This document shows positions 1-64,000 of a stretch of 64,000 bases of DNA, one piece after another (within the stretch, counting starts at the first letter, position 1; the number at the start of each line of letters is the position of its first letter). The position numbers and the translations under genes are program-made. The notes under the pieces are model-generated. The model had not been told where the DNA came from and searched no databases. It worked only from the letters and a program-made list of their open reading frames with translations. The stretch comes from a virus. Its lineage: Duplodnaviria; Caudoviricetes. The stretch covers positions 1-64,000 of the IMG/VR virus record IMGVR_UViG_3300033121_002140, one strand, 5' to 3'.

Positions 1-55
1 TCATGCCCCTACGGGCCAGGACCAGCGACAGCGGCGGCAGCTCCCTCTTTCTCAT
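1..55 (-). CDS. hypothetical protein, 5' part (runs off left edge)
   Basis: ATG at 55 (MRKRELPPLSLVLARRGM...) 5 nt downstream of an ATACCTA motif; not in ORF track. Confidence 0.5.
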   Translation of the reverse strand, partial: MRKRELPPLSLVLARRGM

Positions 56-60
56 GCGGG

Positions 61-67
61 TAGGTAT
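61..67 (-). promoter_or_regulatory. putative late-promoter motif ATACCTA (one of about 16 copies)
   Basis: AT-rich 7-mer recurring mostly 4-8 nt upstream of start codons across the window. Confidence 0.6.
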
Positions 68-161
68 GGGGCCGGACCACCGATGGACGGCCACAGCGCG
101 ACCTGGTCGGGCACGTGGCTGGGCCCGACCAGCCTGTGCACCGCGCCGGGCACAGGGACGC

Positions 162-464
162 TCACGGCACGCTCGCCCGGCGCCGGAGCTCGATCCGCTG
201 CAGCAGGTCCAGCACGCCTGCCTGGAAGGCGGGCGAGCGCGCCATCTCCTCGGCCCGGTCCTGGCCGCCCTCCAGGCCCAGGGCCCGCATGAACGCGGTC
301 GCGAACCGCGCCATGATCCTGAGGACGTGGTTGCGCGCGGAGCTGTGGTTCATGGGATGGCCCATCGCCGTCATGACGGCCGCGATGTCGCGGTAGTTGT
401 CGCCGTCGTCCTGTGCCACGGTCGCGTAGCCCCGCTCGATCTTCTGTCCCTTGCTCAGAGCCAT
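162..464 (-). CDS. hypothetical protein, possible HTH, downstream of sigma gene
   Basis: natural-looking 100 aa sequence; YRDIAAVMTAMGHPMNHSSARNHVLR resembles an HTH. Confidence 0.7.
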   Translation of the reverse strand: MALSKGQKIERGYATVAQDDGDNYRDIAAVMTAMGHPMNHSSARNHVLRIMARFATAFMRALGLEGGQDRAEEMARSPAFQAGVLDLLQRIELRRRASVP

Positions 465-467
465 CTC

Positions 468-704
468 TCACCTCGTTCCATGCCGCCGCGCGCGGTCCTG
501 GGCCGGCTCGGTCGTCCATCCTTGGTTCAACCACAGCATCCGGGCGCCCACCAGGCCCAGGAACCAACCGCTGCTGACGGGCGTCCGCAGCACCAGGCAG
601 GGCCACCGGCGGTCGGCCCGGCCCACCAGGTCGTCGTTGTGGAGCGAGCCGTAGAACGGGCACGACACCATGGTCACGACCAGGTCACCCGGCCGCAGCA
701 GCAT
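468..704 (-). CDS. small SH3/KOW-like paralog-family protein
   Basis: LRPGDLV...CLVL...FLGLVG pattern. Confidence 0.65.
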   Translation of the reverse strand: MLLRPGDLVVTMVSCPFYGSLHNDDLVGRADRRWPCLVLRTPVSSGWFLGLVGARMLWLNQGWTTEPAQDRARRHGTR

Positions 705-948
705 CCGGCCGACCTCCCCTCACGCGCATGGGCACCGAGAAGCGCTCGGTCTGGAACCGCCTGAGGTCGCCCATCAGGCGGTCGCCCGCGCCCCCGTCGC
801 CCGGGGCCTGGGACCGGGCCCGCCCGGGCCGTTCTGTGAGGAGACGCCGGATCCGGCGGGCGGTCCCCAGGGCCAGCGCCGCCGACACGGCGGAGAAGAC
901 CGCGGCCAGCGCCGAGGCGACCGCGCAGGCGAGCACGAGCCCGCTCAC
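685..948 (-). CDS. membrane-anchored hypothetical protein
   Basis: GTG at 948 overlaps upstream stop (GTGA); N-terminal hydrophobic helix. Confidence 0.6.
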   Translation of the reverse strand: MSGLVLACAVASALAAVFSAVSAALALGTARRIRRLLTERPGRARSQAPGDGGAGDRLMGDLRRFQTERFSVPMRVRGGRPDAAAAG

Positions 949-1142
949 GCGGGCACCGGGTGCTGGGGCCCGCCCGGGGTTAGCAGGACCAGGGCGAACA
1001 GGACCAGGCCCGCGGCGCCGGTCGCGACCACCCAGCCCATGGACCAGGCCGTGCCTGCGACGACCAGGGTGCCCAGGACGGCCGGCCCGCCCACGGGATC
1101 GCGCAGGAACGCGACGAGCCTCGAGAAAAACCACGCGATCAT
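945..1142 (-). CDS. small two-TM membrane protein
   Basis: two hydrophobic segments; ATGA overlap with sigma gene stop. Confidence 0.65.
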
Positions 1143-2206
1143 CGTGCCTCCTCCTCCTCCGCGAGGTCTCCCTCGATCTCGGCCAGGTCCGCCTCGGACG
1201 GGCCGCCCGGTCCCATCCCGACCCCGGCCCGGGGCGCGTCGTCCTCCAGGCCCCGGCCCTCGATCAGGCCCTGCAGCTCCGGGCCCGTGATCGGGTACGC
1301 GGCCTCGTCGTGCTCGTCCGCGACCAGGCCGAAGCGCAGCCGCAGCACCGCGTGCTCGCGCGGGCTCAGCTCCTCCAGCACGTCCTGGGCCACGCCCAGG
1401 AGCTCCAGCTCGGCCGCGGCCTCGAACGGGTCGGCCGACGGGTCGGCCACGCTGTCGGCCACGGTCCGGCCCCGGTCCCCGTCCTGGCCGGGCGCCCGGT
1501 CGTCCAGGGAGACCACGCCCCGTCCGGCGTGCAGGGTGGCGCGTGCCACGGTCTCGGAGACGCCCGCCTCGCGGGCCAGCTCCTCACGGTCGGGCACGTG
1601 CTCGCCCCGCTCCCGGCGCCTGTCGGCCGCCTCGATCAGGAGGCGCTGCGCGGCAGCCGCGTGCGCGGGCATCCGGACGTCGCGGCGGTGGTCAGTGACG
1701 TGCCGGTTGATGGCCTGCCGGATCCACCAGGTCGCGTAGGTGCTGAAGCGGAAGCCGCGCTGCCACTCGAAGCGCTCCACCGCGGTCAGCAGGCCGATGT
1801 TGCCCTCCTGCACCAGGTCCAGGAGCTTGACCCCGGGCCGGACCCGCTTCTTCGCGATGGAGACCACGAGGCGCAGGTTGGACTGCGCGATCTCGCTCGT
1901 GACGCGCCTGATCCGCGGGTCGGCCCGGCGCCGTCTCCAGACCGGGTCGGCGCCCGCCTCCCAGGCCTCGTCGTACTCCTTGAGCCGGCGCCGGGCGGCC
2001 TCGCGCTGGGCGCGGTCGGCGGCCCGGTCGCGCGCGGACTCGAGGTCGGCGGCCGGGGGCTCGTAGGCCGGGAGCGGGTACCGCCCGTACTCGGCCTGGA
2101 GCGCGCGGAAGCGGTCCATGAGCCGCTCGTGGGGCAGGATGGGGGTCCTGCCGATCTGCTGCAGGTATGCGGCCTCGGCCGACCTGCCGCCGTCGGTTCG
2201 TCCCAT
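1139..2206 (-). CDS. RNA polymerase sigma-70 family (RpoD/RpoS-like) sigma factor
   Basis: region 1.2 [11 protein letters not shown]; region 2 [12 protein letters not shown] and [17 protein letters not shown]; 2.4 [13 protein letters not shown]; region 4 [15 protein letters not shown]; start moved to ATG 2206. Confidence 0.95.
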
Positions 2207-2288
2207 GCGGTCGTGCGTCCTTCCGGGCCCCGGGGGAGGATGGGACCCATGGGCCCAGAGTACATCGGCCGGGGCGGCCGATACACCC

Positions 2289-2513
2289 TCAGGTCCGGGC
2301 CACCATGGCCCATCCGGGCCTTCCGACCCTGGGCAGCAGGAGCGCCCAGGCGCGCTCCTGCCCGACGGCATCGACGACCGCGAGCACCAGGCACGGGGTC
2401 CTGGGCAGGACCCAGCCCAGGACGAAGGACGCGTCGTCGTCGGCCATGGCAGGCCTGGGCAGCGCGTGCAGCGGCGCCCCGCGCAGGACCACGACGGATC
2501 CAGGACCGATCAC
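2289..2513 (-). CDS. small SH3/KOW-like paralog-family protein
   Basis: IGPGSVV...CLVLAVV...WALLL...PGW; GTGA overlap at 2513. Confidence 0.7.
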
Positions 2514-2737
2514 GGCAGCATGGCCCATCCAGGCGTGCCCGCGCGGGGCAGCACCAACGCCCAGACGCGGCGCAGCGCCTGGGCCGGATCGGCCTCGGCC
2601 GCGGCCAGGACCAGCACGCGCTGGCCCGGGCGCACCGTGCCCAGCACCCTACGGTCGTCGCCGTGCGTCCAGCGACGGTCGTACAGGCACAAGGAGAACG
2701 AGCCGAGCACCGCGTGCAGCCTGCCCGGGACGATCAT
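2510..2737 (-). CDS. small SH3/KOW-like paralog-family protein
   Basis: IVPGRL...VLVLAA...WALVL...PGW; ATGA overlap. Confidence 0.7.
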   Translation of the reverse strand: MIVPGRLHAVLGSFSLCLYDRRWTHGDDRRVLGTVRPGQRVLVLAAAEADPAQALRRVWALVLPRAGTPGWAMLP

Positions 2738-3027
2738 GGCCGCGCCTCCCTGAGGTTGCTGGCCAGGACCCAGCCCGCCGCGCCCGAGGGCAGCAGCACC
2801 AGGCACCATGCCGTGACGTTCCATGCCTGCGCGCGGGAGGGCATGGTCGGGTCCTGGCCAGGATCGACTTCGACCAGGCAGGAAGACAGGACCAGGCCGG
2901 GCTCCCGGTCGTGCTCCAGGCCGAGCCAGCCCAGGACGCCGTCGATCGGATGAGGGCTGTAGGCCGCGGCGACCGAGGAGTAGGCGGGCGCCCCTCCCCC
3001 CCGGCACGCGGTGCCCGGGGCGATCAC
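2734..3027 (-). CDS. small SH3/KOW-like paralog-family protein
   Basis: IAPGT...GLVLSS...WCLVLLPSGAAGW. Confidence 0.7.
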   Translation of the reverse strand: MIAPGTACRGGGAPAYSSVAAAYSPHPIDGVLGWLGLEHDREPGLVLSSCLVEVDPGQDPTMPSRAQAWNVTAWCLVLLPSGAAGWVLASNLREARP

Positions 3028-3236
3028 AGCTCACCCATGCCGATCCAGCCGCAGGTCCCGCCCGAGGCCACCAGGCCGCACCACACGCCGCGGTCCCAGA
3101 CGACCGCCAGCACCAGGGCCGGACCGCTCACGACGCGGCAGAGACCGACGAGGCGCGGCGACGTGCTGCCTGCGTCGTACACGAACCTGGTCCGGTCGGG
3201 CAGCACCCGGCCCGGCTCACACGGGGGCGCGCTCAT
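3024..3236 (-). CDS. small SH3/KOW-like paralog-family protein
   Basis: PPCEPGRVL...ALVLAVV...WCGLVASGGTCGW; ATGA overlap. Confidence 0.7.
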   Translation of the reverse strand: MSAPPCEPGRVLPDRTRFVYDAGSTSPRLVGLCRVVSGPALVLAVVWDRGVWCGLVASGGTCGWIGMGEL

Positions 3237-3433
3237 GAGCGCCCCATGGGGGTCCATCCCCATGTCCTGTCGGAGGCGACGAAGGCCCACCAGGCCCCGT
3301 CATCGTGCACGAGCGCCAGCACCAGCAGCGCGCTCTCCTCGAGGCGGTACCTGTTGTCGCGGCGCAGGCCGACCGACAGGAACCTGGACCGGGGGGGCAG
3401 GACCTCCCCGGGGTTGCAGGGCGGCCGGGTCAC
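3233..3433 (-). CDS. small SH3/KOW-like paralog-family protein
   Basis: PPCNPGEVL...LLVLALV...WAFVASDRTWGW; GTGA overlap. Confidence 0.7.
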   Translation of the reverse strand: MTRPPCNPGEVLPPRSRFLSVGLRRDNRYRLEESALLVLALVHDDGAWWAFVASDRTWGWTPMGRS

Positions 3434-3663
3434 GGGCCACCCGGCCTGGGGCGCATCGCGTCGACGTGGTCGCGCAGCTCGGCGTCGCGGTTGAGCTGGA
3501 TCTCGTGCGCCCGGTCGGCGTGCACGGGCTCGACCACGCCCTGCAGCCTGAAGACGTCGATGGACCCACGACCGAACGTGTCGTACCATCGGTCCGCGCC
3601 CGAGCCCGGAAAAGCGCCGCAGCGTTTCCAGCCGCGTGCGGTGAGGTAGGTGGTGACGTCCAT
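3430..3663 (-). CDS. hypothetical protein
   Basis: 77 aa; TAGGGT -10-like box 6 nt upstream of ATG. Confidence 0.7.
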   Translation of the reverse strand: MDVTTYLTARGWKRCGAFPGSGADRWYDTFGRGSIDVFRLQGVVEPVHADRAHEIQLNRDAELRDHVDAMRPRPGGP

Positions 3664-3669
3664 GCTCGG

Positions 3670-3895
3670 ACCCTACCACTTTCACGGCACCGAACAACAC
3701 GGCACCGTGCGCATGGGACCGGGATGGCCCCAGAGCGGGGCGCCGCTCCCGGCCCACTGGGACCTCATACGGCATCGAATGTCTGGAATTGCCCTGGCGG
3801 GCGAGGAACGCAATCGCAGCGCGTCACGGGAGACCGCGTGCGGAAGTCAGCACGCGCGGGTGCAGGGGGGCAAGGCGAGTGTCACGGCGCCGAAA
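3670..3895 (-). promoter_or_regulatory. promoter region with three YACGGCRYCGAA boxes and a GTGGTAGGGT extended -10
   Basis: boxes at 3683-3695, 3768-3780, 3883-3895; -10 at 3670-3675. Confidence 0.5.
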
Positions 3896-4045
3896 GTTTC
3901 GGGCAAGAGTCGCGATCATGCGTGCTGAGGCACCTTTTTCCCCTCCCGTCCCTTGGCGCCCGTTTTTGGGCCCTGCCCGACCTCCCCCACGACCCGCCCG
4001 GGATGGACCCGTGTCCCCTCGCTCGTGCCCGGAGCGCCGCTGCTA

Positions 4046-4777
4046 CTACTTCCGGTGGCAGGTCAGGCTGCCCGGGGTGCAGCACATGCCGCCGTGGTCG
4101 CAGTTGTTGCCGTACCTGTCGTGCATTTCCACCTCGCAGTTCTCGGCCAGGAACCATCGGGCGTCCTCCTCGTCGTCCGCCCACACCTCCTCGCCCGAGT
4201 AGCTGCAGCCGTCCACCTCCGACTTCTCGTTCACGCAGGTGACGCCGCCGTTGCAGTAGTAGGTGGCGGCCAGGGTCGGCGGGTGCTGGACCGGCTGCGT
4301 CCCGCACGTGATCTCGTGCGGGTGGCACGAGTAGTCGGGATACAGGGCCGCGCACTCCGCCACCAGCTTCTCGGTGGCCTGGGCCTGGCTGGCCTCGGTC
4401 CGCCTGACGTTGACGTAGTGGCACCCCTTCGCGCCCGGGGCGCCGTCCTTGGGAAAGCAGACGGTGTTGCCGTTGCAGAACAGCAGCTTGCCTTCCGTGG
4501 CGTTGCACGGGTCGGCCCCGTCCTCCTCGACGCCCTGGGGCCCGGGCCCCTCCGGGGCGTCGCCCAGCCCGCCTTGGCCCACGATGACCCCGCCCGCGCC
4601 CGTCGTGCCCACGGAGCCGCCCTGGCCCGGGGCCCAGCACGCCCCGTCGGTCCGGTTGCAGCCCACGAGCCCGGCCGTCGCCGTCATTGCCATGATCGTC
4701 AGGGCCAGGAGGCCCCTCGTGATCGTCCTCGAGACGTGCCGGTCCGCCCGGCCCGATGCTGTCACGTCGCTGTGCAT
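4046..4777 (-). CDS. Cys-rich lipoprotein, myxobacterial style
   Basis: lipobox LVG-C, Gly/Thr-rich linker, many Cys; GAGGAG RBS before ATG 4777. Confidence 0.8.
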   Translation of the reverse strand: MHSDVTASGRADRHVSRTITRGLLALTIMAMTATAGLVGCNRTDGACWAPGQGGSVGTTGAGGVIVGQGGLGDAPEGPGPQGVEEDGADPCNATEGKLLFCNGNTVCFPKDGAPGAKGCHYVNVRRTEASQAQATEKLVAECAALYPDYSCHPHEITCGTQPVQHPPTLAATYYCNGGVTCVNEKSEVDGCSYSGEEVWADDEEDARWFLAENCEVEMHDRYGNNCDHGGMCCTPGSLTCHRK

Positions 4778-4915
4778 GCTCTTCTCCTCTCCTTCTTCGT
4801 CTCGTCCGCCGCCGCCCGGTCGTCGGGCGGCGGCGGACCGCGTCGATCTTGCTGCCAGCTGCCCTCTTCTTCTTTCTCCTCCTCTCCCCACCTCACCTCC
4901 CGGCCCCGGGAGGGC

Positions 4916-5470
4916 TCAGCGTGCCCACCTGAGGCTGGGGCCCACCACCACGGTGGCCGCGACGCTGCCCGGCAGCACCAGGCTGTCGCCCCCGTACCAG
5001 CCCAGGTACCCGGTCACGGAGACCCCGAAGTTGTCGAGCGGATAGTAGCTGACCCGCGCCCGGCCGCCCGGGGCCACCCCCATCACCTGACCGCACAGGG
5101 TGGTGCCGCACGCGGGCAGCCAGTATCCCGACACGCTCGCGGCCGCGTCGATGCTGACCGTGGGCCAGGAGTAGCCCACGCCCACCGAGAACCTGTTGTC
5201 GAGCCCGAACCTGCCCGGGCCCGGGAACAGCACCAGGTCGTCCTGCAGCACCAGGTTGAGCCCGTCCCGGGCGCCCAGCCTCACGGCCAGGCCGGGAGCC
5301 ACCGCGAACAGGGTCGAGGTGCCCACCTGGAACGCGCCGAAGGACGCCGTGCCCGCGATCTCAAACGCGTGGACGGGCGGCCCCGTCCACGACATGATCG
5401 CGGCCGCCACCAGCGCGGGCACCAGGCCTCGTCCTGCCCGCGTCTTTCTCGGCCCCGTGGTCCTCCTCAT
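4916..5470 (-). CDS. secreted outer-membrane beta-barrel-like protein
   Basis: signal peptide ending VHA-F; alternating amphipathic strands; C-terminal aromatic (LRW). Confidence 0.7.
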   Translation of the reverse strand: MRRTTGPRKTRAGRGLVPALVAAAIMSWTGPPVHAFEIAGTASFGAFQVGTSTLFAVAPGLAVRLGARDGLNLVLQDDLVLFPGPGRFGLDNRFSVGVGYSWPTVSIDAAASVSGYWLPACGTTLCGQVMGVAPGGRARVSYYPLDNFGVSVTGYLGWYGGDSLVLPGSVAATVVVGPSLRWAR

Positions 5471-5596
5471 CGTGCTTGCCTCTTCCTTTCCTCCGGCGCC
5501 GCGCCCTCTCGTGGAGAGACGGCGGCGACGATAGACCGACATCATACGGCACCCGCGCCCAGGACTACATCCCGCCGCGGTCTCTGCGGGCGCGGC

Positions 5597-6085
5597 TCAC
5601 GTCCAAGGCGTGCCGTCGCCCCGGTCGGTCGTGCCCCCGGGCGCCTCGGCCGCCGCGAGCCGCGCCCGGAGCGCGCGGGCCTCGGCCTCGGCCGTCTCGG
5701 CGGCGCGGCGCAGCCTGCGGACCGCACGGTCCGGCGCGCTCGGGTGGTTCACGTCCTGCGCCCGGCACAGCCCGGTCAGGGTCGCGCGGCGTGCCCCGTC
5801 CTCCGACTCGATCCCCTCCAGGTCCTCGCCCTCCGCGCCCAGGGTCCGCAGGGCCGTGCCGCGACGTCCCCGTCCGGGCCCGTCGCCGGGCCCGAGCCCG
5901 AGGACCCACCGGGCCCGGTCCAGCAGGGCCGTGCCCCGGGGCTCGCGGAGGCACAGGCGCTCCCCCGTGCCGTCGGCCTCGAAGACCATGAACCACCTGC
6001 ACTCCGCCTCGTCGAACCCGGTGCCCAGCACCGTGCACGGGATCCTGCGCGCGGGGGGCGTCGAAACAGCCGCTGTCGTCGTCAT
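5597..6085 (-). CDS. hypothetical protein with C-terminal coiled coil
   Basis: TACGAT -10 box 6 nt upstream of ATG 6085. Confidence 0.65.
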   Translation of the reverse strand: MTTTAAVSTPPARRIPCTVLGTGFDEAECRWFMVFEADGTGERLCLREPRGTALLDRARWVLGLGPGDGPGRGRRGTALRTLGAEGEDLEGIESEDGARRATLTGLCRAQDVNHPSAPDRAVRRLRRAAETAEAEARALRARLAAAEAPGGTTDRGDGTPWT

Positions 6086-6426
6086 GCCCGGATCGTACCG
6101 TCCTCGGCCCGCGCACGACATCGGGCCGGGTCGACCAGGTACATGGGCAGGGTCGTGGCGGCCGGATCCCGGGCCGGGTCCACGTAGGTCCACCCGGCCC
6201 GGCCGTCGGTATCGAGCACCAGCAGGTCGTCGTACCCATGCGGATCAGCCAGGCGTGCCAGCACGATGAACCGGACAGGCCCGTCCATGTACCGCGGGCG
6301 CCACGGCGCCGACCCAGGCCCGGTCCAACCCGCGCGGACGGGCCACAGCTCCGCCTTGAAGGCCTCCGTCAGCAGCACGGTCCTGCCCGGTGCGATGTCG
6401 GGCTGGGTCATCGTCGCCTTCGTCAT
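6082..6426 (-). CDS. small SH3/KOW-like paralog-family protein
   Basis: IAPGRTV...FIVLAR...LLVLDTDGRAGW. Confidence 0.7.
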   Translation of the reverse strand: MTKATMTQPDIAPGRTVLLTEAFKAELWPVRAGWTGPGSAPWRPRYMDGPVRFIVLARLADPHGYDDLLVLDTDGRAGWTYVDPARDPAATTLPMYLVDPARCRARAEDGTIRA

Positions 6427-6695
6427 CTCCGCGCTCCTGTCACCACGCGCCTCAGCTCCACCACCGTCCAGCCCAGGGCGCCAGACGCGGTCAGGACCAA
6501 CGCGTCGGTCCAGCTCCACCCACCCGTGGCAGGCACGACCGCGAGCACCAGCATGGGCTCGTTCGGGGCCACCCTGGGCCCCCGCCTGACCCTGTCACGG
6601 TCCAGCGCCAGGCGCCAGCCCCCAAGGCGCGCGGTCCTGGCCGTGACGCCCGGCCGCAGGGTGGACGATCCGTCAGCCGCCGCTGTCGTCGTCAT
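6423..6695 (-). CDS. small SH3/KOW-like paralog-family protein
   Basis: LRPGVT...MLVLAVV...ALVLTASGALGW. Confidence 0.75.
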   Translation of the reverse strand: MTTTAAADGSSTLRPGVTARTARLGGWRLALDRDRVRRGPRVAPNEPMLVLAVVPATGGWSWTDALVLTASGALGWTVVELRRVVTGARR

Positions 6696-6924
6696 CGTGC
6701 TCGTCCTCCCAGGCCCACAGCGGTGACGCCACCCCGGGCAGCAGCACGACCATCGCCCGCTCCGCGCGGGGGCCCGTGTCGAGCCTGCATGCCAGGACCA
6801 GCGTGGGCAGACCCTGCCCGTCTGGGCGGCCCCTCTGCGCGCGCATGTCGTCCCAGGGCACGCGCCATGTCCTGACGGGCGTCGGGTGCTGGAACACGCG
6901 GCCCGGCATGGGCGTCAGTCGCAT
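6673..6924 (-). CDS. small SH3/KOW-like paralog-family protein
   Basis: PMPGRV...TLVLAC...MVVLL; GGAG RBS. Confidence 0.7.
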   Translation of the reverse strand: MRLTPMPGRVFQHPTPVRTWRVPWDDMRAQRGRPDGQGLPTLVLACRLDTGPRAERAMVVLLPGVASPLWAWEDEHDDDDSGG

Positions 6925-7169
6925 CGTGCGTCTCCTTGGGTCCAGGACCCGGACCAGTACCAGCCTAGCTGGCCACGCGTGCCCAACAGCAGCATGTTGG
7001 GCACGGGCCCGTCCTCGCGGTGCACGCATAGCACCATGAAGAGCTCGGACCGCGGACCCATCACGGGCGTGAGCTGGTGCGTGCCCCTGTAGGCCTCACG
7101 GCGCAGCATCAGGTTGAACTGCACGCCGGACGGCGAGCTGATCACGGCACCCGGCACGATCGGCCTCAC
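6915..7169 (-). CDS. small SH3/KOW-like paralog-family protein
   Basis: IVPGAV...FMVLCV...MLLLGTRGQLGW; GTGA overlap. Confidence 0.7.
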   Translation of the reverse strand: MRPIVPGAVISSPSGVQFNLMLRREAYRGTHQLTPVMGPRSELFMVLCVHREDGPVPNMLLLGTRGQLGWYWSGSWTQGDARCD

Positions 7170-7456
7170 GTCCCGCTCCCTCCCTGGACCGCCTGCCAGG
7201 CCGCGTCGTCGGACCAGGTCCACCCGCACCCCCCGCCCTGCGTCAGCACCAGGGCATCGGGCTTGACGCCGCCGGGCTCGACCACGGCCAGCACCAGGAC
7301 TCGGACGCTGGATCCGAGCCTGGGTCCCCACCTGACCTCGCCGCCGTTGCTCGGAGGATCGCGCGCGAGCAATAGTCCAAACGACAGGGCCCCGAAAGGA
7401 AGGGTGCGCAGCACCGTGCCCGGGACGACCGCGCCCGGGTGCGCCGGCCTAGGCAC
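7166..7456 (-). CDS. small SH3/KOW-like paralog-family protein
   Basis: VVPGTV...VLVLAVV...ALVLTQGGGCGW; start uncertain. Confidence 0.7.
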   Translation of the reverse strand: MPRPAHPGAVVPGTVLRTLPFGALSFGLLLARDPPSNGGEVRWGPRLGSSVRVLVLAVVEPGGVKPDALVLTQGGGCGWTWSDDAAWQAVQGGSGT

Positions 7457-7685
7457 GGTCGCACCGTCCGAGCTCGCGCCAGTTCTCCGGGAGGCGGCCC
7501 GTCCTGAAGACCCTGCTCGAGCCTGGGCGCAGCTCACCTGTGCTGCGTAGGCCCGTGTCTCCGGAGACGGACCACAGCAGCAGCATGACCCGCGTGCCTA
7601 TGCCCTGGGCGCGGGCGTACAGGCGGCCCGGGGACATCGCCGTGAGGTACGTCCCGTCGCCCGTCTTCTTTCCCGCCCGGGTCAT
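7449..7685 (-). CDS. hypothetical protein
   Basis: fills gap in the operon with ATGA overlap. Confidence 0.5.
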   Translation of the reverse strand: MTRAGKKTGDGTYLTAMSPGRLYARAQGIGTRVMLLLWSVSGDTGLRSTGELRPGSSRVFRTGRLPENWRELGRCDRA

Positions 7686-8566
7686 CGGGCTCCCTTCCGC
7701 GCCTGACGCTCCGAGCGGCGCTGCGCCTTTTCCGCGTCGATCACGGCCTGGTCCCTGTTCTTGGAGCCCTTGGGCCGCCCACGCTTCACCTCGCCCCGCG
7801 CCCTGCGCTCCTCGTGCAGGCGCTGGCGCTCCAGCTCCTCGGCCGTGCGCTGGCGCCGCGGCCGGCCCACCTTGCGCTTCGCGACCACGCCGGTGCCCGC
7901 GGCCTGCACGCGGTCCTCCATGCCCTTGGCCTGCTGCAGCAGGCGCATGGCCTCAGTCGAGTCCTCCGGATCGCCCGTCTCGAGCAGGGGCATGGCCCGG
8001 GCCATCAGCTCCTGCTGCGCCTCCCAGATCCGGCGACCAGGCCACCTGACATGCGCGGGATCGTGCGTGGCCAGGGAGAAGCAGCAGTGCTGCTTCCGGT
8101 CCACATCGCGCACTGACACCACGCCGTCCTCGTCCACGCCCGTGATCCGTCCCTTCACGGTCTTCAGGTACGGGCGTCCAGGCAGGACCTCGGCCGAGGC
8201 ATGCACGTTGTAGACCACAACCTGTCCCACGGGCGCGGCTAGCGTCCGGGTCCCGTCGGGAGCCACGTCGACCGCGCCCGGGTACCGGGACAGGTCGGGC
8301 GCCACCGCGGGTTTCCGGTGCAGGAGCTTGAGGGCATACGCGTTGGCGCCCCCGCCCTCGCCCCCGCGTGCGGGGGCGCCGTCGTCGCGCTCGTCCTCCT
8401 GCACGTCTCGGCCCTGTCGGCCCAGCTCGGGCACCGGGTCAGGCTCGGCCTCGACCTCTGCGGCGCGGGCCCGCATGGCCGCGTACCCGGGCGCGGCCAG
8501 GACCGGGTCGCTGTCGGCACCGTCCTGCGCGGCGGGCGCCCCGTCCGTGTCCGTCGTCGTCATCAT
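7682..8566 (-). CDS. putative DNA-binding protein with C-terminal AT-hooks
   Basis: KRKVGRPRR and KRGRPKGSKNR motifs; acidic N-terminus; TAGTAC -10 box close to ATG. Confidence 0.75.
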   Translation of the reverse strand: MMTTTDTDGAPAAQDGADSDPVLAAPGYAAMRARAAEVEAEPDPVPELGRQGRDVQEDERDDGAPARGGEGGGANAYALKLLHRKPAVAPDLSRYPGAVDVAPDGTRTLAAPVGQVVVYNVHASAEVLPGRPYLKTVKGRITGVDEDGVVSVRDVDRKQHCCFSLATHDPAHVRWPGRRIWEAQQELMARAMPLLETGDPEDSTEAMRLLQQAKGMEDRVQAAGTGVVAKRKVGRPRRQRTAEELERQRLHEERRARGEVKRGRPKGSKNRDQAVIDAEKAQRRSERQARKGAR

Positions 8567-8670
8567 GGTCCAGTACTACCCCAGCCGGGTCCTGCTTGAC
8601 ACACGACCGAGGCTAGTTTTTTTCGAAAAAACCTGTGTAGTGTCTCCATTGCGTAAGTTATGAGTGTTTT
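8567..8670. promoter_or_regulatory. divergent promoter region with AT-rich palindrome TTTTTCGAAAAA
   Basis: strand switch; TTGACA at 8596-8601; palindrome at 8619-8630. Confidence 0.5.
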
Positions 8671-9099
8671 ATGTTGGCCAAGATCTCAGGCACCCAGGGC
8701 ACGGGCGACGCGATCACGAGATGGACGACGCAGATCAGGGAGAGGTTCGCGGCGCGCAGTGCGCTGCTGCGGTCGCAGCCCGCGCCCGGCACCGTGGTGC
8801 GGCTGGACGGGACCCGGCGGGCCCTGGTGTTGACGACAGCGCCTGACAGGCTGACCGTGCTGGCGGGCACGCGGCCCGAGCACGTGACGGACATGGCCCG
8901 GTTCTTCTCAAAAACGCTGCCGATCTTGGGAACTGATGGCGACCTCATCAGGTTTCCGCGGTCGGACCAGTTCTCGGACGACTCCTTCGTCGCCGACGCC
9001 ACCTTCACGGTCGCCCGGCACGCCTCGCTCATGGCCAGGAAGAAGAAGGAGTTCACGTTCACGATCCTGAAGGACCGCACGACCTGGGCAGGACAGTGA
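8671..9099 (+). CDS. SH3/KOW-like paralog-family protein
   Basis: PAPGTVV...ALVLT...LTVL. Confidence 0.6.
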   Translation: MLAKISGTQGTGDAITRWTTQIRERFAARSALLRSQPAPGTVVRLDGTRRALVLTTAPDRLTVLAGTRPEHVTDMARFFSKTLPILGTDGDLIRFPRSDQFSDDSFVADATFTVARHASLMARKKKEFTFTILKDRTTWAGQ

Positions 9100-9593
9100 G
9101 GCGCCGCCGCCGGGACGAGCTCGCAGCGTGCCCTGCCGTGCCTCGTCCCGGCGAGGCATGGCTCATCGAGCCCCTCACCGTCGAATGCATGTACGGTGAC
9201 GACCCCGAGAGCGTCACCGACATGTGGGTGTGTGATGGGTGCCCGATGGCGCCTCCGCTCCGGCCGCCGTTCAACGGGCACACAGCACCGCTCTATGGCG
9301 GCTGGGGGCTCACGATCGCCGCCATAAACGACCCGCACGATCACCGTGCGGGTCTCCACGTCCCAGCAGGCACCCGGTGGCGTCTCGGTCTCTGGCCCGC
9401 GCTGCCCTGGTACTTTCGCGACGGCTCGGGCGCCACGTGGCACGAGGTCGAGGGCCGCGTCCTGGTCCTCGTCACTGCCGTCGCCACGCCGCGGGGGACG
9501 GACCAGGTCGCGGCCCAGGTCGTCCTGGGCGACAAGATCAGGGGCTGGGCGCAGTGGGCCTCGGTGTTCACGACGTGGCGTCGACCCGTGTAA
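9096..9593 (+). CDS. SH3/KOW-like paralog-family protein (possibly two units)
   Basis: PRPGEAW; VPAGTRW...VLVLVTAV...VVLGDKIRGW. Confidence 0.65.
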   Translation: MRRRRRDELAACPAVPRPGEAWLIEPLTVECMYGDDPESVTDMWVCDGCPMAPPLRPPFNGHTAPLYGGWGLTIAAINDPHDHRAGLHVPAGTRWRLGLWPALPWYFRDGSGATWHEVEGRVLVLVTAVATPRGTDQVAAQVVLGDKIRGWAQWASVFTTWRRPV

Positions 9594-9624
9594 GGCATGC
9601 CCATGCATGGGGTACGCTGCCCGC

Positions 9625-10299
9625 ATGGGACGAGCGACGAAGGCGGACGGACCGGGCGGCGTGCACGCGAGCGTGGGCAGGGATGCGATGGAGGCCGCAG
9701 TGCGCAGGGTGTGCGGCCTGGCCCGCGCCCGGGGCACCAAGGCGGGGTCGGACGCCCGCCTGATCGAGCAGGCAATGAAGCGCTGGCTCGCGATCTTCAG
9801 GCCTCGGGCCCCGCTCGGTCCCGGCCAGGACCATCCGAGCGTGCCGGCGACGTCTCCGGCCAAGATCCTGGCAGAGGCTCTGCGGGCGCTGGGGGTTGCT
9901 GCCGCCGCGCGCGAGTCCTCCGACGACGGCTTCGAGTCCGAGATCACGGTGGTCCACCACGACGCCTTCTGGACCTCTGTCGACCGCCCATGCGGTGCCG
10001 GGACCATGATGCACCTGCACAGGATTCCTGCCCTGCTCGAGGTCCTCCGGCCCATGTGCGCGGGGTTCACGCCTGACATGCTGTCAGCGTCAGGCGTCGG
10101 ATTCGAGGCCGTCTGGGAGCAGGTCCTGGCGCACGCAGGCAATCCCGAGCGCACGGCTGCAGGGGCCCGGTGCGAGCGCTGCGGCACGACCGAGGGAGTT
10201 ACTCTAGGTCCCTGCCCGTACGCGCAGGACGTCCACGGCGACGACGCTGACCGCGCGCTGTGCGGACAGTGCAGGGACGACGCGGCCGCCGACATATGA
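9625..10299 (+). CDS. hypothetical protein with C-terminal Zn-finger-like Cys cluster
   Basis: CERC...CPY...CGQC; TACGCT -10 box 6 nt upstream of ATG 9625. Confidence 0.7.
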   Translation: MGRATKADGPGGVHASVGRDAMEAAVRRVCGLARARGTKAGSDARLIEQAMKRWLAIFRPRAPLGPGQDHPSVPATSPAKILAEALRALGVAAAARESSDDGFESEITVVHHDAFWTSVDRPCGAGTMMHLHRIPALLEVLRPMCAGFTPDMLSASGVGFEAVWEQVLAHAGNPERTAAGARCERCGTTEGVTLGPCPYAQDVHGDDADRALCGQCRDDAAADI

Positions 10300-10568
10300 A
10301 CGGCCGCTCGACCCGACCGGGCGACGTCGTGATGCCCAGCTGGCGTGCGCTGTGCTTCGAGGACGCATCACTGCGCCGCCGCGCCGACGACCTGCTGCCG
10401 AAGGACGGGCGCAGGGTGCACGCGTTGGTGCTGGCGCAGAGGGACCTCAAGGACCCTGCGGGCGAGCGCGTGCCCCATGCCTACCTGCTGCTCGCTGGGC
10501 GTGCGGCGTGGGTGTGCTGCTACGAGCTGGCGCTCGTCAGGCGGCCTATACGCACGAGGACGCCATGA
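10296..10568 (+). CDS. small SH3/KOW-like paralog-family protein
   Basis: TRPGDVV...ALVLAQ...AYLLLAGRAAW. Confidence 0.75.
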   Translation: MNGRSTRPGDVVMPSWRALCFEDASLRRRADDLLPKDGRRVHALVLAQRDLKDPAGERVPHAYLLLAGRAAWVCCYELALVRRPIRTRTP

Positions 10569-11050
10569 TGATCACGGCGCATGACCTGCCCACAGCACCC
10601 TGGCGCGTCGTCTTCCTGGACGTGGACGGGGTGCTCAACCGCGAGGTCATGGGTGCGCCTGAGCTCGAGCCTGGGCTGTTGGCACTGTTGTCTGACCTGC
10701 TGGCCAGGACGGGCGCGGTGGTCGTGCTGACGTCGTCCTGGCGTCATGACCACACCCCCGCGGAGATGCAAGCAATGCTGACAGCGGCCGGCTGTCCAGC
10801 TGTTATCGTGGGTGCGACGCCCACGGCCCTGGAGGACGTCAACGTGCCCTGGGGCTCCACGCGCGAGCGCGGGGACGAGATCGTGACATGGCTCGGGGAG
10901 CATCCGGGCCTGGTCGCCTCGTACGTCGTCCTGGACGACATGGATGACATGCGGGGCGTGACCCGCAGGCTCGTCCGCACCGACTCGCAGGTGGGTCTGA
11001 CCTCCGAGCACGTCGAGCGCGCGGTCAGGATGCTGCTGGAGGACGCCTGA
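10565..11050 (+). CDS. HAD-family phosphatase (Swiss-Army-Knife RNA-repair-like HAD)
   Basis: FLDVDGVLN, VLTSSWR, RGDEIVTWL, YVVLDD, VGLT motifs. Confidence 0.9.
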   Translation: MMITAHDLPTAPWRVVFLDVDGVLNREVMGAPELEPGLLALLSDLLARTGAVVVLTSSWRHDHTPAEMQAMLTAAGCPAVIVGATPTALEDVNVPWGSTRERGDEIVTWLGEHPGLVASYVVLDDMDDMRGVTRRLVRTDSQVGLTSEHVERAVRMLLEDA

Positions 11051-11283
11051 TGCTGTCAAACGAGATCCGAGACATGATGATGCAGCGGACGCTGCGGGAG
11101 CTCGAAGAGCAGTTCATGGCCATGCTGCTCCAGGATCACCGAAGGCGTGTCGCGGCCCTGAGGGCCACCCTGCCCACGCCCGGCTGTGTCAGGAGCTTCG
11201 GCGGACGGCGCGGCCTCGTGACCGCCGTGACGGTCGACGTGGTCTGGATGGTGGACGCCTCGGGCCAATTCAGGGTCGCCTGA
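11050..11283 (+). CDS. small SH3/KOW-like paralog-family protein
   Basis: PTPGCV...GLVTAV...WMV. Confidence 0.55.
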   Translation: MLSNEIRDMMMQRTLRELEEQFMAMLLQDHRRRVAALRATLPTPGCVRSFGGRRGLVTAVTVDVVWMVDASGQFRVA

Positions 11284-11329
11284 TCGCCTCGCCTCGTTTT
11301 GCCGTCGCCGTGCCATTGACGTGGCCGCA

Positions 11330-11338
11330 TGCTATGAT
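11330..11338 (+). promoter_or_regulatory. extended -10 promoter TGCTATGAT (leaderless type)
   Basis: TGn + TATGAT, 7 nt before ATG 11346. Confidence 0.6.
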
Positions 11339-11345
11339 TCCATGC

Positions 11346-11756
11346 ATGGTGGCAGGCAGGGATCTTGGGCTGACTCCGGCCGAAAAGGCGGCCTTGATCG
11401 CAGGTTGCTTCGCACCCAGCGGCTCGACCGGGGCATCGAGCTTCACGTCTCCGCTCGTGAGAAAGCTGTCGCCGTTGCCTAGCCTGCGCGACATCGTCTC
11501 GATCCAGCCCATGCCGACCCCTAGCTCCCAGCTGTTCTACCTGGACTGGCAGTTGCAAGAGACATACAGGTGGGCCCGGCCCGGCATGGGCCCCAGACCA
11601 GGCGCGATCGTGATCGGCACATGCGAGGGCGAGAAGCCCAGGCGCACCGTGTACCTCGTCACGGCAGTCAAGAACGCACGCGTGGAGCTGACGGCCGGGC
11701 ATGGGTCACGCGGCGTCTCGGTCGCTGACATCGAACCTGCTGACGCGAATACGTAG
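11346..11756 (+). CDS. small protein fusing a gp23 (T4 major capsid) Gol-like segment to an SH3-like domain
   Basis: LVRKLSPLPSLRDIVSIQPMPTPSSQLFYLDW followed by PRPGAIV...YLVTAV. Confidence 0.75.
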   Translation: MVAGRDLGLTPAEKAALIAGCFAPSGSTGASSFTSPLVRKLSPLPSLRDIVSIQPMPTPSSQLFYLDWQLQETYRWARPGMGPRPGAIVIGTCEGEKPRRTVYLVTAVKNARVELTAGHGSRGVSVADIEPADANT

Positions 11757-11763
11757 GGCGCGG

Positions 11764-12573
11764 ATGGGTGGTGACAGGGAAGCGCTCCGGGAGGCCGTGC
11801 GAGCCATCGTCATCGTGGAACTCGCAGGCGGCTGCGCGTACGAGACGCAGGTGATCCGTGCGATCCGCAAGGCAGGCGCTGCGGGCAGGATCAGGCGCGG
11901 GGCCTGCGCCGACTCCACCCTGCCCGACGCCGACATCCGGGTGAACGGCCGGATCTTTCCGGTCGAGGTGAAGGCGGACTCGCACGCCCAGATGGGTGGG
12001 GGCTCCGTCAGGTACTCGGTCGCGAGACGTCGGTTCTCGTGCGGCAGCTCATGCAGCGACATGAGCGCGGCCGCGGTGGAGATGCTGGAGGCGTCAGAGG
12101 ACTCCGCCGCCCTCAAGGACGCGTTGGACGGGCTCGTCGCGTTTCTGGCACCGCGGACCAGGGGCCGCGAGCTCACGGAGTTCCCGCTGAACGGGATCAG
12201 GCCCCGCGACTGGCAGGCCGCGGTGCGCAGGGGGCTGGTCGCGGCCGTCAACCGCTACATGGACGCGGACCCGACCGCGGTCGAGGCCCACTACGCTGCG
12301 AAGGGCACGCACTACATCCAGATCGGCGGCGCAGGCCTGTTCAGGCTGGGAGGGGCCGACCCGGCAGGGCTCGGAGTGCCAAGGCTCGCGGGCCGGGCCC
12401 GGCTCGAGTTCAGGGCGGTCTCAGCGGGCGGGCTAGGCAAGGCCACGACCAGCGTCAGCCTCAGGGTGCAGGCACGGTTGGCAGGCGTCGGTCGGTCGTC
12501 CAGCACGCTGGACGACCCGGAGTCCGTGAAGGCCCTGCTGGACCGTGCGCAGGGAGAGGAAAGGACCTTCTGA
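11764..12573 (+). CDS. PD-(D/E)XK nuclease-like protein
   Basis: PDADI...VEVK motif; late motif ATACGTA upstream; [12 protein letters not shown] leader. Confidence 0.65.
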
Positions 12574-13028
12574 TGAACGAGACGATCGTGAGGGTGACGC
12601 GCCTTCCGCACGCTGAGGGGCTACCGCTGCCCGCGTACCAGACCGAAGGAGCGGCAGCGATGGATCTCTCGGCAGCCCTCGCCGAGGACGCGCCCGTCGT
12701 GCTGTCCCCAGGCGCGCGGGCGCTGGTGCCCACTGGGCTCGTGCTCGCCATCCCGCGTGAGCACGAGGTGCAGGTGAGGTCCAGGTCGGGCCTGGCCCTG
12801 AGGCATGGGGTGACGGTGCTCAACTCACCCGGCACCATCGACAGCGACTACAGGGGGGAGCTGGGCGTGCTCCTCGTCAACCTGGGCACCGAGCCCTTCA
12901 CGGTCAGACGCGGTGACAGGATCGCACAGGCGCTCCTGGCGCCTGTCGCCCGGTGCGCGTGGCGCGAGGAGACGGCGCTCGATCAGACAGCACGGGGCTC
13001 GGGCGGCTACGGAAGCACGGGGCGCTGA
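12573..13028 (+). CDS. dut: dUTP diphosphatase (trimeric)
   Basis: motifs [36 protein letters not shown]. Confidence 0.97.
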
Positions 13029-13132
13029 TGCGATCGCTCGTCATCGGTGCGGTGACCTTCCTGTTGGCCTGCCTGCCCGTGCTCAGGGCGCTTTACCGCC
13101 TCCGCTTGGGACGGCGGGACGTGGGGACGTGA
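13028..13132 (+). CDS. small membrane peptide (34 aa)
   Basis: [34 protein letters not shown]; TGATG overlap with dut. Confidence 0.5.
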   Translation: MRSLVIGAVTFLLACLPVLRALYRLRLGRRDVGT

Positions 13133-13153
13133 CAGGAGGAGGAAGTTTCGACC

Positions 13154-13444
13154 ATGAAGACGGTGAGAAAGAGCGGCAGGAGGGACGCCCGGCGTCCACA
13201 GCCAGGTCAGTTGCTCCACGCGCGCGAGCGCAGGCTGTTCACGAGCACGCCGCAGCGTGCCCTGGACGGTGCACGGTCAGGCAGGTTCATCGAGGCCGGA
13301 CAGGCGTGCATGATCGTGGGCGTCATCAGGACGACGCTGTCGGACGAGTCCATGGAGCTGCACGGCTTCGTGACGCCGGGGACGAGCGCGGTGGGCTGGG
13401 TCGCGCTGCCCACCGAGGCGGCCCGAGGTTTCTGGTCCGCCTGA
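13154..13444 (+). CDS. small SH3/KOW-like paralog-family protein
   Basis: PQPGQLL...CMIVGV...FVTPGTSAVGW; AGGAGG RBS. Confidence 0.7.
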   Translation: MKTVRKSGRRDARRPQPGQLLHARERRLFTSTPQRALDGARSGRFIEAGQACMIVGVIRTTLSDESMELHGFVTPGTSAVGWVALPTEAARGFWSA

Positions 13445-13498
13445 CCTGGCGCATTCGTCACTGTCGCCTGCGCTAATTAGCCCAGGAGGCGCACGTCG

Positions 13499-13762
13499 GT
13501 GGCGGAGCAGCAGCACGTTCCGGGAGACCTCGTGGTCTTCGACATGCCCTGGGCACACCGGGCAGAGGCGCTGTCGCCTGGTTCACCCGAGGGCTGGATC
13601 GAGATCCAGCCGGGCGAGCCGGGCCTGGTCGTCACCGTGGTGCCCGGATCGTCGAAGCCGCTCATCGTCATGTTCGGCCTGCAGGGCGCGCTCGTGCGCC
13701 TGTCGGCGAGCGCCGTGCGCCGCGCGAAGACAGGCAGGGTCAGGCCAGCGGCAGGGCCCTGA
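13499..13762 (+). CDS. small SH3/KOW-like paralog-family protein
   Basis: VPGDLVV...GLVVTV...IVMF; CTAATTA motif and AGGAGG RBS upstream. Confidence 0.75.
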   Translation: MAEQQHVPGDLVVFDMPWAHRAEALSPGSPEGWIEIQPGEPGLVVTVVPGSSKPLIVMFGLQGALVRLSASAVRRAKTGRVRPAAGP

Positions 13763-14018
13763 GGGCCTTGCACCCTCCGTCACCCTCACACTCCAGCACG
13801 GCATCACGCAGGCGGGCCATCTGCGCGTCCCGTCCCTCGAGCCCGCACGCGGCACGCATCCGGACCCAGGCCGCGTCGGAACCGTCGCCCGGCGTCAGCA
13901 GCGCGATCGCCGCGTCGACGACGGCAGCGTCCGTCCACGCATCGTTCTCTCCCACTCTGTGGGGGTACCGATCCTGCAGGAACTCACGCAGCCTCCTCGC
14001 TTCCCTCGACATGCTCAT
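13740..14018 (-). CDS. hypothetical protein
   Basis: AAGGAG RBS; ATGA overlap. Confidence 0.65.
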   Translation of the reverse strand: MSMSREARRLREFLQDRYPHRVGENDAWTDAAVVDAAIALLTPGDGSDAAWVRMRAACGLEGRDAQMARLRDAVLECEGDGGCKALRALPLA

Positions 14019-14269
14019 GCGCCCTCCTTGATGGATGTGCCAGCCTGCTGCAGGACCTCGTTCGCGAAAGCACGAAAGACGGCCATCACGAGCCTTCGTC
14101 GGTACTCGACGCTCACGCCCGGTATGCCGATATCGATGGCATCAAGACCGTCGTCGCCGAACTTGAGCACGAGCTCCCGCTGTGGATAGCTTGGACTGCT
14201 GCCCTTCCACGGACGGTCGATCACGTATCTGCCGATGACTTCATCGAGCACTTCTGCAGGAATGCTCAC
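14015..14269 (-). CDS. hypothetical protein
   Basis: GTGA overlap with groL stop; GAGGAGG RBS. Confidence 0.65.
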   Translation of the reverse strand: MSIPAEVLDEVIGRYVIDRPWKGSSPSYPQRELVLKFGDDGLDAIDIGIPGVSVEYRRRLVMAVFRAFANEVLQQAGTSIKEGA

Positions 14270-15903
14270 GCGCCCTCCTCGACCGGCACGACCACCGCGT
14301 CCAGCGTCGTGAAGATGCATGCCACGCTCGCTGCGTGCTTCAGCGCCGTCCTGCACACTTTCACAGGATCGATGACGCCCGAGGCGATCAGGTCCTCGTA
14401 CGCGCCCGTGCCGGCGTTGAAACCCTGGCCCGTGGGCAGGGCCGCCGTGCGCTCCAGCACGACCTCAGGCACCTCGCCTGCGTTCTGCGCGATCCGCCGC
14501 AGGGGCGCCGAGCAGGCCTTCAGGACCAGCTCCGCGCCTGCCCTCTCGTCCTTGGTGATCTCGGCCAGGGCCAGCTCGGCGCCTGCGTTCCGTGCCGCCG
14601 CGAACAGCGCGGTGCCCCCGCCGGGCACGATGCCTTCCTCCACCGCCGCCCGGGTCGCGTGCAGCGCGTCCTCGATCCTGTGCCGACGCTCCACCATCTC
14701 CAGCTCGGTCGCGCCGCCCACCTTGACGACGGCGACGCCCGACGCGAGCCGCGCGATGCGCTCCTTGAGCCGTGCGCCTGCATGGTCGCCCAGGGTCGGG
14801 TCGGCCAGCTGCGCCCGGAGCTCGCCCACGCGGGCGGCGACCGCGTCCTTGGTCGTGCCCAGCCCCACGATCGTGGTCGTGCGTGCGTCGACCACGAAGC
14901 GTTTGCATCGGCCCAGGTCCACCGCCTTCATCGAAGCAGGGCCGCCCGCGCCTCCGGCGCCTGCGACCCGTGTGCCCGTCAGGACCGCGATGTCCTGCAT
15001 GAAGGCCTCCCGGACGGGACCGTAGCCGGGCGCCTTGACGGCCACCACGCGCAGGTCTGAATTGATCCTGTTGACGATCAGGGCCTGCAGCGCCGCGCCT
15101 TCCACCTCGTCTGCCACGATGAGCAGGGGCTTTCGCTCCTTGTGCACCTGCTCCAGGAGGCCGACGATCGTGTGCATGTCGTCCAGCTTGCCCTGGGCCA
15201 GCAGCACGTACCCGTCGTCGTGCACCGCGTGCATGCGCTCCCTGTGGGTCACGAAGTAGGGCGACAGGTAGCCCGAGTCGAACCGCATGCCCTCGACCAC
15301 CTCGAGCGAGGTGGTCATGCCCTTCGCGTCCTCGACAGTGACGATGCCGTCACGGCCCACGCGCTCCATCGCCTCTGCGATGAGGGCGCCGATCCGGGCG
15401 TCGCCGTTGGCAGAGACGGTCCCGATCTGGGCGACCTCGTCCTTGCCCTCGATCTCGCGCGCGGAGGCGCGCAGGTGCGCGTCGACCGCAGCCGAGCCCA
15501 GCTCGATCCCACGCCGCAGACCGGTCGACGACAGCCCAGCCGCCATCAGGCGACCGCTCTCGGCCGTCATGGCATGCGTGAGCACGGTGGCGGTCGTGGT
15601 GCCGTCGCCTGCGACGTCGTTGGTCCGGCTCGCCGCCTCCTTGATCAGGTCGGCGCCCATGCGCTCGATCGGATCCGACAGCCGGATCGACCTGCTCACC
15701 GTGACGCCGTCTTTGGTCGCCAGGGCCGGCCCGTCGTCCTGCGCGATCAAGACCGTCATGCCCCGTGGGCCCAGGGTGCAACCCACCGCGTCCGCGGCCA
15801 CCTTCATGCCCACCAGCAGCCTGCGACGGGCCTCCTCAGAAAACACGACGCGGGTGGTGGCAGGCGTCGTCCCTGTGCCTGGTTCCTCGAACCGTTGCTT
15901 CAT
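14266..15903 (-). CDS. groL: chaperonin GroEL (Cpn60)
   Basis: TLGPRG, TKDGVTV, AGDGTTTATVL, EGMRF, GGATELE, EEGIVPGGG, IDPVKV; no GGM tail. Confidence 0.97.
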   Translation of the reverse strand: MKQRFEEPGTGTTPATTRVVFSEEARRRLLVGMKVAADAVGCTLGPRGMTVLIAQDDGPALATKDGVTVSRSIRLSDPIERMGADLIKEAASRTNDVAGDGTTTATVLTHAMTAESGRLMAAGLSSTGLRRGIELGSAAVDAHLRASAREIEGKDEVAQIGTVSANGDARIGALIAEAMERVGRDGIVTVEDAKGMTTSLEVVEGMRFDSGYLSPYFVTHRERMHAVHDDGYVLLAQGKLDDMHTIVGLLEQVHKERKPLLIVADEVEGAALQALIVNRINSDLRVVAVKAPGYGPVREAFMQDIAVLTGTRVAGAGGAGGPASMKAVDLGRCKRFVVDARTTTIVGLGTTKDAVAARVGELRAQLADPTLGDHAGARLKERIARLASGVAVVKVGGATELEMVERRHRIEDALHATRAAVEEGIVPGGGTALFAAARNAGAELALAEITKDERAGAELVLKACSAPLRRIAQNAGEVPEVVLERTAALPTGQGFNAGTGAYEDLIASGVIDPVKVCRTALKHAASVACIFTTLDAVVVPVEEGA

Positions 15904-15937
15904 GACCCGCACTGTACTGCATGAACCAAACGCAGTT

Positions 15938-16132
15938 TCAGGCCTTCTCACGCTCCTCGATGACAGAGCGCTTCACCCTGATCACGGCCTTCTGGAGCAT
16001 GAAGAGGTCGGCCTGCCTGAGGCCTTTCAGCACCTCACGCTCTTCGTCCTCGAAGGCGAAACCACCGCCCACGTCCTCCTCGATCGCGTCGATGATGATG
16101 TCCTTGGGCGTCATGCGCGAGTTGTCAGCCAC
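15938..16132 (-). CDS. hypothetical protein
   Basis: natural-looking 64 aa ORF in operon context. Confidence 0.6.
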   Translation of the reverse strand: MADNSRMTPKDIIIDAIEEDVGGGFAFEDEEREVLKGLRQADLFMLQKAVIRVKRSVIEEREKA

Positions 16133-16376
16133 CGGTCCACTCCCGGTAGACGGGCGCGCCCGCGCGCCAACCGACCACGATCATGCCCGACTCATACCTG
16201 CGCACCAGCTCGACCGCGGCCCGACGAGCCTGAGGATCCCGGAGCCCGGTCACGTAGCGCCCGAGCCTGCACAGGGTCAGGTCCCCGAGGGACCCGTCCG
16301 CCGACCTCCGCTGGAACTCCGTCGTGTGCCGTCTGCCGATGGTCTGGTTACCTGCTCGTGCCCCGCTTGCGTCCAT
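16125..16376 (-). CDS. hypothetical protein
   Basis: 83 aa; preceded by GTGAAAAGTGGTAGTGT promoter and GAGG RBS. Confidence 0.65.
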   Translation of the reverse strand: MDASGARAGNQTIGRRHTTEFQRRSADGSLGDLTLCRLGRYVTGLRDPQARRAAVELVRRYESGMIVVGWRAGAPVYREWTGG

Positions 16377-16477
16377 GTTCGACCTCGTGGTTGAACACTA
16401 CCACTTTTCACGGGCAGGAACAGGAAAAAGGAGGAGCCGGAGGACTCGCCTCACACGGTGCCGAGTTTTTGCCGCGC

Positions 16478-16723
16478 TTACCGGCTTGGACGGACCTGCC
16501 AGCGCCGCAGGAGCCGGCACCGACAGAAGACGTTAAGGCTCATGGAGCGCAGCTGCATGCCCCTGCCTGTCGAGACATATGTCACGCCCTCCGAGCCGCT
16601 CTGCAGCACCAGTCCGACCCGGCCCGAGGGCGTGACAAATACGTCGCCCGGACCCGGCGGCCTCCAGGCTGCGTTCACCACACGCGGTCTCATGACGGCA
16701 GAAGGGCGCATGCCTGCAAGCAC
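16478..16723 (-). CDS. small SH3/KOW-like paralog-family protein
   Basis: PGPGDVF...GLVLQ; start uncertain. Confidence 0.6.
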   Translation of the reverse strand: MLAGMRPSAVMRPRVVNAAWRPPGPGDVFVTPSGRVGLVLQSGSEGVTYVSTGRGMQLRSMSLNVFCRCRLLRRWQVRPSR

Positions 16724-17385
16724 GAGCGCAGATGGGCGCTCTCGGGCGCGTTAGGCCAGCCCTTGATCGCCGCACAGTCGGCTGCGTACAGCATGCAGCG
16801 CCCCGCGCATTCCGACGCACGCGAGTCGTCGCACGCGATGCCGGCCTGGACGCACAGGCCGTTGCCCTCGCACAGCTGCGGATCGCACCCCTGCGCGCAC
16901 TCACCACCTGGCCATGGGTCGTCACAGGGCGACGGGTCGCACTGCTCCTGCGCGCAGTCCGAGGAACATCCGTCGCCGTCGACTGCGTTGCCGTCGTCGC
17001 ACTGTTCGAAGTCGACGCCGGACTCGATCCAGACCACGCCGTCGCCGCACGTCGCCGGCTCGCACGCGGAGGAGCATGCGTTGCCGTCGTCTTCATCGCC
17101 ATCGTCGCACTGCTCCTCCGCGGCCTGGACGCCGTCGCCACAGCCGGATGGGACCGACGACGTGGTCGTCGTTGCGTCGCTCGTGGTCGCGGCGCCCCCG
17201 GTGGGCGATCCTCCGGCCCGGCCTGACGTTCCCGCGCCGCCCACGGCTGACGTGCTGGAGGAGCCTCCGGTCCCGGTCACGCTCGTCGCCACAAACTCAG
17301 GCTCGCACGCGGCGAGGCCCAGGCCCAGGCACAGGGCCGCCCCCGCGGCCGCCGCAAGCCTCCGTGCCTGACAGTCGTTTCTCAT
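16690..17385 (-). CDS. lipoprotein with Myxococcus cysteine-rich repeats (DUF4215-like)
   Basis: lipobox LAA-C; two CGDG...EQCDDG...GxxCSSxC repeats. Confidence 0.9.
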   Translation of the reverse strand: MRNDCQARRLAAAAGAALCLGLGLAACEPEFVATSVTGTGGSSSTSAVGGAGTSGRAGGSPTGGAATTSDATTTTSSVPSGCGDGVQAAEEQCDDGDEDDGNACSSACEPATCGDGVVWIESGVDFEQCDDGNAVDGDGCSSDCAQEQCDPSPCDDPWPGGECAQGCDPQLCEGNGLCVQAGIACDDSRASECAGRCMLYAADCAAIKGWPNAPESAHLRSCLQACALLPS

Positions 17386-17415
17386 GATGCTGTGCCTCCT
17401 GGGCGCTGGTGCCCA

Positions 17416-18672
17416 TCAGTCGTCGTCGAGCCACACCTCGTCCACCGGGTCGACGTCCGTCTCCTTGCGGAGCTCGTCGATGCACTCCCTGAGCTCTCGG
17501 ACGGTCTCCTTCACCTCTTCAGGCGCCTGGAACCGCCGCCTTACCACGTATTCTTCGACGTAGACGATGGGCCAGTCCTTGACCGTCTTGAAGGCGTCGG
17601 CGAACTCGGGGCCCAGCAAAGCCTGCACGATCTCGTGGTCGATCACGTCGATCCGGCGGCGCTCGTCGAACCGACCCGGGCGTCGCAGCGGCGCCGGGAT
17701 CTTCTTCTTGTCGTTGCAGGTGCCCAGCACCAGCTTCACACGGCGCTTCAGCATCGTCAGCATCTCGAACATGTGTTCGTGCCCGCCTCGCAGGCGGTCC
17801 AGGTCGTCCACCACGACGGCCTCGGGCCCGAACACGTCCAGGGCCTCGGCCAGCGTCGTGTTCTGCAGCCTGCCCAGGTCCTCGACCCGCAGCCTGAGAC
17901 AACGCAGCCCGAGCTCGTCCACCACCGCACGTGCGAGGCTGGTCTTGCCCGTGCCCGGTGCCCCCCACAGCAGCAGTGATCGCGTGACGCCACCTGCGAT
18001 CGCCCGGCCCAGGTACGCGCTGAGCTCTCGAGAGGTGTGCGAGTGCAGGGGCGCGTCGTCAGAGTCGGGCTCGAATGTGTGATTGACGTGGTCCGTGCTG
18101 CTGTAACTCGCTTCACGGTGACGACGCAGCACGATCGACCTGCCTGCGAAGTGCGTCCACAGCGCCTCCCGGATCCGGGCCCGTGCCTCCTCGATCTGCT
18201 CGCTCCTGACGTACACGTGCTTGCTGGGCCTGTCGAACATGAGCCTGTCGTGCAGCCAGGCCACCTCGCAACCGTCCAGGTCGGCCACGATGATCTGGAT
18301 GCCGGGCCGGGTCGTCGCCATGATACGGCAGGACCTCCTGCGCAGGACCTCGATGATGGTCTTGTTGAACTCGCTGGCGTAGGGCACGGCCCACTCGTCC
18401 CCGTCAAAGTACGTGTCGGGATCGACCTCGGCGGCCGTCACGAGCACCTTGCACACCCGCGCGGCGACGTGCAGGAGGCCGAGTGCGGTGGGCTTTCCGC
18501 CCACCAGGGGCTGGACAGCGTCCGACAGGTCCTGCGCGAGCGCGACGCTGCGCCTGACGGGGGGTTGGTTCACGAACGAGCGACAGACATCGAGCGCGCG
18601 CATCCCGCTCTGGACGGGCGCAGTGCGCATGATGCGCGCAGTGATCGGATCGCGTTGGGATTGGGACTGCAT
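17416..18672 (-). CDS. AAA+ ATPase
   Basis: Walker A GAPGTGKT, Walker B AVVVDD, sensor TCN, arginine finger RPGRFD; start re-assigned. Confidence 0.9.
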   Translation of the reverse strand: MQSQSQRDPITARIMRTAPVQSGMRALDVCRSFVNQPPVRRSVALAQDLSDAVQPLVGGKPTALGLLHVAARVCKVLVTAAEVDPDTYFDGDEWAVPYASEFNKTIIEVLRRRSCRIMATTRPGIQIIVADLDGCEVAWLHDRLMFDRPSKHVYVRSEQIEEARARIREALWTHFAGRSIVLRRHREASYSSTDHVNHTFEPDSDDAPLHSHTSRELSAYLGRAIAGGVTRSLLLWGAPGTGKTSLARAVVDELGLRCLRLRVEDLGRLQNTTLAEALDVFGPEAVVVDDLDRLRGGHEHMFEMLTMLKRRVKLVLGTCNDKKKIPAPLRRPGRFDERRRIDVIDHEIVQALLGPEFADAFKTVKDWPIVYVEEYVVRRRFQAPEEVKETVRELRECIDELRKETDVDPVDEVWLDDD

Positions 18673-19085
18673 CACGCGACGGCTCCCGGCGCTGGGATGG
18701 TCACCACCATCCAAGTGAGCCCGACCCACCTGGGCGACTCGCTGTTGACGTCCTCGCAGGCATCGTCCCTGAACGTGACCTTGAGACCCATCGACTGCAG
18801 CCGCTGCAGCACCTTTCCGCACCAGCCCTTCCTCATGTCACGTTCGTCCTCGGCACACAGCAGGTCGACCGTGCCCTGGCCCTGAGCGGTCGCATCGGCG
18901 ACCCTCTTGGGCAGGCACTCCAGGAAGTCGTCCGCCTGCTTCCAGAGGGCCTCTTCCTCGGCCTGCCTCTTCCGCTCCTGCTCCTCGCGCTCGCGGCGCT
19001 CGTGTTCCTGCCTTTCGGCTGCGATTGACGGAGCGCGCCGAGCCCCCTCTTCGGCCGCACGCCTGATGTCTTCCATCGTCAGCAT
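18672..19085 (-). CDS. hypothetical protein with charged coiled coil
   Basis: GGAG RBS; TGATG overlaps at both ends. Confidence 0.7.
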   Translation of the reverse strand: MLTMEDIRRAAEEGARRAPSIAAERQEHERREREEQERKRQAEEEALWKQADDFLECLPKRVADATAQGQGTVDLLCAEDERDMRKGWCGKVLQRLQSMGLKVTFRDDACEDVNSESPRWVGLTWMVVTIPAPGAVA

Positions 19086-19393
19086 CACCTCGACTCCTTC
19101 ATCTGCTGTGCGATAGCGTTGAGCGCGATCAGGGGCCAGCCGCCCGAAGGCGCCATCCAGACCCACTGGCCCATGTGGTCCTTGTTGAGGGCGACCTCGA
19201 CGAAGTTGCTCCGGACGAGCCGATCGGACATGCCACGCGGCACACCCGGCATCGACTGCACGACGCTGACGACGCGCGCACGGCAATTCTCGTTCGGGGG
19301 CAGCATCGCGCCCTCCCACACGATCCTGGGCGCGAGGTCGCCCGGTGCGCCAAGAGGACCATCAAGCCCTCCCTGGTCTCTGTAGGGATGCAT
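19085..19393 (-). CDS. hypothetical protein
   Basis: TGATG overlap with fpg stop. Confidence 0.6.
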   Translation of the reverse strand: MHPYRDQGGLDGPLGAPGDLAPRIVWEGAMLPPNENCRARVVSVVQSMPGVPRGMSDRLVRSNFVEVALNKDHMGQWVWMAPSGGWPLIALNAIAQQMKESR

Positions 19394-20223
19394 CACTTCT
19401 GCCTTTCTGGGCACCACCACGTGGTGCGTCCGTCCAAAGTCTCCTCGGCGACCACAGCGAGCCCGTCTGGATCGTGCTTCCGCGCATAGCACATGAAGCG
19501 TGAGGTGGCGGAACCCACCTTACCCTCCGGGTCGCGATAGGACTCGATCGTGGCACCACCCAGGGCATACGATTCACGCAGCACCGCTATGATGGCCTCA
19601 TGCAGCGCCACGATCTCATGCGTTCTGAGCCTGTGGACGACCCTGTGGGGCGACAACCGCGCGTGCCACAGGGACTCTGCTTTCACATAGTTGCCCACGC
19701 CGCTGATCGTGCCTTGGTCCATCAGGGCCTCTGCCAGCGTGGCCCTGGGACGTCGCAGGATCCGCAGCGCGAACTCCTCGGGTCCCGGGGGCGCGGCCAG
19801 CATGTCAGGCCCGAGCGACGCGAGCTTCCGGTCGAGCGCGGCCTGCCCCTCCACGAACTTCAGGGTGCCGAAGTGCCGGACGTCGTCGAATGACAGCCGG
19901 ACTCCGCCTTCCAGCTCAAACACGAAGGCGGGATGGGTGGGCTCAAGCGTGGTCCACCCGCCCGTCATGCCGTAGGTGCAGAACAGGTGCCAGCGGTCCG
20001 CGGGCGCGTCGTGCAGGCGACCTAGGCGCCACCACATGAACTTGCCCTTCACGTCGACCTCGAGCAGGCGGGCGTCCGGATCGGACGCCCACGTCCACTC
20101 CGCGAAGCCCACGGGAGGCGTGGTCACGTAGCGGCCGCCCGCCGTCCTGGCGTCCTGGACCCGGAGACCCACGAATTGCTGCAGCGCGTCCCGGCTGTGC
20201 CGGAGCTCAGGCCCCTCGGGCAT
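19393..20223 (-). CDS. fpg: Fpg/Nei-family DNA glycosylase/AP lyase (zincless finger type)
   Basis: N-terminal MPEGPE, KGKF, H2TH LMDQGTISGVGNYVKAESLW, GRTTWWCP. Confidence 0.95.
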   Translation of the reverse strand: MPEGPELRHSRDALQQFVGLRVQDARTAGGRYVTTPPVGFAEWTWASDPDARLLEVDVKGKFMWWRLGRLHDAPADRWHLFCTYGMTGGWTTLEPTHPAFVFELEGGVRLSFDDVRHFGTLKFVEGQAALDRKLASLGPDMLAAPPGPEEFALRILRRPRATLAEALMDQGTISGVGNYVKAESLWHARLSPHRVVHRLRTHEIVALHEAIIAVLRESYALGGATIESYRDPEGKVGSATSRFMCYARKHDPDGLAVVAEETLDGRTTWWCPERQK

Positions 20224-20428
20224 CGTCTTCTCCGCGCGGGGCCCGTCGGCCGACGGGCCCCCTGAGGTTCTCGATCGCGACCGTCATGATCCTCGTCTTG
20301 CCCGCCGAGACCCCGTAGTGCTCGGGCAGGATGCCCAGCACGACCACCGCGGGCACGCCCCTGCGTGTGTCCGTCCAGAGCACGAGGGCGAGTCCGTTCA
20401 TGTCCCACCGAAAGAGCTCACCGGGCAT
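20207..20428 (-). CDS. small SH3/KOW-like paralog-family protein
   Basis: MPGELF...ALVLW...VVVL; AGGAGG RBS. Confidence 0.65.
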   Translation of the reverse strand: MPGELFRWDMNGLALVLWTDTRRGVPAVVVLGILPEHYGVSAGKTRIMTVAIENLRGPVGRRAPRGEDDARGA

Positions 20429-20627
20429 GCCGTCCTCCTGGCATGAGCCTGCGCAAGAACGCAGTTTCCCATACGTTCTCGACATGACCAGAGCTGAGCA
20501 GCACCAAAACAACGTCCATTGCGTCGTCGTCTTTTCCCGTCGATCGTACGGCAAGGACGAGGCCCAGCTCACGGGTTCGATAACGCCCGATCAGCCATGT
20601 CTCTCCCGGACGCTGAACCTCAGGCAC
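20418..20627 (-). CDS. small SH3/KOW-like paralog-family protein
   Basis: QRPGETW...GLVLAV...VLVLLSSG. Confidence 0.75.
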   Translation of the reverse strand: MPEVQRPGETWLIGRYRTRELGLVLAVRSTGKDDDAMDVVLVLLSSGHVENVWETAFLRRLMPGGRHAR

Positions 20628-21204
20628 CGGGCGGCTCCGTCCACAGCGAGCCCTCGGTCTCCCGGGCGAGCTCGACCAGCTCCGAGAGCGGACGCAGGCA
20701 TCGACGTTCCATCATGAGCAGGCCCTCGATGCCCGGGATCTCGCAGGGCCTGAAGAGCTCGGGCAGGCCCATGGTCCAGCCCGGCGCCTCGAACCACAGG
20801 TCGTAGTTTCGCACGCCTCTGATTGGCCATGGACCATCCGTTGGACCGAGCACGTCGCCCAACACGTACGCGACGTGCGGACGCAGGTGACCAGGCGTGA
20901 TGAGCAGGTTATTGCGCGAGTGCGGTCTCCTGCGCGAGAAGGTTGACTTGGCGTCGATCGCGAGCCCGCCGGCCCGAAAGTCGAGCCAGAAGTCCTCGGG
21001 GTGGTGCGCGCCCACGCGCGCCAGGTGTTCACGGCACCGCTCCAGCACGGTCGAACCCAAGTGCCTCGCCAGGGCGAGCTCCCAGCGGGCGCCGAGGTAC
21101 GTGTGCCCATACACCTTGCGCTTGGCCTCGACCATGTAGACCGCGTACTCGTGCGCGGCATCGTGATCCTCGGCCGGTCCCACCACGATGGGTTCCTGCG
21201 TCAT
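20620..21204 (-). CDS. possible PD-(D/E)XK nuclease-like protein
   Basis: DF....IDAKS pattern; TATGTT -10 box 7 nt upstream. Confidence 0.55.
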   Translation of the reverse strand: MTQEPIVVGPAEDHDAAHEYAVYMVEAKRKVYGHTYLGARWELALARHLGSTVLERCREHLARVGAHHPEDFWLDFRAGGLAIDAKSTFSRRRPHSRNNLLITPGHLRPHVAYVLGDVLGPTDGPWPIRGVRNYDLWFEAPGWTMGLPELFRPCEIPGIEGLLMMERRCLRPLSELVELARETEGSLWTEPPGA

Positions 21205-21235
21205 GCACAGGAACATAGCGCGTGGGCAGAGGCTT

Positions 21236-21466
21236 CTACAGCCGCATCTTGCTCCGCAGGGGATGCAACCAGGCGGGCGCAACATGCGACAGCAGCGTCT
21301 CGCCTGCACGCAGAACAGTCACCCAAGTATCCGTGGGATCGTCGTCCACCGCCAGCACCAGCACGGGCATTGGTGCCACGGACGCGATGTACGTGCACGT
21401 CATGCCCGGGCTCAACCTGCGACCGCGCCCGGTGTTGCCGGTCCGGACGACCTCATGCTTGCGCAT
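21236..21466 (-). CDS. small SH3/KOW-like paralog-family protein
   Basis: LSPGMT...VLVLAV...WVTVLRAG. Confidence 0.7.
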   Translation of the reverse strand: MRKHEVVRTGNTGRGRRLSPGMTCTYIASVAPMPVLVLAVDDDPTDTWVTVLRAGETLLSHVAPAWLHPLRSKMRL

Positions 21467-21894
21467 CAGCGCTGCCGGGGGTGCATGACCGGCTGGCCGC
21501 CCCTGGTCGGATCCTTGAAAGCAGCGTAGTCCAAGGCGTCCTGCCAGCCCTCGGGCGAGGCGGGAAAGCGGGCCGCGGGGGCAGGCGCCTCGTCGGGCCC
21601 GCGCTGGGCGGCCTTCTTGGGGTCTGCGAAGTGCGGGTCCATCTTGCGCCACCGCATTCCCGCCGCGGCCGTGGTGTTCAGGAGCACCAGCACCTTGCGG
21701 CCTTCGTAAGCACAGCGACGGCAGCTCGGGTACAGGACCTCGAGCACCATGTGCGGTCCGACGGACTCGACCCGCTGGACCTGGAACTCGTCCGGTCTTG
21801 GGCTGTTGTCGCTCCCGTACACGGTGGGTGCATAGGAGATCTGAGGCCGGTTGGAACCGCAGTTGGGATCGCCAGGGGCGTGTCGACAGATCAT
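21466..21894 (-). CDS. hypothetical phage protein
   Basis: natural sequence (YPSC..CAYEGRKVLV, DPHF, ARFP); AGGAG RBS. Confidence 0.75.
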   Translation of the reverse strand: MICRHAPGDPNCGSNRPQISYAPTVYGSDNSPRPDEFQVQRVESVGPHMVLEVLYPSCRRCAYEGRKVLVLLNTTAAAGMRWRKMDPHFADPKKAAQRGPDEAPAPAARFPASPEGWQDALDYAAFKDPTRGGQPVMHPRQR

Positions 21895-22427
21895 CTTCTC
21901 GTGTCTCCTGTCATCAGAGGTACACCACGTGACCGTCGCTTCGACACAGGCGGGGACTCCACGACGATCGCCCCGTCAGGCAACAGCAGCGTCACGGTCT
22001 TGCCCAGGGCGTGTGCCTTCCTCACGGCGTCTTCCGTGCCGCCCGTCCTATCGGCAGCCACCTGTGCGAGCAGGTCGTGACCCAGGCCCACGACGCGGGA
22101 ATTTCGAGCATGAAGCAGCGCGGTGTGCACCCAGCGCGCTGAGCCCTTTGGTGCAGGCTCTGGCAGGAACCTGATCATGGTCAGGCCCATCGCTGCCGCG
22201 ACCAGCTCTGCGCTCCGGTCCGCGCCCTGGGCACATCCGCCCGACACGAGGACGACAGGCCGATCCCGCGCGCGCTCGACCCTGTCGACCACCGCGAGCA
22301 GCACCTGGTCCCGGTCCGCGGCCGTGTCGCGCCTGCGCGAGCCCCCGACCGCGAGCAGCACAACGTCCGTGGGCGGCGTCCACGGCAGCTCCGCCCAACC
22401 CACGACGTCGATCAGCTCGTGAGCCAT
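21891..22427 (-). CDS. SLOG (YspA/DprA-like) nucleotide-binding protein
   Basis: VGGSR, VSGGCAQGADR, ARNSRVV, GGTEDAVRKA. Confidence 0.85.
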   Translation of the reverse strand: MAHELIDVVGWAELPWTPPTDVVLLAVGGSRRRDTAADRDQVLLAVVDRVERARDRPVVLVSGGCAQGADRSAELVAAAMGLTMIRFLPEPAPKGSARWVHTALLHARNSRVVGLGHDLLAQVAADRTGGTEDAVRKAHALGKTVTLLLPDGAIVVESPPVSKRRSRGVPLMTGDTRR

Positions 22428-22612
22428 GGTGCCACGAAGACTGGGACGTAGGGTGCCCAGACGTAGGCCACATCGCAGTACATGGGCGCATCTGTCCGGG
22501 GCTCCGCGTGGCCCACGCGCGGGCGGACGCCCACGATCATGCGGTCGATGTACTCACACAGGGACTCATCCGGCCGAGGACGTCGATCCCTGCTTTGGTC
22601 AACGTGCTCCAT
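22412..22612 (-). CDS. small protein ending in a gp23-like YxxAPYVP motif
   Basis: DVAYVWAPYVPVF; TAGTGT -10 box 8 nt upstream. Confidence 0.6.
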   Translation of the reverse strand: MEHVDQSRDRRPRPDESLCEYIDRMIVGVRPRVGHAEPRTDAPMYCDVAYVWAPYVPVFVAPWLTS

Positions 22613-22623
22613 GAGCAGCAACA

Positions 22624-22845
22624 CTACGTTGTGGCTCTGCCGTTCTTCAACCCGTGGACCACCATGAGACCCTCGTGAATGATGTCTGTCAGCCTGCCAG
22701 ACGCATCCAGCACGGAGCACGCTGGGTCGCCGCGTGAGACCAGCAGGCCGACGTGGTCCTTCGCGCCGTGGATCGCCCAGGTCGACCACCGCACGACTGC
22801 GCCGGGCCTGAGCCCGCGCCGCGGGATGGGGAAGTCACGCTTCAT
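22624..22845 (-). CDS. small SH3/KOW-like paralog-family protein
   Basis: LRPGAVV...GLLVS...CSVL; GGAGAGG RBS. Confidence 0.7.
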   Translation of the reverse strand: MKRDFPIPRRGLRPGAVVRWSTWAIHGAKDHVGLLVSRGDPACSVLDASGRLTDIIHEGLMVVHGLKNGRATT

Positions 22846-22861
22846 CGGAACCTCTCCGGGC

Positions 22862-23040
22862 CTACTTGACCCATGCCTTGGAGATGATCTCAGGCCGTGA
22901 CTGGCCCGCCTTGAGCACGAGGCACAGCCAGCCTGGGGCATTCTGCCACATGATCCTCGAGGCCAACACCAGGCACGCGCCGGGTGCCAGGGATAGACGG
23001 TGCGCGCCAGGTCTCCTGGTGTAGGATCAGGATCATCCAT
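22862..23040 (-). pseudogene. frameshifted SH3/KOW-like paralog
   Basis: PTPGDLARTVY in one frame and APGACLVLASRIMWQNAPGWLCLVLKAG...WVK* in another; span 179 nt is one base short of a codon multiple. Confidence 0.6.
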
Positions 23041-23057
23041 GTCAGTGTCGGACTTGA

Positions 23058-23441
23058 TCACCCGAGCACCGTCCGGGCGCCCGCCAGCAGCTTGACAGTG
23101 AGCAGGTCGGGCTTGAGCGCAGCCTCCATGGGCGTGAAGCAAAAGCAGCAACCCTCGGTCTCGTTCCAGGTCTCGACCAGGCCGTAGCCCTGGTCCGCCT
23201 CGTCGACCTCGACCCTGAGGACCTCGCACACGAGCGGTTCCCGCACGGTGCCGTAGTGCTTCAACACCACCAGCCTATCGCCCTGCCTGGCGTCGAGCCG
23301 GAAGCCGTCCTGGTTCGCGTTCAGGACCACGCCGTCAGGCAGGGACGAAACGTGGACGTTTCTGTGCAGTTTCTTGGGTGCCGGGCCCAGGCGGGGCTCG
23401 TCTGACTTCTTATCGGTGCCGGGCAGCTTGCGCCTGATCAT
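23058..23441 (-). CDS. hypothetical protein
   Basis: GTGGTAGGTT extended -10 close to ATG 23441. Confidence 0.7.
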   Translation of the reverse strand: MIRRKLPGTDKKSDEPRLGPAPKKLHRNVHVSSLPDGVVLNANQDGFRLDARQGDRLVVLKHYGTVREPLVCEVLRVEVDEADQGYGLVETWNETEGCCFCFTPMEAALKPDLLTVKLLAGARTVLG

Positions 23442-23489
23442 GGTCGAACCTACCACGGTCCGGACCCACCAAACACGGCATCGAATCTG

Positions 23490-23966
23490 TCAGTGAGCCG
23501 CGCACGCGCTGTTCGGTGCCGAGATCATGCCGACCGCGTGCGTTCGCTCGACCCTGGGTCGGGACTCGACCTCGCGCCTGAAGTACAGGTCACACCTGTG
23601 CGGTCCCGCGGACTGGACAGGCGGGACCGTGACGGAGACCAGCTCCCAGCCCAGCGATCCCAGCCTGTCCGCGACTCTGACGACCTCGTCCCGGTCGACC
23701 GAGCGCTCGTCCTTGTGCTCGAATGTCCTCATGGGTCCCATCTTACGTTCGTCAGGCTTGTCGCAACACGTCACCGCATGCTGGATGACGCCCAACGCGA
23801 GTCGGACCTGGGCCAGGGCATGGCCCAGCGCGCGCCTGCGCTCAGGATCCATGCCGTCGAGACAACGGCACGGGCCGTTGGTGCCCTGCCCACGCGGGGG
23901 CATGATGCGGCATGAGTGACTCATGCAGCCCGCGGTCCTCAGGGCCTCAAGGACGCCTGAGATCAC
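23490..23966 (-). CDS. hypothetical protein (Cys cluster plus LGxxGWELVSV motif)
   Basis: GTGA overlap with alkB stop; DUF4177-like C-terminal motif. Confidence 0.6.
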   Translation of the reverse strand: MISGVLEALRTAGCMSHSCRIMPPRGQGTNGPCRCLDGMDPERRRALGHALAQVRLALGVIQHAVTCCDKPDERKMGPMRTFEHKDERSVDRDEVVRVADRLGSLGWELVSVTVPPVQSAGPHRCDLYFRREVESRPRVERTHAVGMISAPNSACAAH

Positions 23967-24664
23967 GGTGCCTCCCGGCGCACGTCCAACGGCGCCCACT
24001 CTGCTCGGGTCCGGGAGTAGCCCCTGAAGGTGAGCGAGACCCTGGGCCCGCATGGCCGGCTCGCCTTCGGGATCCTGTGCTGCCATGCCTCCTGCATGCC
24101 CGGCGCCATCAGGCACAGGCTCCCTCCCGTGAGGAGCAGGCGCTCGGTGGGTCCTGAGTCGACGCGGCGTCCGGCGCCGATCCGCTCGATCCCGCGACGG
24201 TCGGGCACCGCCCCGTCGCGCCTGTCGCCCTCCGCCTCCACGAGTGCGGGAGGCTTGGGTCGGAACCAGATCTCGCGCGCCGCCCCGAGGCTGACCACGG
24301 CGATGGGCCGTGCGTCGTCCATCTCGGGCGAGTCGTCCGCGTGCCAGCCCAGGTGGTCCGAGCCGTCGTCGTAGCGGTTCAAGAAGCACACCTCGAAGGC
24401 AGTGCCCGTCCGCGCCTCCAGCGCGGTCCTGACGGCGACGATCGCTGGGTGCCAGGGCGAGGGCACGTACAGGCGACGGCCCCTGCCGCGACCGTACACG
24501 TACGGGTCAGGATAGTCGTTGCAGTAGTACTCATGCCTGGGCGTGTCGCCCCTGCGCTCCCATGCCAGCTCCTCAAGCAGGGTGCGCAGCACATGCGAGT
24601 GCTCGGGCACGAAATCGTCGATGTGTTCGACAGGAGCCTTGTCGGCAACGGGATCGTCGTTCAT
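23963..24664 (-). CDS. alkB: AlkB-family 2OG-Fe(II) dioxygenase
   Basis: NRYDDGSDHLGWHADD (HxD), VVSLGAAR, HRIPK, RVSLTFR. Confidence 0.93.
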   Translation of the reverse strand: MNDDPVADKAPVEHIDDFVPEHSHVLRTLLEELAWERRGDTPRHEYYCNDYPDPYVYGRGRGRRLYVPSPWHPAIVAVRTALEARTGTAFEVCFLNRYDDGSDHLGWHADDSPEMDDARPIAVVSLGAAREIWFRPKPPALVEAEGDRRDGAVPDRRGIERIGAGRRVDSGPTERLLLTGGSLCLMAPGMQEAWQHRIPKASRPCGPRVSLTFRGYSRTRAEWAPLDVRREAP

Positions 24665-24702
24665 GGCCTCAGGCGACTGTAATGCATGGCAGGGCGCAGT
24701 TT

Positions 24703-24978
24703 TCACCGTGTGCCCGGCTCGACGAACAGCTCCCCGTCGGAGAAGAGAGTCAGCCTGCTGTGCGTGGGACCATCCTGCCAGAGCAGCATGCACATCCTGG
24801 CACAGACGACACGACGCGTCGTGGTCTCGAGCATGTGGGCATTTTTGGACGGCGTCGCCGGCACGGACGAGAGCACGAGCGGGGCAGGCATCCCGAACCA
24901 CAGCGTGTCGAGCGCCCGGCCTGGCAGCAGATCGTGCTCGCAGAATTTTCTAGGAGCCTGCACCATGAGCACCCACAC
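24703..24978 (-). CDS. small SH3/KOW-like paralog-family protein
   Basis: LLPGRAL...PLVLS...CMLL; start uncertain. Confidence 0.55.
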   Translation of the reverse strand: MWVLMVQAPRKFCEHDLLPGRALDTLWFGMPAPLVLSSVPATPSKNAHMLETTTRRVVCARMCMLLWQDGPTHSRLTLFSDGELFVEPGTR

Positions 24979-25420
24979 GCGTCAGCGCCCGCGTCTTCTT
25001 GCCCAGCCACTCCCAGTAGCGCACCAGCGCATGGTCCCTCGGGGGTTCATCGCCGATGATGCCGCGACAGAAGATGTCGTGCGCCCGGCCAGCGTACTGG
25101 CCCACGCCCAGGAGGTCCCGCGAGTCCACCCAACCGGGCCTCAGGTAATCCCGTGAAAGCCCGATGAGGGTCACTGCCCTTCTGTTGCCGAAGCCCAGGG
25201 GCGTGACCAGAGCAGACACGTCGGCGACGTCTGCGTCAGACAGGGCCCGCGCGGTGGGCCAGAGCGAGAGGAACGTGGGCAGCACCCGCTCGACCTGCCG
25301 GCGCTGGGTGCAGTTGAGCATCACGCACGCGACCAGGATGGCCCACTCGTCTGGAAAAAGATCCTCTTGAATCAGGCTGTAGGGGCTTCTGGGTGGGCAC
25401 CAACCGAGCTTGATGGGCAT
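24950..25420 (-). CDS. MBD4-like HhH-GPD DNA mismatch glycosylase
   Basis: WCPPRSPYSLIQEDLF, LNCT, PLGF..RA, HhH LLGVGQYA, IFC, catalytic-region PRDHAL..YWEWL. Confidence 0.9.
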   Translation of the reverse strand: MPIKLGWCPPRSPYSLIQEDLFPDEWAILVACVMLNCTQRRQVERVLPTFLSLWPTARALSDADVADVSALVTPLGFGNRRAVTLIGLSRDYLRPGWVDSRDLLGVGQYAGRAHDIFCRGIIGDEPPRDHALVRYWEWLGKKTRALTRVGAHGAGS

Positions 25421-25433
25421 GGCTCCTCTTGGA

Positions 25434-25724
25434 TCACGAGGCGTCGAGCGCCTCGAGCTCGAGCACCCGAGCGCGACCGGCCCGGGACAGGCCCTGCACG
25501 ACGATCATGACCACGGTGCCGCGACTGTCCAGTGCAGCGCCCCACACAGCGGTGTGAAGCTGCTGTCGTCGACCCCACGGCACGGAACGACCGCTGGATT
25601 CGACCCAGAGGACCAGGAAGGGCCCGCGCTCGTGGCACCAGTCGTCCAGCCTGTCGTCGACGATACCGGTGACGTCGCGCAGCACCCTGCCCGGTCGGAT
25701 CGACGGGACCATCTTCTTGCCCAT
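25434..25724 (-). CDS. small SH3/KOW-like paralog-family protein
   Basis: IRPGRVL...FLVLWV...AALDSRG. Confidence 0.7.
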   Translation of the reverse strand: MGKKMVPSIRPGRVLRDVTGIVDDRLDDWCHERGPFLVLWVESSGRSVPWGRRQQLHTAVWGAALDSRGTVVMIVVQGLSRAGRARVLELEALDAS

Positions 25725-25730
25725 CGTCGG

Positions 25731-26141
25731 TCAGGGGCATCGCTCGACGACCCAGAGCGCGTAGTACATGTCGGCACCGAACCTGCCGTGGTCGTCGTCG
25801 AGGCCCAGCTTCGTGGGCCTGTCCACCGTCACGACGCACGTGTTCTCGGTCGCGTCCTCGGGCCGGACGTTGAGGTCGAACCGCCTGTAGTCGGCGCGGT
25901 TGTGCATGGAGTACGCGCGGACCGTGAGCCTGCCGTACAGCATCCCCTCCGGGTCGTCCACCGTGACCCTGTGGACCGTGCCATGGAACAGCACGCGTTC
26001 CTCCCCGCAGAGCCGGCGGAGCCGGCGCACCTCCACCGTGTCGCCTGCCTTGACCCTGAAGACCTCCAGCAGCGCTCGGGTCGCCTGCCTCTCGATGTCG
26101 CCCATGCGGGTCATGTACCACACCCGTCCGGCGTGGAACAC
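25731..26141 (-). CDS. hypothetical protein (SH3-like VKAGDTVEV)
   Basis: natural-looking sequence in operon context; start uncertain. Confidence 0.6.
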   Translation of the reverse strand: MFHAGRVWYMTRMGDIERQATRALLEVFRVKAGDTVEVRRLRRLCGEERVLFHGTVHRVTVDDPEGMLYGRLTVRAYSMHNRADYRRFDLNVRPEDATENTCVVTVDRPTKLGLDDDHGRFGADMYYALWVVERCP

Positions 26142-26153
26142 CTGAGCGCTTGC

Positions 26154-26561
26154 TCACCTGTAGGCGGTGGCGGTCGCCGGACGAGGGCATTGCCCGCGCC
26201 AACCCAGCTCACGCGCGGTCAGGACCAGGCGCGTCAACAAAGGACGCACAGCCCAGTCAGGCACGCGGATGACCTGCGGCGCGCCGCCCGCAGGCGTGTA
26301 CGTGAGCACGACGTCGGTCATGATCTTGGTCCTGGTCCGCATCTCAGCGGCACCGCAAAGCTCGTACATCACGGCCGTCATCGAGTAGAGGTCGTTACGG
26401 TGCGCCAACTCGACGACGAGATCGGATGCGCCCCATTCGACGATCCTGATCGTCACGGCGTCCGAGTCTGCCTTCTCACGCCTGACCACCACGTCGCGAC
26501 CAGGTCGCAGCTCGCCGAGCCACCATGTCCACCACTTTTTCAGCTTTTTCAGGACACTCAT
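26154..26561 (-). CDS. hypothetical protein
   Basis: TGGTATGAT extended -10, 6 nt before ATG 26561. Confidence 0.7.
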   Translation of the reverse strand: MSVLKKLKKWWTWWLGELRPGRDVVVRREKADSDAVTIRIVEWGASDLVVELAHRNDLYSMTAVMYELCGAAEMRTRTKIMTDVVLTYTPAGGAPQVIRVPDWAVRPLLTRLVLTARELGWRGQCPRPATATAYR

Positions 26562-26642
26562 GCATTGATCATACCATCGTGCAGAGCACGATAACACCCA
26601 TTTCGCTTGGTTCGACCTTGGGTCCACAGCATAGCTACGACC

Positions 26643-27593
26643 ATGGTCGTCTATAAGGTGACGCACCGCACAACGGGCTTGTGCTACGTCGGAAAGACGC
26701 GCGGTACGGTCGAGAGCAGGTGGCGGGCGCACGTCCGCGATGCGCGGCGGGGCTCGCGGACGCGTTTCCACGCGGCCATCCGCGAGCACGACGCCGATGC
26801 TTTCGATGTCGAACAGGTCGAGCAGTGCGCCGACGCTGGCGAGCTCGACCGTGCGGAACGCAGATGGATCGAGCTGCTGGGGACGACGGATCCTGCGCGC
26901 GGCTTCAACAGCACGACGGGCGGACAGAACGGCGCGCTATGCGAGACGTCGAGACGCAAGATCTCGGTCGCGCTATCGGGCAAGTCCAAGGACGAACGCC
27001 ACCGCGCGCAGCTCTCCCACGCGCAGTCCCAAAAGACGGGGCCCCTGAACAGCTTCTTCGGTCGCACGCACTCGGAGGAGACGAAGCGACGCATCGCGGA
27101 TTCGATGCGAGGTGAGCGCGGGCCCTGTTTCAATCGAACAGGAGAGCGCCACCCGATGTGGGGCACGCAGCACAGCGATGAGGCCCGCCAGAAGATGGCT
27201 GCGGCGCATGTAGGCAGGTCTCTCACCCACGAGCACGCGAGAAGCATCTCCGAGGGCCATGGTCGACGCAACGCTGCTCTGCACGAAAAACGGGCCAGGG
27301 CGCTTGAGCTCCTCGACGCAGGGCTGACACGACGGCAGGTGCGCGAGGAATTGGGCGTGACGCTAGGGTTCATTTACGGCGCGACGTCGCGCCGTAACAC
27401 TGCGCGTCGCGCCTCAGGCCTGCAGGCCAGCGGCGATGAACATGCGGGCGTTGTAGGGCCCGAAGCACCCGTCGAGCAGGGCCTGGGGAGGCACCCAGAC
27501 GACCCTGCCGGCCTCGGTCGTCCGGATGGGCCCCCTGCAGTCGTGCCAGTCGGCCTCGAAGGTCGTGGTGACGAAGCCGTCGTGCTCCTCTGA
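26643..27593 (+). CDS. GIY-YIG homing endonuclease with NUMOD3 repeats
   Basis: VVYKVT...YVGKT, RW..H, E..WI, GFNST; FFGRTHSEETK and MWGTQHSDEAR repeats; ATAGCTA 5 nt upstream. Confidence 0.9.
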   Translation: MVVYKVTHRTTGLCYVGKTRGTVESRWRAHVRDARRGSRTRFHAAIREHDADAFDVEQVEQCADAGELDRAERRWIELLGTTDPARGFNSTTGGQNGALCETSRRKISVALSGKSKDERHRAQLSHAQSQKTGPLNSFFGRTHSEETKRRIADSMRGERGPCFNRTGERHPMWGTQHSDEARQKMAAAHVGRSLTHEHARSISEGHGRRNAALHEKRARALELLDAGLTRRQVREELGVTLGFIYGATSRRNTARRASGLQASGDEHAGVVGPEAPVEQGLGRHPDDPAGLGRPDGPPAVVPVGLEGRGDEAVVLL

Positions 27594-27884
27594 CTCATAG
27601 ACGAACCGCAAGGCGCGCGGATCGACCGTGAGCCCAGTCTCCTCCAGCAGCTCGCGCGCGGCAGCCTCGGCCAGGTCTTCCCCGGGCTCCACCTTGCCGC
27701 CCGGACAGCCGAAGTCCGTGGGATCGTGCTTGCGTGAGACCGCGAGCACGCGGCCCATGTGCCTGATCAGCACGCAAGCCGCACGTTTTGACCCAGGTTC
27801 GTCGTTGCGATCTGTGACCTGCACGATGATCATCTCCTCCTCCAGGAGCCCCCGCACGGCGGCACGAAGGAGGTCTGACCTCAT
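27414..27884 (-). CDS. NUDIX hydrolase with LRxxVRxxLEE leader
   Basis: Nudix box GGKVEPGEDLAEAAARELLEETG. Confidence 0.93.
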   Translation of the reverse strand: MRSDLLRAAVRGLLEEEMIIVQVTDRNDEPGSKRAACVLIRHMGRVLAVSRKHDPTDFGCPGGKVEPGEDLAEAAARELLEETGLTVDPRALRFVYESEEHDGFVTTTFEADWHDCRGPIRTTEAGRVVWVPPQALLDGCFGPYNARMFIAAGLQA

Positions 27885-28276
27885 CGTGCGATTCCTCGGG
27901 TCATGTCCTCGCGGCGCGCCGCGAGCTCGCGCGTGACCTGGGTGGACAGGTCTGCTCGCACCAGGCCGATCACGCGGCCGTTGTCTGCCAGGGGCTTGAA
28001 GCGCGGCGGCTGCCCGTCCGGAGCCTCCGTGACGTTCGCCTCGGTGGCCTCCAGCACGTCCTTGACCGCGTCCACCACGTCCTCGCAGACGACGGCCGCG
28101 AGCTTCTGCTTGACCACGACGCCCAGCAACGGGCACGCGATCTGCCCGGCTGCGTCGACCGCTGCTCCTGCCAGCACGGGGTCGACCCTACCGTCGACGC
28201 AGCCCTGCAGGGTGCCGCAGGCGAGCGCGACCGCGAAGAAGGCCGCGTGCGCGGCCAGCCACCTCGAAAATCTCAT
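27881..28276 (-). CDS. lipoprotein
   Basis: signal with lipobox LQG-C; ATACCTA motif and GGGAGG RBS upstream. Confidence 0.7.
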   Translation of the reverse strand: MRFSRWLAAHAAFFAVALACGTLQGCVDGRVDPVLAGAAVDAAGQIACPLLGVVVKQKLAAVVCEDVVDAVKDVLEATEANVTEAPDGQPPRFKPLADNGRVIGLVRADLSTQVTRELAARREDMTRGIAR

Positions 28277-28394
28277 GTCGAAGACCTCCCATCGCTAGGT
28301 ATGGGGCGGTGCCATGACGGCCACAGCACGGTCGCGATCAGGTACAGCAGCCTGCCTGCCTCACGCGGGCACCTGCCCTTTTCGCAGGACTGGC

Positions 28395-28709
28395 TCAAGT
28401 CGACTGGCCCAGGGCCTGGCCGAGCGAAAACCCGAGGTTGAAGCCCAGGCCAGATCCCAGGTCGCACGTCGCTGGGACGCAGGCATCATGCCGAGGACGC
28501 TGCACCGTGAACAGCGTCGTGTGCCCGCAGCCCAGGCACACGTGCTCGTACACGCCGTCGGGTAGGACGATCATGGACGGCGGCGTATGCCCGCTGTGGC
28601 GGCAGGGACTGGGACCGGGCAGGTCCCCCACACGACGAAGGCCTCCCGTGCGCCGTCGTCGGGCCTCCGCAAGCTTCTGCACAGAGATCCACGCATTGGT
28701 TGCCAACAT
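28395..28709 (-). CDS. Zn-binding phage protein
   Basis: CRHSGHTPPSMIVLPDGVYEHVCLGCG; TAGGTT -10 box 6 nt upstream. Confidence 0.7.
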   Translation of the reverse strand: MLATNAWISVQKLAEARRRRTGGLRRVGDLPGPSPCRHSGHTPPSMIVLPDGVYEHVCLGCGHTTLFTVQRPRHDACVPATCDLGSGLGFNLGFSLGQALGQST

Positions 28710-28718
28710 GGTACGAAC

Positions 28719-28910
28719 CTACGCCTTTGGCGCGCACGCAGACACATCGCCGCGTGCGCGCCTGCGTGCCACGATCGACTTGGCCTCTTCCAGGCCCCAG
28801 TTGACCAGGCCCGTCGCCAGCGCGACCACGGCCGCGGTCAGGGCCGCGATGCCCACCTGACGGCGCTCGTCGGGCGTCAACCCGGCATCGTGATGCATGG
28901 GCACGATCAT
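28719..28910 (-). CDS. small single-TM membrane protein
   Basis: hydrophobic VGIAALTAAVVALATGLVNWG; ATGA overlap. Confidence 0.6.
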   Translation of the reverse strand: MIVPMHHDAGLTPDERRQVGIAALTAAVVALATGLVNWGLEEAKSIVARRRARGDVSACAPKA

Positions 28911-29326
28911 CGTCGCTCGTCCGCAGCCTGCCAGGCGCGCCAATGCGGTTCCAGCACGGCCTCGTGCTTGCGCTCGAAGTCGCGCACGTCCTGCTGCCGG
29001 GCTTCATGACCGGGATCGAGCCGTGCTTGACGCTGCAGCCTCGCGTACTCGAAAAAAAGCAACAGCGTCTTCGTCAGCGTCTCCTCCCTGCTCGGAGCAG
29101 GCGGGGGCGGAGGCCTCGGGATGCCCATGAGCTCGTGCTCCACGTAGCGACGCACGTCTCCAGGTCCGATCCCGTAGCCGCCCTCGTCCCAGTCAGTCAC
29201 GCCCAGCAGCTCACCGCAGCCCAGGACCCACGACTTGCCCTCGGGCGACCTGAGCTTCACGTGCTGGCTCCCCACCGCAAATGCCCAGGTGCCTGAAGAA
29301 AGGACGAGGTCACGCATCTTCGCCAT
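28907..29326 (-). CDS. hypothetical protein
   Basis: natural-looking sequence in operon context. Confidence 0.65.
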   Translation of the reverse strand: MAKMRDLVLSSGTWAFAVGSQHVKLRSPEGKSWVLGCGELLGVTDWDEGGYGIGPGDVRRYVEHELMGIPRPPPPPAPSREETLTKTLLLFFEYARLQRQARLDPGHEARQQDVRDFERKHEAVLEPHWRAWQAADERR

Positions 29327-30191
29327 GTTCGACGTCGTTCCTGCCCCAGAGGGGCTCGAAAGTGGGAATGAGACGGTTGGACCAATACGGATCCGACGTG
29401 ACCTTGTTCACGCCCAGGGCACGCAGCTCGGACCTCAGCCCTTCCCAGTCGCGGACCGGACATGACGACTCGACCGCGTCCAGCTCCTCCTCAGGCACCT
29501 CCGCCAGCTTGATGAGGTGAAAGTTGAGGGTCAATCTCTCCTTCCGGCCCTCCACCGCAAGGAAGCGCTCGAGCGCGTCCGGGGTCCGCACCAGCTCCAG
29601 GGCACGCTTCGGCCCGATGCCCTCGAACCCCCTCACGTTGTCGCCCTCGTCGCCCTTCAGCGCCTTCCACAGCACGTATGCGTCGCCTGCCAGCTCGTGC
29701 GTCAGGTAGTCGTCCTTGTGCGCGCTGAAGAGCCTGACGTTCGGTCGGTCCAGGAGCTGGAGGAAGTCTGTGTCGCTTGACACGACCGTGAAGTCGACGG
29801 CCGTCGAGGCGCGTGCGACCAACGTGTTGATCAGGTCATCGGCCTCGAACCTGGGATGGCGCATGACGGCCACAGGCATGAAGCGCCTGACCAGCTCCAC
29901 AGCGTGGCTCGCGACGACCAACATGTCGTCGCGAGCCTGGGCCCGTCGCCGGCCCTCATCGTCCAGCGTGCTCGGGTCGACTCGACGGTTGGCCTTGTAG
30001 GCAGGAAAGAGGGCAAGCCTGTCGACAGGCTTGCCCTCGAACACCATGACCACGCGCGTGGGTGCCAGGCGCTCCACGGTCGCACGCAGGCACGTGAAGA
30101 GCGACGCCAGCGGCATGCCTGAGCCGCAGGCCCGGTGCAGGTAATTCAGCCCGTCGATGATGACTGTGTGAGGTCGGGATCGCAGGCTCAT
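29310..30191 (-). CDS. 5'-3' exonuclease (PolA N-terminal / T4 RNase H-like)
   Basis: IIDGLN, VFEG, YKANR, EADD, SSDTDF, GDEGDNVRGFEGIGPKRA. Confidence 0.93.
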   Translation of the reverse strand: MSLRSRPHTVIIDGLNYLHRACGSGMPLASLFTCLRATVERLAPTRVVMVFEGKPVDRLALFPAYKANRRVDPSTLDDEGRRRAQARDDMLVVASHAVELVRRFMPVAVMRHPRFEADDLINTLVARASTAVDFTVVSSDTDFLQLLDRPNVRLFSAHKDDYLTHELAGDAYVLWKALKGDEGDNVRGFEGIGPKRALELVRTPDALERFLAVEGRKERLTLNFHLIKLAEVPEEELDAVESSCPVRDWEGLRSELRALGVNKVTSDPYWSNRLIPTFEPLWGRNDVEHGEDA

Positions 30192-30248
30192 GCCTGCATG
30201 CTACCAGGTCCAGGCCCCAGGGAACACTGGAACCTCACGGCATGGGCG

Positions 30249-30494
30249 TCAGGAGCCGCAACCGGCGTCCGGCCCGTCGACCGTCGTGGTCGTGCTGGGG
30301 CCCTCGGCCTGGTCTTCTTCCATCGGATCGACGCAGTCGTCGAACATCCCGTCGTCGCCTCCGCCTCCTGCTCCGCCCACGCAGGACGCCCACTGCGTCC
30401 CGACGTCGTCATCGACCAACGTCCAGCCCCGGGCACAGCCGATGAAACCGAGCGCACACAGCACCACCGTGACGCACAGACGAGTCGTGGTCAT
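30249..30494 (-). CDS. small acidic lipoprotein
   Basis: lipobox FIG-C; GGGAG RBS. Confidence 0.6.
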   Translation of the reverse strand: MTTTRLCVTVVLCALGFIGCARGWTLVDDDVGTQWASCVGGAGGGGDDGMFDDCVDPMEEDQAEGPSTTTTVDGPDAGCGS

Positions 30495-30596
30495 GTGTCT
30501 TCTCCCTGTCCCTGGAACGGACTCAGCGCCCGCCCAGAACAAGGACCATACCACGCTCTTTACCGGCAAAACACAGCTAGATCGCAGGCGGTCGAG

Positions 30597-31331
30597 TCAC
30601 ACCCTCGTGAGCTCGAAGTGCATCGGGTCGGGCCTACTCGCGAAGTGGGAGCCCGAGAACCAACCCAGCCTGTTCGCGATCGGAATGAGCTCGGCCACAG
30701 AGCCCGGGGCCCAGGGCGGCACGCCCTGGCGCCCCATCGGGTTCCAAGCCGCGTTGATGTCGAAGGCAGTGCCCCAGGCATGGTTCGACAGCAGGCTCGT
30801 GGACCCACGGACGAACCTGGGGGCCCACATGCCTGCCCACGACAGCACCTTCCCACGCAGGCCCGCGGCCTCCCAGGCCGCGAACAGCTCCAGGAGCCGC
30901 GGACCCACGAGCCTGTGGCACATGACGGCGCCGTCATGTGCCGCGCCGTCGACCCCCACGAGCTGCGGCACCCTCACCACGACGATGTTCTGGGCAGGCC
31001 ACGGCCCGACGATCCTGATCCCGCCTGGGTTCGAGGCAGACGGCGCGGACTCGTATGCGAACTCCCCGAAGAGCGCCCGGCGTGCCTCGTCCGAGAGAGG
31101 GCCGAACCCGGGGGCCGCGGGCCAGGACCAGCCCGGGGCCGATCGTGTCTTTGGACCCACGACGCCGTCTGGCTCAAGGCCGTGCCTACGCTGGAACGCC
31201 TGCGTCGCGGCCCTCGTGACGGGTCCAAACACTCCGTCGACAACGAGCGCTGCGCCCTCGTGCCTGAGCCGCTCCTGCCACGTCCGCACGTCGTCGCCGA
31301 TGACGCCTTCTTTCAACAAGCGCACGGTCAT
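30597..31331 (-). CDS. endolysin: PG-binding domain plus M15-family peptidase
   Basis: GDDVRTWQ...DGVFGPVT...DGVVGPKT; R...SNHAWGTAFDIN; DPMHFE. Confidence 0.92.
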   Translation of the reverse strand: MTVRLLKEGVIGDDVRTWQERLRHEGAALVVDGVFGPVTRAATQAFQRRHGLEPDGVVGPKTRSAPGWSWPAAPGFGPLSDEARRALFGEFAYESAPSASNPGGIRIVGPWPAQNIVVVRVPQLVGVDGAAHDGAVMCHRLVGPRLLELFAAWEAAGLRGKVLSWAGMWAPRFVRGSTSLLSNHAWGTAFDINAAWNPMGRQGVPPWAPGSVAELIPIANRLGWFSGSHFASRPDPMHFELTRV

Positions 31332-31357
31332 AGCTATGCGCCGATCGTCGGTCGTCC

Positions 31358-32767
31358 TCACGTTCGCCTGAGCGGATAGACCTTCCTGAGCCGGCGGACG
31401 TCTGGACTGCGCTCTGCCCTCACGTCTGTGACGTCGAAGGCCGCAGCCCGCGACGTCGTTTGGCCTGACGCGTCCACAGCCGCCACCGCCAGCGTGAATG
31501 TCCTCGACGTCCACCCAGGTTGGTCATGGACCACGGCATAGCGCCTGCCTGCTGACAACGCGGAGCTCGTGCTGCTCACGTCGAATTGGTCGCCGAAGAC
31601 AGAGCCCGAGAACACCATGACCGTGCTGCCGTCGGCCAGCGCGGCAGTGCAGATGGCCGACTCGAGCCCGGCCGACGCCGTGACGTCGATGGTGATCTGC
31701 GCGCCTCGCCCGATCGCCCCGCCGTTGGGCGAGAAAGACACATAGGGCGGCGTGCCCGCGACGAAGTCAGTGACATGGTACGCAGAGTGCGCACGTGCCA
31801 CGGCACCGCTGACGTTGGTGGCGATCGCGTCGATCGCCACCAACGACGCGAACCAGCCCGAGTCAGGCTTGATCGTGAAGCGTGAGCCGCCCGCCACAGA
31901 CGTGGTCGACGAACCCGTCGTGAACCTGCCCACGAAGCCTGTGCCATCCCAGGCCAGCAACGAATCAGCGGACCCGCTCGAGATCCAGATCGCTGAGCAC
32001 GAGACAGGAAACGTCCCGCTCATGACAATCGTGACGTCGACGGAGTCGGCAACCAGCCTGCTGCTACCAGACGAGGGCATGAACGTGATGGAGGGAGCCG
32101 GCCCCACTGACCCCGTGGCGCCTCCGCCCGATCCGGTGCCCGCTGTCAGCGCGGCATCGATGCTGGTCATCATGGCCTCGAAGTTCCTGACGAACGCCAG
32201 CCCGCTGCCGTAGGTGAACCCTGTCTCAGGTAGGCCCGTGGCGCTCGCAGCAAGAAGAGCAGGGCTCGTGCCGATGCCGCCTGAGATGGGCTGGTACATG
32301 ACGCTGACGTCGGGCTCAGGGTAGCCTGAGTTCGTGGTGTAGACGTAGAACGCCCAGGGCGATGACGTCTGCACGCCTGAGACCACGTCATAGGGCCCGC
32401 CCAAGAAGATGCCGCTCGAGACCAACGTCTCCTCATCAGAGGCGGACGGACGCGTCGTCGCCCCGCCGCCGGTGAAACCCGAGGCAGGTGATCGCGAGAT
32501 GTACCACGTGGTATTGTCGCCGCCGCCACCACGTTGGAACAGCCATTGAACGACACCGCTTGGATCCCTAAGAACGGCCCAGGCAAAATCGTTGTCCCAC
32601 CCGCCGGCTCCTGCGTTGCCGCTCGTGATCTGGTCGCCGCTCGCGTTGAACGTGGTGCCGTCGCTTGACTGCGTCACAGTCCACGAGCCGGACTTCAATC
32701 GGGTCTTGTGGTAGTAGAAGACCTCAGGCGGGGTCGTGACTGTCGTGGTGCCGACGTCGATCGCCAT
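31358..32767 (-). CDS. putative virion structural / tail-associated protein
   Basis: Gly/Ser/Thr-rich beta protein with two similar Ig-like repeats (PSITFMPSSG / PYVSFSPNGG). Confidence 0.6.
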   Translation of the reverse strand: MAIDVGTTTVTTPPEVFYYHKTRLKSGSWTVTQSSDGTTFNASGDQITSGNAGAGGWDNDFAWAVLRDPSGVVQWLFQRGGGGDNTTWYISRSPASGFTGGGATTRPSASDEETLVSSGIFLGGPYDVVSGVQTSSPWAFYVYTTNSGYPEPDVSVMYQPISGGIGTSPALLAASATGLPETGFTYGSGLAFVRNFEAMMTSIDAALTAGTGSGGGATGSVGPAPSITFMPSSGSSRLVADSVDVTIVMSGTFPVSCSAIWISSGSADSLLAWDGTGFVGRFTTGSSTTSVAGGSRFTIKPDSGWFASLVAIDAIATNVSGAVARAHSAYHVTDFVAGTPPYVSFSPNGGAIGRGAQITIDVTASAGLESAICTAALADGSTVMVFSGSVFGDQFDVSSTSSALSAGRRYAVVHDQPGWTSRTFTLAVAAVDASGQTTSRAAAFDVTDVRAERSPDVRRLRKVYPLRRT

Positions 32768-32782
32768 CGTGGATCGGCTCTC

Positions 32783-33022
32783 TTACATGCCTGCCACGAG
32801 GGCCTGGACCGCGAGCCCCACCCGCGTCCTGAGCTCTGCTGGCAGCGCGCTCAGGAGCACGTAGGTCTCCGGGTGCTGCGCGCTGGCCGGCACGCCCTCG
32901 ACCATGCCTCCCCGCGCGCTCGTGACGATGGCACGGATCACGAGCGGCGCCGGCCCAGGGCGGACAGCGGCCATGGGTGCCATGAGGTCCACTCGCTGCA
33001 TCTGTTGGTTCTGCTGGCCCAT
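32783..33022 (-). CDS. hypothetical protein
   Basis: GGGAGG RBS; operon context. Confidence 0.6.
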   Translation of the reverse strand: MGQQNQQMQRVDLMAPMAAVRPGPAPLVIRAIVTSARGGMVEGVPASAQHPETYVLLSALPAELRTRVGLAVQALVAGM

Positions 33023-33044
33023 CTTCGTTCCCTCCCTTGCGTCC

Positions 33045-33239
33045 TCAGCCCTTCAGGAGCTGAACTCCTTTGCCCTCGGTCAGCGCGGCCTGCGAGGCCT
33101 GCAGTTTCTGCGCATAGTAGGCACGGTCCTGCTCCATCTGTGCGATCTGTCCGTCTGTGCCGCCGTTGGCTCTGAGCACAGCCAGCGCTTCATCCAAGAG
33201 GACGATCTGCTTGTGAAGCATTTCAGACGTTGCTGACAT
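33045..33239 (-). CDS. hypothetical protein directly downstream of tmRNA
   Basis: GAGAGGG RBS; natural helical sequence. Confidence 0.65.
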   Translation of the reverse strand: MSATSEMLHKQIVLLDEALAVLRANGGTDGQIAQMEQDRAYYAQKLQASQAALTEGKGVQLLKG

Positions 33240-33261
33240 TGTTTCCCTCTCTGTTCGAAAC

Positions 33262-33623
33262 TGGTGGAGCTGCCCGGTACTGCCCCGGGGTCCAAGAGTC
33301 AATCAGTCACATCCTCGTCCACGTGCATGGTCGCAGCATCCCCTGCGACTGGGCCCGCGGTTTCGGCCGCGGCCTATCCCTCGCTGATCTCGACCACGCT
33401 ATCGAGGACGTCCTCGCGTGATCCAGCCCTGTGGTTCATGCCCGTGCGCGAATACCAGGACGATCTCTCCGCCGGACAGCTCAGGCAGCGATCCTACGGA
33501 TATGCGCCGGAGCAGCAGTGCTGTTGTCGTTCGCAGCTGATTCTTCCCGATTGGTCATGGCGGATCAGGAGCCGCCCGCACGCAGATGCGCCTTTCTTCC
33601 CCTGTCGAGTCTATGTCAGCCCC
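33262..33623 (-). ncRNA. ssrA: tmRNA (transfer-messenger RNA)
   Basis: 5' GGGGCTG pairs with 3' CAGCTCC-A-CCA including G3:U70; GACTCGAC D-loop-like segment; T-arm CCCGG/CCGGG; internal tag ORF; 362 nt. Confidence 0.95.
33481..33534 (-). other. tmRNA tag reading frame ANDNSTAAPAHIRRIAA*
   Basis: resume codon GCG at 33534; ANDN start and IAA end typical of SsrA tags. Confidence 0.9.
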
Positions 33624-33657
33624 AGACACGGTAGATATAGCACCCCCGTGCGTGCGT

Positions 33658-34317
33658 TTACACCTGGGCAGGGCCCGCGTGATGGGCACGACCGCGGCGG
33701 CGCGCACGGCGACGAGGCATGGCCGGCATCACGGGCTCGGGCGGGCGACGCCGCGGATACTCTCGGACGGGCTCGTCGTCGCCGAACGGGTCGAGGTCCA
33801 CCTCGACCATCGCGTCGTCCGCCAGCTGGCCCACCTCGATGCTCTCCTGGGCTTGACCCTCCTGGGCCTGCTGGTCGATCCCTGCATGCTGATCGCGTAG
33901 AGCGTCGATCTTCAGCTGCTGCCCCCTGAGGTAGCGCCTGCGCAGCTCCTGCGTGATGATGTCATGCTCTTGGTCGCGGCCCTCGGCGAGCGCCGCCGAG
34001 ATCAGCTCTGTGAGAGGCCGGGTCCGTCTGTTGCGCGCCAGAGCCGCCGTGACCTGCATGCTCAGCAGCAACCGTGCCTTGATCCGAGACAGGGCCTGGG
34101 ACAGGGGAACGGACGGATCGTCCTCGTCCGAGCACTCGAGCGATCCGCACGGCTTGTCGTCCATGCGCTGCACGAGCAGCGCATACAGCGCAAGCACCTC
34201 ATCCGGGGTGAACCTCACCTCGATCGTGCCAGGCCAGTGTCCGGCACGCTTGTCGCAGCAGCCCCCGTCCGAGTCCATCTTTTCTTCCATCACCACGTGC
34301 ACCTTTCGATCCGACAT
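33658..34317 (-). CDS. hypothetical protein
   Basis: natural composition; GAGAGG RBS-like sequence upstream. Confidence 0.65.
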   Translation of the reverse strand: MSDRKVHVVMEEKMDSDGGCCDKRAGHWPGTIEVRFTPDEVLALYALLVQRMDDKPCGSLECSDEDDPSVPLSQALSRIKARLLLSMQVTAALARNRRTRPLTELISAALAEGRDQEHDIITQELRRRYLRGQQLKIDALRDQHAGIDQQAQEGQAQESIEVGQLADDAMVEVDLDPFGDDEPVREYPRRRPPEPVMPAMPRRRARRRGRAHHAGPAQV

Positions 34318-34334
34318 TTGGTTGGCCCTTCCTC

Positions 34335-34775
34335 TCAGGATCCGGTCGGGCCCTTGATCCTTGCCTTGACGACTGCGCCGTCCGGCAGCTGCATCAGGGT
34401 CGTGCCCTGTGTGCCCTGCTCCAGCAGCACTGCTTCCTCATGCTTGGGTGGCTGTTCGTTCTCTGCGCCAGGAAACGCGCGGCGCGAGGCCTCCACCGCG
34501 CGCTCGACCAGCGCATCCACCGCAGCGACTGCTCGCTGCCGCAGCGCCTGCTGGAGCTTCGTGCTGCTGTCGAAGGCCTCGTGCACTGCTGGATCGAGCT
34601 CGAACCTGGACCCATCCTCGACCGCGCTGAGCTGCGCTGTGTACACGGTACGTGTGCCCCCGCCCAGGACCGTGCGCCTGTTCTCCTCGATCACCTGGAC
34701 CGCGACCACGTCCTGCTCTTGGAGCAGGACGAGGAACAGCACCTGGCCCACCGAGAACTGCCAGTCCTGCGTCAT
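34335..34775 (-). CDS. hypothetical phage protein
   Basis: FSVGQVLFLV beta-rich N-terminus. Confidence 0.75.
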   Translation of the reverse strand: MTQDWQFSVGQVLFLVLLQEQDVVAVQVIEENRRTVLGGGTRTVYTAQLSAVEDGSRFELDPAVHEAFDSSTKLQQALRQRAVAAVDALVERAVEASRRAFPGAENEQPPKHEEAVLLEQGTQGTTLMQLPDGAVVKARIKGPTGS

Positions 34776-35233
34776 CGGGACCTCTTCTTGGAGGAAGAAG
34801 GCGTCTCTGGGCTGGGCTCAGCCTGCTCCAGGACGACGTCGAGGAACGCGCTCGGATCCGGGGGCGCCCCCGGATCCGCCTCCTGCCCGGCGGCATCGAA
34901 GCGCTGGACTGCGAGCTCGGGCATGGGCACCGACGTGGGCACGACCACGAAGTCAGGGGCCGCATCACCCAGCGGGACTCCCAGCTCCACGCACACCTGC
35001 TGTAGCTTGTGCCAGAGCCTGGACTCCACGATCGACCTGCCAGTGGCAGTGGCGAGGGACTGGCTCACGGTCCGTGAGCCGTCCGGCGGCAGCACGATCC
35101 CGAACAGGTCCCTCATGTGGACGGCGTCCGCCGCCGTGAGCCTGAGGCTCGCGACAGGCCTGGGCCTGGTGTCGACGTGCTCAGGCCGCGTCTTCCTGCG
35201 GTCGGAGGCCTTTCTTTTCCTCGAGGTCGCCAT
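34772..35233 (-). CDS. hypothetical phage protein
   Basis: TAGGAT -10 box 8 nt upstream of ATG 35233. Confidence 0.7.
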   Translation of the reverse strand: MATSRKRKASDRRKTRPEHVDTRPRPVASLRLTAADAVHMRDLFGIVLPPDGSRTVSQSLATATGRSIVESRLWHKLQQVCVELGVPLGDAAPDFVVVPTSVPMPELAVQRFDAAGQEADPGAPPDPSAFLDVVLEQAEPSPETPSSSKKRSR

Positions 35234-35268
35234 CGCTCTTGATCCTACTGGGCCCGCGGCCCGACGGA

Positions 35269-35547
35269 TCACTCCTCGGGGCCTTGAAGGGCCTCGCGGA
35301 ACGTGTCGGCCGCGTCCCTGTGCGCGATCTCGCTCTCGATCTTCAGGATCCGCATGACGCTCTTCAGGGTCTTCAGGTCCACCTTCTCGGCGAACTCGTC
35401 GTCCAGGGTCCGCATGTCCTCCCTGATGCCGTCGATCTGGCCCTCGAGCATGTCGCGCCGCTCGACGTACTCCTTGACGGCCTTCTTGAGCTCATCGAGC
35501 TCCGCTGGGTCCATCGCCTCGATCTTGTTCACAGCACACTTGGCCAC
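35269..35547 (-). CDS. dsDNA-binding protein, T4 DsbA / GapR-like
   Basis: helical EGQIDGIREDMRTLDDEFAEKVDLKTLKSVMRI pattern. Confidence 0.75.
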   Translation of the reverse strand: MAKCAVNKIEAMDPAELDELKKAVKEYVERRDMLEGQIDGIREDMRTLDDEFAEKVDLKTLKSVMRILKIESEIAHRDAADTFREALQGPEE

Positions 35548-36146
35548 TAGATCACCTCGTCACATGACTGTAGCATGCTGTGCGCCGCCTGTTTCTTCTT
35601 GCCAGAGGAGATGTTTGCTCTGTGCTCTGCTGTCAACGCTCGACCCGTCAAGGCAACAGAGATCTTCGCTCTCACAGACGGATCAGTCATGACCTGCGTG
35701 CTTCCCATGCTGATCTTCCGTCGAGTTTCTCTGCTGAGCTTTCGTCCTATGGCAGCGGCACGCATCTTTGCTCGACTCTCTGCGCTCACTGCACGACCTC
35801 GCTTGGCGTCGCCGATCTTTTCGCGAGTCGCTTTTGAGTGTGCATATCCACACGTACCATCACCGCCGCTGGTCTCATTGTAGCCCTGGGTACCGTTGGC
35901 TCGTGTTGCAGCGATCCAATCTACCTCTGCTGCTTTTGCCTCGAGCTCAGTGTCGAATGTCTCAAGCAGGACGTGGATCCAGGCATCATCACCGTGCTTT
36001 CGAATCGCTCGGTGAAATGCTGTCGTCGAACCGCTTTTCGCAGCTGCTACGTGCATCTTCCAGCGAGCCATCATGTCACGGCTTGTCCAACCGATGTAGC
36101 GCTTTCCCGTCTTGATGCAGAGGTGACAGTAGACAGTAAATCTCAC
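35547..36146 (-). CDS. GIY-YIG homing endonuclease with NUMOD3 repeats
   Basis: TVYCHL...RYIGWT, RW..H, FHRAIRKHG, GYNETSGGDG, HSKATREKIG. Confidence 0.9.
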   Translation of the reverse strand: MRFTVYCHLCIKTGKRYIGWTSRDMMARWKMHVAAAKSGSTTAFHRAIRKHGDDAWIHVLLETFDTELEAKAAEVDWIAATRANGTQGYNETSGGDGTCGYAHSKATREKIGDAKRGRAVSAESRAKMRAAAIGRKLSRETRRKISMGSTQVMTDPSVRAKISVALTGRALTAEHRANISSGKKKQAAHSMLQSCDEVI

Positions 36147-37249
36147 AGTGCCTCGATGGTCCGCACAGCGTCGACGTATGCCTTGACGTAGGGATGGTCC
36201 TTGGGCAGGCCTGCCTTCAAGGCGGCCTCGGCCTGCGCGGTGAGGTTGGCCGCGTACACCTTCTTCATGGCGGCCCTGACGCGACGCAGGACCTCCTCCC
36301 GCGCGGCGTCGGCTTCCTGGCCCTGCAGGGCTCGCAGCTTGTCGAGCCCGGGCAGCCTGCGGCCCACGACCCCTTCCACGTCCTCGAAGCTGCGGGCCCT
36401 GAGCACCACCTTGGCCTTCGCGACCACGTCGCGTAGCGTCTTCTTGATCGCCGTCTGGCCGTCGTGGGCCAGACGGCGAGCGACGGGCGAATCCCGCAAC
36501 GCGGCCCGCACCTTCCTGCTCGTCAGCACCTGCGCGAGCGCGGGCCTCTTCTGTGCCTCCGCGTCCTCGCTGATGACATGACCCAGGAAGACCCCGCCCT
36601 CGAACGCCCACGTGTCCATGCCCGGGTCCTCACGGCGTGACCACTTGTCGCCGCTGCCTGACCCTCCGTGCCCGTACGTCTGCTTGACGCGGGCGACGAA
36701 GCGCTCGACGGCAGGGTTGCCGCCGCCGAGCACGTTGATGACGGCAAGCGCCGCACCGGGGGAACGCGCGACCATGCCCGCGCTCAGAAAGGCCCAGGGC
36801 GCGAACATGAACGCTGCCGCCATGACGTCGTTGCCCAGCAGCGCGCCCTTCGTGGCCCCATAGACGTCCGAGTAGCGCTGCCTGATCGCGTCCAGCCTGC
36901 GCTTTTCCTCGGCGAAGATGTCGGCGTAGTCGCTCGACAGCGCAGGCACCAGCGTCGTCGCGGCTGCCTCGAAGGCGACCTTGACGGCCGACTGTGCCCG
37001 GGCCGACAGCTCGGCGGTCTTACCCGCCGCGGTCTTCACGACGTCCGTGAAGGGCTTCACGAAGGTCGCATACAGCTTGTCGGGGCTGCCAAAGTGCATG
37101 CCGTACGGCATCTCACCCATGGAGGCGCCGTACAGGTCGCCCACGCCGCCATCGTCCTCGACGAGGCGCGGCTCCTTGGTGGACAGCGCATGTCCATGCC
37201 GGGTCGCGGTCTCGATGTTCTTGGCTGCCTCACGCAGGCGTCTAGCCAT
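36143..37249 (-). CDS. late-class hypothetical protein, possibly virion-associated
   Basis: CTAGTTA 4 nt upstream of ATG; LVED and ISED potential cleavage sites. Confidence 0.75.
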   Translation of the reverse strand: MARRLREAAKNIETATRHGHALSTKEPRLVEDDGGVGDLYGASMGEMPYGMHFGSPDKLYATFVKPFTDVVKTAAGKTAELSARAQSAVKVAFEAAATTLVPALSSDYADIFAEEKRRLDAIRQRYSDVYGATKGALLGNDVMAAAFMFAPWAFLSAGMVARSPGAALAVINVLGGGNPAVERFVARVKQTYGHGGSGSGDKWSRREDPGMDTWAFEGGVFLGHVISEDAEAQKRPALAQVLTSRKVRAALRDSPVARRLAHDGQTAIKKTLRDVVAKAKVVLRARSFEDVEGVVGRRLPGLDKLRALQGQEADAAREEVLRRVRAAMKKVYAANLTAQAEAALKAGLPKDHPYVKAYVDAVRTIEAL

Positions 37250-37256
37250 GCCGTAA

Positions 37257-37976
37257 CTAGGCCGCGAGCTTGGCCCTGATCGCAGGCAGTGCCGCTGCGA
37301 TCACGGAGACCTGGTACGCGTGCATGGGCGGCAGCCGGTCGACCGGATGCCAACGCACGGCCACGTTCTCGCCGTCAGCGACCCGGGCCTCGGATCCGGT
37401 CGATCCGACGGCAGGCCGGGCCAAGAAGACCCTGACGGTCTTGTCCTCGTCGAAGGACTCGGTCCGGGTGGGCGGCAGCTCCTCCTCGGCCACCACCGCG
37501 AGCCCTGTCTCCTCGAGCGTCTCGCGGACCGCGCAGTCCCGTGGGTCCTCGCCCTCGTGCACGTGCCCCTTGGGAACGCCCCAGGTGGGCTTCTTGAGCC
37601 ACGGCTTGACCAACAGCACCTCTGGGCCCTCTGGTCCTGCCCGGTACGTCAGGCATCCGCACGACAGGGTCCTACGCTTCGTCTTCAGGGCCTCGAGCGA
37701 GGCCCTGCGCGACGCATGCTCGGCATTCACCTGCTCGACGAGCCCGGCGGGCGCGGGCGGGGACCTGGGCGGAGCTGGCACGATGTTTGATGCCGACAAG
37801 TGCATGACCCTGCCGGTGTCAAGCACGACGGCCCACGTGCGCTGGCCCCGAGGCGCACCGTCGGGCTTGTCGGCCTTCCACTCCTGCCTGAGTACCGTGC
37901 CGAGGTCGTTGCCGACGAAGACCCTGTCACCGCCCCTCGGCTTGACATGATCGTCGTCGCTGCTAGCGGTCCGCAT
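37257..37976 (-). CDS. SH3-like domain fused to NUDIX hydrolase
   Basis: PRGGDRVFV...WAVVLDTG; WGVPKGHVHEGEDPRDCAVRETLEETG; TACGAT -10 box 6 nt upstream. Confidence 0.9.
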   Translation of the reverse strand: MRTASSDDDHVKPRGGDRVFVGNDLGTVLRQEWKADKPDGAPRGQRTWAVVLDTGRVMHLSASNIVPAPPRSPPAPAGLVEQVNAEHASRRASLEALKTKRRTLSCGCLTYRAGPEGPEVLLVKPWLKKPTWGVPKGHVHEGEDPRDCAVRETLEETGLAVVAEEELPPTRTESFDEDKTVRVFLARPAVGSTGSEARVADGENVAVRWHPVDRLPPMHAYQVSVIAAALPAIRAKLAA

Positions 37977-38080
37977 GGGCCCATCGTACGCCGCGCGCCT
38001 CACGCACGACACCACGCCGTGATCGGTGCCAGAGAACCCATGAAACCCGTGCCATGGCAACCACCATGTTGTTTCGCAGG

Positions 38081-39136
38081 TTAAGCGTGGGCCCCGTCGA
38101 AGATGCGACGGACCCGTTCCAGCTGCTGGTCGTTGAGCCTGCGCAGGGCGCGCTCCTTGTCGAGGGCCAGGTCGCGCCCGGCCTTCTTGCTGACGTTGTC
38201 GGCCAGGCCCGTCTCGAACCCATGCAGGACCTGCGCGAGCATCTCGTCCCTGTCATACGCGCCCGCTGCGTCGAGCGTGTTGGCCAGGCCCACGATCCCG
38301 TGCGCGAGGTCGGCCACCGTGACGTTGTCGGGATCGAGGCCCGGATGCCGTCGCAGCACTGGGTCAGGCGTGTAGCCCGGGCCTAGCAGGTGCTCCGCGA
38401 TGTCGGCCAGGAAGGTCCTGAAGCTGGTCGACACGGTCCTGACGTCGACCCCCGTCCTGAACCGGGACGGGACGCGTTCCTTCCCGCGGTATCGTGCCAG
38501 CACGCCCTCTCCCCCGATCGACAGCGTCAGGAAGTCGCCCAGGGCCGCGTACAGGTTGCCCGTCACGTAGCCCTTGATGCCCCGCTCAGGCGTGTAGCGG
38601 CCTGCGGCCCACTCGGCACTGTGCGGGTGCGTGACCACCGTGTCCACCTGGACCAGGCCGCCGTCGGGCATGACGAGGATGACGCTGAGCGGGTCCGACC
38701 CTGAGCCGCCGGAGCGCTTTGTGCCCAGCGTCAGGTCCACGTCGACCCCCTCGGGCGACTCCTCGCGCAGGTACTTGGCCATGAGCTCCGTGTACCTGCG
38801 CAGCGACGCGGCCTGGCCCGCCCTGCGATCTCCCTTGGAGGCGTCCACGGGCAGCGACACGAGGTAATCGATGTCGCCGTAGGTCGCGTCGGGCCTGTCG
38901 ACCTCGTCAGCCGCCGCGTGGGTGGCAGAGCCTGAGGCGCGCACGGGTTGCACTGGCTCGGTGCCGTGCTCCTCGAGCCAGGCGTTCCATCCCGCCAAAA
39001 AGCGCTCGTAGGCACGTGAGGCCTGCCTGACCAGCGCAGGCGTGAGGTCGCGCCTGCGGTCGGCGGGCACCTTGAGCCCGCCCTCAAAGAGAGCACGACG
39101 GACGATGGCGCGGAGCGCGCCCAGCCTGATCTGCAT
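38081..39136 (-). CDS. Pol-beta-fold nucleotidyltransferase with LRxxVRxxLFE leader
   Basis: SGS...YGDIDYLV and VQVD acidic triad. Confidence 0.75.
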   Translation of the reverse strand: MQIRLGALRAIVRRALFEGGLKVPADRRRDLTPALVRQASRAYERFLAGWNAWLEEHGTEPVQPVRASGSATHAAADEVDRPDATYGDIDYLVSLPVDASKGDRRAGQAASLRRYTELMAKYLREESPEGVDVDLTLGTKRSGGSGSDPLSVILVMPDGGLVQVDTVVTHPHSAEWAAGRYTPERGIKGYVTGNLYAALGDFLTLSIGGEGVLARYRGKERVPSRFRTGVDVRTVSTSFRTFLADIAEHLLGPGYTPDPVLRRHPGLDPDNVTVADLAHGIVGLANTLDAAGAYDRDEMLAQVLHGFETGLADNVSKKAGRDLALDKERALRRLNDQQLERVRRIFDGAHA

Positions 39137-39184
39137 CTTGGACCCTGGGCACGTCGACGTGTCATGCGGCGTCGAGTGCGTGGT

Positions 39185-39192
39185 ATAGCTAG
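39185..39192. promoter_or_regulatory. bidirectional late-type motif (ATAGCTA on +, CTAGCTA on -)
   Basis: lies between divergent genes starting at 39136 (-) and 39198 (+). Confidence 0.55.
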
Positions 39193-39197
39193 GCCAG

Positions 39198-39794
39198 ATG
39201 CGTGCGGACAGACCAAGGCGGATCGGGTTGGTGGCCATGAGCGCAAAGCCGTTCACGGCAGGCCATGACAGCATCATCCAGATGGCAGCGAGCGAGTGCG
39301 ACGAGGTGCTCGTGTTCGTGTCACTCGCGGACCGACGCCGGCCCGGTGAGTTCCCGATCATGGGCACTGACATGGCGACGATCTGGCGGGAACTGGTGGA
39401 ACCCGGCCTGCCCACGAACGTCACGATCGAATATGCCAGCAACCCGATGGCCAGGATCTGGGCGACCCTGGGCGCCGCGAACGAGTCGGGCTCGCCCGAC
39501 TCGTTCGCGATCTATGGGGACGAGCGCGACACCGCGGCACGCTTCGGTCCGGCAGCGCTCGCGAAGTATGCCAGCGGTCTGCAGGCCTCAGGCAGGATCT
39601 CGTTTCGGACGCCGCCCAGGATCACGTCAGGCACAGAGATGCGGAAGGCGCTGGCGGATGGGGACCTGGACGCGTTCAGGGCAGGCATGCCAGCCTGGTT
39701 GGACGCCGACCGGGCCTGGCAGGTCCTGCGGGCCCATCGCACGAACGAGGAACTCCTGCGGAGCTTCGTCAGGCGCTCGATAGCTCGCGCCTGA
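39198..39794 (+). CDS. HIGH-superfamily nucleotidyltransferase (cytidylyltransferase-like)
   Basis: KPFTAGH (HxGH variant), VLVFVS, ITSGTEMRKAL. Confidence 0.85.
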   Translation: MRADRPRRIGLVAMSAKPFTAGHDSIIQMAASECDEVLVFVSLADRRRPGEFPIMGTDMATIWRELVEPGLPTNVTIEYASNPMARIWATLGAANESGSPDSFAIYGDERDTAARFGPAALAKYASGLQASGRISFRTPPRITSGTEMRKALADGDLDAFRAGMPAWLDADRAWQVLRAHRTNEELLRSFVRRSIARA

Positions 39795-41838
39795 CGAAGG
39801 CCTCGAGGCGCTCGAGCGGCGCGCCCAGGGCATCGGGCCCACGTTCCTTCACGCGCTCCCTGAGCTTCTCGACGAGCTCCTCGGCCATCTGGTCGAGCTC
39901 GGATGCGAAGGTCTCCGACCTCCGCAATGCCGCCGCGAGCTCCTCGAAGCGTCGGAGGGCCTGGGCCCTGTGCCCAGGCCCCAGCAGGACAGAGACGAGC
40001 TCGTCGGGCCGGTCGGTCACGAGCTCACGCTCGACCGTGCGCCATGCCGTGTGACCGCCCTGCTTGTTGGGCCTCCGCGCCTGCACGACCCGGTGCAGGC
40101 CCCTGTCGGAGTCGACCACGTAGCGTTCGCGATCGAGCTCGCCCTGCTTTCCTGGGAACGCGCGCCCAGACGCATGACGTGCGATGACGTCCAACAGCAT
40201 GTTTCGGACCACACCCTTCACTGTCGAATATTCGGGATGACCCTTCACGGGTGAAGGCCCGTAGCGCGTCCAGCCTAGAAGCCCGACGTCGCCGACCATC
40301 GCGTCCACCTGGACCGCGCCGGACTCCAGCGGAAACGCGATGCTCACGATGTTGGAGCCCACCCTGCGCAGCTCGATGCCTGGGCGTGCAGCGACGAGCG
40401 CGGCGTACAGGCCTTCCCTGCCGCCCGCATGCTCCATCGCGAGGTCGACGTCGCCCATCGGGTCCTTCTTCCATGTCGTGCCGATGGGCGTGATCTTCAG
40501 GGCGCCTGCACGGACCAGGAGGCCTTCGATCTCTGGCCAGGCTGCCTGCAACCCTGCCCTCGTCACAGGCCCAACGTCTGAGAACGAGTGACCGCCCTCG
40601 GCCATCAGGCGCCGACGTGCCTCGACGAGCCCAGCTCCACCCTCGTGCGTGAAGAACCCGAGGATCCTGTTCATCGGTGCGAACGCACCCGTGAGCTTGT
40701 AAGGCCTGCCCTTGTGCATGAAGACGATGCCCTCGATCGGGCTGATGTCGTCCAGGCGCGTGAGCTTGTCCTGCACGGCAGCGAGGATGGCCTTCGCCTG
40801 GGGCGCGCGCGAGCGCCCTAGGGCCGTCATGGCCTTCGCGGTGGCAGCTCGAAGGCGCGCGGCCTCGGCCGAGGGATCGCTGACGAAGAGGGAGCTGACA
40901 CCCCTGAGCACGCCCACCGCGAACTGGCGCATCGTGCGCTCGAGCGGGGCCAACGCCTGTTCGACCAGCCTGCGCTCGTCATCCACCAGCGCCTTCGACG
41001 TGGCGTACATGTCAGGTGCCATCTTCTTGATGGCCGTCAGGGTTGGTGCTCCAGGCACGCCTGCGATCCTCGCTGCGAGCGCGGCATGCAGCGCGTCCGG
41101 AAGGGTCATGTTCGACTCTTCGTCCAAGATCGACTCGATCCTGCGGTGGACGTACTCGCCGATCGTGGCGCCGTCGTCCAAGCGGACCTGGGCCATGGCG
41201 GCATCGAGCCCGGACAGGGCCTGCGCCATCACAGTCCCGTCCACGAGGCGATGGAGCTCCACGGCGGCCCAGGGATGCAGCGTCCATCCCGTCTCACGGG
41301 TCCCGGCACGCATCGTGTCGATCCATCGCGCGAGCCGCGTGCCGCCCAGGCCTTCCTCCTTGATAGGCCGGCCGGTCGCAGGGTCGACGACGAAAACGGG
41401 CTCCCTGTGGAACACGACGTTGTTGCCGTCGTACCTGATCGTGTTCGGCGCCTCGGCGTACATCACCTCGATCGAGTACCACCTGTCGCCTGCCGGACCG
41501 AAGATGTCGATCCGAGCGTCGGCAGGCATGGCCCTCAGGCCGCGCTCAAGCGCGGCGAAGGCGCCTGTCAGCGCGGCCTCGATCACACCGCGGCCTGAGA
41601 ACCTGCGCGCCAAGGCGGGGGCGTCCATGCCGCCCCCCTTGATGTCGGACGAGTTGCGGGCAGCACGGACTCCGCCCGCTTTCTCGTTCCAGGTGAAGAC
41701 CAGGTTGACGCCGTCGGTCTTTTCGGACACGCCCTCAAGCCTGGCCTCCGCGATCGAGGTGACCACGTCCTTGAGGTCGTCGAAGGTCAGATCCCAGTCC
41801 TCGACCAGGTGAGACAGGTGTCCGCTGGCGCCGCCCAT
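39769..41838 (-). CDS. two-domain protein: ligase-like KxDG domain plus Pol-beta-fold nucleotidyltransferase
   Basis: GGASGHLSH, SEKTDGVN, IEGIVF...YKLTGAF; C-terminal IGTT...GDVDLA...VQVDAM. Confidence 0.75.
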   Translation of the reverse strand: MGGASGHLSHLVEDWDLTFDDLKDVVTSIAEARLEGVSEKTDGVNLVFTWNEKAGGVRAARNSSDIKGGGMDAPALARRFSGRGVIEAALTGAFAALERGLRAMPADARIDIFGPAGDRWYSIEVMYAEAPNTIRYDGNNVVFHREPVFVVDPATGRPIKEEGLGGTRLARWIDTMRAGTRETGWTLHPWAAVELHRLVDGTVMAQALSGLDAAMAQVRLDDGATIGEYVHRRIESILDEESNMTLPDALHAALAARIAGVPGAPTLTAIKKMAPDMYATSKALVDDERRLVEQALAPLERTMRQFAVGVLRGVSSLFVSDPSAEAARLRAATAKAMTALGRSRAPQAKAILAAVQDKLTRLDDISPIEGIVFMHKGRPYKLTGAFAPMNRILGFFTHEGGAGLVEARRRLMAEGGHSFSDVGPVTRAGLQAAWPEIEGLLVRAGALKITPIGTTWKKDPMGDVDLAMEHAGGREGLYAALVAARPGIELRRVGSNIVSIAFPLESGAVQVDAMVGDVGLLGWTRYGPSPVKGHPEYSTVKGVVRNMLLDVIARHASGRAFPGKQGELDRERYVVDSDRGLHRVVQARRPNKQGGHTAWRTVERELVTDRPDELVSVLLGPGHRAQALRRFEELAAALRRSETFASELDQMAEELVEKLRERVKERGPDALGAPLERLEAFVRRELSSA

Positions 41839-41842
41839 CTGC

Positions 41843-42796
41843 TCAGCTCATGACCTCGAACCTGGGCTCGCCCTTGGAGATGTACAGGAAACGCAGGTGA
41901 TCGTTCAGCTCCGCGTGCGGGACGATCATGAACTGCTGCGGGCTGACCAACACCACGCCTGCCACGTTGTCGAAGACAGTGCTGGCCTGAACGCCCCTGA
42001 GCCACACGTCCCTGATGAAGGTCCTTGGCTTCCTGAAGGCCGGATGCGAGAACGTGCCCGCGAACAGGTCGCACACCTCGACGCCCATGTCAGAGTCCGA
42101 CAGACCCAGCTCCCGTGAGGTCCTCACGTAGGTGGCAACGTCGATCTCACGCTCGGAACCGTTCCATGACACCTTGCGCTTGCACTTATTGGCGTCCCCG
42201 ATCATGTGCTTGACGTACTCCATCACCTGCAGGAGGCCCACCGGGTTCTTGTGGGTCTTGCCCACGATACGGCCCTGTGACAGCTCCCCGTTCATGACCA
42301 TCGGAATGTCGTGCTCGATGAAGTCCTCGACGTCGAAGGACTTGATGCCGGTCTCAGACTCATACGCGGGCAAGGCGCTCATGTCGATGCGTGAAAAACC
42401 TTGCCGCAGCTGCCTGCAGATCTCCTCGATCTGCTGCCTGATTCCCTCGACCGCACGCCGGCCCTCGACCCCGGGCCTGATCATGTCGCTCGCGTTGGGT
42501 TCCTTGACCTCCCATTTGTTGCCCTGGGCATCGATGACGTCGTACGAGACGCTGTGACCCTGGATCTCGCCACCCAGTTCCCAGGCCAACTTCAATTCGC
42601 CTGGTCCAGTGTCTCGGTCGCCCGCTCGGTACTTGTGCGGGTTGCGTGGGCTCCAGTCGACCCAGACGCCCGTGGGGGGCATGGTCCGACGGGTCGAGGC
42701 AGACGCCTTGGTTGATTGGACCCGCGTGCCCGTGTCACGCTCGACGAGCACGAGTGAGACGTAGCGTCGAAACAGTGGGAGTGTGTGTTGTTCCAT
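41843..42796 (-). CDS. PD-(D/E)XK nuclease-like protein, late class
   Basis: SYDVI...WEVKE; TTACTTA upstream; LFRRYVSLVLVE leader. Confidence 0.65.
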   Translation of the reverse strand: MEQHTLPLFRRYVSLVLVERDTGTRVQSTKASASTRRTMPPTGVWVDWSPRNPHKYRAGDRDTGPGELKLAWELGGEIQGHSVSYDVIDAQGNKWEVKEPNASDMIRPGVEGRRAVEGIRQQIEEICRQLRQGFSRIDMSALPAYESETGIKSFDVEDFIEHDIPMVMNGELSQGRIVGKTHKNPVGLLQVMEYVKHMIGDANKCKRKVSWNGSEREIDVATYVRTSRELGLSDSDMGVEVCDLFAGTFSHPAFRKPRTFIRDVWLRGVQASTVFDNVAGVVLVSPQQFMIVPHAELNDHLRFLYISKGEPRFEVMS

Positions 42797-42938
42797 GTGT
42801 CTCCGCGCGACCAGCACGGTGCGCTGCCTGGACTAAGTAATGCCCTTAGGTGGCACTGTGGAACTACCACCGCGACCGGTGTTTTTTACACCAATGCCGG
42901 TCCAGCAGGTTCACGCTTGACGCGACGTCGACGAGGCT

Positions 42939-43568
42939 TCACTTTCGGTGAGGTTTGATCGGGATCGGAACGGGCGGGGACGCGTCTTCCGCCTTCTTTG
43001 GCGAAGGAGCGCCGCCGCTCTTTTTCACGACCACATTCGGCTTGATGGAACGGCGCTGCTGCCCGCCTGAACCCTGGCCCTCGCCTGAGTCGACGCCGTT
43101 CTTTTTCATCGCGACCGCGGGCTCAGGATCGGCAGGATCGACTGCCTGCTGTCCCGGGACCTCTCCCGTCACGATCTGCGCGATTCCCTTCAGGAAGGCC
43201 AGCAGCGCGACTCTCTCGGGCTTCTTGAGGCTCTTGACGTATGCCTCCATCGCATGCTTGATGTCATCGTCACGGAAGGAACGACCCGACCGGATCGCGT
43301 TCAGCTTGCCCACGATGTTGTCGAAGCTCACCTCGCCCGTCTTGAGCTCTTCGGCGTCGGCGTCCATGGTCTTCGACGGTGTGCCGTCTTCGGCTCCGTC
43401 GTCGTCCGTGACGCCGTCGTCCATGCCCCCTGCGAGCGCAGCCGCAGTCGCGTCCTGGCTGTCCTTTTCTGACAGGCCCTGACGCGCGAGGTCGGCCTTG
43501 ATGCCGTCCTCTGCCAGAAGACGACCCAGCACATCACCCAACAGTGCACCGGTCCTGATCACGGGCAT
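42939..43568 (-). CDS. late-class hypothetical protein (acidic, leader ending LLAE)
   Basis: GGAGG RBS; TGATG overlap. Confidence 0.75.
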   Translation of the reverse strand: MPVIRTGALLGDVLGRLLAEDGIKADLARQGLSEKDSQDATAAALAGGMDDGVTDDDGAEDGTPSKTMDADAEELKTGEVSFDNIVGKLNAIRSGRSFRDDDIKHAMEAYVKSLKKPERVALLAFLKGIAQIVTGEVPGQQAVDPADPEPAVAMKKNGVDSGEGQGSGGQQRRSIKPNVVVKKSGGAPSPKKAEDASPPVPIPIKPHRK

Positions 43569-43777
43569 CAGCGACCTCCTCGAACCGGAGACCCATACAC
43601 GGTCCTGTTCACGGGCGCCTCGCGTCCGCGCCGGTTCAGGCGGCGCTGGGGCGTCTCACCCAGGACCTTGGCGTCCTCCTGCCTGATCCGGCGCTCGCCC
43701 AGCAGGATCGCGTCCATGAACTTGTCGAAGGTGAACGCTCCTTCGTCCATGAGGGCCGAATCGACGTCGTTGTCCAT
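43568..43777 (-). CDS. hypothetical protein
   Basis: ATAGCTA 5 nt upstream of ATG. Confidence 0.7.
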   Translation of the reverse strand: MDNDVDSALMDEGAFTFDKFMDAILLGERRIRQEDAKVLGETPQRRLNRRGREAPVNRTVYGSPVRGGR

Positions 43778-43798
43778 GACGATAGCTATGCAGCGTCC

Positions 43799-44260
43799 CT
43801 AGGGACGTGCAAACGTGAGGGTCAGCGTGCAGATTCCTGCCGAAGTGACAGAACTGACCTCGACCTGGCTGGGCGTGCCTGCGGCGAGCCTGAGAGCGGG
43901 GGATCCTGGGTCTGCCTGACACACGGTGGTGACGCCGTAGGACCTGCCGGTCGCACCCACCGCGTCCATGACCACGCCCAGGGCCTGATCGCACGCAGTC
44001 CTGAGCTCCACCACGAGCTGGCCGGGCTGGCACATGATCCGCAGCAGCTTTCCCACCACCGTCGCGTCCACGGCTGGATCCCCTGACGCCCGGGAGACTG
44101 CGACCATGGGCGATGAGTCCTCGACCTCCTCCATGGTGCCCTGCTCTTCCGGCTCGACATGTTCTTCGTCGAGACCAAGCACGCGGCCCTGCAGCTCCCG
44201 GCTCATGAGCAGCACTTCCCTGTTGGGCTCAATCGTCAGGCGTCGTCCCTGGTCCTCCAT
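43799..44260 (-). CDS. hypothetical protein
   Basis: GAGGAG RBS; start uncertain. Confidence 0.65.
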   Translation of the reverse strand: MEDQGRRLTIEPNREVLLMSRELQGRVLGLDEEHVEPEEQGTMEEVEDSSPMVAVSRASGDPAVDATVVGKLLRIMCQPGQLVVELRTACDQALGVVMDAVGATGRSYGVTTVCQADPGSPALRLAAGTPSQVEVSSVTSAGICTLTLTFARP

Positions 44261-44615
44261 CGTCGTCCCACTCCTCATCGTCATCGGGCGCGTACGCGAC
44301 CTCCCGAAAGAGTACATCGCACGCCTGCGCGTGCTCACGCTCGATCTCGGTGACGACCCCGAGGCCTGCGCGGACGAGCGTCACAGTGACGTCCATGTCA
44401 CGGATCCCGAGCTCAGACTCCGCCCCTGTCTCGGCCTCGAGACCCAGCAGGGACACGACGAACGAGTCGCGCAGGCGCCGGGCCCTGAAGGAGTACGTCT
44501 TGACGAGCGCACCCGGCCTGCCCACGAGGCGCCACCTGGACGACGGCAGCACAGGACAGGGCACGGGCGTCCTGGCGGCGACGACGACAGGGCCTTTTTC
44601 GGTCGCTGGGATCAC
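44229..44615 (-). CDS. pterin-4a-carbinolamine dehydratase-like fold protein
   Basis: W...LVKTYSF....V.VTL....VTEIERE pattern; catalytic His residues not evident. Confidence 0.55.
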   Translation of the reverse strand: MIPATEKGPVVVAARTPVPCPVLPSSRWRLVGRPGALVKTYSFRARRLRDSFVVSLLGLEAETGAESELGIRDMDVTVTLVRAGLGVVTEIEREHAQACDVLFREVAYAPDDDEEWDDDGGPGTTPDD

Positions 44616-45361
44616 GTCATCACCGCCCCTCCGACCACGCACTCTCCCTGGGACGTGCCGTGGGTCCACACCCGCAGCCCCCTGTCGATCGTGCAGGAAC
44701 CGCCCACACCGGCAGCACCGCACGCGCTGGCGACGACCACGTTCGCACGCGTCTCCTCAGCGAGGTCGACCCACTGGGCGTCAGGAGTCCCGTCGGGCGC
44801 CTGACCCCTCGAGGTCAGGAGACACAACACGTCCACTGACCCAGGGCCGTAGAACAACGCCTGGTCGGCGACGCCAAAGGGTCGGGACCTGCGCCACGAG
44901 TTCATCGAGTCGCGCCCGACCAGAACGCCCAGCCTTCCCACGGACGTGGCCACGACGGGCACCGGCAGCTCACCGCGCGTCGCCCAAAGGTGGTCCGTGC
45001 CCGCTAGGTTGCGCTTCTGCGCGTTGGCCATGAGTCCCGCAGGACCGAGCAGGGCGGCGGAGCTGTACAGCTTTCCCCTGCACGACTCGACGTACCCGAA
45101 GACGACATGGCAGCCAAACCTGCGCGTCACGCGCAGGAGGCACTGGGTCTGGTGTCCGTCCCTTGCCTGCGCGCAGGCGGAAGCCTCGCGCAGGCTGCCC
45201 ATGAAAGGCCCGACGGTGCATAGCTCTGGGAGCGCGATCACCTGCGCGCCCTTTGCTGCGGCCTCGAACGCGAGCTGCTCGGCCCGCGCCAGGTTGAGGG
45301 ACGCCTCGCCCGGCACGGGTTCGAACTGGACGGCAGCGACCAGGTGGACCCCGGGCGTCAC
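44612..45361 (-). CDS. carbon-nitrogen hydrolase (nitrilase) fold protein lacking the catalytic Cys
   Basis: VAAVQF, ALPEL, YSSAAL, QKRNL present; ICxD reads VGRD. Confidence 0.85.
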   Translation of the reverse strand: MTPGVHLVAAVQFEPVPGEASLNLARAEQLAFEAAAKGAQVIALPELCTVGPFMGSLREASACAQARDGHQTQCLLRVTRRFGCHVVFGYVESCRGKLYSSAALLGPAGLMANAQKRNLAGTDHLWATRGELPVPVVATSVGRLGVLVGRDSMNSWRRSRPFGVADQALFYGPGSVDVLCLLTSRGQAPDGTPDAQWVDLAEETRANVVVASACGAAGVGGSCTIDRGLRVWTHGTSQGECVVGGAVMT

Positions 45362-46584
45362 TCGTCCTCCGCGTCCTCGCTCCAGTCCTTGTAGGACTTC
45401 TGCACGTAGCCCGACAGGAACTCACGGAACGCGTCCAGGCCCGTCAGGGTGTCGAGGTCGTTGGGCAGCTGCGCCAGCTCGGTCTCGAGGTCGGCCAGCA
45501 GCTGCGTCCTGACGAACTCCGGGTAGCCGTCCAGCTCCGCCACCATGCCCGGGTGGTCCTTGAGCAGCTGCACGTCGGCTCCTGCGAGCTCGCCTGAGCC
45601 CTCAAGGTACCTCGCGTACTCGGCCACGCTGTCGGGCAGCAGCTCCTTCATGTCGCGGCCCGTGAGCAGCGCCAGGATCTTCTGGGCCTTCCTGTCGTCG
45701 TTCAGCGACTCGATGAAGTCACGTGCGGCAGTCAGGATCACCAGCTGCGCCTCCTCGGGCATCGCGCCCTCGCCTGACAGGTCGCCGAACATCATCTTGT
45801 GCATGTGACCGAACCTGCGCATCGCACGCGCGGCCATCGCCTGCGCGCCCATGACAGACATGCCCAGTTCCTTGGAAATGTCGCCGAACTCCTGGCCGTC
45901 GTCGCCCTTGGGCACGGACCACTTGCCCTTCTCGCGCTCGGGCTCGTCGTCCTCAGGCGACTCGTCGACCACCTCGTAGCGAGCGCGCGGGTCCTGCTTC
46001 TTGAGCCGTGCCATCCAGTCGTCGGCGGCCTTCCGCGTGTCGAAGGAAGCGTCGGGCTGCGCCTTTCGTGTGCCCTTGGGCGTGAAGCCGTAGACCTTGA
46101 AGGGCTCGTCGTCGAATGCTGACAGGGCGTAGGTGTCAGGCCCGGAGTAACCCAGATCACGACCGGGCATCGCCTCGGCGATCATGCGCCGGACCGCGCG
46201 CCGGACAGCCTCCTCGACCTGAGAATCACCCCGCGTGTTCCTGTCCTGAGCGCCTGCCATCTTGATCCCCCTCATTCGTCCCTCGTCGTCTCCGTCGTTG
46301 TCGCCGATCGCCTGCAGGGCCGCCTGCACCTGCTTGTACAGGCCCGGCACGTCCTCGTCCCCCAGGTCCTGCGTGAGCCTGCTCAGGGCCACCGCGAACT
46401 CGGCCTTGTCCTTGGGCAGGTAGCTCGCGCCCTCAGGACCGTCGACTGCGGTCGTCGGATCGACGACGGAATTGGGCTCGACGGGTGCCGTCGGCCGCGT
46501 GGGTCCAGCGTCGAGGCCATGACCCTCCATCGCCTCCGAGACCAGCTCGCGGAGGGCGGCCCGTGTGAAGGCGATGGGCCTCAT
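45358..46584 (-). CDS. late-class protein with LRELVSE leader and possible HTH
   Basis: FGDISKELGMSVMGAQ HTH-like segment; internal VRRAVRRMIAEA repeat of leader. Confidence 0.75.
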   Translation of the reverse strand: MRPIAFTRAALRELVSEAMEGHGLDAGPTRPTAPVEPNSVVDPTTAVDGPEGASYLPKDKAEFAVALSRLTQDLGDEDVPGLYKQVQAALQAIGDNDGDDEGRMRGIKMAGAQDRNTRGDSQVEEAVRRAVRRMIAEAMPGRDLGYSGPDTYALSAFDDEPFKVYGFTPKGTRKAQPDASFDTRKAADDWMARLKKQDPRARYEVVDESPEDDEPEREKGKWSVPKGDDGQEFGDISKELGMSVMGAQAMAARAMRRFGHMHKMMFGDLSGEGAMPEEAQLVILTAARDFIESLNDDRKAQKILALLTGRDMKELLPDSVAEYARYLEGSGELAGADVQLLKDHPGMVAELDGYPEFVRTQLLADLETELAQLPNDLDTLTGLDAFREFLSGYVQKSYKDWSEDAEDE

Positions 46585-46853
46585 GCCGTGCCCTCGGGGG
46601 CTGCCTGGTCTGCTCGCGAGTCCGTGAGACGACGACCGAAATAGAGCCCGAGGATGGGCACCAGGTAGGCAGAGGCAGAGGCAGGATCGAAGGCCCTGAA
46701 CTCCACCTGACCGACGCGAGCCAGCATCCCGCATGCGTACGCGAGCGTGACGATGAGGAATGCGACGGCTGCGAACGTGAGGGAGGCCGAGGGCCTCCCA
46801 CGCGTGTCTCGGATCCAGATCCTGGAGGTCGTGCTGGCGGACTGCGGGTTCAT
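46581..46853 (-). CDS. two-TM membrane protein, holin-like candidate
   Basis: two TM helices; ATACTTA 6 nt upstream. Confidence 0.65.
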   Translation of the reverse strand: MNPQSASTTSRIWIRDTRGRPSASLTFAAVAFLIVTLAYACGMLARVGQVEFRAFDPASASAYLVPILGLYFGRRLTDSRADQAAPEGTA

Positions 46854-46886
46854 CGTCGGTAAGTATCGGGCGAGCGTCCGCGCGTG

Positions 46887-47234
46887 TCAGTCGTCGACGG
46901 GTCCGTCGAGGTCCTGAGCCTCGTCGTCGCCTTCCTGGATCAAGGCATACAGGCTCTCCTCGTCATGCTCGAAGACGGGATGCCGCACGTCAGACATGCG
47001 CGATGGAGCCTTAGGCTGGAGCGGACCGAGCTTGCGCCTGAGTTTTTCTGCCGCGAGCCTGTCGAGGACGCCCAGGGTCGACCGCCGCCCGCTGACCACC
47101 TCCTCGGCGAAGGCGTCCATCGCCTCCTGAAGGGACAGGTCCCGTCGCAGCAGCTCCTGGCGCAGGGCGGCATGGACGCCGCGCCTGATCTTCAGGTGCA
47201 CGCACTTTCGCTCGAGCGCGACCTCGGAGCGCAT
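46887..47234 (-). CDS. ribbon-helix-helix-like DNA-binding protein
   Basis: KCVHLKI strand followed by helices VHAALRQELLRR and LSLQEAMDAF. Confidence 0.6.
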   Translation of the reverse strand: MRSEVALERKCVHLKIRRGVHAALRQELLRRDLSLQEAMDAFAEEVVSGRRSTLGVLDRLAAEKLRRKLGPLQPKAPSRMSDVRHPVFEHDEESLYALIQEGDDEAQDLDGPVDD

Positions 47235-47896
47235 CAGGCACCCGTGGGCCCCGCGCCGGCGGCGGCCGGGGCCTGGAAGTCGGCCTCACGCTCGTCGTCG
47301 GTCAGCTCCGTGTCGATGCCGTGCTGGTCGGCGAGCGCCGCCTTGACAGCGTCGACCTCCTCAGGCTTTCGCCCCTTCTGCAGGAAGCCCAGGGCGCGCC
47401 GGGCGAGGGTCTGGCGCACGTCGATGACGGTGTCGAAGTTCTCGATCAGGCGGGCCACCATGCCCGCGAACGCGGCAGGATCGAACTCAGCGCCGCCCTC
47501 GTCGTCACCCACGTCGGCTGGGACCTGAGGCACGTCGTCGTCCCCCTCGTCTGCCTCACGCAGCAGGAAACGCCTCGTCATGCCCCTCAGGGAACCGTCG
47601 CGGCCCTCGGCATGGAGCCCCTTGCCAGAAGCCTCCTTCTCGAAACCGATGAGCTGGCGGTCCACCTGCGAGTCCAACGAAGAGCCGTCTGGCATGGAGG
47701 GCTGCTGCTTTCCGCCGGGTTCGTCCTCGTCGTCGCCGGCGTCCTTCTCATCCGTGTCGTCGACCGCGTCGTCGAACAGGTCGTCGCCTCCCTCGTCCTC
47801 GGCGCTGCCCTTTTCGTCCTTGTCCTCGTCCTCGGGTGCCTCGATCAACAGCGCGGCAGCGATGGTCCGGCGCAGCTCCCCCAGCCTGATCTTCAC
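47234..47896 (-). CDS. acidic late-class protein with LRRTIAAALLIE leader
   Basis: GTGA overlap; very acidic; GGAGG RBS. Confidence 0.75.
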   Translation of the reverse strand: MKIRLGELRRTIAAALLIEAPEDEDKDEKGSAEDEGGDDLFDDAVDDTDEKDAGDDEDEPGGKQQPSMPDGSSLDSQVDRQLIGFEKEASGKGLHAEGRDGSLRGMTRRFLLREADEGDDDVPQVPADVGDDEGGAEFDPAAFAGMVARLIENFDTVIDVRQTLARRALGFLQKGRKPEEVDAVKAALADQHGIDTELTDDEREADFQAPAAAGAGPTGA

Positions 47897-48627
47897 TTCA
47901 GTGCCTCCGCGATCTTTTCGGCCTTCGCCATGCGTTCCTCGACCACCTGCCAGTTGATCTCGCGCATCTGCGCGACCACATACGACTGACGGTCGGTCAT
48001 GTAGTCCCGGAAGTACGCGTGCGACCACACGTCGATCACGAGGACTGGGTACAGGCCCAGCATCACGTGCCCGTCATGTCCATCGATCACGGTGTTGACG
48101 TACCGCCTCAGGAAGGTGCTGTAGCCCATGACGACCCAGCCCTCCTGAGCGGCCATCGCGCATGCGATGAAGTCCTGCTGCCAGTCGTCGAACGTGCCCC
48201 AGTCCCTCTCCAGGCGCATGTAGGACTTGGTGTCGGAGTAGATCTGCGAGTGCGGGTCGAAGCAGTTGGCGAAGTAGAGATCATGCAGCCACACTGCGTT
48301 CGCGGAACGCGCCTCCGTGACCTTTAGGTCCCTGAAGGGCGACTTGTCCGGGCCCGAGCCCCCACGGTCCGCGGTGTCGAGCTCGGCGGACGCCTTGTTC
48401 AGGGCCTGCACGTAGCCCTCGTACAGCGCCTTGTGCGCGGCCTTGGTCTTGTCCGAGACCCGTTCCGACACCTGCGGGAACGTCTTCGCCTGCGCGACGT
48501 AGGACTCGTCCAGGCCTTGCGCCCGGGGAGCGACGCCCGCCTGCTGGAGCGACAGCTGCACGATCCTGTCGATGTTGAGGCCTGCCAGGGTCTGATCAGT
48601 CTTCGCCTCGCTCATCTTCATCAGCAT
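47893..48627 (-). CDS. Fe/Mn superoxide dismutase-like protein (atypical)
   Basis: H..LYEGY, LHDLYF, W..F, GWVV, IDVWSHAY (canonical DxWEHAY). Confidence 0.85.
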   Translation of the reverse strand: MLMKMSEAKTDQTLAGLNIDRIVQLSLQQAGVAPRAQGLDESYVAQAKTFPQVSERVSDKTKAAHKALYEGYVQALNKASAELDTADRGGSGPDKSPFRDLKVTEARSANAVWLHDLYFANCFDPHSQIYSDTKSYMRLERDWGTFDDWQQDFIACAMAAQEGWVVMGYSTFLRRYVNTVIDGHDGHVMLGLYPVLVIDVWSHAYFRDYMTDRQSYVVAQMREINWQVVEERMAKAEKIAEALK

Positions 48628-49256
48628 GACTCCTCTTTCTGAAGGTATCGCCAGGCGAAGCCTCCTGAGCTCCTGATGACACCACGCGCTGCGGCAGCCA
48701 CGGTAGTCTTTTCGAAGCCATCAGCCTGCACCGCAGTCACAGATGGATAAACTTGCAGCACAGCTCCCGTGGCAGGATCGCATCGTGCGACACGTTTGTG
48801 ATGAGCACGTCTACTTGCCTCGATGATCTTTTGGCGTTTTTCGGGAGCCAGCACAGCCATCGCACGTCGCACGTTTGTGCACGCTTCAACTGTGAACTTT
48901 CGGCCCCGGCGCGATTGCGACATCCGCTGCCGTGCTTCCAAGGAGAATTTTCGGCCAGTCATCACGCCGTCGCCACCGATCGTGCTATTGTAGCCCAGCT
49001 CGCCCATCGACCGCAGCCGTGCGATCCACTCACGTTCTGCGTGCTTGACCTGCTCAGGCGTGCCGCAGATCTCGAGCACCTCGTGCTTCCAGCATCCAGG
49101 ACCGTGCAGCGCGATGGCTCTGTGAAAATGACACTTGGAACCCTGCCTTGCAAGCTTGGCGTGACGCATCCAACGCCGCAGCATTGTGAACGACGTCATA
49201 CCGACGTACGACTTGCCATTGAGCACGTTCACGTGCCTGTACACGATGCAGGGCAT
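48621..49256 (-). CDS. GIY-YIG homing endonuclease with NUMOD3/NUMOD1-like tail
   Basis: IVYRHVN...YVGMT, RW..H, FHRAI, GYNSTIGGDG, YPSVTAV. Confidence 0.9.
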   Translation of the reverse strand: MPCIVYRHVNVLNGKSYVGMTSFTMLRRWMRHAKLARQGSKCHFHRAIALHGPGCWKHEVLEICGTPEQVKHAEREWIARLRSMGELGYNSTIGGDGVMTGRKFSLEARQRMSQSRRGRKFTVEACTNVRRAMAVLAPEKRQKIIEASRRAHHKRVARCDPATGAVLQVYPSVTAVQADGFEKTTVAAAARGVIRSSGGFAWRYLQKEESC

Positions 49257-49534
49257 CACGACAGCTCGTATTCTTGCTCGAGCTCTCCGTTGTGAACGAG
49301 GAACTTTTTGCCCTCGGGGGTACGCAGGATCGTGTCCTTGGTCCCCACCGAATCGACCGTGTAGAGCAGACCCGTCTTCTTGTGTCGCAGCTTCAGGCCT
49401 GCCGACAGCACGTTGCGCTGGCCGCCGTCCTTGGTGCCAAACACGACGTCGACGTCCTTGGCGAGCTCCGCCAGACGCCTGGCATGCTCCTCCTTGAACG
49501 CCTGGACGACGTCCGCCTCCGTCAGGGTCCTCAT
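49256..49534 (-). CDS. hypothetical phage protein (SH3-like C-terminus)
   Basis: GLKLRHKKTGLLYTVDSV; GGAGG RBS. Confidence 0.75.
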   Translation of the reverse strand: MRTLTEADVVQAFKEEHARRLAELAKDVDVVFGTKDGGQRNVLSAGLKLRHKKTGLLYTVDSVGTKDTILRTPEGKKFLVHNGELEQEYELS

Positions 49535-50013
49535 CGCCGCCTCCTGCCCTGCCCACGCAGGGCGTCGATGTCAGCGTAGGTGTCCTCGCGTGACTGTCCG
49601 GCGGCATGACCCGCGGCCCATGTCTCCGCTTCCCGCTCAGCCGCGTTCTCCGCGCTCCAGGGCTCGTCCGCGTCCGTCTCCCGGCGCCAGGGTCCAGGCG
49701 CGCCCGATCCTTTGTTCGGGTTCCAGTGCCTGTCATAGTAGGCCTTCGCGGACGCCTTGAGGTCATCCAGCCCAGCAGGCCTGACCTGCCGCACCTCGGC
49801 CGCAGGAGCGTCGGCATCGACGGGTTCGGCGACGCCGTTCTTGACGCCGCGGGCGTACGCCCGAGCCAGCTTCTCCGCGCTGTCTCCGCCGAAGACCCGG
49901 GGTTTGCCCGGCGTGCCGTCCTTTTCCGTGAACGTGACCTGCCAGGACGTCTCAGAGAGACGCATCAGCTCTCTTCGCACGAAAGACCGCAGCTCATTGA
50001 CCGACGATCGCAT
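49531..50013 (-). CDS. late-class protein with LRSFVRRELMRLSE leader
   Basis: ATAGTTA 6 nt upstream of ATG 50013. Confidence 0.7.
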   Translation of the reverse strand: MRSSVNELRSFVRRELMRLSETSWQVTFTEKDGTPGKPRVFGGDSAEKLARAYARGVKNGVAEPVDADAPAAEVRQVRPAGLDDLKASAKAYYDRHWNPNKGSGAPGPWRRETDADEPWSAENAAEREAETWAAGHAAGQSREDTYADIDALRGQGRRRR

Positions 50014-50022
50014 CGTCACTAA

Positions 50023-50796
50023 CTATGCGCGGGTCGCCCAGCCCGGTCGCTCAGGGTCCTCGCGCCACGGCCCAGTGCCCAGCAGCGAACCCCAGGCGGG
50101 TAGGTCCTGCCTGCCCTCCATCAAGAGCCTTGCGACAGCCAGGAACATGGCCTCGGCACGCTCAGGCTCCCAGGGCACGATGGGCAGGTCCTCATAGGGT
50201 GGGATCTTGGTGTGCGCGTAGCGGTGGCTGCCCGGTCCTGGGCCCATGACGTACATGAACTCTGTGCTGAGCATGCGCTTGTCGGCCAGCTTCACGTCGC
50301 CCGGCTCGTCGAGCCGCAGCCTGAAGGCCTTCCTGATGGTCCACATGGCACGGCGCTCGAAGTGCTTGTAGGCCTCGAACATGCCCGATACCTTGAGCGG
50401 CGCGGGTAGGTCCACCAGGTAGGCCTCGCTCGCGTCGTGCAGCAGACCCTCGAGCGCCAGGTCCTTGGGCAGGACCAGCGCGATCAGGACGGAGTGCTGC
50501 GCGACGCTGTAATGACGCTTGGTGTGGCCCGTGAACCTGCACTGGTTGGCCAACGCATGCGCGATGTCGTCGATCACAACCTCGACAGGATCAGGCCTGC
50601 ACGGATGGAAGGCCCGACCCGTGAAGGTCTGGATCCAGTCCATGCCATCGGTGACTGTGAGCTCGAATTGACGGCACCATGAGCACTTGCATGCGTGGCT
50701 CCTGTGCAGCGAGCCCACCTCGCACGGATCACCGCAGGACTCGCACCTGCCAAGGTCCTTGGGACACCAGGGACCTGCCGACATCGAGACGTTCAT
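50023..50796 (-). CDS. HD-domain 5'-deoxynucleotidase (YfbR-like, phage type)
   Basis: IQTFTG, DIAHALANQCRFTGH, YSVAQHS, LLHDASEAY..D. Confidence 0.9.
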   Translation of the reverse strand: MNVSMSAGPWCPKDLGRCESCGDPCEVGSLHRSHACKCSWCRQFELTVTDGMDWIQTFTGRAFHPCRPDPVEVVIDDIAHALANQCRFTGHTKRHYSVAQHSVLIALVLPKDLALEGLLHDASEAYLVDLPAPLKVSGMFEAYKHFERRAMWTIRKAFRLRLDEPGDVKLADKRMLSTEFMYVMGPGPGSHRYAHTKIPPYEDLPIVPWEPERAEAMFLAVARLLMEGRQDLPAWGSLLGTGPWREDPERPGWATRA

Positions 50797-51395
50797 CACT
50801 GGACCTCCTCGCTCGTGGCAGGCTCGTCGCCGATCCTGATGGATGGATGGCATGCCCAGCACCTGGGCTCGTACGTCTCCGACCCACCCACTTCGATCTC
50901 GGTCGACGACCGTGACGGTCCTGTCCGTTTCATCGTGTACCTGGCGTCACCCTTGCATGCAGCACACACGGAAGTCAGCTTCTCGATCCGAGTGGCCCAG
51001 GGCAACGCGGTCTGCACCTCCGTGAACGGCATGCCCGATGCCGACAGGTCCAACGACGACACTGCCACCGAGATGCCAGACTTGAAGGCCTCGATCAAGG
51101 CAGCGCCCCCGCCCGGCACCATGAAGAGCTCGTCCACCGCGATGGCATGAGGCGGCGTGGGTGCCGCCAGGACAGCTTCCAGGATCTCGAGGCCCGTCCT
51201 GACCGGCACCGCCGACGTGCGCCAGCCGCTGTGCGTGACGACGCTGTCATGGGCGTACCTGTCGTCGATCCTGGGCTTGAAGACAATGACGGTCCTGCCC
51301 TGGTGCCTGTAGCGATCGATCGCTGCCAGCAGCGCAGAGGACTTGCCTGACCACATCGGTCCCGTCCACACCACGAACTCAGGGGAGCTTCGCAC
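50796..51395 (-). CDS. tdk: thymidine kinase
   Basis: GPMWSGKS, FKPRIDDRY, VDELF, KLTSVCAAC, IEVGGSETYEPRCWAC; AGGAG RBS. Confidence 0.95.
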   Translation of the reverse strand: MRSSPEFVVWTGPMWSGKSSALLAAIDRYRHQGRTVIVFKPRIDDRYAHDSVVTHSGWRTSAVPVRTGLEILEAVLAAPTPPHAIAVDELFMVPGGGAALIEAFKSGISVAVSSLDLSASGMPFTEVQTALPWATRIEKLTSVCAACKGDARYTMKRTGPSRSSTEIEVGGSETYEPRCWACHPSIRIGDEPATSEEVQ

Positions 51396-51403
51396 GTTTT
51401 CTC

Positions 51404-51631
51404 CTAACACGCTGCAGCCACGGTGTTTTTCGCGGCTGCGAGGTGCAGCGCGGCCACGACCTTCTTGCCCAGCACGTGTCCGCACCGCCTGCACAGGCGC
51501 GAGCCGCCGTCGATCCGTTCGAGGTCTTCGAGTCCACACAGGCCACGGCACTCGCAGGCGGCGCCTGCGATCATGGGCAGAAACCTGAGCAGGCGCCTGA
51601 GGCGACGACGGGCACGGGCCTGGGCGCTCAT
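51404..51631 (-). CDS. small Zn-binding protein
   Basis: CECRGLC...LCRRC. Confidence 0.55.
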   Translation of the reverse strand: MSAQARARRRLRRLLRFLPMIAGAACECRGLCGLEDLERIDGGSRLCRRCGHVLGKKVVAALHLAAAKNTVAAAC

Positions 51632-52368
51632 GCGCCCTCCCAGAAGAGCTCGAGGCTCTTGCCGCGGCTGTGCTTGCCCCGCCGGCTCGTGACGCGCGTG
51701 CCAAATTCCTTGAAGGGCAACCAATCCGGTCTCAGGCCTGTCTTCTTGCACGCTGCCTCGCACACGATCAGGTGGTCTTTCCTCGCCACGATCGCCGCCG
51801 CGAGCCGCCCGTAGTCGAGCGGGGGCTGGCCGTAGCGGTAGTTGTGCTGGTACGGTGGGTCGACGAACCATGTCGCGGCCAGGTCGAACGTCTCGATGAG
51901 GCTCGTGCCGTCGATGTCGTCGCAGAACTGCCAGTGCTTGACGGCACCGATCTCCTCGGCGACCCGCGCGCGCGTGTTCGCGGTCCACTGACCGGGCCTG
52001 TTGCCCCATGGACTGATGGTCCAGCAATCGCCCACGTTGTTCGTGCGCTGCCATGACTTCAGGAGCAGGGCCTGTCCCTGCGACAGGCCCAGGGTCCTGA
52101 TGTCGGTGCCCGCAGGCACGCCGAGCGGGATCTCACGCACGTCCTGGTCCGTTGCCTCGCGGATCAGCCATGGCCACAGCGCGACCAGGTTCTTCTCACG
52201 TTCGCACAGCACGACCCCGAGCTCGCTGTGCCGCAGAGCGTACGCGGCACCGCCCGCGTAGGGCTCGACGAGCACCTCATGCTTGGGCGCAGGCAGGACC
52301 CGGCTCGAGAGCCACTTGCTGCCGAACCACTTGAACAGCGGGCCTGTCACCCTCGACCGTGCGTTCAC
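51628..52368 (-). CDS. D12/Dam-class N6-adenine DNA methyltransferase-like
   Basis: FKWFGSK, VEPYAGGAA (motif I), FVDPPY (motif IV). Confidence 0.8.
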   Translation of the reverse strand: MNARSRVTGPLFKWFGSKWLSSRVLPAPKHEVLVEPYAGGAAYALRHSELGVVLCEREKNLVALWPWLIREATDQDVREIPLGVPAGTDIRTLGLSQGQALLLKSWQRTNNVGDCWTISPWGNRPGQWTANTRARVAEEIGAVKHWQFCDDIDGTSLIETFDLAATWFVDPPYQHNYRYGQPPLDYGRLAAAIVARKDHLIVCEAACKKTGLRPDWLPFKEFGTRVTSRRGKHSRGKSLELFWEGA

Positions 52369-52661
52369 TTGGTGGGCACCTGGTCCGTGAGCTTCAGACG
52401 GTCACCCGGCCACCAGGCCGGGGGCACGACAGCGCCCACCTCGACCTGCAGGCCGTCGATCGCCGTGTGCCGCACGACCAGGTGCCAGCCCAACAGCACC
52501 TTGATCCGGGCCCAAAAGGGCAGCACGTACGTGAATGTCATCATCCTGTGCACGCTCGGGCCATCGTCGTCCGTCTCTGCCGGCAGTCTCACCTGCACGT
52601 GGTGCGACCCGCTCTCCGTGTACCATGCCCTGTGACCAGAGATCTCATGAAACCTGTGCAT
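52365..52661 (-). CDS. hypothetical protein
   Basis: operon context with overlaps. Confidence 0.6.
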   Translation of the reverse strand: MHRFHEISGHRAWYTESGSHHVQVRLPAETDDDGPSVHRMMTFTYVLPFWARIKVLLGWHLVVRHTAIDGLQVEVGAVVPPAWWPGDRLKLTDQVPTK

Positions 52662-53094
52662 GTGTGCCTCCGTCCGGGTTTTCCGGCGTTTTTCCTGACC
52701 TTGCGGCGTCCCGCAGCGCCATCAACATGCGTCCGAGCCAGTTGTGGCCCACTCCTCGACACACGCCGAAATGACGGTCCCCCCACCAGTTCGTCTCGAC
52801 CAGCTCGGCGTCCTGCGTCAGCAGCAGCGCCTCGAGCAGGCCTGGATCGGAGAACTTCCGGAGGAGGCAGGCCCACATGACGGCGTTTTTCGTGGAGTCC
52901 CAGTCAGGACGCAGCACTGCGTGCCGTCCACGGGCTCGTGCCTCCCTGGCCGTGGGTGCCGACATGATCCAGGCGCGCTGGTCCGGGTCAAGGGTCTTCT
53001 CGGCCTGGTAGTGGTGCTCGACGCAGTAACCGTCGTCGGCCACGTGGAAGTTGGAAAGGAACCGGAACGCGCCCCTGAAGCCGTCGATCCTCAT
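52645..53094 (-). CDS. NADAR (YbiA-like) ADP-ribosyl hydrolase family protein
   Basis: FLSNF, VEHHYQAEK, RPDWD, LLRKF, LVE...DRHFG...G.NWLGRMLMALR. Confidence 0.92.
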   Translation of the reverse strand: MRIDGFRGAFRFLSNFHVADDGYCVEHHYQAEKTLDPDQRAWIMSAPTAREARARGRHAVLRPDWDSTKNAVMWACLLRKFSDPGLLEALLLTQDAELVETNWWGDRHFGVCRGVGHNWLGRMLMALRDAARSGKTPENPDGGTHAQVS

Positions 53095-53657
53095 GGGCTC
53101 CTCCGTTTTCGTGTCGAGAGCACGTCAAACGGCCCACGCACCACGACGTTGTAGTGCTCGGCCGCGGCCAGGGCCAACAACAACCTCCTCCGTGGGGGCA
53201 CGTCGAGCCCGGAGAGGGCGTGAAGGGCACCCAGGGCGAGCGGCTCGCCCAGACCGATCGCGATGAAACCCTCAGGCGCACGTGTGACCTGCATGTTAGG
53301 CTCCATCCTGTGGAGGACGCCGTGCCAACCGATCAGCAGCCCAGTGCCGCGCTCTGCCATGCAGGTCCTGTCGTCCCGCAGGGCCTTCCTGACGGATCGC
53401 GCGAACGTTGTCGCCAGGTGCGCGGTCAGGCCCTGGTCGGTGCCTCGGTACGCGGGCAGCTCGACCTCATGGCGCAGCAGTTGTCCGATCCGAAAAGACC
53501 CGCAGAAGCCCAGCAGGAAGCCTGAGCGCATGAAGACCTTGGGCTCACCCCACACGAACGAGGTCGCGCCCAGGCCTGTGCGGCTCCTGTGCACCGCGGC
53601 CCTGTCGCCTGCCATGTAGACCCTGCCCTCGTGCTCAAGACCGACCACGCATGTCAT
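53091..53657 (-). CDS. proteasome-beta / HslV-like Thr peptidase
   Basis: M-TCVVG N-terminal Thr, MAGD, PKVF, GFCGS, AIGxG. Confidence 0.8.
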   Translation of the reverse strand: MTCVVGLEHEGRVYMAGDRAAVHRSRTGLGATSFVWGEPKVFMRSGFLLGFCGSFRIGQLLRHEVELPAYRGTDQGLTAHLATTFARSVRKALRDDRTCMAERGTGLLIGWHGVLHRMEPNMQVTRAPEGFIAIGLGEPLALGALHALSGLDVPPRRRLLLALAAAEHYNVVVRGPFDVLSTRKRRSP

Positions 53658-53938
53658 GCCGTGACCTCCTCTTCGTCTCCAATCCTGATCACCCTGAAGG
53701 CCCAGCCCGCCGGGATCGCGAGGACGAGTGCGGCGGGATCGCGGGCCCTGAGCTCGTCCATGACGTCCCTGAGTCCCGTCTCCATGATCTCACGTGTGGT
53801 CTGCTGCGGCTCGTATTGAAACAGCAGGACGGTGCCCACGCCGTCCGGTATCTCGAAGCGCTCGATGTTGCCACGGCGGGCGGGCAGCTCTTCCCAGGTC
53901 TCGAAGACCCGCAGGATCTTATCGTGTGAACTTTGCAT
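53654..53938 (-). CDS. hypothetical protein
   Basis: operon context; natural composition. Confidence 0.65.
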   Translation of the reverse strand: MQSSHDKILRVFETWEELPARRGNIERFEIPDGVGTVLLFQYEPQQTTREIMETGLRDVMDELRARDPAALVLAIPAGWAFRVIRIGDEEEVTA

Positions 53939-54938
53939 ATCCGTTCCACGATGTGGATGCACGAAGCGCTCGAGACAGCGTCAGCAATCCGAGTCTACCC
54001 GCGCGGTGCGCCGCGAGAACCCTGATCCAATCCATCCAATAGCCATGGAGCAGCTCCAGAGCGCCAGACGCCTCGCGGACAGTCGAAACGACGTCACGAG
54101 CGGACCTCGCGGCACGCAGCTGACACTCCAGTGCTGCCATCGTCACTGTGGGCGGATGCGTCATGATCGCAGGCATCGATTTGTCCTGCTCAATGTCGAT
54201 CGGCGATGCCAGCGTTCGCTGGACCAACCGAAAATCACGCTCGTATACGTGAAGCGAGTTCGACACGTGTGTGTATGAACCCAATCCCACGGCCAGCTCG
54301 AGCGCCATGAGCTCCTGAAAGAGCGTGAAGGCAAAGACGTCGTAGGGCAACCCGATCACGAGATCGCTCGATCTCATCGAGACGATCAAGTGCAGCCTAC
54401 CTTCACGTAGAAAGAACTGCAGGGCAAGCGTGCACGGCACGTCTCTTTTGGCCAACCATGAATCGGTAGCTGACCGGATCTGGATCACAGCCCGGCGTGA
54501 ATCTGGGTCACGTCGCAGCTCTTCCTTGATGTACTCCCACTGGGACTGCATGGGCCCTGCCTTGAGCTCCCACGCTGTTTCCACTTCGTGACCGTGGACC
54601 CGCGGATGCCAACGCCTGAAGATCCTTGCACCGTAGGCCGAGTTCGCGGTCTTTCCATCGTCGCTGATTCCGCGCCAAAAGGGCGCATACCAGCCGATCC
54701 AGTCGGTCTCATCGTTTCCCGTCAGGTACCAGAGCGACTCTGCGACTGCATACGACACGGAACGGTCCGCTGCAGGCACGAATGCGAGCCTGGCTCTCGG
54801 ATCTGCCAACGTGAACTTCACTGCCAGCTGTTCTTTCACCCGTTGACCACGGGGTGCGCATTCATACGTGGGGTTCTCAAACACGCTCTTGAGCAGGTCC
54901 CAGTAGCAAGACGTGAAGCCGCTGTATGCACGTTCCAT
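53919..54938 (-). CDS. thymidylate-synthase-family enzyme, predicted dCMP hydroxymethylase-type
   Basis: PRG, AESLW, YGARI, DSRRAV, catalytic PCT, MRSSDLVIGLPYD (Asp at the ThyA Asn177 position), SNSLHVYE. Confidence 0.9.
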   Translation of the reverse strand: MERAYSGFTSCYWDLLKSVFENPTYECAPRGQRVKEQLAVKFTLADPRARLAFVPAADRSVSYAVAESLWYLTGNDETDWIGWYAPFWRGISDDGKTANSAYGARIFRRWHPRVHGHEVETAWELKAGPMQSQWEYIKEELRRDPDSRRAVIQIRSATDSWLAKRDVPCTLALQFFLREGRLHLIVSMRSSDLVIGLPYDVFAFTLFQELMALELAVGLGSYTHVSNSLHVYERDFRLVQRTLASPIDIEQDKSMPAIMTHPPTVTMAALECQLRAARSARDVVSTVREASGALELLHGYWMDWIRVLAAHRAGRLGLLTLSRALRASTSWNGYAKFTR

Positions 54939-54948
54939 TGCCAGAAGG

Positions 54949-54956
54949 ATACCTAT
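54949..54956. promoter_or_regulatory. bidirectional late-type motif (ATACCTA on +, ATAGGTA on -)
   Basis: lies in a 25-nt gap between divergent TS-like and GIY-YIG genes. Confidence 0.55.
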
Positions 54957-54963
54957 CAAAAAG

Positions 54964-55683
54964 ATGGCGTACATCTACTGCATCACGAACAGGATCGATG
55001 GAAAGCGCTACGTCGGACAGACGGCCACGACATTATCCAGGCGTTGGAACGGCCACAAACAGTCTGCCAAGCGTCATACCAACGATTCACATCTTGCTCG
55101 CGCAATCCGTCTGCACGGTCATGACGCATTCATGATCGAACCGCTGCAAGAATGCCAAATCGATGAGCTCGACGAGCTCGAAAGATGGTGGATCGCGCAG
55201 TTGCGCACGCAAGATCCCAACGTCGGCTACAACCTGTCGCCAGGTGGCCTGGGGGGCAATAGAGGGCTGCGCCGCTCGGACGATGCAAGGGCTAAAATGC
55301 GTGCACGACACTGGGCACGCGACGCTAAGCGTCGAGACCAGGCGACCAGGCGGAACAGCGAATCGCACGTGGGGATCGAGATGGATCACGAGACTCGTGC
55401 CAAGATCTCGAGGAGTCTCGCAGGCCATGTTCGCAGCGAAACAACGAGGACACGCATCGGCGAGACAAAAAAGGGCTCAAGCAACCCGATGTGGGGCAAG
55501 CCCTCCAAAAGACGTCCTGTCGTCCAGTGCACACCTGGTTGGCAGCTTATTGCAGTCCACGGATCGATCGAAGCTGCTGCGAAGGCCGCAAACGTCTCGG
55601 CACCGACCATCCGGTCCGCTTGCGCCCGGGCCGTCATTACGGCGGGATCGCGCTGGTGTTTTCTTGAGGACGACCCTGTCTAA
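54964..55683 (+). CDS. GIY-YIG homing endonuclease with NUMOD3/NUMOD1-like tail
   Basis: YIYCITN...YVGQT, RW.GH, GYNLSPGG, NPMWGK, SIEAAAK. Confidence 0.92.
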   Translation: MAYIYCITNRIDGKRYVGQTATTLSRRWNGHKQSAKRHTNDSHLARAIRLHGHDAFMIEPLQECQIDELDELERWWIAQLRTQDPNVGYNLSPGGLGGNRGLRRSDDARAKMRARHWARDAKRRDQATRRNSESHVGIEMDHETRAKISRSLAGHVRSETTRTRIGETKKGSSNPMWGKPSKRRPVVQCTPGWQLIAVHGSIEAAAKAANVSAPTIRSACARAVITAGSRWCFLEDDPV

Positions 55684-56645
55684 GCAACAATCGGGCGTGG
55701 GCCGCCCCAGTCGCCGCGGGCCTCGAACCACTCGCACGTCGCCTGCAGGCCTTGCCAGAGGCCCACCCTCGGCTCGTACCCAAGCACTGTCCGCGCCAGC
55801 GAGATGTCAGCGTGCGTCGTATGCACGTCTCCTACCCTGGACGGCGCCTGCACCATAGAAAGCTCGCCGTAACGTGCCCGCAGCGCCTGCAGGATCTGGT
55901 CGTTGGTGTGGGTCTCGCCGCAGGCCACGTTGAAGGCCCGGCCGTCCAGGGCATACGGATGCGCGGCGGCGAGCATGTTGGCATCGACGACGTTGTCGAC
56001 ATGGCACATGTCGCGGGATTGCGTGCCGTCTCCATCGCTACGCAGCGGCCGTCGACGCATCACGGCCGTGAGCCACGCCGCGATCGCGGTCGCGTAGGGA
56101 GAGTCCCCCAGGGAACCTGGGCCGAAGACGTTGAAGTACCGCAGGCACACCGACTCGAACCCATAGAGCCGCGCGTACAGGCCCAGGTAGTCCTCCACAG
56201 TGGACTTATGCATCGCGTAGGGTGATGCAGGCCTCCTGGGAGCGTCCTCACGGGTGGGTGTGACGGCACCGGGCCCATACACGGCTGACGAGGACGAGAA
56301 CACGAACCGCAGCCTGCGGCGCGCCAGGCGACATGCCTCGACCAGACGCATGGTGCGGTTGACGTTGACCTCGAACGTGCGCTCTGGATGCTCGACAGTG
56401 TAGGAGACCCTGGGCAGTGCCGCCATGTGGAACACGACGTCGTATCGACCGCTGCGAACCCGGGCCAGCACCTCGTCCGAGGCCATGTCCTCCTCTAGAA
56501 ACGACCAGCACTGTTGGGCCGGCGTCTTGTCGCAGGACGCCGTCAGGTCGTCCACCGCATCCACGGCCCAGCCCTCGCTGAGGAGCCGACGCGTCAGGTG
56601 GGACCCGATGAACCCGCAGGCGCCTGTCACGAGCGATGTCGGCAT
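55680..56645 (-). CDS. NAD-dependent UDP-sugar 4-epimerase-like (extended SDR)
   Basis: VTGACGFIG, SSSAVYG, YAMHK (YxxxK), RYFNVFGP, GDGTQSRD. Confidence 0.93.
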   Translation of the reverse strand: MPTSLVTGACGFIGSHLTRRLLSEGWAVDAVDDLTASCDKTPAQQCWSFLEEDMASDEVLARVRSGRYDVVFHMAALPRVSYTVEHPERTFEVNVNRTMRLVEACRLARRRLRFVFSSSSAVYGPGAVTPTREDAPRRPASPYAMHKSTVEDYLGLYARLYGFESVCLRYFNVFGPGSLGDSPYATAIAAWLTAVMRRRPLRSDGDGTQSRDMCHVDNVVDANMLAAAHPYALDGRAFNVACGETHTNDQILQALRARYGELSMVQAPSRVGDVHTTHADISLARTVLGYEPRVGLWQGLQATCEWFEARGDWGGPRPIVA

Positions 56646-56692
56646 GGCTCAAATTATCGCGCGCCATTGGCGGCTTGGGTCACGCCAGGTGG

Positions 56693-56917
56693 TCAGGCGA
56701 CGCTGGTCGCATGCGCTCGGAAGAAGTCGTACGCGTCCTCGTGGGAGACCTGCGCCGCGCTCGCGATGTAGGCCACCGCATCGTCATCCCCGTAACCCCG
56801 CGCCATCGCGTCGTCCAGGGCGACCGCCATCTCGCCCTCGTCAGCGGGCGTGACGCGTTCCATCTCTTCCCTGATCAGGTGCCGAAGTCGACGCACGGTG
56901 AGCATCATCGTCGTCAC
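56693..56917 (-). CDS. small protein with LRHLIREE leader
   Basis: leader motif; GAGG RBS. Confidence 0.7.
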   Translation of the reverse strand: MTTMMLTVRRLRHLIREEMERVTPADEGEMAVALDDAMARGYGDDDAVAYIASAAQVSHEDAYDFFRAHATSVA

Positions 56918-56922
56918 CTCGC

Positions 56923-57321
56923 TCAGTGCATGCTGAGCAGCGCATCCGTCAGGGGCTGCCTGTACTGCTCGGCGTCGTCGACGTCGCGCCTGCGTGACAG
57001 GTGCGTGATCACAGCTGGCACGACCTCATGCTCCAGGAAGTCCTCGTAGAGGTCGTAACCTTGGGACTCCCACTCACGCCAGGCCTCCCTGAGGCGCTGG
57101 AGCAGGTCGCCGCCCATGTAGCCCAGGTCCGTGACCTCGTCCACGATGTGCTCAGGCACGTCCGCCTGGGTCATCGCGTGGCCCACCCATTCACGAAACT
57201 CGTTCCACGTCGAAGCCTCAGGCGATGTGGGAGGCGGCTTGTTGGGAGCCTTGCCCGCCTCCACCAGGCGAGCAGCCTCTTCCTTGATGATCTGCCTGAG
57301 CCGTCCGACCGCGATGCGCAT
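56923..57321 (-). CDS. acidic protein with LRQIIKEE leader
   Basis: ATACCTA 5 nt upstream of ATG. Confidence 0.75.
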   Translation of the reverse strand: MRIAVGRLRQIIKEEAARLVEAGKAPNKPPPTSPEASTWNEFREWVGHAMTQADVPEHIVDEVTDLGYMGGDLLQRLREAWREWESQGYDLYEDFLEHEVVPAVITHLSRRRDVDDAEQYRQPLTDALLSMH

Positions 57322-57333
57322 ATGGCTAGGTAT

Positions 57334-57891
57334 TCACAAGACCAGCGCGGCCCGCAGCTCCGTGATCTGACGCCCGAGGTCCTCGTCGTCCACCGTGAGC
57401 CGCGTCACCCTGCAGCCGGTCGTCTCGACGAACTCCCGGTAGAGACCGTCGATCTGCATCAGCCGCGCTGGCCCGAGCTCGTCCGGGAACCTGTCGTCCC
57501 TGATCCCGGCGTACGAGGTGCGGGTGCACAGGACCAGGTCGGCACCCAGGGCCGCGTACCTGGCGTCCGCGTGCCACACGGCCGCGTCGTCCCGAGCACG
57601 GCCCATCGCCCTCGAATACACCCACTCGCACGGATAGCCGCGGTCCTTGACCATGCTGGCGCCAGATGCCCGGAGAAACGATGCCAGGTACTCGTCGCCG
57701 TAACGGACCGTGCGTGCGAAGCGCGTCGGGTCGTCCTTGAAAGCGTCCCACTCGCGGTCGTATTTCCAGTATGGGATCCCGACCGCCGCCGACAACCCGC
57801 GCGCGATCTCGGTCTTGCCACATCGATCTGGTCCAACCATCACGATGATGCGCTGTTCACGGTTTTCTGAAGTACTCGAACGTCCGTTCAT
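57334..57891 (-). CDS. dNMP/thymidylate kinase-like P-loop kinase
   Basis: GPDRCGKT, DRGYPCEWVYS; start uncertain. Confidence 0.85.
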   Translation of the reverse strand: MNGRSSTSENREQRIIVMVGPDRCGKTEIARGLSAAVGIPYWKYDREWDAFKDDPTRFARTVRYGDEYLASFLRASGASMVKDRGYPCEWVYSRAMGRARDDAAVWHADARYAALGADLVLCTRTSYAGIRDDRFPDELGPARLMQIDGLYREFVETTGCRVTRLTVDDEDLGRQITELRAALVL

Positions 57892-58669
57892 CCCACTTCA
57901 CTCCTTCAACAGCAAGAAGCTCTTGGAACGAGAGCTTCGGAAAGTCGTCCTCGGTGACTACCCTGAACTCCAGTCCCCGCTCTGCGCAGTACGCCCGGGC
58001 GGCTTCGAACTTCGCCATGTTCTTAGGCGTCTTCGCCAATCTGCTCGGCTTCACCTCGAACAGCAACCCTTGCGATGGCACACCGAAGTCAGGTCGGTAG
58101 GTACCGCCCGACCAGCGAATCAGGTGTGCCTCGTAGTCTAGGTCGTGCTGCACGTCCAAACCCATCGAGCGTTCTGCATGCAAGAGGAATGAGAGCTCGA
58201 ACAAGCTACGGAAGAAGACACCCTTGTACCAGCCTTTGACGGACCGACCGCTGCGGGCATACACTTTCCCCCACGCAGGATTGTTCTCGCCTGAGACAGC
58301 CGCCGACGTCCGCCGAGAGATGTCAGCGGCACGTTCCTCGCCATAGATCTCCGCGTTCGTCTTGCCAGTGCGGTGCTGCGTCACGCGCTGTAGACCATGC
58401 ACATGGTCATGTCGACCGTGCATTGGATTCTTCTCACCGGACGTTGCCTTCGACATCGTCAGCTTGAATCGTCGCGTTCTCTCAGCACCTTCGACGGCAC
58501 CGAGCTTGGCTTCAAAGCGCTCCTGCACTGATCGACCACGCTGCCACGCATTTAGGCATGACACGCAGCAAAACCGCGGCAGCTGCTTTCGAGACGGCCA
58601 CACGGTCTTGACCGCGGTCTTTCCGCACTGCGGGTTCTGACACACGAACTCGTACGCGACGGGCGACAT
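57857..58669 (-). CDS. TnsA-like PD-(D/E)XK homing endonuclease with Zn finger and NUMOD3 repeats
   Basis: CQNPQC...FCCVSC; GEKNPMHG and GENNPAWG; FRSLFE...YRPDF...FEVKP...KFEAA. Confidence 0.85.
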   Translation of the reverse strand: MSPVAYEFVCQNPQCGKTAVKTVWPSRKQLPRFCCVSCLNAWQRGRSVQERFEAKLGAVEGAERTRRFKLTMSKATSGEKNPMHGRHDHVHGLQRVTQHRTGKTNAEIYGEERAADISRRTSAAVSGENNPAWGKVYARSGRSVKGWYKGVFFRSLFELSFLLHAERSMGLDVQHDLDYEAHLIRWSGGTYRPDFGVPSQGLLFEVKPSRLAKTPKNMAKFEAARAYCAERGLEFRVVTEDDFPKLSFQELLAVEGVKWDERTFEYFRKP

Positions 58670-58705
58670 GATCTAAGGTATTGTCAGGGCCTTGAGATGT
58701 GCGGT

Positions 58706-59287
58706 CTATCCTGCCTTCAATCGCCAGTCATCACTCCGTCTCACCATGCCGATTTTTTTCACACGCACAGACTCCGTGGCCCACACCTCACCCGAGTCAC
58801 GAGAATCAGGCACGCAGTGCTTGAACAAGGCTTGCACGGCTGGATCTGCCTTGGCGCGCGTGATGTCAGCATCGTGCTGCCTCTGCGTCCACCGTCTCGA
58901 GCTCGTGACGTAGGGCCCGAAGTATGCTGGAAAGCGAGCATTGATGAACTTGAAGACGTCGAACTGCGCGATTTTCTTCGACGCGTGGCTGGGACACCGG
59001 ACGCGAGCGGGCTCGACCATGCCGGGCAGGTTGTCGACCGCGTAGACGTGGTACGCCTGTGCGAGCGTCTGCAGCCCATCGAGCGCGGCCTCGACGCTGG
59101 TCGCGAACGAGACGCGCGGCGTAAACCAGTCCTCGATGGGCATGCCTCGAAACTCGAGAGGATGCCTGGGAACACGTGGGACCAACACGACAGAAGGTCC
59201 CAGGTCTTTTTCCGAGAGGTGATAGTAGCTCTGGTCGCTGACTGCCTCGCGGATGAGGCTCCGGAGCCAACCCATCGAAACCTGCAT
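58706..59287 (-). CDS. protein with LRSLIRE leader, possible ADP-ribosyltransferase-like fold
   Basis: YYHLS...PRVP...ED.FTPRVSFATS; ATACTTG 6 nt upstream. Confidence 0.6.
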   Translation of the reverse strand: MQVSMGWLRSLIREAVSDQSYYHLSEKDLGPSVVLVPRVPRHPLEFRGMPIEDWFTPRVSFATSVEAALDGLQTLAQAYHVYAVDNLPGMVEPARVRCPSHASKKIAQFDVFKFINARFPAYFGPYVTSSRRWTQRQHDADITRAKADPAVQALFKHCVPDSRDSGEVWATESVRVKKIGMVRRSDDWRLKAG

Positions 59288-59305
59288 GCCAAACAAGTAT
59301 CGGTC

Positions 59306-59518
59306 TCAGGCCGAGGGCTGACACACGCACTCGAGCCCCGCGAAGGGTCCAGTCACGAGCTCGGCGATCACTCGGCCGTCGAGCGTGCGCTCGAGCTCCA
59401 CCGTGTGCGCCGCCTGCGGCTCGTCCGTGTGGATCGTCAGGCGCCTGCACACATGTTCGTCACCGCGCGCGAAGGCGGCCATCTCCTCGAGAAACTCAGC
59501 CGTGAACTCGATTTTCAT
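59306..59518 (-). CDS. hypothetical protein
   Basis: GAGAGG RBS; ATGA overlap. Confidence 0.65.
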   Translation of the reverse strand: MKIEFTAEFLEEMAAFARGDEHVCRRLTIHTDEPQAAHTVELERTLDGRVIAELVTGPFAGLECVCQPSA

Positions 59519-59850
59519 GCCTCTCTCCTCGTCACCAGCTCGACCAGCACGTCCCCATGGCACTCCGCGGGCTTGCACCTGCATGACAGCACGACGTCCC
59601 CCAGTGCCGGTAGGCACCCGAGGATCCACTCCCGGCGCTCGGGCTCCAGCTCCCGGTCGGACTCACCCAGCAGCCACGACCTGTAGCGCGACACGGCCTC
59701 GGCCCTGCTGCCCACGGCGACCGCCGCCAGTGTGCCTGTCGTGTGCGAGAACGGGTTGCCAAAGTGCATGCCCACGCGGCGGCGCGTGATGTCGATCGCG
59801 CCGGGACCCGGGGCCTCCCGGTGAGAGTTGACGACCCTCGCCTGGGTCAC
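59515..59850 (-). CDS. DUF4326-family protein
   Basis: VVN, IDITR...FGNPF, AVSRYRSWL, LSCRCKPAECHGDVL. Confidence 0.88.
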   Translation of the reverse strand: MTQARVVNSHREAPGPGAIDITRRRVGMHFGNPFSHTTGTLAAVAVGSRAEAVSRYRSWLLGESDRELEPERREWILGCLPALGDVVLSCRCKPAECHGDVLVELVTRREA

Positions 59851-60131
59851 TGGGCCCCCTGCGCGTGCCTGTCGTGCTGGCGCAGGACGCCCGCCATGCT
59901 GATCATGTCTTGGCCCGTGATCTCCACGATCGTGCGCCATGCGGTCACGACCTTCCCGAAGCACACTGGGCACAGCCAGATGAACGTGAGCCCGTCGCTC
60001 ACGTCGCAGATGTTGCCGAATCCGGTCTTGCGCCGGATCTCGCCCGCATCGTCTCCTCGGCTGTGCTCACATGAACGTGCGCCACAACGGCACACCAGCG
60101 TCGCCGTCTCATCACACACCGACACGGTCAT
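59847..60131 (-). CDS. Cys-rich hypothetical protein
   Basis: CRCG...CD...LCPVC; GGAGG RBS. Confidence 0.65.
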   Translation of the reverse strand: MTVSVCDETATLVCRCGARSCEHSRGDDAGEIRRKTGFGNICDVSDGLTFIWLCPVCFGKVVTAWRTIVEITGQDMISMAGVLRQHDRHAQGAQ

Positions 60132-60466
60132 CCTCCGATCCTCGCACCGTCCATGACGACGAGCCCGCCTTCGGGCACGGTCGCCAAGCGATCCACCACG
60201 TCGCTCGGCTCGGCATGATCTTGCGCCGACCACGACGCCGTCGAGCGCTCCGAGTCCTCGGCGTCCCAGCGGGCCAACCGTGCCACCACCCAATCGATTC
60301 CGTGTTTTTCTCTGCGGGCGATCGCCCACGCCTCGTCGTACCGAGGGTGATCCATCGCCTTCACGCGAGCCTGCTCTTCTGCACGCTCACGCATCATGCG
60401 GTCCCAGCCGGTCTCAAAGCCCGAGTCGAAGTCGCTGCCGCCGAAGTCGTCGGGTCCCACGTTCAT
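60128..60466 (-). CDS. hypothetical protein
   Basis: ATGA overlaps; natural composition. Confidence 0.65.
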   Translation of the reverse strand: MNVGPDDFGGSDFDSGFETGWDRMMRERAEEQARVKAMDHPRYDEAWAIARREKHGIDWVVARLARWDAEDSERSTASWSAQDHAEPSDVVDRLATVPEGGLVVMDGARIGG

Positions 60467-60807
60467 GACGCCGTCTCCAGGTAGGGCAAGATGTCAGTCG
60501 AATCGACGTCCCACACCATGAGGGTCTTAAAGGCACCCTCCACGTCGCCTTGGGCGTGCTGAAGGGCCTGTGGACCCTTTGGATGAGTCTCGACAGATGC
60601 CTGCATGAAGGCCGACAGCTCGGCCTCGCGCTCTGGGTCGATGGGCACCCACAGCCCAGGCGTCCTGCCGAGCGTGTGGCTCTCGAAGGCGGTTTGCTCC
60701 ATCAGGGCGTCGTCCTGCATCTGCCTCAACAGCGCGGCCTGCACCCCTGGGTCCATGGGCCGGGTCGCCCGGGGCTGCGGCACGAAAGAAGGCGTGTGGA
60801 CCCTCAC
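60463..60807 (-). CDS. hypothetical protein
   Basis: GTGA overlap with glycosyltransferase stop. Confidence 0.6.
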   Translation of the reverse strand: MRVHTPSFVPQPRATRPMDPGVQAALLRQMQDDALMEQTAFESHTLGRTPGLWVPIDPEREAELSAFMQASVETHPKGPQALQHAQGDVEGAFKTLMVWDVDSTDILPYLETAS

Positions 60808-62018
60808 GGCTCCAGCTCTTTCCGGGCCGCGGCCTCGATCATGTCGACCCGGTGCCCAGGCGAGAAGTCGGCCAACGCCCGCAGGGCACGTTCCTGCGCG
60901 GAGACCAGATGGTCGCGGTCCGCGGCCGACATGTCGGCCAGGTTTTTGACCTTCCGCACCACATCCTCGGGACCGTTCACCAGGAGCCCGCAGCCGTCGC
61001 CCACCTCACGCATGGGCAGGCTCTCGGCGGGCACCAGGGCGGGCACGCCCGCGGCGACCGCCTCCAGGTACCGCATCGTGATGTTGCCGTGTCTCGCGTA
61101 CTCGGGCTTCGTGATGTGACACACGGCCACGCTGTCGTTCAGGGTCCCGTACACGTCCCGAAACGGAAGGCGCGGCACGAAGGCTACGCCAGGATACGCC
61201 TGCAGCACCCCACGCGGGTGCTGCCGCTCGGGCGAGGGCGTGAGCCAGTTGCCGTGCACGGTCGTCTGAAGGCCCAGCCTTTCCCGGAGCTCCCGGGCAG
61301 GGCCGGCATAGTAGCGCACGAACTGGTCGTCACGCTCGTAGTTGTTGCCCACGTAGCGGTAGTGCACGGAGCCCTGGCGGGCCTTGTGGACCCTCGTAAA
61401 GTCGCTGCAGAAAGGCATGCGGACCCTGGGCCGCGTCAGCTCCCTAGGCCTGAGGCAGGGATCGCACACGGTCACCTTGGGCCACCGACGCTCGTCCTCC
61501 TCCGACACCTTCAGGTCCGTGTCGAGGACCACGATGGGCGTGCCCATGCGGGAATAGTGGTCCAGGAGCTCGACCTGGCGGTCCCAGTCGATCGTGGGCT
61601 TGCCCACGATCCGCCACCGCCATTCGACGAAGAGCACGTCGAGCTCGGGCAAGCCAGAACCCGCGCTGGAATCATCGACCTCGATCGGATAGCTGAGGAC
61701 GCACGGATCACCCGGCACGGGCGATGAGTCGATCCTGTAGTTTGGCACGGACCTGCCCTGTTCGAAGCAGGCCGCGATCATCGTGGTGCCTGCCTCACGG
61801 ATCGCGGCGGGCGTGCCTGCAAACCTGTTCAAGAATGCGTACCGCGTCTTCTCCCGCCTCTGCTGCAGCTGGATGACGCTGTGCCCCCTGCGCAGGAGCT
61901 CGTCCACCATCAGATGGCGCTCGCCGCGTAGGCCATCGGGCGTCTCGACCACGTGGCTGTCGCAGGGGCGCTCGAGAAAACCCCAGAACGAAACGCCACA
62001 ACGCAAAGACCGACTCAT
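60804..62018 (-). CDS. GT-B glycosyltransferase resembling T4 DNA beta-glucosyltransferase
   Basis: RYVGNNYER, RLPFRDV, ITKPEYARHGNITMRYLEAVAAG, LVNGPEDVVRKV match the BGT C-terminal pattern recalled from memory; AAGGAG RBS. Confidence 0.8.
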   Translation of the reverse strand: MSRSLRCGVSFWGFLERPCDSHVVETPDGLRGERHLMVDELLRRGHSVIQLQQRREKTRYAFLNRFAGTPAAIREAGTTMIAACFEQGRSVPNYRIDSSPVPGDPCVLSYPIEVDDSSAGSGLPELDVLFVEWRWRIVGKPTIDWDRQVELLDHYSRMGTPIVVLDTDLKVSEEDERRWPKVTVCDPCLRPRELTRPRVRMPFCSDFTRVHKARQGSVHYRYVGNNYERDDQFVRYYAGPARELRERLGLQTTVHGNWLTPSPERQHPRGVLQAYPGVAFVPRLPFRDVYGTLNDSVAVCHITKPEYARHGNITMRYLEAVAAGVPALVPAESLPMREVGDGCGLLVNGPEDVVRKVKNLADMSAADRDHLVSAQERALRALADFSPGHRVDMIEAAARKELEP

Positions 62019-62425
62019 AGGGGCTCCTTATACTCAAAAGGAGCTAGCATCGACACATGGCATGCATCTACTGCATCACCAACAAGACAAATGGAAAACG
62101 CTACGTGGGCAAAACGACAGGGTGTCCCGCAGAACGTTGGCGTGGGCACCCGGAGGCACAGCACGGCAGGCGCGGCATCGTTGTCCTGCAGCTTTCGTGC
62201 CAGGATGACGGCGGGCGAGCCGTCCTCGGCGCTGGAGGCATCTGACTGGGCACCCGGCAGCAGGCCTTCCTTGCCCAGGATGTCCACGAGCGACGCAGCG
62301 TCGTTCACGACGTGCCACAGCTCCACCATGGAGCCCGTGGGCACGAAGCGTGCCCATGTCGTTGGGTCTGTCGGATCGAGCGCCTCACTGAGAAAGGCCC
62401 TGACGAGGCAGCGCAGCTCGTACAT
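62015..62425 (-). CDS. truncated ART-like protein with LRCLVRAFLSE leader; C-terminus derived from antisense GIY-YIG relic
   Basis: LWHVV...LVDILGKEGLLP; CTATTTA 7 nt upstream; tail is antisense to 62057-62149. Confidence 0.55.
   Translation of the reverse strand: MYELRCLVRAFLSEALDPTDPTTWARFVPTGSMVELWHVVNDAASLVDILGKEGLLPGAQSDASSAEDGSPAVILARKLQDNDAAPAVLCLRVPTPTFCGTPCRFAHVAFSICLVGDAVDACHVSMLAPFEYKEPL
62023..62044. promoter_or_regulatory. 7-bp hairpin GCTCCTT-(8 nt)-AAGGAGC covering the glycosyltransferase RBS
   Basis: perfect inverted repeat; AAGGAG on both strands. Confidence 0.55.
62057..62149 (+). pseudogene. GIY-YIG endonuclease relic (first ~31 codons)
   Basis: MACIYCITNKTNGKRYVGKTTGCPAERWRGH closely matches the N-terminus at 54964, then homology stops. 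Confidence 0.8.
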
Positions 62426-62454
62426 GCAGGGATAAATAGCTCTCCGGGCGCGCG

Positions 62455-62841
62455 TCAGTCCAGATCCTGCAGCGCCTGCCGCATCGCGGTGACCACCGCT
62501 GAGTACAGCCCATCCTTCGCCTTCTGCGCAGGCGGGAGGTCGTCGTACCCCACCAGGCACGGATGCGTCTTCTTCTCGCCGTCCTTCACGGGACCGTGCG
62601 TCCAGCCGTCGCGCTGTTTCGCCGCCTTCCAGGCCTCGTACGCCGCCTTCCAGGCCTCGTACAGCTGCCTCGGGCTCGCGCCCTGCAGTGTCACTGCGAC
62701 GCTCTCGATCGAGGCCTCCCTCTGCCACTCAGGAGCCTGCTCCCAGTGTCCCTGGGAGGGATCACCCGTCATGTCGCAAAAGACCTTGTTGACCTCGTGC
62801 GCCGCGGCGGCGCACGCTTCCTTGACCTTGTCGCTCGTCAT
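62455..62841 (-). CDS. RyR-domain phage protein
   Basis: W...PEWQREAS, GWTHGPVKDGEKKTHPCLVGYDDLP..QKAKD. Confidence 0.9.
   Translation of the reverse strand: MTSDKVKEACAAAAHEVNKVFCDMTGDPSQGHWEQAPEWQREASIESVAVTLQGASPRQLYEAWKAAYEAWKAAKQRDGWTHGPVKDGEKKTHPCLVGYDDLPPAQKAKDGLYSAVVTAMRQALQDLD
62621..62662. repeat. perfect in-frame 21-nt tandem duplication (YEAWKAA x2)
   Basis: gccgccttccaggcctcgtac at 62621-62641 and 62642-62662. Confidence 0.95.
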
Positions 62842-62857
62842 CGTCCGTCTCCTCTTC

Positions 62858-63064
62858 TCAGTTCACTTCGCTCTCCAGCTTTCGGAGCCTGACCTGGAGG
62901 CGGCGCATGTCGATCGACAGCTCTAGGATCTCCTGGAGGTGGTCCTCCTGCCACACTTCCCTGGCCCGATGCCGTGCCATGATGGCGGCGTCGAGATCGT
63001 CCATCCCCTCCAGCACCTTCGTGATCGAGGGACGCAGGTGCTGCTCCTCGGGCGTGTAGCTCAC
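62858..63064 (-). CDS. hypothetical protein
   Basis: GTGA overlap; GGAG RBS. Confidence 0.6.
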   Translation of the reverse strand: MSYTPEEQHLRPSITKVLEGMDDLDAAIMARHRAREVWQEDHLQEILELSIDMRRLQVRLRKLESEVN

Positions 63065-64000
63065 AGGCTCAGCTCCTTTCCGAAATGCTCGATCGTCGAC
63101 CGCAGCCCATCCTCGAGCGTGATCTTCGGCTCCCAGCCCAGCATCGCCTGTGCCCTGTGGATCGAGGGTCGTCTCCTGCATGGGTCATCCACGGGCAGCG
63201 GCCTGCGCTCCACGTGGAGCGGCCAATCGCCCGTTGCCCGTGACCTCCCGACCATGGTCAGAATTGTCGACGCAAGGTCGTTGATGGTCACCTCATGCGG
63301 GTTTCCGAAGTTCATGGGTCGCCCGGCCCAGGGACCAGGCGCGGTGGTGCCCAGGGCGACCAGGCCACGCACCATGTCGTCCACATGGCACAGGCTGCGG
63401 GTCTGCAGGCCCGTGCCGTACACGGTCAGGCGCTCGCCTCGCAGTGCCTGCACGACGAAGTTGGAGACGACCCGGCCGTCATCAGGCCGCATCCTGGGCC
63501 CGTATGTGTTGAAGATCCGGGCCACCCGCACGTCCACGCCGTGACAACGCCGGTAGTCGTGACACAAGGCCTCGGCCGCGCGCTTGCCCTCGTCATAGCA
63601 TGCCCGGGGCCCGTACGGCTCCACGTTGCCTCTGTAGCTCTCCAGCTGCGGGTGCTCGAGAGGATCGCCGTAGACCTCGGAGGTGCTGGCCTGCACCATG
63701 ACGGCCCCGTTGAGCCGAGCCAGGTCGAGCGCGTTCTGCGAGCCCACCACACACGTCAGCAGGGTGCCCACCGGATCACGTTGGTACGCGGGCGGGCTCG
63801 CAGGACAGGCCAGGTTCCACACGTGCGTCAGGCCACCGCCCTTGACAGAGAGGAAGTGGGCCCCGTTCCAGCCCAGGTCCTTGGGCACGCGCACGTCACC
63901 TGCCATGAAGAAGAACCTGCCCGCGTGCGGACCCGGCTCCAGGTTCTTGGTCCGACCGGTCGACAGGTCGTCGATCACGAGCACGGAGTCACCCCGCGCC
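63061..64000 (-). CDS. UDP-glucuronate decarboxylase (UDP-xylose synthase)-like, 5' end off window
   Basis: IDDLSTG, LACPASP..YQ.DP, ASTSEVYGDP, YDEGKR, IFNTYGPRM..DDGRVVSNF, QTRS. Confidence 0.93.
   Translation of the reverse strand, partial: ARGDSVLVIDDLSTGRTKNLEPGPHAGRFFFMAGDVRVPKDLGWNGAHFLSVKGGGLTHVWNLACPASPPAYQRDPVGTLLTCVVGSQNALDLARLNGAVMVQASTSEVYGDPLEHPQLESYRGNVEPYGPRACYDEGKRAAEALCHDYRRCHGVDVRVARIFNTYGPRMRPDDGRVVSNFVVQALRGERLTVYGTGLQTRSLCHVDDMVRGLVALGTTAPGPWAGRPMNFGNPHEVTINDLASTILTMVGRSRATGDWPLHVERRPLPVDDPCRRRPSIHRAQAMLGWEPKITLEDGLRSTIEHFGKELSL

Follow-up and report, generated by a model that had tools for sequence, protein, structure and literature searches.

Capsid targeting sequences (CTS) of 10-19 residues are carried by diverse internal proteins of phage T4 and are removed by gp21 (PMC9026906, PMC3012670, PMC5694885, PMC9958956); a CTS peptide is sufficient for encapsidation, and Alt and gp21 provide a precedent for processing at the C-terminus (PMC9026906). 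The T4 proteins gp22, gp24 and gp21 begin with short peptides ending in I-A-E, L-R-E and L-I-E, respectively, and gp22, gp67 and gp68 are broken down to peptides (PMC9958956). In the giant phages phiKZ, 201phi2-1 and SPN3US a diverged homologue of gp21 cuts many head proteins after Glu, and conserved N-termini on diverged paralogues of phiKZ-type phages have been likened to the T4 CTS (PMC5694885). Our literature search returned this T4 and phiKZ-type work and found no paper on such tags of uncultured T4-like jumbo phages.

The window analysed here (the whole stretch of 64,000 nt) comes from the incomplete genome of a giant, uncultured relative of phage T4 (67% GC); the contig represents about 24% of a genome. 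An earlier note had proposed that some 13 unrelated late proteins share a leader peptide directing packaging and cleavage of injected cargo. All 13 quoted peptides were found by sequence check: 12 begin 3-10 residues past a plausible start codon, and the other forms the C-terminal 14 residues of gene 39198..39794 (plus strand). That they represent one tag was borne out for about 11 of the 13, by a profile from a foreign genome or by conservation in homologues, but not for those at 62425, 42796 and 11764, the only ones for which chance resemblance stays possible. The tag is real, specific to protein ends and modular, and its Glu boundary is conserved. It is a short helix on about a dozen unrelated proteins, three nucleotide-handling enzymes among them, with the consensus M-[KR]-[LI]-[TSR]-h-G-[QE]-L-[RK]-x-[IL]-[IV]-x-E; a short form has 3-5 residues followed by L-L-R. 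Homologues with and without the tag both exist, in keeping with portability, and the cargo parts have no significant mutual similarity by BLASTP. The tag is retained over loci of 35-62% GC and genomes of 35-67% GC, with synonymous codon variation among the copies.

As the note had also suggested, the tag terminates in a T4-type (L/I)-x-E site. Among 42 tags the anchor L is found in 38, R/K in 42, I/V at +4 in 38 and E at +6 in 31, and Met lies exactly 7 residues ahead of the anchor in 26. In the quarter of tags that lack E at +6, h-x-E is found about 4 residues (one helical turn) further on. The loose pattern of the earlier note also matches 9/119 other proteins, and h-x-E ends at residues 12-22 in 20/119 of them, so that one or two weak cases could be due to chance.

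A model of the 15-residue core alone regained just 6/11 seeds in leave-one-out trials and was replaced by a profile that also covers the residues near the Met and was derived from only 8 N-termini of another genome, the 43% GC relative G005. With this G005-only profile, the present genome's tags outscored every interior sequence: 56923..57321 scored 23.0 bits, 56693..56908 17.4, 58706..59287 8.0 and a gene at contig position 79734, past the window, 18, against a top interior score of 6.5 among 90,231 residues. After iteration, 56693..56908 and 58706..59287 rose to 24.8 and 25.9 bits, and 38081..39136, 47234..47896, 49531..50013 and a gene at contig position 71822 (also past the window) exceeded 8 bits, while no interior sequence scored above 4.0. 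Tags above 7-8 bits numbered 15 in G005 and about 20 in relative G004 (interior maxima 4.0-4.6 in 84-90 thousand residues); the complete relatives, 298 kb and 369 kb long, have 15-20 copies apiece. The earlier note did not list the copies at 79734 and 71822, nor the leader-like family at 49534, the degenerate copy at 37249 or the one inside 39769..41838.

We infer cleavage at the tag boundary, for which the best evidence comes from 113 homologues of the Pol-beta-superfamily nucleotidyltransferase (NTase) encoded by 38081..39136 (minus strand). This enzyme carries an 18-residue tag (nt 39083-39136; 19.9 bits with the iterated profile) ending in L-F-E before Gly-Gly. Its AF2 model has a pLDDT of 91.6 overall and below 50 for residues 1-20, with the tag undocked from the domain; the top Foldseek match is Pol lambda/PolX (E 6e-4, TM 0.33), and G69, S70, D88, D90 and D165 are invariant in the family. 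The residue preceding the invariant Gly-Gly is Glu in 105/113 homologues and the start Met in the other 8/113. P3 in the 105 Glu-bearing homologues is L (73), I (25), V (4) or M (3), never S/A/G, and the leaders are 4 to 92 residues long, typically 13-24. The Glu boundary acts like a processing site, and the E/G-G boundary predicts mature N-termini for this NTase and for the second domain of 39769..41838.

That last gene (minus strand) encodes a fusion of a ligase-like (K-x-D-G) protein and a second NTase domain; inside it, a helix resembling the tag lies at about residues 401-416 (nt 40591-40638), with the junction M-A-E/G-G. In 5/5 fused orthologues the junction reads h-h-x-E and then G-G-H-A-F, while the remaining relatives stop at about 400 residues; many orthologues begin with M-G-G, or have a short stretch ahead of G-G whose last residue is E. 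The HIGH-motif NTase (39198..39794, plus strand; cytidylyltransferase-like, Pfam Citrate_ly_lig 1.4e-6) has a tag helix in its last 14 or so residues (nt 39750-39791). The C-terminal copy already reported for this enzyme is supported by a tag-like terminal helix in 11/17 orthologues, of the L-L-R-x-Y-V type and mostly after G-E; 6/17 are without it, and the P3 position of the Glu ahead of C-terminal copies is not consistently hydrophobic. Seven residues of the copy are identical to the leader of 49531..50013; DNA duplication as the origin of this identity was ruled out since 4/7 codons differ. The NUDIX hydrolase of 27414..27884 (minus strand; Pfam NUDIX 6.9e-18 across residues 34-142) has a short-form N-terminal tag at about residues 1-17 (nt 27834-27884), whose own profile score is weak. 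Among 119 NUDIX homologues, 89 contain [LIVM]-[RK]-x-x-[IVL]-x-E within the first 28 residues, followed by a linker of 14-67 residues, and about 20 are untagged. The nucleases and ART-like proteins listed earlier as cargo were not recovered: the identifiable cargo consists only of the NUDIX hydrolase, the Pol-beta-like NTase, the HIGH-motif NTase and the ligase-NTase fusion.

Most of the tagged proteins match nothing in Pfam and PHROGs; those described below are all encoded on the minus strand. The 220-residue, highly acidic protein of 47234..47896 (net charge -33) has a tag ending in L-I-E at residues 1-19 (12 bits), and most of its orthologues, found in 19 loci, begin with the tag. Its acidic tract is similar to T4 gp67 as given in NC_000866, and the protein looks like a candidate prohead core protein rather than an injected enzyme; with this example, some tagged proteins look like parts of the prohead core. 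The 408-residue acidic protein of 45358..46584 is tagged at about residues 1-20 (nt 46525-46584), and its leader persists in homologues with as little as 30% identity, which come from viral contigs of 100-370 kb. Its low-confidence AF2 model consists of helices and disordered linkers with a detached helix at residues 8-18, and Foldseek with this model as query returned no PDB fold match. Three further proteins carry tags at residues 1-14: the 71-residue acidic protein of 56693..56908 (ending in I-R-E), the 132-residue protein of 56923..57321 (ending in I-K-E, with a second L-V-E that ends at residue 21) and the 193-residue protein of 58706..59287 (ending in I-R-E; no relative in a PDB sequence search). 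The tag of the 160-residue protein of 49531..50013 (residues 1-21, ending in L-S-E) scored 22.4 bits; in its orthologue from locus L015 the tag is present with h-x-E at the matching boundary.

Other members were assigned through their orthologues. The 209-residue protein of 42939..43568 (no family in Pfam and PHROG searches) has a variant tag ending in L-A-E at about residues 1-20, which scores under the profile threshold; its orthologues in 18 loci share an N-terminal helix ending in V-I-x-E. The 368-residue protein of 36143..37249 has a degenerate short-form tag that retains L-V-E-D-D-G-G at residues 29-35, and its orthologues in 14 loci begin with the short-form tag and then E-D-D-G-G. The 92-residue protein of 49256..49534 is an uncertain member: its own profile score is low, and the orthologues in 19/19 loci conserve a leader-like start, M-K-x-L-T-E ... 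I-M-R-E-E. Weak, too, is the tag-like start ending in L-V-E of the 317-residue protein of 41843..42796 (no family and no PDB relative in family and PDB sequence searches), for which a comparable helix, ending in I-A-E, was found only in the L015 orthologue. The 136-residue ORF of 62015..62425 is a candidate with a tag-like start (1.4 bits) and an uncertain start codon, and no orthologue was found in the related loci.

The relatives encode a protease of the T4 gp21 family: Peptidase_S77 scored above cut-off in 4/5 related genomes, and the PHROG head maturation protease matched at 2e-49. In two complete relatives the tagged genes are grouped in the head module, an enrichment judged post hoc, after the data had been viewed. 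The gene order in G005 is terminase, tagged gene, portal, protease, two tagged genes, capsid protein and two tagged genes, and in G004 four tagged genes lie no more than about 9 kb from the protease. On the present contig (about a quarter of the genome) no protease or capsid gene was found, and most tagged genes sit amid nucleotide-metabolism genes, not head genes. The contig also encodes a GroEL-like protein at 14266-15912. Searches of 50,697 phage records with 12 kb of DNA (megablast) and three tagged proteins (tblastn) gave no match, and the 132-residue protein of 56923..57321 gave a chance-level match only; no cultured relative with the tagged families searched was found among these records. 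A metagenome scan returned solely a 1.4-kb fragment, and the head regions of cyanophage S-SSM4 and Rhodothermus phage RM378 showed no tag. The strong co-occurrence with a late motif claimed in the earlier note held in part. The motif is placed immediately 5' of 3-5 tagged genes and opens operons that contain two more, but it also precedes other genes, including homing endonucleases and a sugar epimerase. An ATA-type promoter-like octamer is located 4-5 nt before several tagged genes, 5 nt before the ATG of 49531..50013 and 4 nt before that of 56923..57321; homing endonuclease genes are preceded by it as well.

We consider the tag to be probably (at roughly 70%) a T4-type capsid-targeting propeptide, clipped by a protease in the head and portable across cargo. 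The amphipathic helix of about 14 residues would attach its protein to the scaffolding core as the prohead assembles, the hydrophobic-x-Glu at the helix end would let a gp21-family protease cut during maturation, and the cut would leave the cargo inside the head. The presence of the tag on many unrelated proteins of this phage lineage would follow from the portability of the helix, and a tag at a C-terminus or domain junction would allow a single precursor to give two enzymes. Core binding, cleavage, virion retention and injection with the DNA we infer from sequence. This reading draws on the profile specificity, the synonymous codons, portability, the E/G-G signature, the link to head genes and the T4 precedent. 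Against it stand a contig with neither protease nor capsid gene, the lack of cultured relatives with the searched tagged families, the location of most tagged genes among nucleotide-metabolism genes, the absence of the +6 E in a quarter of tags, the inconsistent P3 of C-terminal copies, three unproven examples of the earlier note and the post hoc enrichment.

The Glu boundary speaks for processing and not for targeting, and the tag might be a propeptide that a protease removes without any targeting role, either inhibiting enzymes until maturation or serving as an assembly helix of a degraded core or scaffold. The gp67-like 47234..47896 and the fate of T4 gp22, gp67 and gp68, which end as peptides (PMC9958956), would suit this alternative. 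We regard it as unlikely: one helix on small proteins and several enzyme folds, at either terminus, fits an address better than an inhibitor, and the equivalent T4 peptide suffices for encapsidation (PMC9026906). An uncleaved module, binding the phage chaperonin, a membrane or nucleic acid, or mediating oligomerization outside the capsid, would accord with the basic-then-acidic amphipathic helix, the location of most tagged genes here outside any head module and the GroEL-like protein; yet it would not account for the invariable E (or else the start Met) ahead of G-G, for the fixed spacing from the initiator Met or for the clustering beside protease, portal and capsid genes in relatives, which makes it improbable. 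Chance likeness of Leu/Arg/Glu-rich N-termini at 67% GC, or a nucleotide-level signal of leaderless mRNAs, could draw on the 9/119 and 20/119 matches in other proteins and on the octamer just 4-5 nt ahead of the ATG in many tagged genes, but is already contradicted for the core tag set and very improbable overall, since a profile trained at 43% GC retrieves these tags above all interior sequence and the motif is kept over 35-67% GC despite synonymous codon changes.

If the tag is T4-like in function, the proteins that uncultured jumbo phages keep inside the virion and inject, which act first in infection and are usually invisible to annotation, could be listed from their sequences; T4's three-protein trick would have grown into a general enzyme-carrying cargo system, and phage engineering in laboratory strains would gain a set of natural packaging tags that could be placed at either end of a protein. 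A broader proposal is tentative and in our view doubtful: that the tag is a readable address, at either end or at domain junctions, predicting the packaged and probably injected proteome of an entire clade of uncultured T4-related jumbo phages, which in this lineage would include a nucleotide-directed enzyme kit delivered with the DNA. Such a kit would comprise the NUDIX hydrolase, the Pol-beta-type and HIGH-type nucleotidyltransferases and a ligase-transferase precursor cut in two, and would target host RNA, nucleotides or defence signals within seconds of the onset of infection.

By analogy, the closest known system is the T4 CTS (IPI, IPII, IPIII, Alt and the propeptides of gp22, gp24 and gp21). 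Both occupy the N-terminus (10-20 residues in T4), start with M-K and end in hydrophobic-x-Glu (PMC9026906, PMC3012670), and both occur on unrelated proteins in phages whose capsid protein is of the gp23 type and whose protease is a Peptidase_S77 (here, both in relatives). The likeness is one of form and of predicted function, as the peptide is too short to show homology. Unlike the T4 CTS, the tag has at least 14 residues and its own consensus around L-R-x-I-I-x-E, marks at least 15-20 genes per genome where T4 has a handful, is carried by recognizable enzymes (NUDIX and two kinds of nucleotidyltransferase), and occurs also at C-termini and one domain junction. The phiKZ-type propeptides of head and ejection proteins share with it a processing after Glu, which for the tag is predicted; however, their sites are S/A/G-x-E and their propeptides mostly exceed 100 residues, whereas the present tag is short, has a common sequence and shows L/I/V/M at P3 (105/105 NTase homologues). 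Ralstonia phage RsoM2USA, a single annotated genome, also has a short shared N-terminal tag near its head protease, but with a different leader sequence. The present window adds a high-GC sublineage, statistics on the E/G-G boundary and copies that lie at a C-terminus or inside a protein.

All 13 peptides quoted in the earlier note, which proposed that a leader common to unrelated late proteins targets injected cargo to the capsid and is then cleaved off, were found in the sequence, and 12 of them start 3-10 residues past a plausible start codon. At least 11 of the 13 were confirmed as carrying one shared tag on unrelated proteins (genes are named here by start coordinate); the membership of 62425, 42796 and 11764 stays unproven. 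The consensus logo of 42 tags from three genomes reads M, K/R, L/I/V, T/S/R, h, G, Q/E, L, R/K, x, I/L, I/V, R/K/A, E, E/A, h, where h is hydrophobic. The residue after the anchor L is R or K in all 42 tags, 26 have the initiator Met exactly seven positions ahead of the anchor, and Glu occupies position +6 in 31; the tags without this Glu carry hydrophobic-x-Glu about four residues further on. Two families, that of the NUDIX protein and that of 36143-37249, begin with a short form that has 3-5 residues ahead of L-L-R. A DNA-level signal was ruled out as the source of the tag by the codons of the conserved L and R, which differ between tags, and by the persistence of the motif in loci of 35-62% GC. 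Even where the leader of 50013 and the C-terminal end of 39198-39794 have a seven-residue stretch in common, the codons differ at four positions. Paralogy was also ruled out, because the tagged proteins minus their first 22 residues have no significant mutual similarity.

Specificity was examined with sequence profiles. With a leave-one-out profile of the 15-residue core, 6 of 11 omitted seeds ranked first or second among ∼150,000 six-frame residues, and the remaining five were unremarkable. For a stricter profile, the training set was limited to eight N-termini from a complete relative, G005 (298 kb, 43% GC). With it 57321 reached 23 bits, 56908 17.4, 59287 8 and an extra clear copy beyond the window, at contig 79734, 18, and the best score in interior sequence was 6.5 bits among 90,231 residues. 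Iterating the profile three times, with interior sequence as the control (maximum 4.0), also brought 39136, 47896, 50013 and a weaker copy at contig 71822, likewise outside the window, above 8 bits, and 15 tags were found in G005. In G004, a complete relative of 369 kb and 56% GC, ∼20 N-termini exceeded 7 bits, and the interior maximum over 83,912 residues was 4.6.

Several weaker examples were judged by their homologues. The NUDIX leader (27884) scored poorly itself; the strict core lies within the first 28 residues in 89 of 119 homologues, ∼20 homologues are leaderless, and a linker of 14-67 residues joins the tag to the NUDIX core. In many homologues of 27414-27884 (minus strand) this linker is long and carries conserved G-N-L-Y and G-G-N-V-L-D-D-E motifs, possibly as a second propeptide module. 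The 46584 leader is kept in homologues down to 30% identity, the leaders of 47896 and 50013 are kept in orthologues, and the orthologues of 43568 keep a variant ending V-I-x-E. Among other proteins, the loose pattern occurs in 9/119 and a hydrophobic-x-Glu ending at residues 12-22 in 20/119, so that one or two of the examples can be expected to match by chance.

The boundary between tag and cargo was counted in the nucleotidyltransferase (NTase) family, using the 113 of 120 listed homologues of 38081-39136 that have a conserved G-G. Directly ahead of G-G, 105 homologues have Glu and 8 have the initiator Met, with no other residue observed, and P3, two positions upstream of this residue, is L (73), I (25), V (4) or M (3). 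The leader varies from 4 to 92 residues in length and the sequence after G-G is constant. In the AlphaFold2 model of 38081-39136 (pLDDT 91.6 overall), residues 1-20 form a low-confidence, undocked helix. The fold weakly matches Pol X enzymes (Pol lambda, E 6e-4, TM 0.33), and an invariant G-S and three Asp residues fit a putative member of the Pol-beta NTase superfamily. The adjoining 689-residue protein (39769-41838, minus strand) combines a ligase-type domain, marked by K-x-D-G, with a second transferase domain, and a tag-like helix and M-A-E|G-G lie between the two. All five fused orthologues have h-h-x-E followed by G-G-H-A-F at this junction, and other relatives end at ∼400 residues; the second NTase domain is missing from most relatives at that locus. 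Orthologues of 39769-41838 start with M-G-G-A-A-G-H-L or with a short extension ending in Glu ahead of G-G. The C-terminal copy reported earlier on the HIGH-motif transferase 39198-39794 (plus strand) held up, since 11 of 17 orthologues also end in a tag-like helix, mostly after G-E; the other six are without it. Given the N-terminal, C-terminal and junction copies, the helix is therefore a module placeable before, after or between domains, with Glu dividing helix from cargo.

The window covers the first 64 kb of a viral contig that is 81,961 bp long and ∼24% complete by CheckV, and no head genes or Peptidase_S77 were found on this fragment. Its recognisable genes belong to replication and nucleotide metabolism; family searches detected a GroEL-like protein, an AAA ATPase, a 5'-3' exonuclease, an endolysin, a thymidine kinase, a thymidylate-synthase homologue, a sugar epimerase, two NUDIX proteins, a carbon-nitrogen hydrolase and a Sod_Fe_C protein. 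GC content is 73-74% in positions 1-8000, where there are runs of small overlapping ORFs (SH3/KOW-like paralogues), versus 60-68% in the rest of the contig, and the minus strand holds nearly all genes from 13.7 kb on. A homologue alignment of 45358-46584 yielded 19 loci, carried by viral contigs 17-369 kb long, and the block at ∼34-56 kb shares synteny with 18-19 of them. The closest homologues are on contigs of 164,831 and 247,107 bp. Within this tag-rich block, the Sod_Fe_C protein (47893-48627, minus strand; Fe/Mn superoxide dismutase C-terminal domain, 5e-20) is kept in 19/19 related loci at up to 57% identity.

The link to head genes came from relatives. Peptidase_S77 was above Pfam's cut-off in four of five relatives searched whole, the fifth being 63% complete. 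From the terminase end, the G005 head module consists of the large terminase, a tagged 106-residue gene, a 1042-residue gene in portal position, a 285-residue gene, the protease (PHROG 2e-49), tagged genes of 137 and 81 residues, two paralogues, a 689-residue gene in scaffold position (candidate scaffold protein, 252353-254422), the gp23-type capsid protein (PHROG 9e-73) and, several genes further on, two more tagged genes (114 and 327 residues). These 15 kb, ∼5% of the genome, hold five of the 15 tags (binomial P ∼5e-4, for a region picked after seeing the data). In G004, four tagged genes lie within ∼9 kb of the protease. The closest cultured relatives of the capsid protein are Flavobacterium phage immuto, Microcystis phage Mel-JY01, Rhodothermus phage RM378 and T4-like cyanophages. 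In Flavobacterium phage vB_FspM_immuto, a protein of 252 residues bears the tag (immuto35A_190), and a gene located between portal and protease has a tag-like start (immuto35A_198).

The contig has 21 copies, spread over both strands, of the rare octamer ATA-N-[C/T]-T-[A/T]-N, 11 of them 4-7 nt upstream of the ATG of an ORF. Approximate positions are 50018-50025, 57326-57333, 56650-56657, 46858-46865 and 43782-43789 on the minus strand, and 26631-26638, 39185-39192 and 54949-54956 on the plus strand; the G005 counterpart at the same position is ATATTTAT. The octamer looks like a T4-late-type promoter, so near the ATG that its transcripts would have little or no leader. It also precedes each of three endonuclease genes: two GIY-YIG/NUMOD3 homing-endonuclease genes on the plus strand, opposite to their neighbours (26643-27593 and 54964-55683), and a TnsA-like/NUMOD3 gene on the minus strand (57857-58669).

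We concluded that capsid targeting and cleavage is the best explanation of the tag, with a probability of roughly 70% judged from sequence comparisons and from the precedent of T4. Core components, and not injected enzymes, may account for some of the tagged proteins, and the ART-like and nuclease cargo claimed in the earlier note was not found among the tagged proteins. No published description of the tag was found in a literature search. In phiKZ-type phages, long propeptides are cleaved at S/A/G-x-E (PMC5694885), which does not match the L/I/V/M at P3 of the NTase family. In Ralstonia phage RsoM2USA, the gene right after the protease-like gene (18414-18728) has a different conserved leader, M-D-I-T-R-L-K-H-L-A-G-V, which suggests that each T4-related lineage has its own tag. 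In T4, N-terminal propeptides of 10-19 residues direct internal proteins to the scaffolding core and are removed by gp21; ten residues of IPIII are enough for foreign proteins to be packaged, targeting involves residues 4 and 7 of the capsid targeting sequence (CTS) and processing residues 8 and 10, outside the CTS the internal proteins of T-even phages are diverse, and Alt is processed C-terminally too (PMC9026906, PMC3012670, PMC5694885, PMC9958956). In the T4 record, gp22, gp24 and gp21 start with short peptides ending I-A-E, L-R-E and L-I-E, and the acidic tract of gp67 resembles that of 47234-47896.

What the first reader, a model, noticed from the sequence alone, without database searches (positions are those of the whole stretch)
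38081..41838. Late nucleotidyl-transfer cassette: two Pol-beta NTase domains, a HIGH NTase and a KxDG ligase-like domain
38081-39136 has GS..GDID..QVD. 39198-39794 has KPFTAGH. 39769-41838 joins an EKTDG ligase-like domain to a second GT..GDVD..QVD NTase through LVEARRRLMAE-GG, which mirrors the LFE-GG start of the first NTase. This suggests proteolytic release of Gly-Gly-starting domains. The first two genes share one bidirectional late motif. Candidate roles are RNA/tRNA end repair (with the SAK-type HAD at 10565), NAD+ rebuilding after NADase defences, nucleotide-signal synthesis, or protein nucleotidylation at the start of infection.
Basis: partly seen in the sequence, partly recalled or inferred. 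Interest (0 to 1): 0.72.

Follow-up and report, generated by a model that had tools for sequence, protein, structure and literature searches.

The report
Phage ligase–PolX–NMNAT-like enzyme module
Three neighbouring genes of an uncultured giant phage encode a ligase-like enzyme, two minimal polymerase-X-like enzymes and an NMNAT-like enzyme that other phages fuse into single proteins, and the ligase-like and polymerase-like parts always start with Gly-Gly after a leader that looks like the tag phage T4 uses to pack proteins into its head, which suggests an uncharacterised enzyme set delivered with the phage DNA.

Summary
The motifs and coordinates are real. AlphaFold models with structure searches show three folds. 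P0003 (39769-41838, -) is an RNA-ligase-like adenylyltransferase domain joined to a minimal family-X-polymerase-like domain. P0001 (38081-39136, -) is a paralogous PolX-like protein. P0002 (39198-39794, +) is a HIGH-motif transferase closest to archaeal/NadR NMNAT and to the cyanophage 'cytitidyltransferase'.

The three belong together, because other phages fuse them in every combination, including triple fusions. The ligase-like family is large and seen only in viruses: 2,828 clusters at 50% identity, with no match for P0003 or its relatives in Pfam, PHROGs or NCBIfam.

In about 320 instances, GG follows either the initiator Met alone or a leader ending [LIVM]-x-E. That is the cleavage consensus of the T4 gp21 head protease. 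Carrier phages encode this protease (7 of 7 near-complete genomes). A cyanophage homologue of the HIGH enzyme carries a T4-type leader and was found in virions by mass spectrometry.

Most likely this is a head-packaged, protease-matured set of polynucleotide-end enzymes (fill-in plus sealing). The substrate and the NMNAT-like partner's role are unresolved. The 'bidirectional late motif' could not be reproduced.

The parts
39772..41838 (-). P0003, 689 aa: ligase-like domain plus PolX-like domain in one ORF. The stop codon is 39769-39771. The ORF starts Met-Gly-Gly, with an in-frame stop two codons upstream.
   Evidence: AlphaFold model with pLDDT 82
40597..41838 (-). Ligase-like (covalent nucleotidyltransferase) domain, residues 1-414. 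Features: N-terminal G-G-x-x-G-H-x-x-H; motif I E-K40-T-D-G; A60-R61 (Ia-like); E124 (III-like); H144; E369-G-I-V-F (IV-like); Y-K381-L-T-G (V-like); and a helical insert at about 200-356.
   Evidence: VIA-align matches: NgrRnl 5cot Z 8.7 (191 aligned), T4 Rnl2 1s68 Z 7.6, Trl1, Rnl1, REL1, archaeal RNA ligases and ASFV ligase, all spanning residues 1/6 to about 390-405. Conservation. The family has 2,828 clusters.
40597..40641 (-). Inter-domain leader, residues 400-414, ending L411-M-A-E414. It is the predicted cleavage site before G415-G416.
   Evidence: pLDDT below 50. L411, E414 and G415 are nearly invariant and G416 is invariant. It aligns to the P0001 leader.
39772..40596 (-). PolX-like nucleotidyltransferase domain, residues 415-689. 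Features: G453-T-T-W-K-K-x-x-x-G-D463-V-D465, D512, and V-K-G-V-V-R-N.
   Evidence: Matches: TthPolX 3au2 Z 9.7 (160 aligned), TdT Z 8.2, Pol beta Z 7.7-7.9, ASFV PolX Z 7.0. Other NTases match only the ~90-residue core. Foldseek top hits are Pol beta and Pol lambda.
38084..39136 (-). P0001, 351 aa: stand-alone PolX-like paralogue (palm plus thumb plus C-terminal helical hairpin). The stop codon is 38081-38083.
   Evidence: Model with pLDDT 92.9 and pTM 0.88. The nine best VIA hits are all family X polymerases with Z 9.3-10.2; ASFV PolX aligns 170 of 176 residues at rmsd 3.2. Foldseek top hit is Pol lambda. hhalign to the P0003 C-domain gives 94% probability.
39083..39136 (-). P0001 N-terminal leader, residues 1-18, ending L-F-E18 before G19-G20. 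It is a predicted targeting/cleavage peptide.
   Evidence: In the family, 111 of 119 members have a leader ending [LIVM]xE and 8 of 119 start Met-GG. The leader has low pLDDT.
39198..39794 (+). P0002: HIGH-motif (TxGH here, HxGH in relatives) nucleotidyltransferase with an SxTxxR motif. It converges on P0003 with a 26-nt overlap. An alternative start is Met14 at 39237.
   Evidence: Pfam Citrate_ly_lig N-terminus E 1.4e-6; PHROG cytidyltransferase/NMNAT. Profile against PDB: archaeal NMNAT 1f9a E 4.9e-4, NadR-type 9x6f. It is homologous over its full length to the HIGH domain of the fusion proteins.
37257..38060 (-). Nudix hydrolase (domain at residues 139-248 of the longest ORF; the true start is probably later). 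It is syntenic with the cassette in relatives.
   Evidence: PF00293 E 7.9e-18; synteny in L003 and L004
41843..42817 (-). Upstream gene ending 4 nt before P0003, 324 aa, with no family match. It has a D...E-V-K motif reminiscent of PD-(D/E)xK nucleases and an N-terminal leader ending L-V-E. It is conserved upstream of the P0003 homologue in L004.
   Evidence: the nuclease reading is an inference from the motif only
36143..37249 (-). 368-aa protein of unknown family, downstream of the Nudix gene. Homologues in L003 and L004 all have a leader ending [LI]-x-E before a conserved DDGG.

Best explanation
The three genes form one enzyme module of phage origin.

SHOWN
- P0003 joins a ligase-type (Lys-nucleotide) transferase fold to a minimal family-X-polymerase-like fold.
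- P0001 is a second PolX-like paralogue.
- P0002 is a HIGH-motif transferase of the cyanophage 'cytitidyltransferase'/NMNAT-like family.
- In other phages the same three domains are fused in all combinations.
- The ligase-like and PolX-like domains always begin Gly-Gly. The GG comes directly after the initiator Met or after a variable leader ending [LIVM]-x-E.

INFERRED
1. Both domains need a free N-terminal glycine. It is made by Met removal, or by cleavage after Glu by the T4 gp21-type head maturation protease, whose consensus is (L/I)-x-E.
2. Leader-bearing forms include P0001 and the PolX half of P0003, and perhaps the neighbouring 324-aa and 368-aa proteins. These are targeted to the prohead like T4 internal proteins and Alt, trimmed there, and delivered with the DNA.
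3. In the cell they act on polynucleotide ends. The PolX-like enzymes add or fill in nucleotides at a 3'-OH, and the ligase-like enzyme adenylylates and seals.
4. The NMNAT-like enzyme and the Nudix enzyme supply or police an adenylyl-dinucleotide cofactor or substrate.

Whether the substrate is DNA or RNA is not resolved.
For: Folds:
- P0003 N-domain matches RNA ligases (Z 6.5-8.7, at least 12 ligase entries, whole-domain coverage). Its C-domain matches PolX enzymes (Z up to 9.7).
- P0001's nine best hits are all PolX (Z 9.3-10.2). Foldseek agrees.
- Catalytic residues are invariant: K40/D42/G43/E124/E369/K381, the D-x-D...D triads, and the K457-K458 pair placed like the Pol beta R-R.

One module:
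- The profile search finds the ligase-like domain alone, with PolX, with HIGH, and as PolX+ligase-like+HIGH triple fusions (P0198, P0226).
- 60 of 80 IMG/VR loci have HIGH fused or adjacent.
- Mel-JY01 has HIGH followed by the ligase-like domain.
- Synteny holds in L003 and L004.

Gly-Gly rule:
- Ligase-like domain, protein level: 64 Met|GG, 63 [LIVM]xE|GG, 4 LxC|GG, out of 131.
- PolX-like family: 8 Met|GG and 111 [LIVM]xE|GG, out of 119.
- DNA level: 35 Met|GG with the upstream frame closed, and 33 with a leader, out of 71.

Protease and packaging:
- PF03420 (T4 gp21 family) is present in 19 of 40 carrier records and in 7 of 7 that are at least 90% complete.
- It is present in 9 of 23 records carrying P0001 relatives, including the closest jumbo fragment.
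- T4 substrates read from the T4 genome end the same way: gp24 ..LRE|S, gp23 ..LTE|A, IPII/III MKTYQEFIAE|A, Alt MELITE|L.
- Cyanophage HIGH homologues start MKNFSSFLTE|A, MKSFTSFFTE|A and MKSFFQFLSE|A.
- The S-CREM2 homologue was detected in virions by MS (PMC10665884) and matches the HIGH profile at E 3.6e-12.
- One family member is fused to an M23 peptidase.
- The genes flanking the ligase-like gene in T4-like contigs carry similar leaders.
Against: - No sequence-level link to any characterised ligase or PolX. P0001 and P0003 have no match in Pfam, PHROGs or NCBIfam. T4 Rnl2 against the family profile gives 0.4% probability.
- Z scores of 7-10 are moderate. The P0003 model rests on only 10 sequences.
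- Motif V has one Lys, not K-x-K.
- The dominant architecture is ligase-like plus HIGH. PolX is rare outside this lineage (2 of 80 loci), so fill-in plus sealing may not be the ancestral function. The role of the HIGH enzyme is unexplained.
- The window's own 82-kb record shows no gp21-type protease or head genes. The cassette sits among non-structural genes: GroEL, sigma factor, FEN, AlkB-like.
- P0002 and the N-terminus of P0003 have no leader.
- No proteomic data exist for the ligase-like or PolX-like families.
- [LIVM]xE is a short motif that is frequent by chance. Only its fixed position before GG is significant.
Confidence: 0.5

Rival explanations
1. Cytoplasmic RNA (tRNA) repair system, not virion cargo. 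The ligase-like domain is an RNA ligase. The PolX-like domains restore missing 3' nucleotides, as RlaP does beside RNA ligases. The [LIVM]xE-GG element is only a structural N-cap or linker feature of the two domains.
For: The best structural matches of the N-domain are RNA ligases rather than DNA ligases (Z 8.7 against 6.5-6.8). Jumbo phages commonly pair RNA ligases with a Pol-beta NTase (RlaP), as reported in PMC7824862. RlaP adds 1-2 NMPs to damaged RNA 3' ends (bioRxiv 10.64898/2025.12.29.696909). A Thg1 gene lies 4 kb from a P0001 homologue (L008). The window lies in a non-structural region.
Against: - There is no PF10127 (RlaP) or RNA_ligase Pfam match.
- No kinase/phosphatase end-healing partner lies next to the cassette, and the window has no tRNA genes.
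- A purely structural motif would not explain why leaderless genes always place Met exactly before GG, with no 1-3-residue extensions. It would also not explain why HIGH homologues without GG carry T4-type leaders and occur in virions.
- The RNA-versus-DNA ligase Z difference is within noise.
Confidence: 0.2
2. NAD+-centred module. P0002 plus the Nudix enzyme is a split NadM-type NMNAT/ADP-ribose pyrophosphatase that rebuilds NAD+ against NADase defences. The ligase-like domain uses or makes NAD+ or another adenylyl dinucleotide (for example an NAD+-dependent ligase recharged in situ, or Ap4N/NAD-cap chemistry).
For: The closest characterised relatives of the HIGH domain are archaeal and NadR-type NMNATs. 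One source names a homologue NMNAT. The HIGH gene and the Nudix gene are adjacent in relatives. A carbon-nitrogen hydrolase with weak NAD+ synthase similarity is syntenic 3 kb away. Ligase-like plus HIGH is the dominant fusion.
Against: - All NMNAT scores are far below the curated cut-offs (15-28 bits against 127-341), and the similarity is confined to the HIGH-motif strand.
- No NadV/Nampt is found in the 82-kb record, although phage NadM is reported always to accompany NadV (PMC9503650).
- The ligase-like domain has no LigA-type Ia domain.
- This reading gives no role to two PolX-like enzymes.
Confidence: 0.15
3. Nucleotide second-messenger synthesis or protein nucleotidylation (cGAS/CD-NTase-like or Fic-like logic) that manipulates host signalling.
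For: CD-NTases, OAS and MB21D2 appear among the structural matches of the P0003 C-domain (Z 6.4-7.3). An injected T4 precedent (Alt) modifies host proteins.
Against: Those matches cover only the ~90-residue NTase core. PolX enzymes align over 150-205 residues including the thumb, and they fill the top of both lists. The consistent partnership with a ligase-fold domain points to polynucleotide ends.
Confidence: 0.05

Closest known systems
ATP-dependent RNA ligases (T4 Rnl2, Naegleria Rnl5, Trl1 ligase domain) of the covalent nucleotidyltransferase superfamily
   Same: The predicted fold of the nucleotidyltransferase domain is the same. Motif I reads E-K-x-D-G-x-N, as in Rnl2 and REL1. There is an Arg about 21 residues after the Lys, plus an acidic motif III, an E-G-x-V-F motif IV and a Lys-containing motif V.
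   Different: There is no significant sequence similarity. A ~150-residue helical insert lies between motifs IIIa and IV. Motif V has a single Lys. There is an invariant N-terminal G-G-x-x-G-H-x-x-H that must sit at the mature N-terminus. It lacks the Rnl2 C-terminal domain and an OB domain. It is usually fused to a HIGH-motif transferase.
Family X DNA polymerases, especially the minimal ASFV Pol X (palm plus thumb only)
   Same: The palm plus thumb architecture matches, with 170 of 176 ASFV Pol X residues aligned. The G-[ST]...G-D-x-D...D catalytic set is present. In the P0003 C-domain, a basic pair sits 5-6 residues before the DxD, as in Pol beta. No 8-kDa domain is present.
   Different: Pfam DNA_pol_B_palm and thumb models do not match. 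P0001 has 18 rather than 10 residues between GS and DxD. It has an extra N-terminal helix and a C-terminal helical hairpin. It has a mandatory N-terminal Gly-Gly and a removable leader. It is found only in phages, with no GenBank phage hit for P0001.
RlaP (PF10127), the RNA-ligase-associated Pol-beta nucleotidyltransferase of RNA repair systems
   Same: It shares the same logic: a Pol-beta-superfamily transferase genetically coupled, and here fused, to an RNA-ligase-like enzyme in jumbo phages.
   Different: It is not a member by sequence, since PF10127 gives no match at E up to 1. The closest fold here is PolX. The ligase partner is a different, uncharacterised family.
Cyanophage 'cytitidyltransferase' (PHROG 395/3041) and NadM/NadR-type NMNAT
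   Same: P0002 and the fused HIGH domains are homologous to the T4-like cyanophage gene. The HIGH domain of fusion protein P0227 is about 50% identical to it, and 565 phage records match. The HxGH and SxTxxR motifs are present. The nearest solved relatives are NMNATs.
   Different: The function of the cyanophage gene has not been tested. P0002 has TxGH, has no N-terminal leader and is a separate gene. Similarity to true NMNATs is weak and local.
T4 internal proteins IPI-III and Alt (capsid-targeting leader cleaved by the gp21 head protease)
   Same: The short N-terminal leaders end in (L/I)-x-E directly before the mature protein. Carrier phages encode gp21-family proteases. A homologue was detected in virions.
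   Different: The cargo here would be nucleic-acid enzymes rather than small basic proteins or an ADP-ribosyltransferase. The residues after the cut are always Gly-Gly, even in leaderless forms. P0003 would be cut internally into two enzymes. Processing has not been shown experimentally.
PolX-ligase pairs or fusions of large eukaryotic DNA viruses (ASFV Pol X plus ligase; NCLDV PolX fused to an OB_DNA_ligase domain)
   Same: A minimal gap-filling polymerase is coupled to a sealing enzyme in one virus or one polypeptide (Atlas row 5).
   Different: The ligase family is different (LigA or ATP-DNA-ligase type there). Those systems have no HIGH partner and no leader/GG feature. A base-excision-repair role is established only for ASFV.

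Membership tests
Covalent nucleotidyltransferase superfamily (polynucleotide ligases / capping enzymes) | Nucleotidyltransferase fold | tested here: met
   The AlphaFold model (pLDDT 82) aligns over residues 1/6-390/405 to at least 12 ligase entries, with Z 6.5-8.7 and 174-203 residues aligned. Z is moderate.
Covalent nucleotidyltransferase superfamily (polynucleotide ligases / capping enzymes) | Motif I KxDG with invariant Lys, plus motifs III, IV and V | tested here: met
   K40, D42, G43, E124, E369-G370 and K381 are invariant in 10-11 homologues and nearly invariant in 53 diverse members. Assignment of III, IIIa and V rests on order and spacing, not on a residue-level structural alignment. 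Motif V has one Lys.
Covalent nucleotidyltransferase superfamily (polynucleotide ligases / capping enzymes) | Formation of a covalent enzyme-(Lys)-NMP intermediate | not testable with these tools
   This needs a biochemical adenylylation assay.
Rnl2-type RNA ligase (Pfam RNA_ligase PF09414) | Significant sequence/profile similarity | tested here: not met
   There is no Pfam match at E up to 1 and no PDB sequence match. hhalign of T4 Rnl2 against the family gives 0.4% probability, although motifs I and Ia are the segment it aligns.
Pfam DUF6267 (PF19782) | Match to the family model | tested here: not met
   P0003 has no Pfam match. None of 53 relatives matches. The model does not ring on 5 carrier genomes. 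The Atlas lists DUF6267 on 24-95% of members of the nearest clusters, so it is probably a sister branch.
Family X DNA polymerases | Palm plus thumb fold | tested here: met
   For P0001, the nine top VIA hits are all PolX, with Z 9.3-10.2, and ASFV PolX aligns 170 of 176 residues. For the P0003 C-domain, Z reaches 9.7 over 150-184 residues. Foldseek top hits are Pol beta and Pol lambda.
Family X DNA polymerases | Catalytic Asp triad and G-S/T nucleotide-binding motif | tested here: met
   D88, D90, D165 and G69-S70 are invariant in 50 sequences. D463, D465 and D512 are invariant in 10 sequences, while G453 and T455 are invariant and T454 is variable.
Family X DNA polymerases | Match to Pfam DNA_pol_B_palm / DNA_pol_B_thumb; HhH fingers; 8-kDa domain | tested here: not met
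   There is no Pfam match at E up to 1. The models show no 8-kDa domain, which ASFV Pol X also lacks.
Family X DNA polymerases | Template-directed or terminal nucleotide addition to a 3'-OH | not testable with these tools
   This needs primer-extension assays.
RlaP (PF10127) | Match to the family model | tested here: not met
   Neither P0001 nor P0003 has a Pfam match at E up to 1.
HIGH-motif nucleotidylyltransferase superfamily (cytidylyltransferase-like) | (H/T)xGH motif on the first strand-helix, plus an ISxTxxR-type motif | tested here: met
   T20-A-G-H23 (HxGH in 5 of 6 relatives) and S144, T146 and R149 are invariant. Matches: Pfam PF08218 at 28.5 bits, above its 20.9 cut-off, over the N-terminal 37 residues; PHROG 395/3462/3041; TIGR00125 at 25.6 bits, just below its 27.7 cut-off.
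NMN adenylyltransferase (NadM/NadR type) | Score above the curated family cut-offs; NMN-binding residues | tested here: not met
   TIGR01527 scores 15.6 bits against a cut-off of 181. The fused relative P0227 scores 20-22 bits against 127-181. The PDB profile hit to 1f9a has E 4.9e-4 and covers mostly the HIGH strand. It resembles the family but is not shown to be a member.
T4-type capsid-targeted, gp21-processed head proteins | N-terminal leader ending (L/I)-x-E at the boundary of the mature protein | tested here: met
   P0001 has ..A-L-F-E|GG and the P0003 linker has ..L-M-A-E|GG. T4 reference leaders were read.
T4-type capsid-targeted, gp21-processed head proteins | Phage encodes a gp21-family (Peptidase_S77) prohead protease | tested here: inconclusive
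   None was found in the window's 82-kb record, which is 24% complete. The protease is present in 9 of 23 fragments carrying P0001 relatives and in 7 of 7 near-complete genomes carrying the ligase-like domain.
T4-type capsid-targeted, gp21-processed head proteins | Protein present in virions in processed form | not testable with these tools
   The only indirect evidence is that the HIGH-family homologue of cyanophage S-CREM2 was detected by virion MS (PMC10665884) and has a T4-type leader.

The most novel reading that the evidence does not exclude
A very large, uncharacterised class of phage 'cargo enzymes' exists. Ligase-like, PolX-like and NMNAT-like transferases are made as pro-enzymes and carried into the prohead by a T4-type leader. 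The head protease then switches them on by exposing an N-terminal Gly-Gly that is itself part of the active site, for example as an alpha-amine nucleophile (lyase) or a phosphate-binding N-terminus. They are injected with the genome and perform a first-minute nucleic-acid end reaction that no known phage system performs. Candidate reactions are repair or sealing of the entering DNA, and adenylyl/NAD-type capping of polynucleotide 5' ends.
Probability: 0.25. Interest if true: 0.85.

Novelty: new variant of a known kind. Interest (0 to 1): 0.7.

Why it matters
The ligase-like family is seen only in viruses. It is large: 2,828 clusters at 50% identity and at least 584 IMG/VR stretches. Neither it nor the PolX-like family has an annotation, a Pfam/PHROG match in this lineage, or a published study that I could find.

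Linking these two families to the long-unexplained 'cytitidyltransferase' core gene of T4-like cyanophages gives all three a common, testable context. The strict N-terminal Gly-Gly rule with a gp21-type cleavage motif is a concrete prediction about how phages pack and activate enzymes. It would extend the short list of known injected phage enzymes (T4 Alt, N4 and phiKZ virion RNA polymerases) to nucleic-acid end-processing enzymes. New compact ligases and minimal PolX enzymes are also of practical interest as molecular biology tools.

Tried and rejected
- **Direct BLASTP of P0001 against P0003.** Not significant (E 0.22). Homology appeared only with profiles.
- **Sequence search of PDB with P0001 and P0003.** Nothing meaningful.
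- **Pfam, PHROGs and NCBIfam for P0001 and P0003.** No matches.
- **tblastn of P0001 against 50,697 GenBank phage records.** No match. P0003 hit only Mel-JY01 and two uncultured huge phages.
- **T4 Rnl2 against the family profile.** Not significant.
- **PF19782 on carrier genomes.** Silent.
- **Search for a repeated promoter motif.** A 14-mer with 3 mismatches, the palindrome, 7-mer enrichment in rough intergenic regions, all TATA sites and a sigma-70 scan gave no support for a shared late motif. My gene calls for that test were crude.
- **The 486-aa gene between the P0003 and HIGH homologues in L003.** It is not a P0001 relative.
- **Genome-wide scan of the 82-kb record for [LIVM]x[EC]GG.** Only the two cassette sites fall in clear genes.
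- **NadV/Nampt, gp21 protease and gp23 capsid searches in the own record.** Absent or sub-threshold in this 24%-complete fragment.
- **Context of the ligase-like gene in 78 IMG/VR loci.** The neighbours are mostly unknown families. PIN-PhoH, a PurZ-like enzyme and an ATLF-like metalloprotease are occasional neighbours and gave no clear functional lead.
- **Literature.** Searches for DUF6267, Mel-JY01 and 'cytitidyltransferase' found nothing. The 2016 RNA-repair survey could not be fetched.
- **cGAS/CD-NTase reading.** Rejected, because those enzymes match only the NTase core.

Full report
**Setting.** The window is the first 64 kb of an 81,961-bp IMG/VR virus record that CheckV rates 24% complete. 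It is therefore probably a fragment of a phage of about 340 kb. GC content is about 67%.

Around the finding, the window encodes a GroEL-type chaperonin, a sigma-70-type factor, an AAA ATPase, a FEN-type 5'-3' exonuclease, an AlkB-like dioxygenase, sugar epimerases, a glycosyltransferase, a GIY-YIG homing endonuclease, a carbon-nitrogen hydrolase and a Nudix hydrolase. There are no tRNA genes. This is an accessory region, not a head or tail module.

**The observation.** The three ORFs and every quoted motif are present at the stated coordinates.
- P0001 (38081-39136, -) has G69-S70, G87-D-I-D90 and Q163-V-D165.
- P0002 (39198-39794, +) has K-P-F-T-A-G-H and an S-x-T-x-x-R motif.
- P0003 (39769-41838, -) has E-K40-T-D-G. 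After a low-confidence linker ending L-M-A-E414, it has G415-G416, G453-T, G462-D-V-D465 and Q510-V-D512.

P0002 and P0003 converge and overlap by 26 nt. P0001 and P0002 diverge across 61 nt, or 100 nt if P0002 starts at Met14 as one gene caller chose. The quoted residues are invariant or nearly so in the homologues.

The claimed shared 'late motif' could not be reproduced. The spacer contains a perfect 12-nt palindrome and a TATAGC. Neither recurs before other genes, no intergenic 7-mer is strongly enriched, and no sigma-70-like site is found.

**Folds.** Pfam, PHROGs and NCBIfam are silent on P0001 and P0003. So are sequence searches of the PDB.

The AlphaFold model of P0003 has pLDDT 82 from 10 sequences.
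- Residues 1 to about 395 align to Naegleria RNA ligase (Z 8.7, 191 residues), T4 Rnl2 (7.6), fungal Trl1 ligase domains (7.5-7.6), T4 Rnl1, the trypanosome editing ligase, archaeal RNA ligases and two DNA ligases (6.5-6.8). No competing fold matches this part.
- Residues about 420-640 align best to family X polymerases: Thermus PolX Z 9.7, TdT 8.2, Pol beta 7.7-7.9, Pol lambda 7.4 and ASFV Pol X 7.0. These alignments cover 150-184 residues.
- Poly(A)/U polymerases, CD-NTases, OAS and CCA enzymes match only the ~90-residue core.

The AlphaFold model of P0001 has pLDDT 92.9 and pTM 0.88 from 50 sequences. Its nine best matches are all family X polymerases (Z 9.3-10.2). ASFV Pol X aligns over 170 of its 176 residues at rmsd 3.2 A. 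Foldseek agrees for both models.

A profile-profile comparison shows that the P0003 C-domain and the P0001 family are homologous (94% probability, E 8.6e-8). The C-domain has a K-K pair 5-6 residues before G-D-V-D, placed like the R-R pair that I recall in Pol beta. P0001 has K-G-Y-V-T-G-N, which resembles the Y-F-T-G-S thumb motif of Pol beta and lambda. Both resemblances are from memory and were not tested at residue level.

The ligase-like domain keeps the ordered motif set:
- E-K-x-D-G-x-N (motif I);
- A-R about 21 residues later;
- E124;
- H144;
- E-G-I-V-F;
- Y-K-x-T-G.

It also has a ~150-residue helical insert and only one Lys in the motif V position. It has no detectable sequence similarity to T4 Rnl2.

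For P0002, a six-sequence profile finds archaeal NMNAT (1f9a, E 4.9e-4) and NadR-type NMNATs first in the PDB, followed by PPAT and pantothenate synthetase. All curated NMNAT models score far below their cut-offs.

**One module.** A full HMMER scan with the P0003 family profile finds 2,828 clusters (50% identity) at E of 1e-3 or better. Annotating the best 150 with my own domain profiles gives these architectures:
- the ligase-like domain alone, about 400 aa;
- ligase-like plus PolX-like;
- ligase-like plus a domain homologous over its full length to P0002;
- HIGH followed by ligase-like;
- two triple fusions, PolX-like + ligase-like + HIGH (P0198, P0226).

P0013 replaces the PolX half with a HIGH domain. 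Microcystis phage Mel-JY01 has HIGH followed by the ligase-like domain in a gene annotated as cytidylyltransferase-like. One member adds an M23 peptidase.

In 80 IMG/VR loci found with the ligase-like domain, 55 have HIGH fused, 5 have it nearby and 2 have PolX. The core pair is therefore ligase-like plus HIGH, and PolX is an addition typical of the window's lineage.

Close relatives keep the same gene order: carbon-nitrogen hydrolase, a 285-316-aa gene (homologous to the window's 324-aa upstream gene in L004 only; the L003 one has a different N-terminus and a weak NUMOD3 hit), the P0003 homologue, HIGH on the opposite strand, Nudix, then the 326-368-aa protein.

The fused HIGH domain is about 50% identical to the 'cytitidyltransferase' of T4-like cyanophages, and 565 GenBank phage records match. 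The nearest clusters in the ESM Atlas and BFVD are all viral and unnamed. Some carry Pfam DUF6267, but that model does not match this lineage.

**The Gly-Gly rule.** Family-wide this is a strict rule.
- Ligase-like domain, 131 instances: the G-G-x-x-G-H-x-x-H start is preceded by the initiator Met alone (64), by a leader of 4 to more than 600 residues ending [LIVM]-x-E (63), or by L-x-C (4).
- P0001 family, 119 full-length members: Met alone in 8 and [LIVM]-x-E in 111.
- Raw DNA of 71 IMG/VR genes: 35 have Met|GG with the upstream frame closed within 0-16 codons, and 33 have a leader. Of the 3 exceptions, one is probably a GTG start.

No gene has a 1-3-residue extension. P0003 itself has an in-frame stop two codons before its ATG.

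The simplest reading is that both domains need a free N-terminal glycine. Met aminopeptidase makes it in leaderless genes, and an endoprotease cutting after Glu makes it in the others. P0003 would then be cut into separate ligase-like and PolX-like enzymes.

**Which protease, and where.** (L/I)-x-E is the textbook consensus of the T4 gp21 prohead protease. I checked it against the T4 genome:
- gp24 starts M-A-K-I-N-E-L-L-R-E|S;
- gp23 has F-L-T-E|A-E-I-G-G;
- IPII and IPIII start M-K-T-Y-Q-E-F-I-A-E|A;
- IPI has ..I-T-E|A;
- Alt starts M-E-L-I-T-E|L.

In those lines the sequences are the tool result. The cut positions are established knowledge.

The gp21 family (PF03420) is present in 19 of 40 virus records that carry the ligase-like gene, including all 7 that are at least 90% complete. 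It is present in 9 of 23 fragments that carry a P0001 relative, including the closest jumbo-sized one. The window's own 82-kb fragment shows none, which is uninformative at 24% completeness.

In T4-like contigs, the conserved genes on either side of the ligase-like gene also start with such leaders, for example M-K-D-R-N-D-F-I-A-E and ..F-L-L-G-E. Stand-alone HIGH homologues of cultured T4-like phages start M-K-S-F-T-S-F-F-T-E|A (P-TIM68), M-K-S-F-F-Q-F-L-S-E|A (S-SM2) and M-K-K-F-S-E-I-I-E|A (Melnitz).

The S-CREM2 protein starts M-K-N-F-S-S-F-L-T-E|A and matches my HIGH profile at E 3.6e-12. [quoted passage not shown]

Within the window, several other proteins also show leaders ending [LIV]-x-E at positions conserved in homologues. 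These are the 324-aa protein upstream of P0003, the 368-aa protein beyond the Nudix gene, and the 209-aa and 69-aa proteins at 42939-43777. This evidence is suggestive only, because the bare motif is common by chance.

**Mechanism.** I commit to the following, at about 0.5 overall: a set of polynucleotide-end enzymes that are matured by removal of an N-terminal leader and, in leader-bearing forms, packed into the head and delivered with the DNA.
- The folds, the modular unity and the Gly-Gly rule are shown.
- The protease identity and the packaging are inferred, from motif identity, co-occurrence and one proteomic datum on the HIGH family.
- The chemistry is inferred from the folds: 3'-OH extension by the PolX-like enzymes, and adenylylation and sealing by the ligase-like enzyme.
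- Syntenic FEN and AlkB-like genes and an upstream protein with a PD-(D/E)xK-like motif fit a DNA-repair flavour.
- Better RNA-ligase matches and the RlaP precedent fit RNA repair.
- I cannot decide between DNA and RNA.
- The role of the NMNAT-like partner, which is the most conserved companion of the ligase-like domain, is the main gap. An NAD+- or dinucleotide-linked function is the chief rival.

**Novelty.** Each fold is known. So are the ideas of PolX plus ligase (ASFV, giant viruses), Pol-beta NTase plus RNA ligase (RlaP) and leader-directed head cargo (T4). The following appear to be undescribed in the literature I could search:
- these particular families;
- their three-way fusion network;
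- their link to the cyanophage 'cytitidyltransferase';
- the absolute N-terminal Gly-Gly requirement.

I rate this a new variant of a known kind, with interest 0.7.

The scan's other note on this stretch (e1-5798410: three nucleotidyltransferase folds plus Nudix) agrees with this reading.

Noticed in passing
window 41843-42817 (-): This 324-aa gene ends 4 nt before P0003. It has no family match but carries Y-D-V-I-D...W-E-V-K-E, a PD-(D/E)xK-nuclease-like motif. Its N-terminal leader ends L-V-E; its homologue in L004 has ..L-L-A-E.
   Followed up: partly
window 36143-37249 (-), 42939-43568 (-), 43568-43777 (-): Three more proteins of unknown family have N-terminal leaders ending [LI]-x-E: ..R-L-V-E|DDGG, ..R-L-L-A-E|DG and ..I-L-L-G-E|R. 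The first is conserved in L003 and L004. The 69-aa protein resembles the small protein that precedes the ligase-like gene in T4-like contigs. This may be a cluster of head-cargo genes.
   Followed up: partly
window 44612-45361 (-): This is a carbon-nitrogen hydrolase (PF00795, E 3e-18) with weak similarity to the glutaminase domain of NAD+ synthase. It is syntenic with the cassette in L003 and L004. The adjacent 458-aa gene (45358-46734) has no match.
   Followed up: no
window 35547-36150 (-): A GIY-YIG/NUMOD3 homing endonuclease is inserted next to the cassette. The longest ORF (35547-36611) overlaps the 368-aa gene, so the true start is internal.
   Followed up: no
window 39150-39161: A perfect 12-nt palindrome, CACGTCGACGTG, lies in the P0001/P0002 spacer. 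It is the only exact copy in the window. Two-mismatch variants are about twice as frequent as in shuffles.
   Followed up: partly
It lies 28 kb from the cassette. A dUTPase-like C-terminus lies at 12039-13028.
   Followed up: no
window 11451-11564 (+): There is a sub-threshold match (19 bits, E 4e-5) to positions 10-47 of the T4 Gp23 capsid family. It is probably noise.
   Followed up: no
L036:6046-7056 and 9 other IMG/VR loci: A PurZ-like adenylosuccinate synthetase, a marker of 2-aminoadenine genomes, lies about three genes upstream of the ligase-like/HIGH gene in 10 T4-like contigs. A PIN-PhoH protein lies downstream in 13 contigs, and an ATLF-like metalloprotease in 14.
   Followed up: no
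L020:1243-9684, L080:460-8391, L073:1048-6864: Giant ORFs of 1,900-2,800 aa with no Pfam match lie just upstream of the ligase-like gene in several T4-like contigs. They share a domain with a 130-600-aa neighbour family.
   Followed up: no
L008:13746-14516: A Thg1-like 3'-5' polymerase gene lies 4 kb from a P0001-family gene in a 300-kb phage contig.
   Followed up: no
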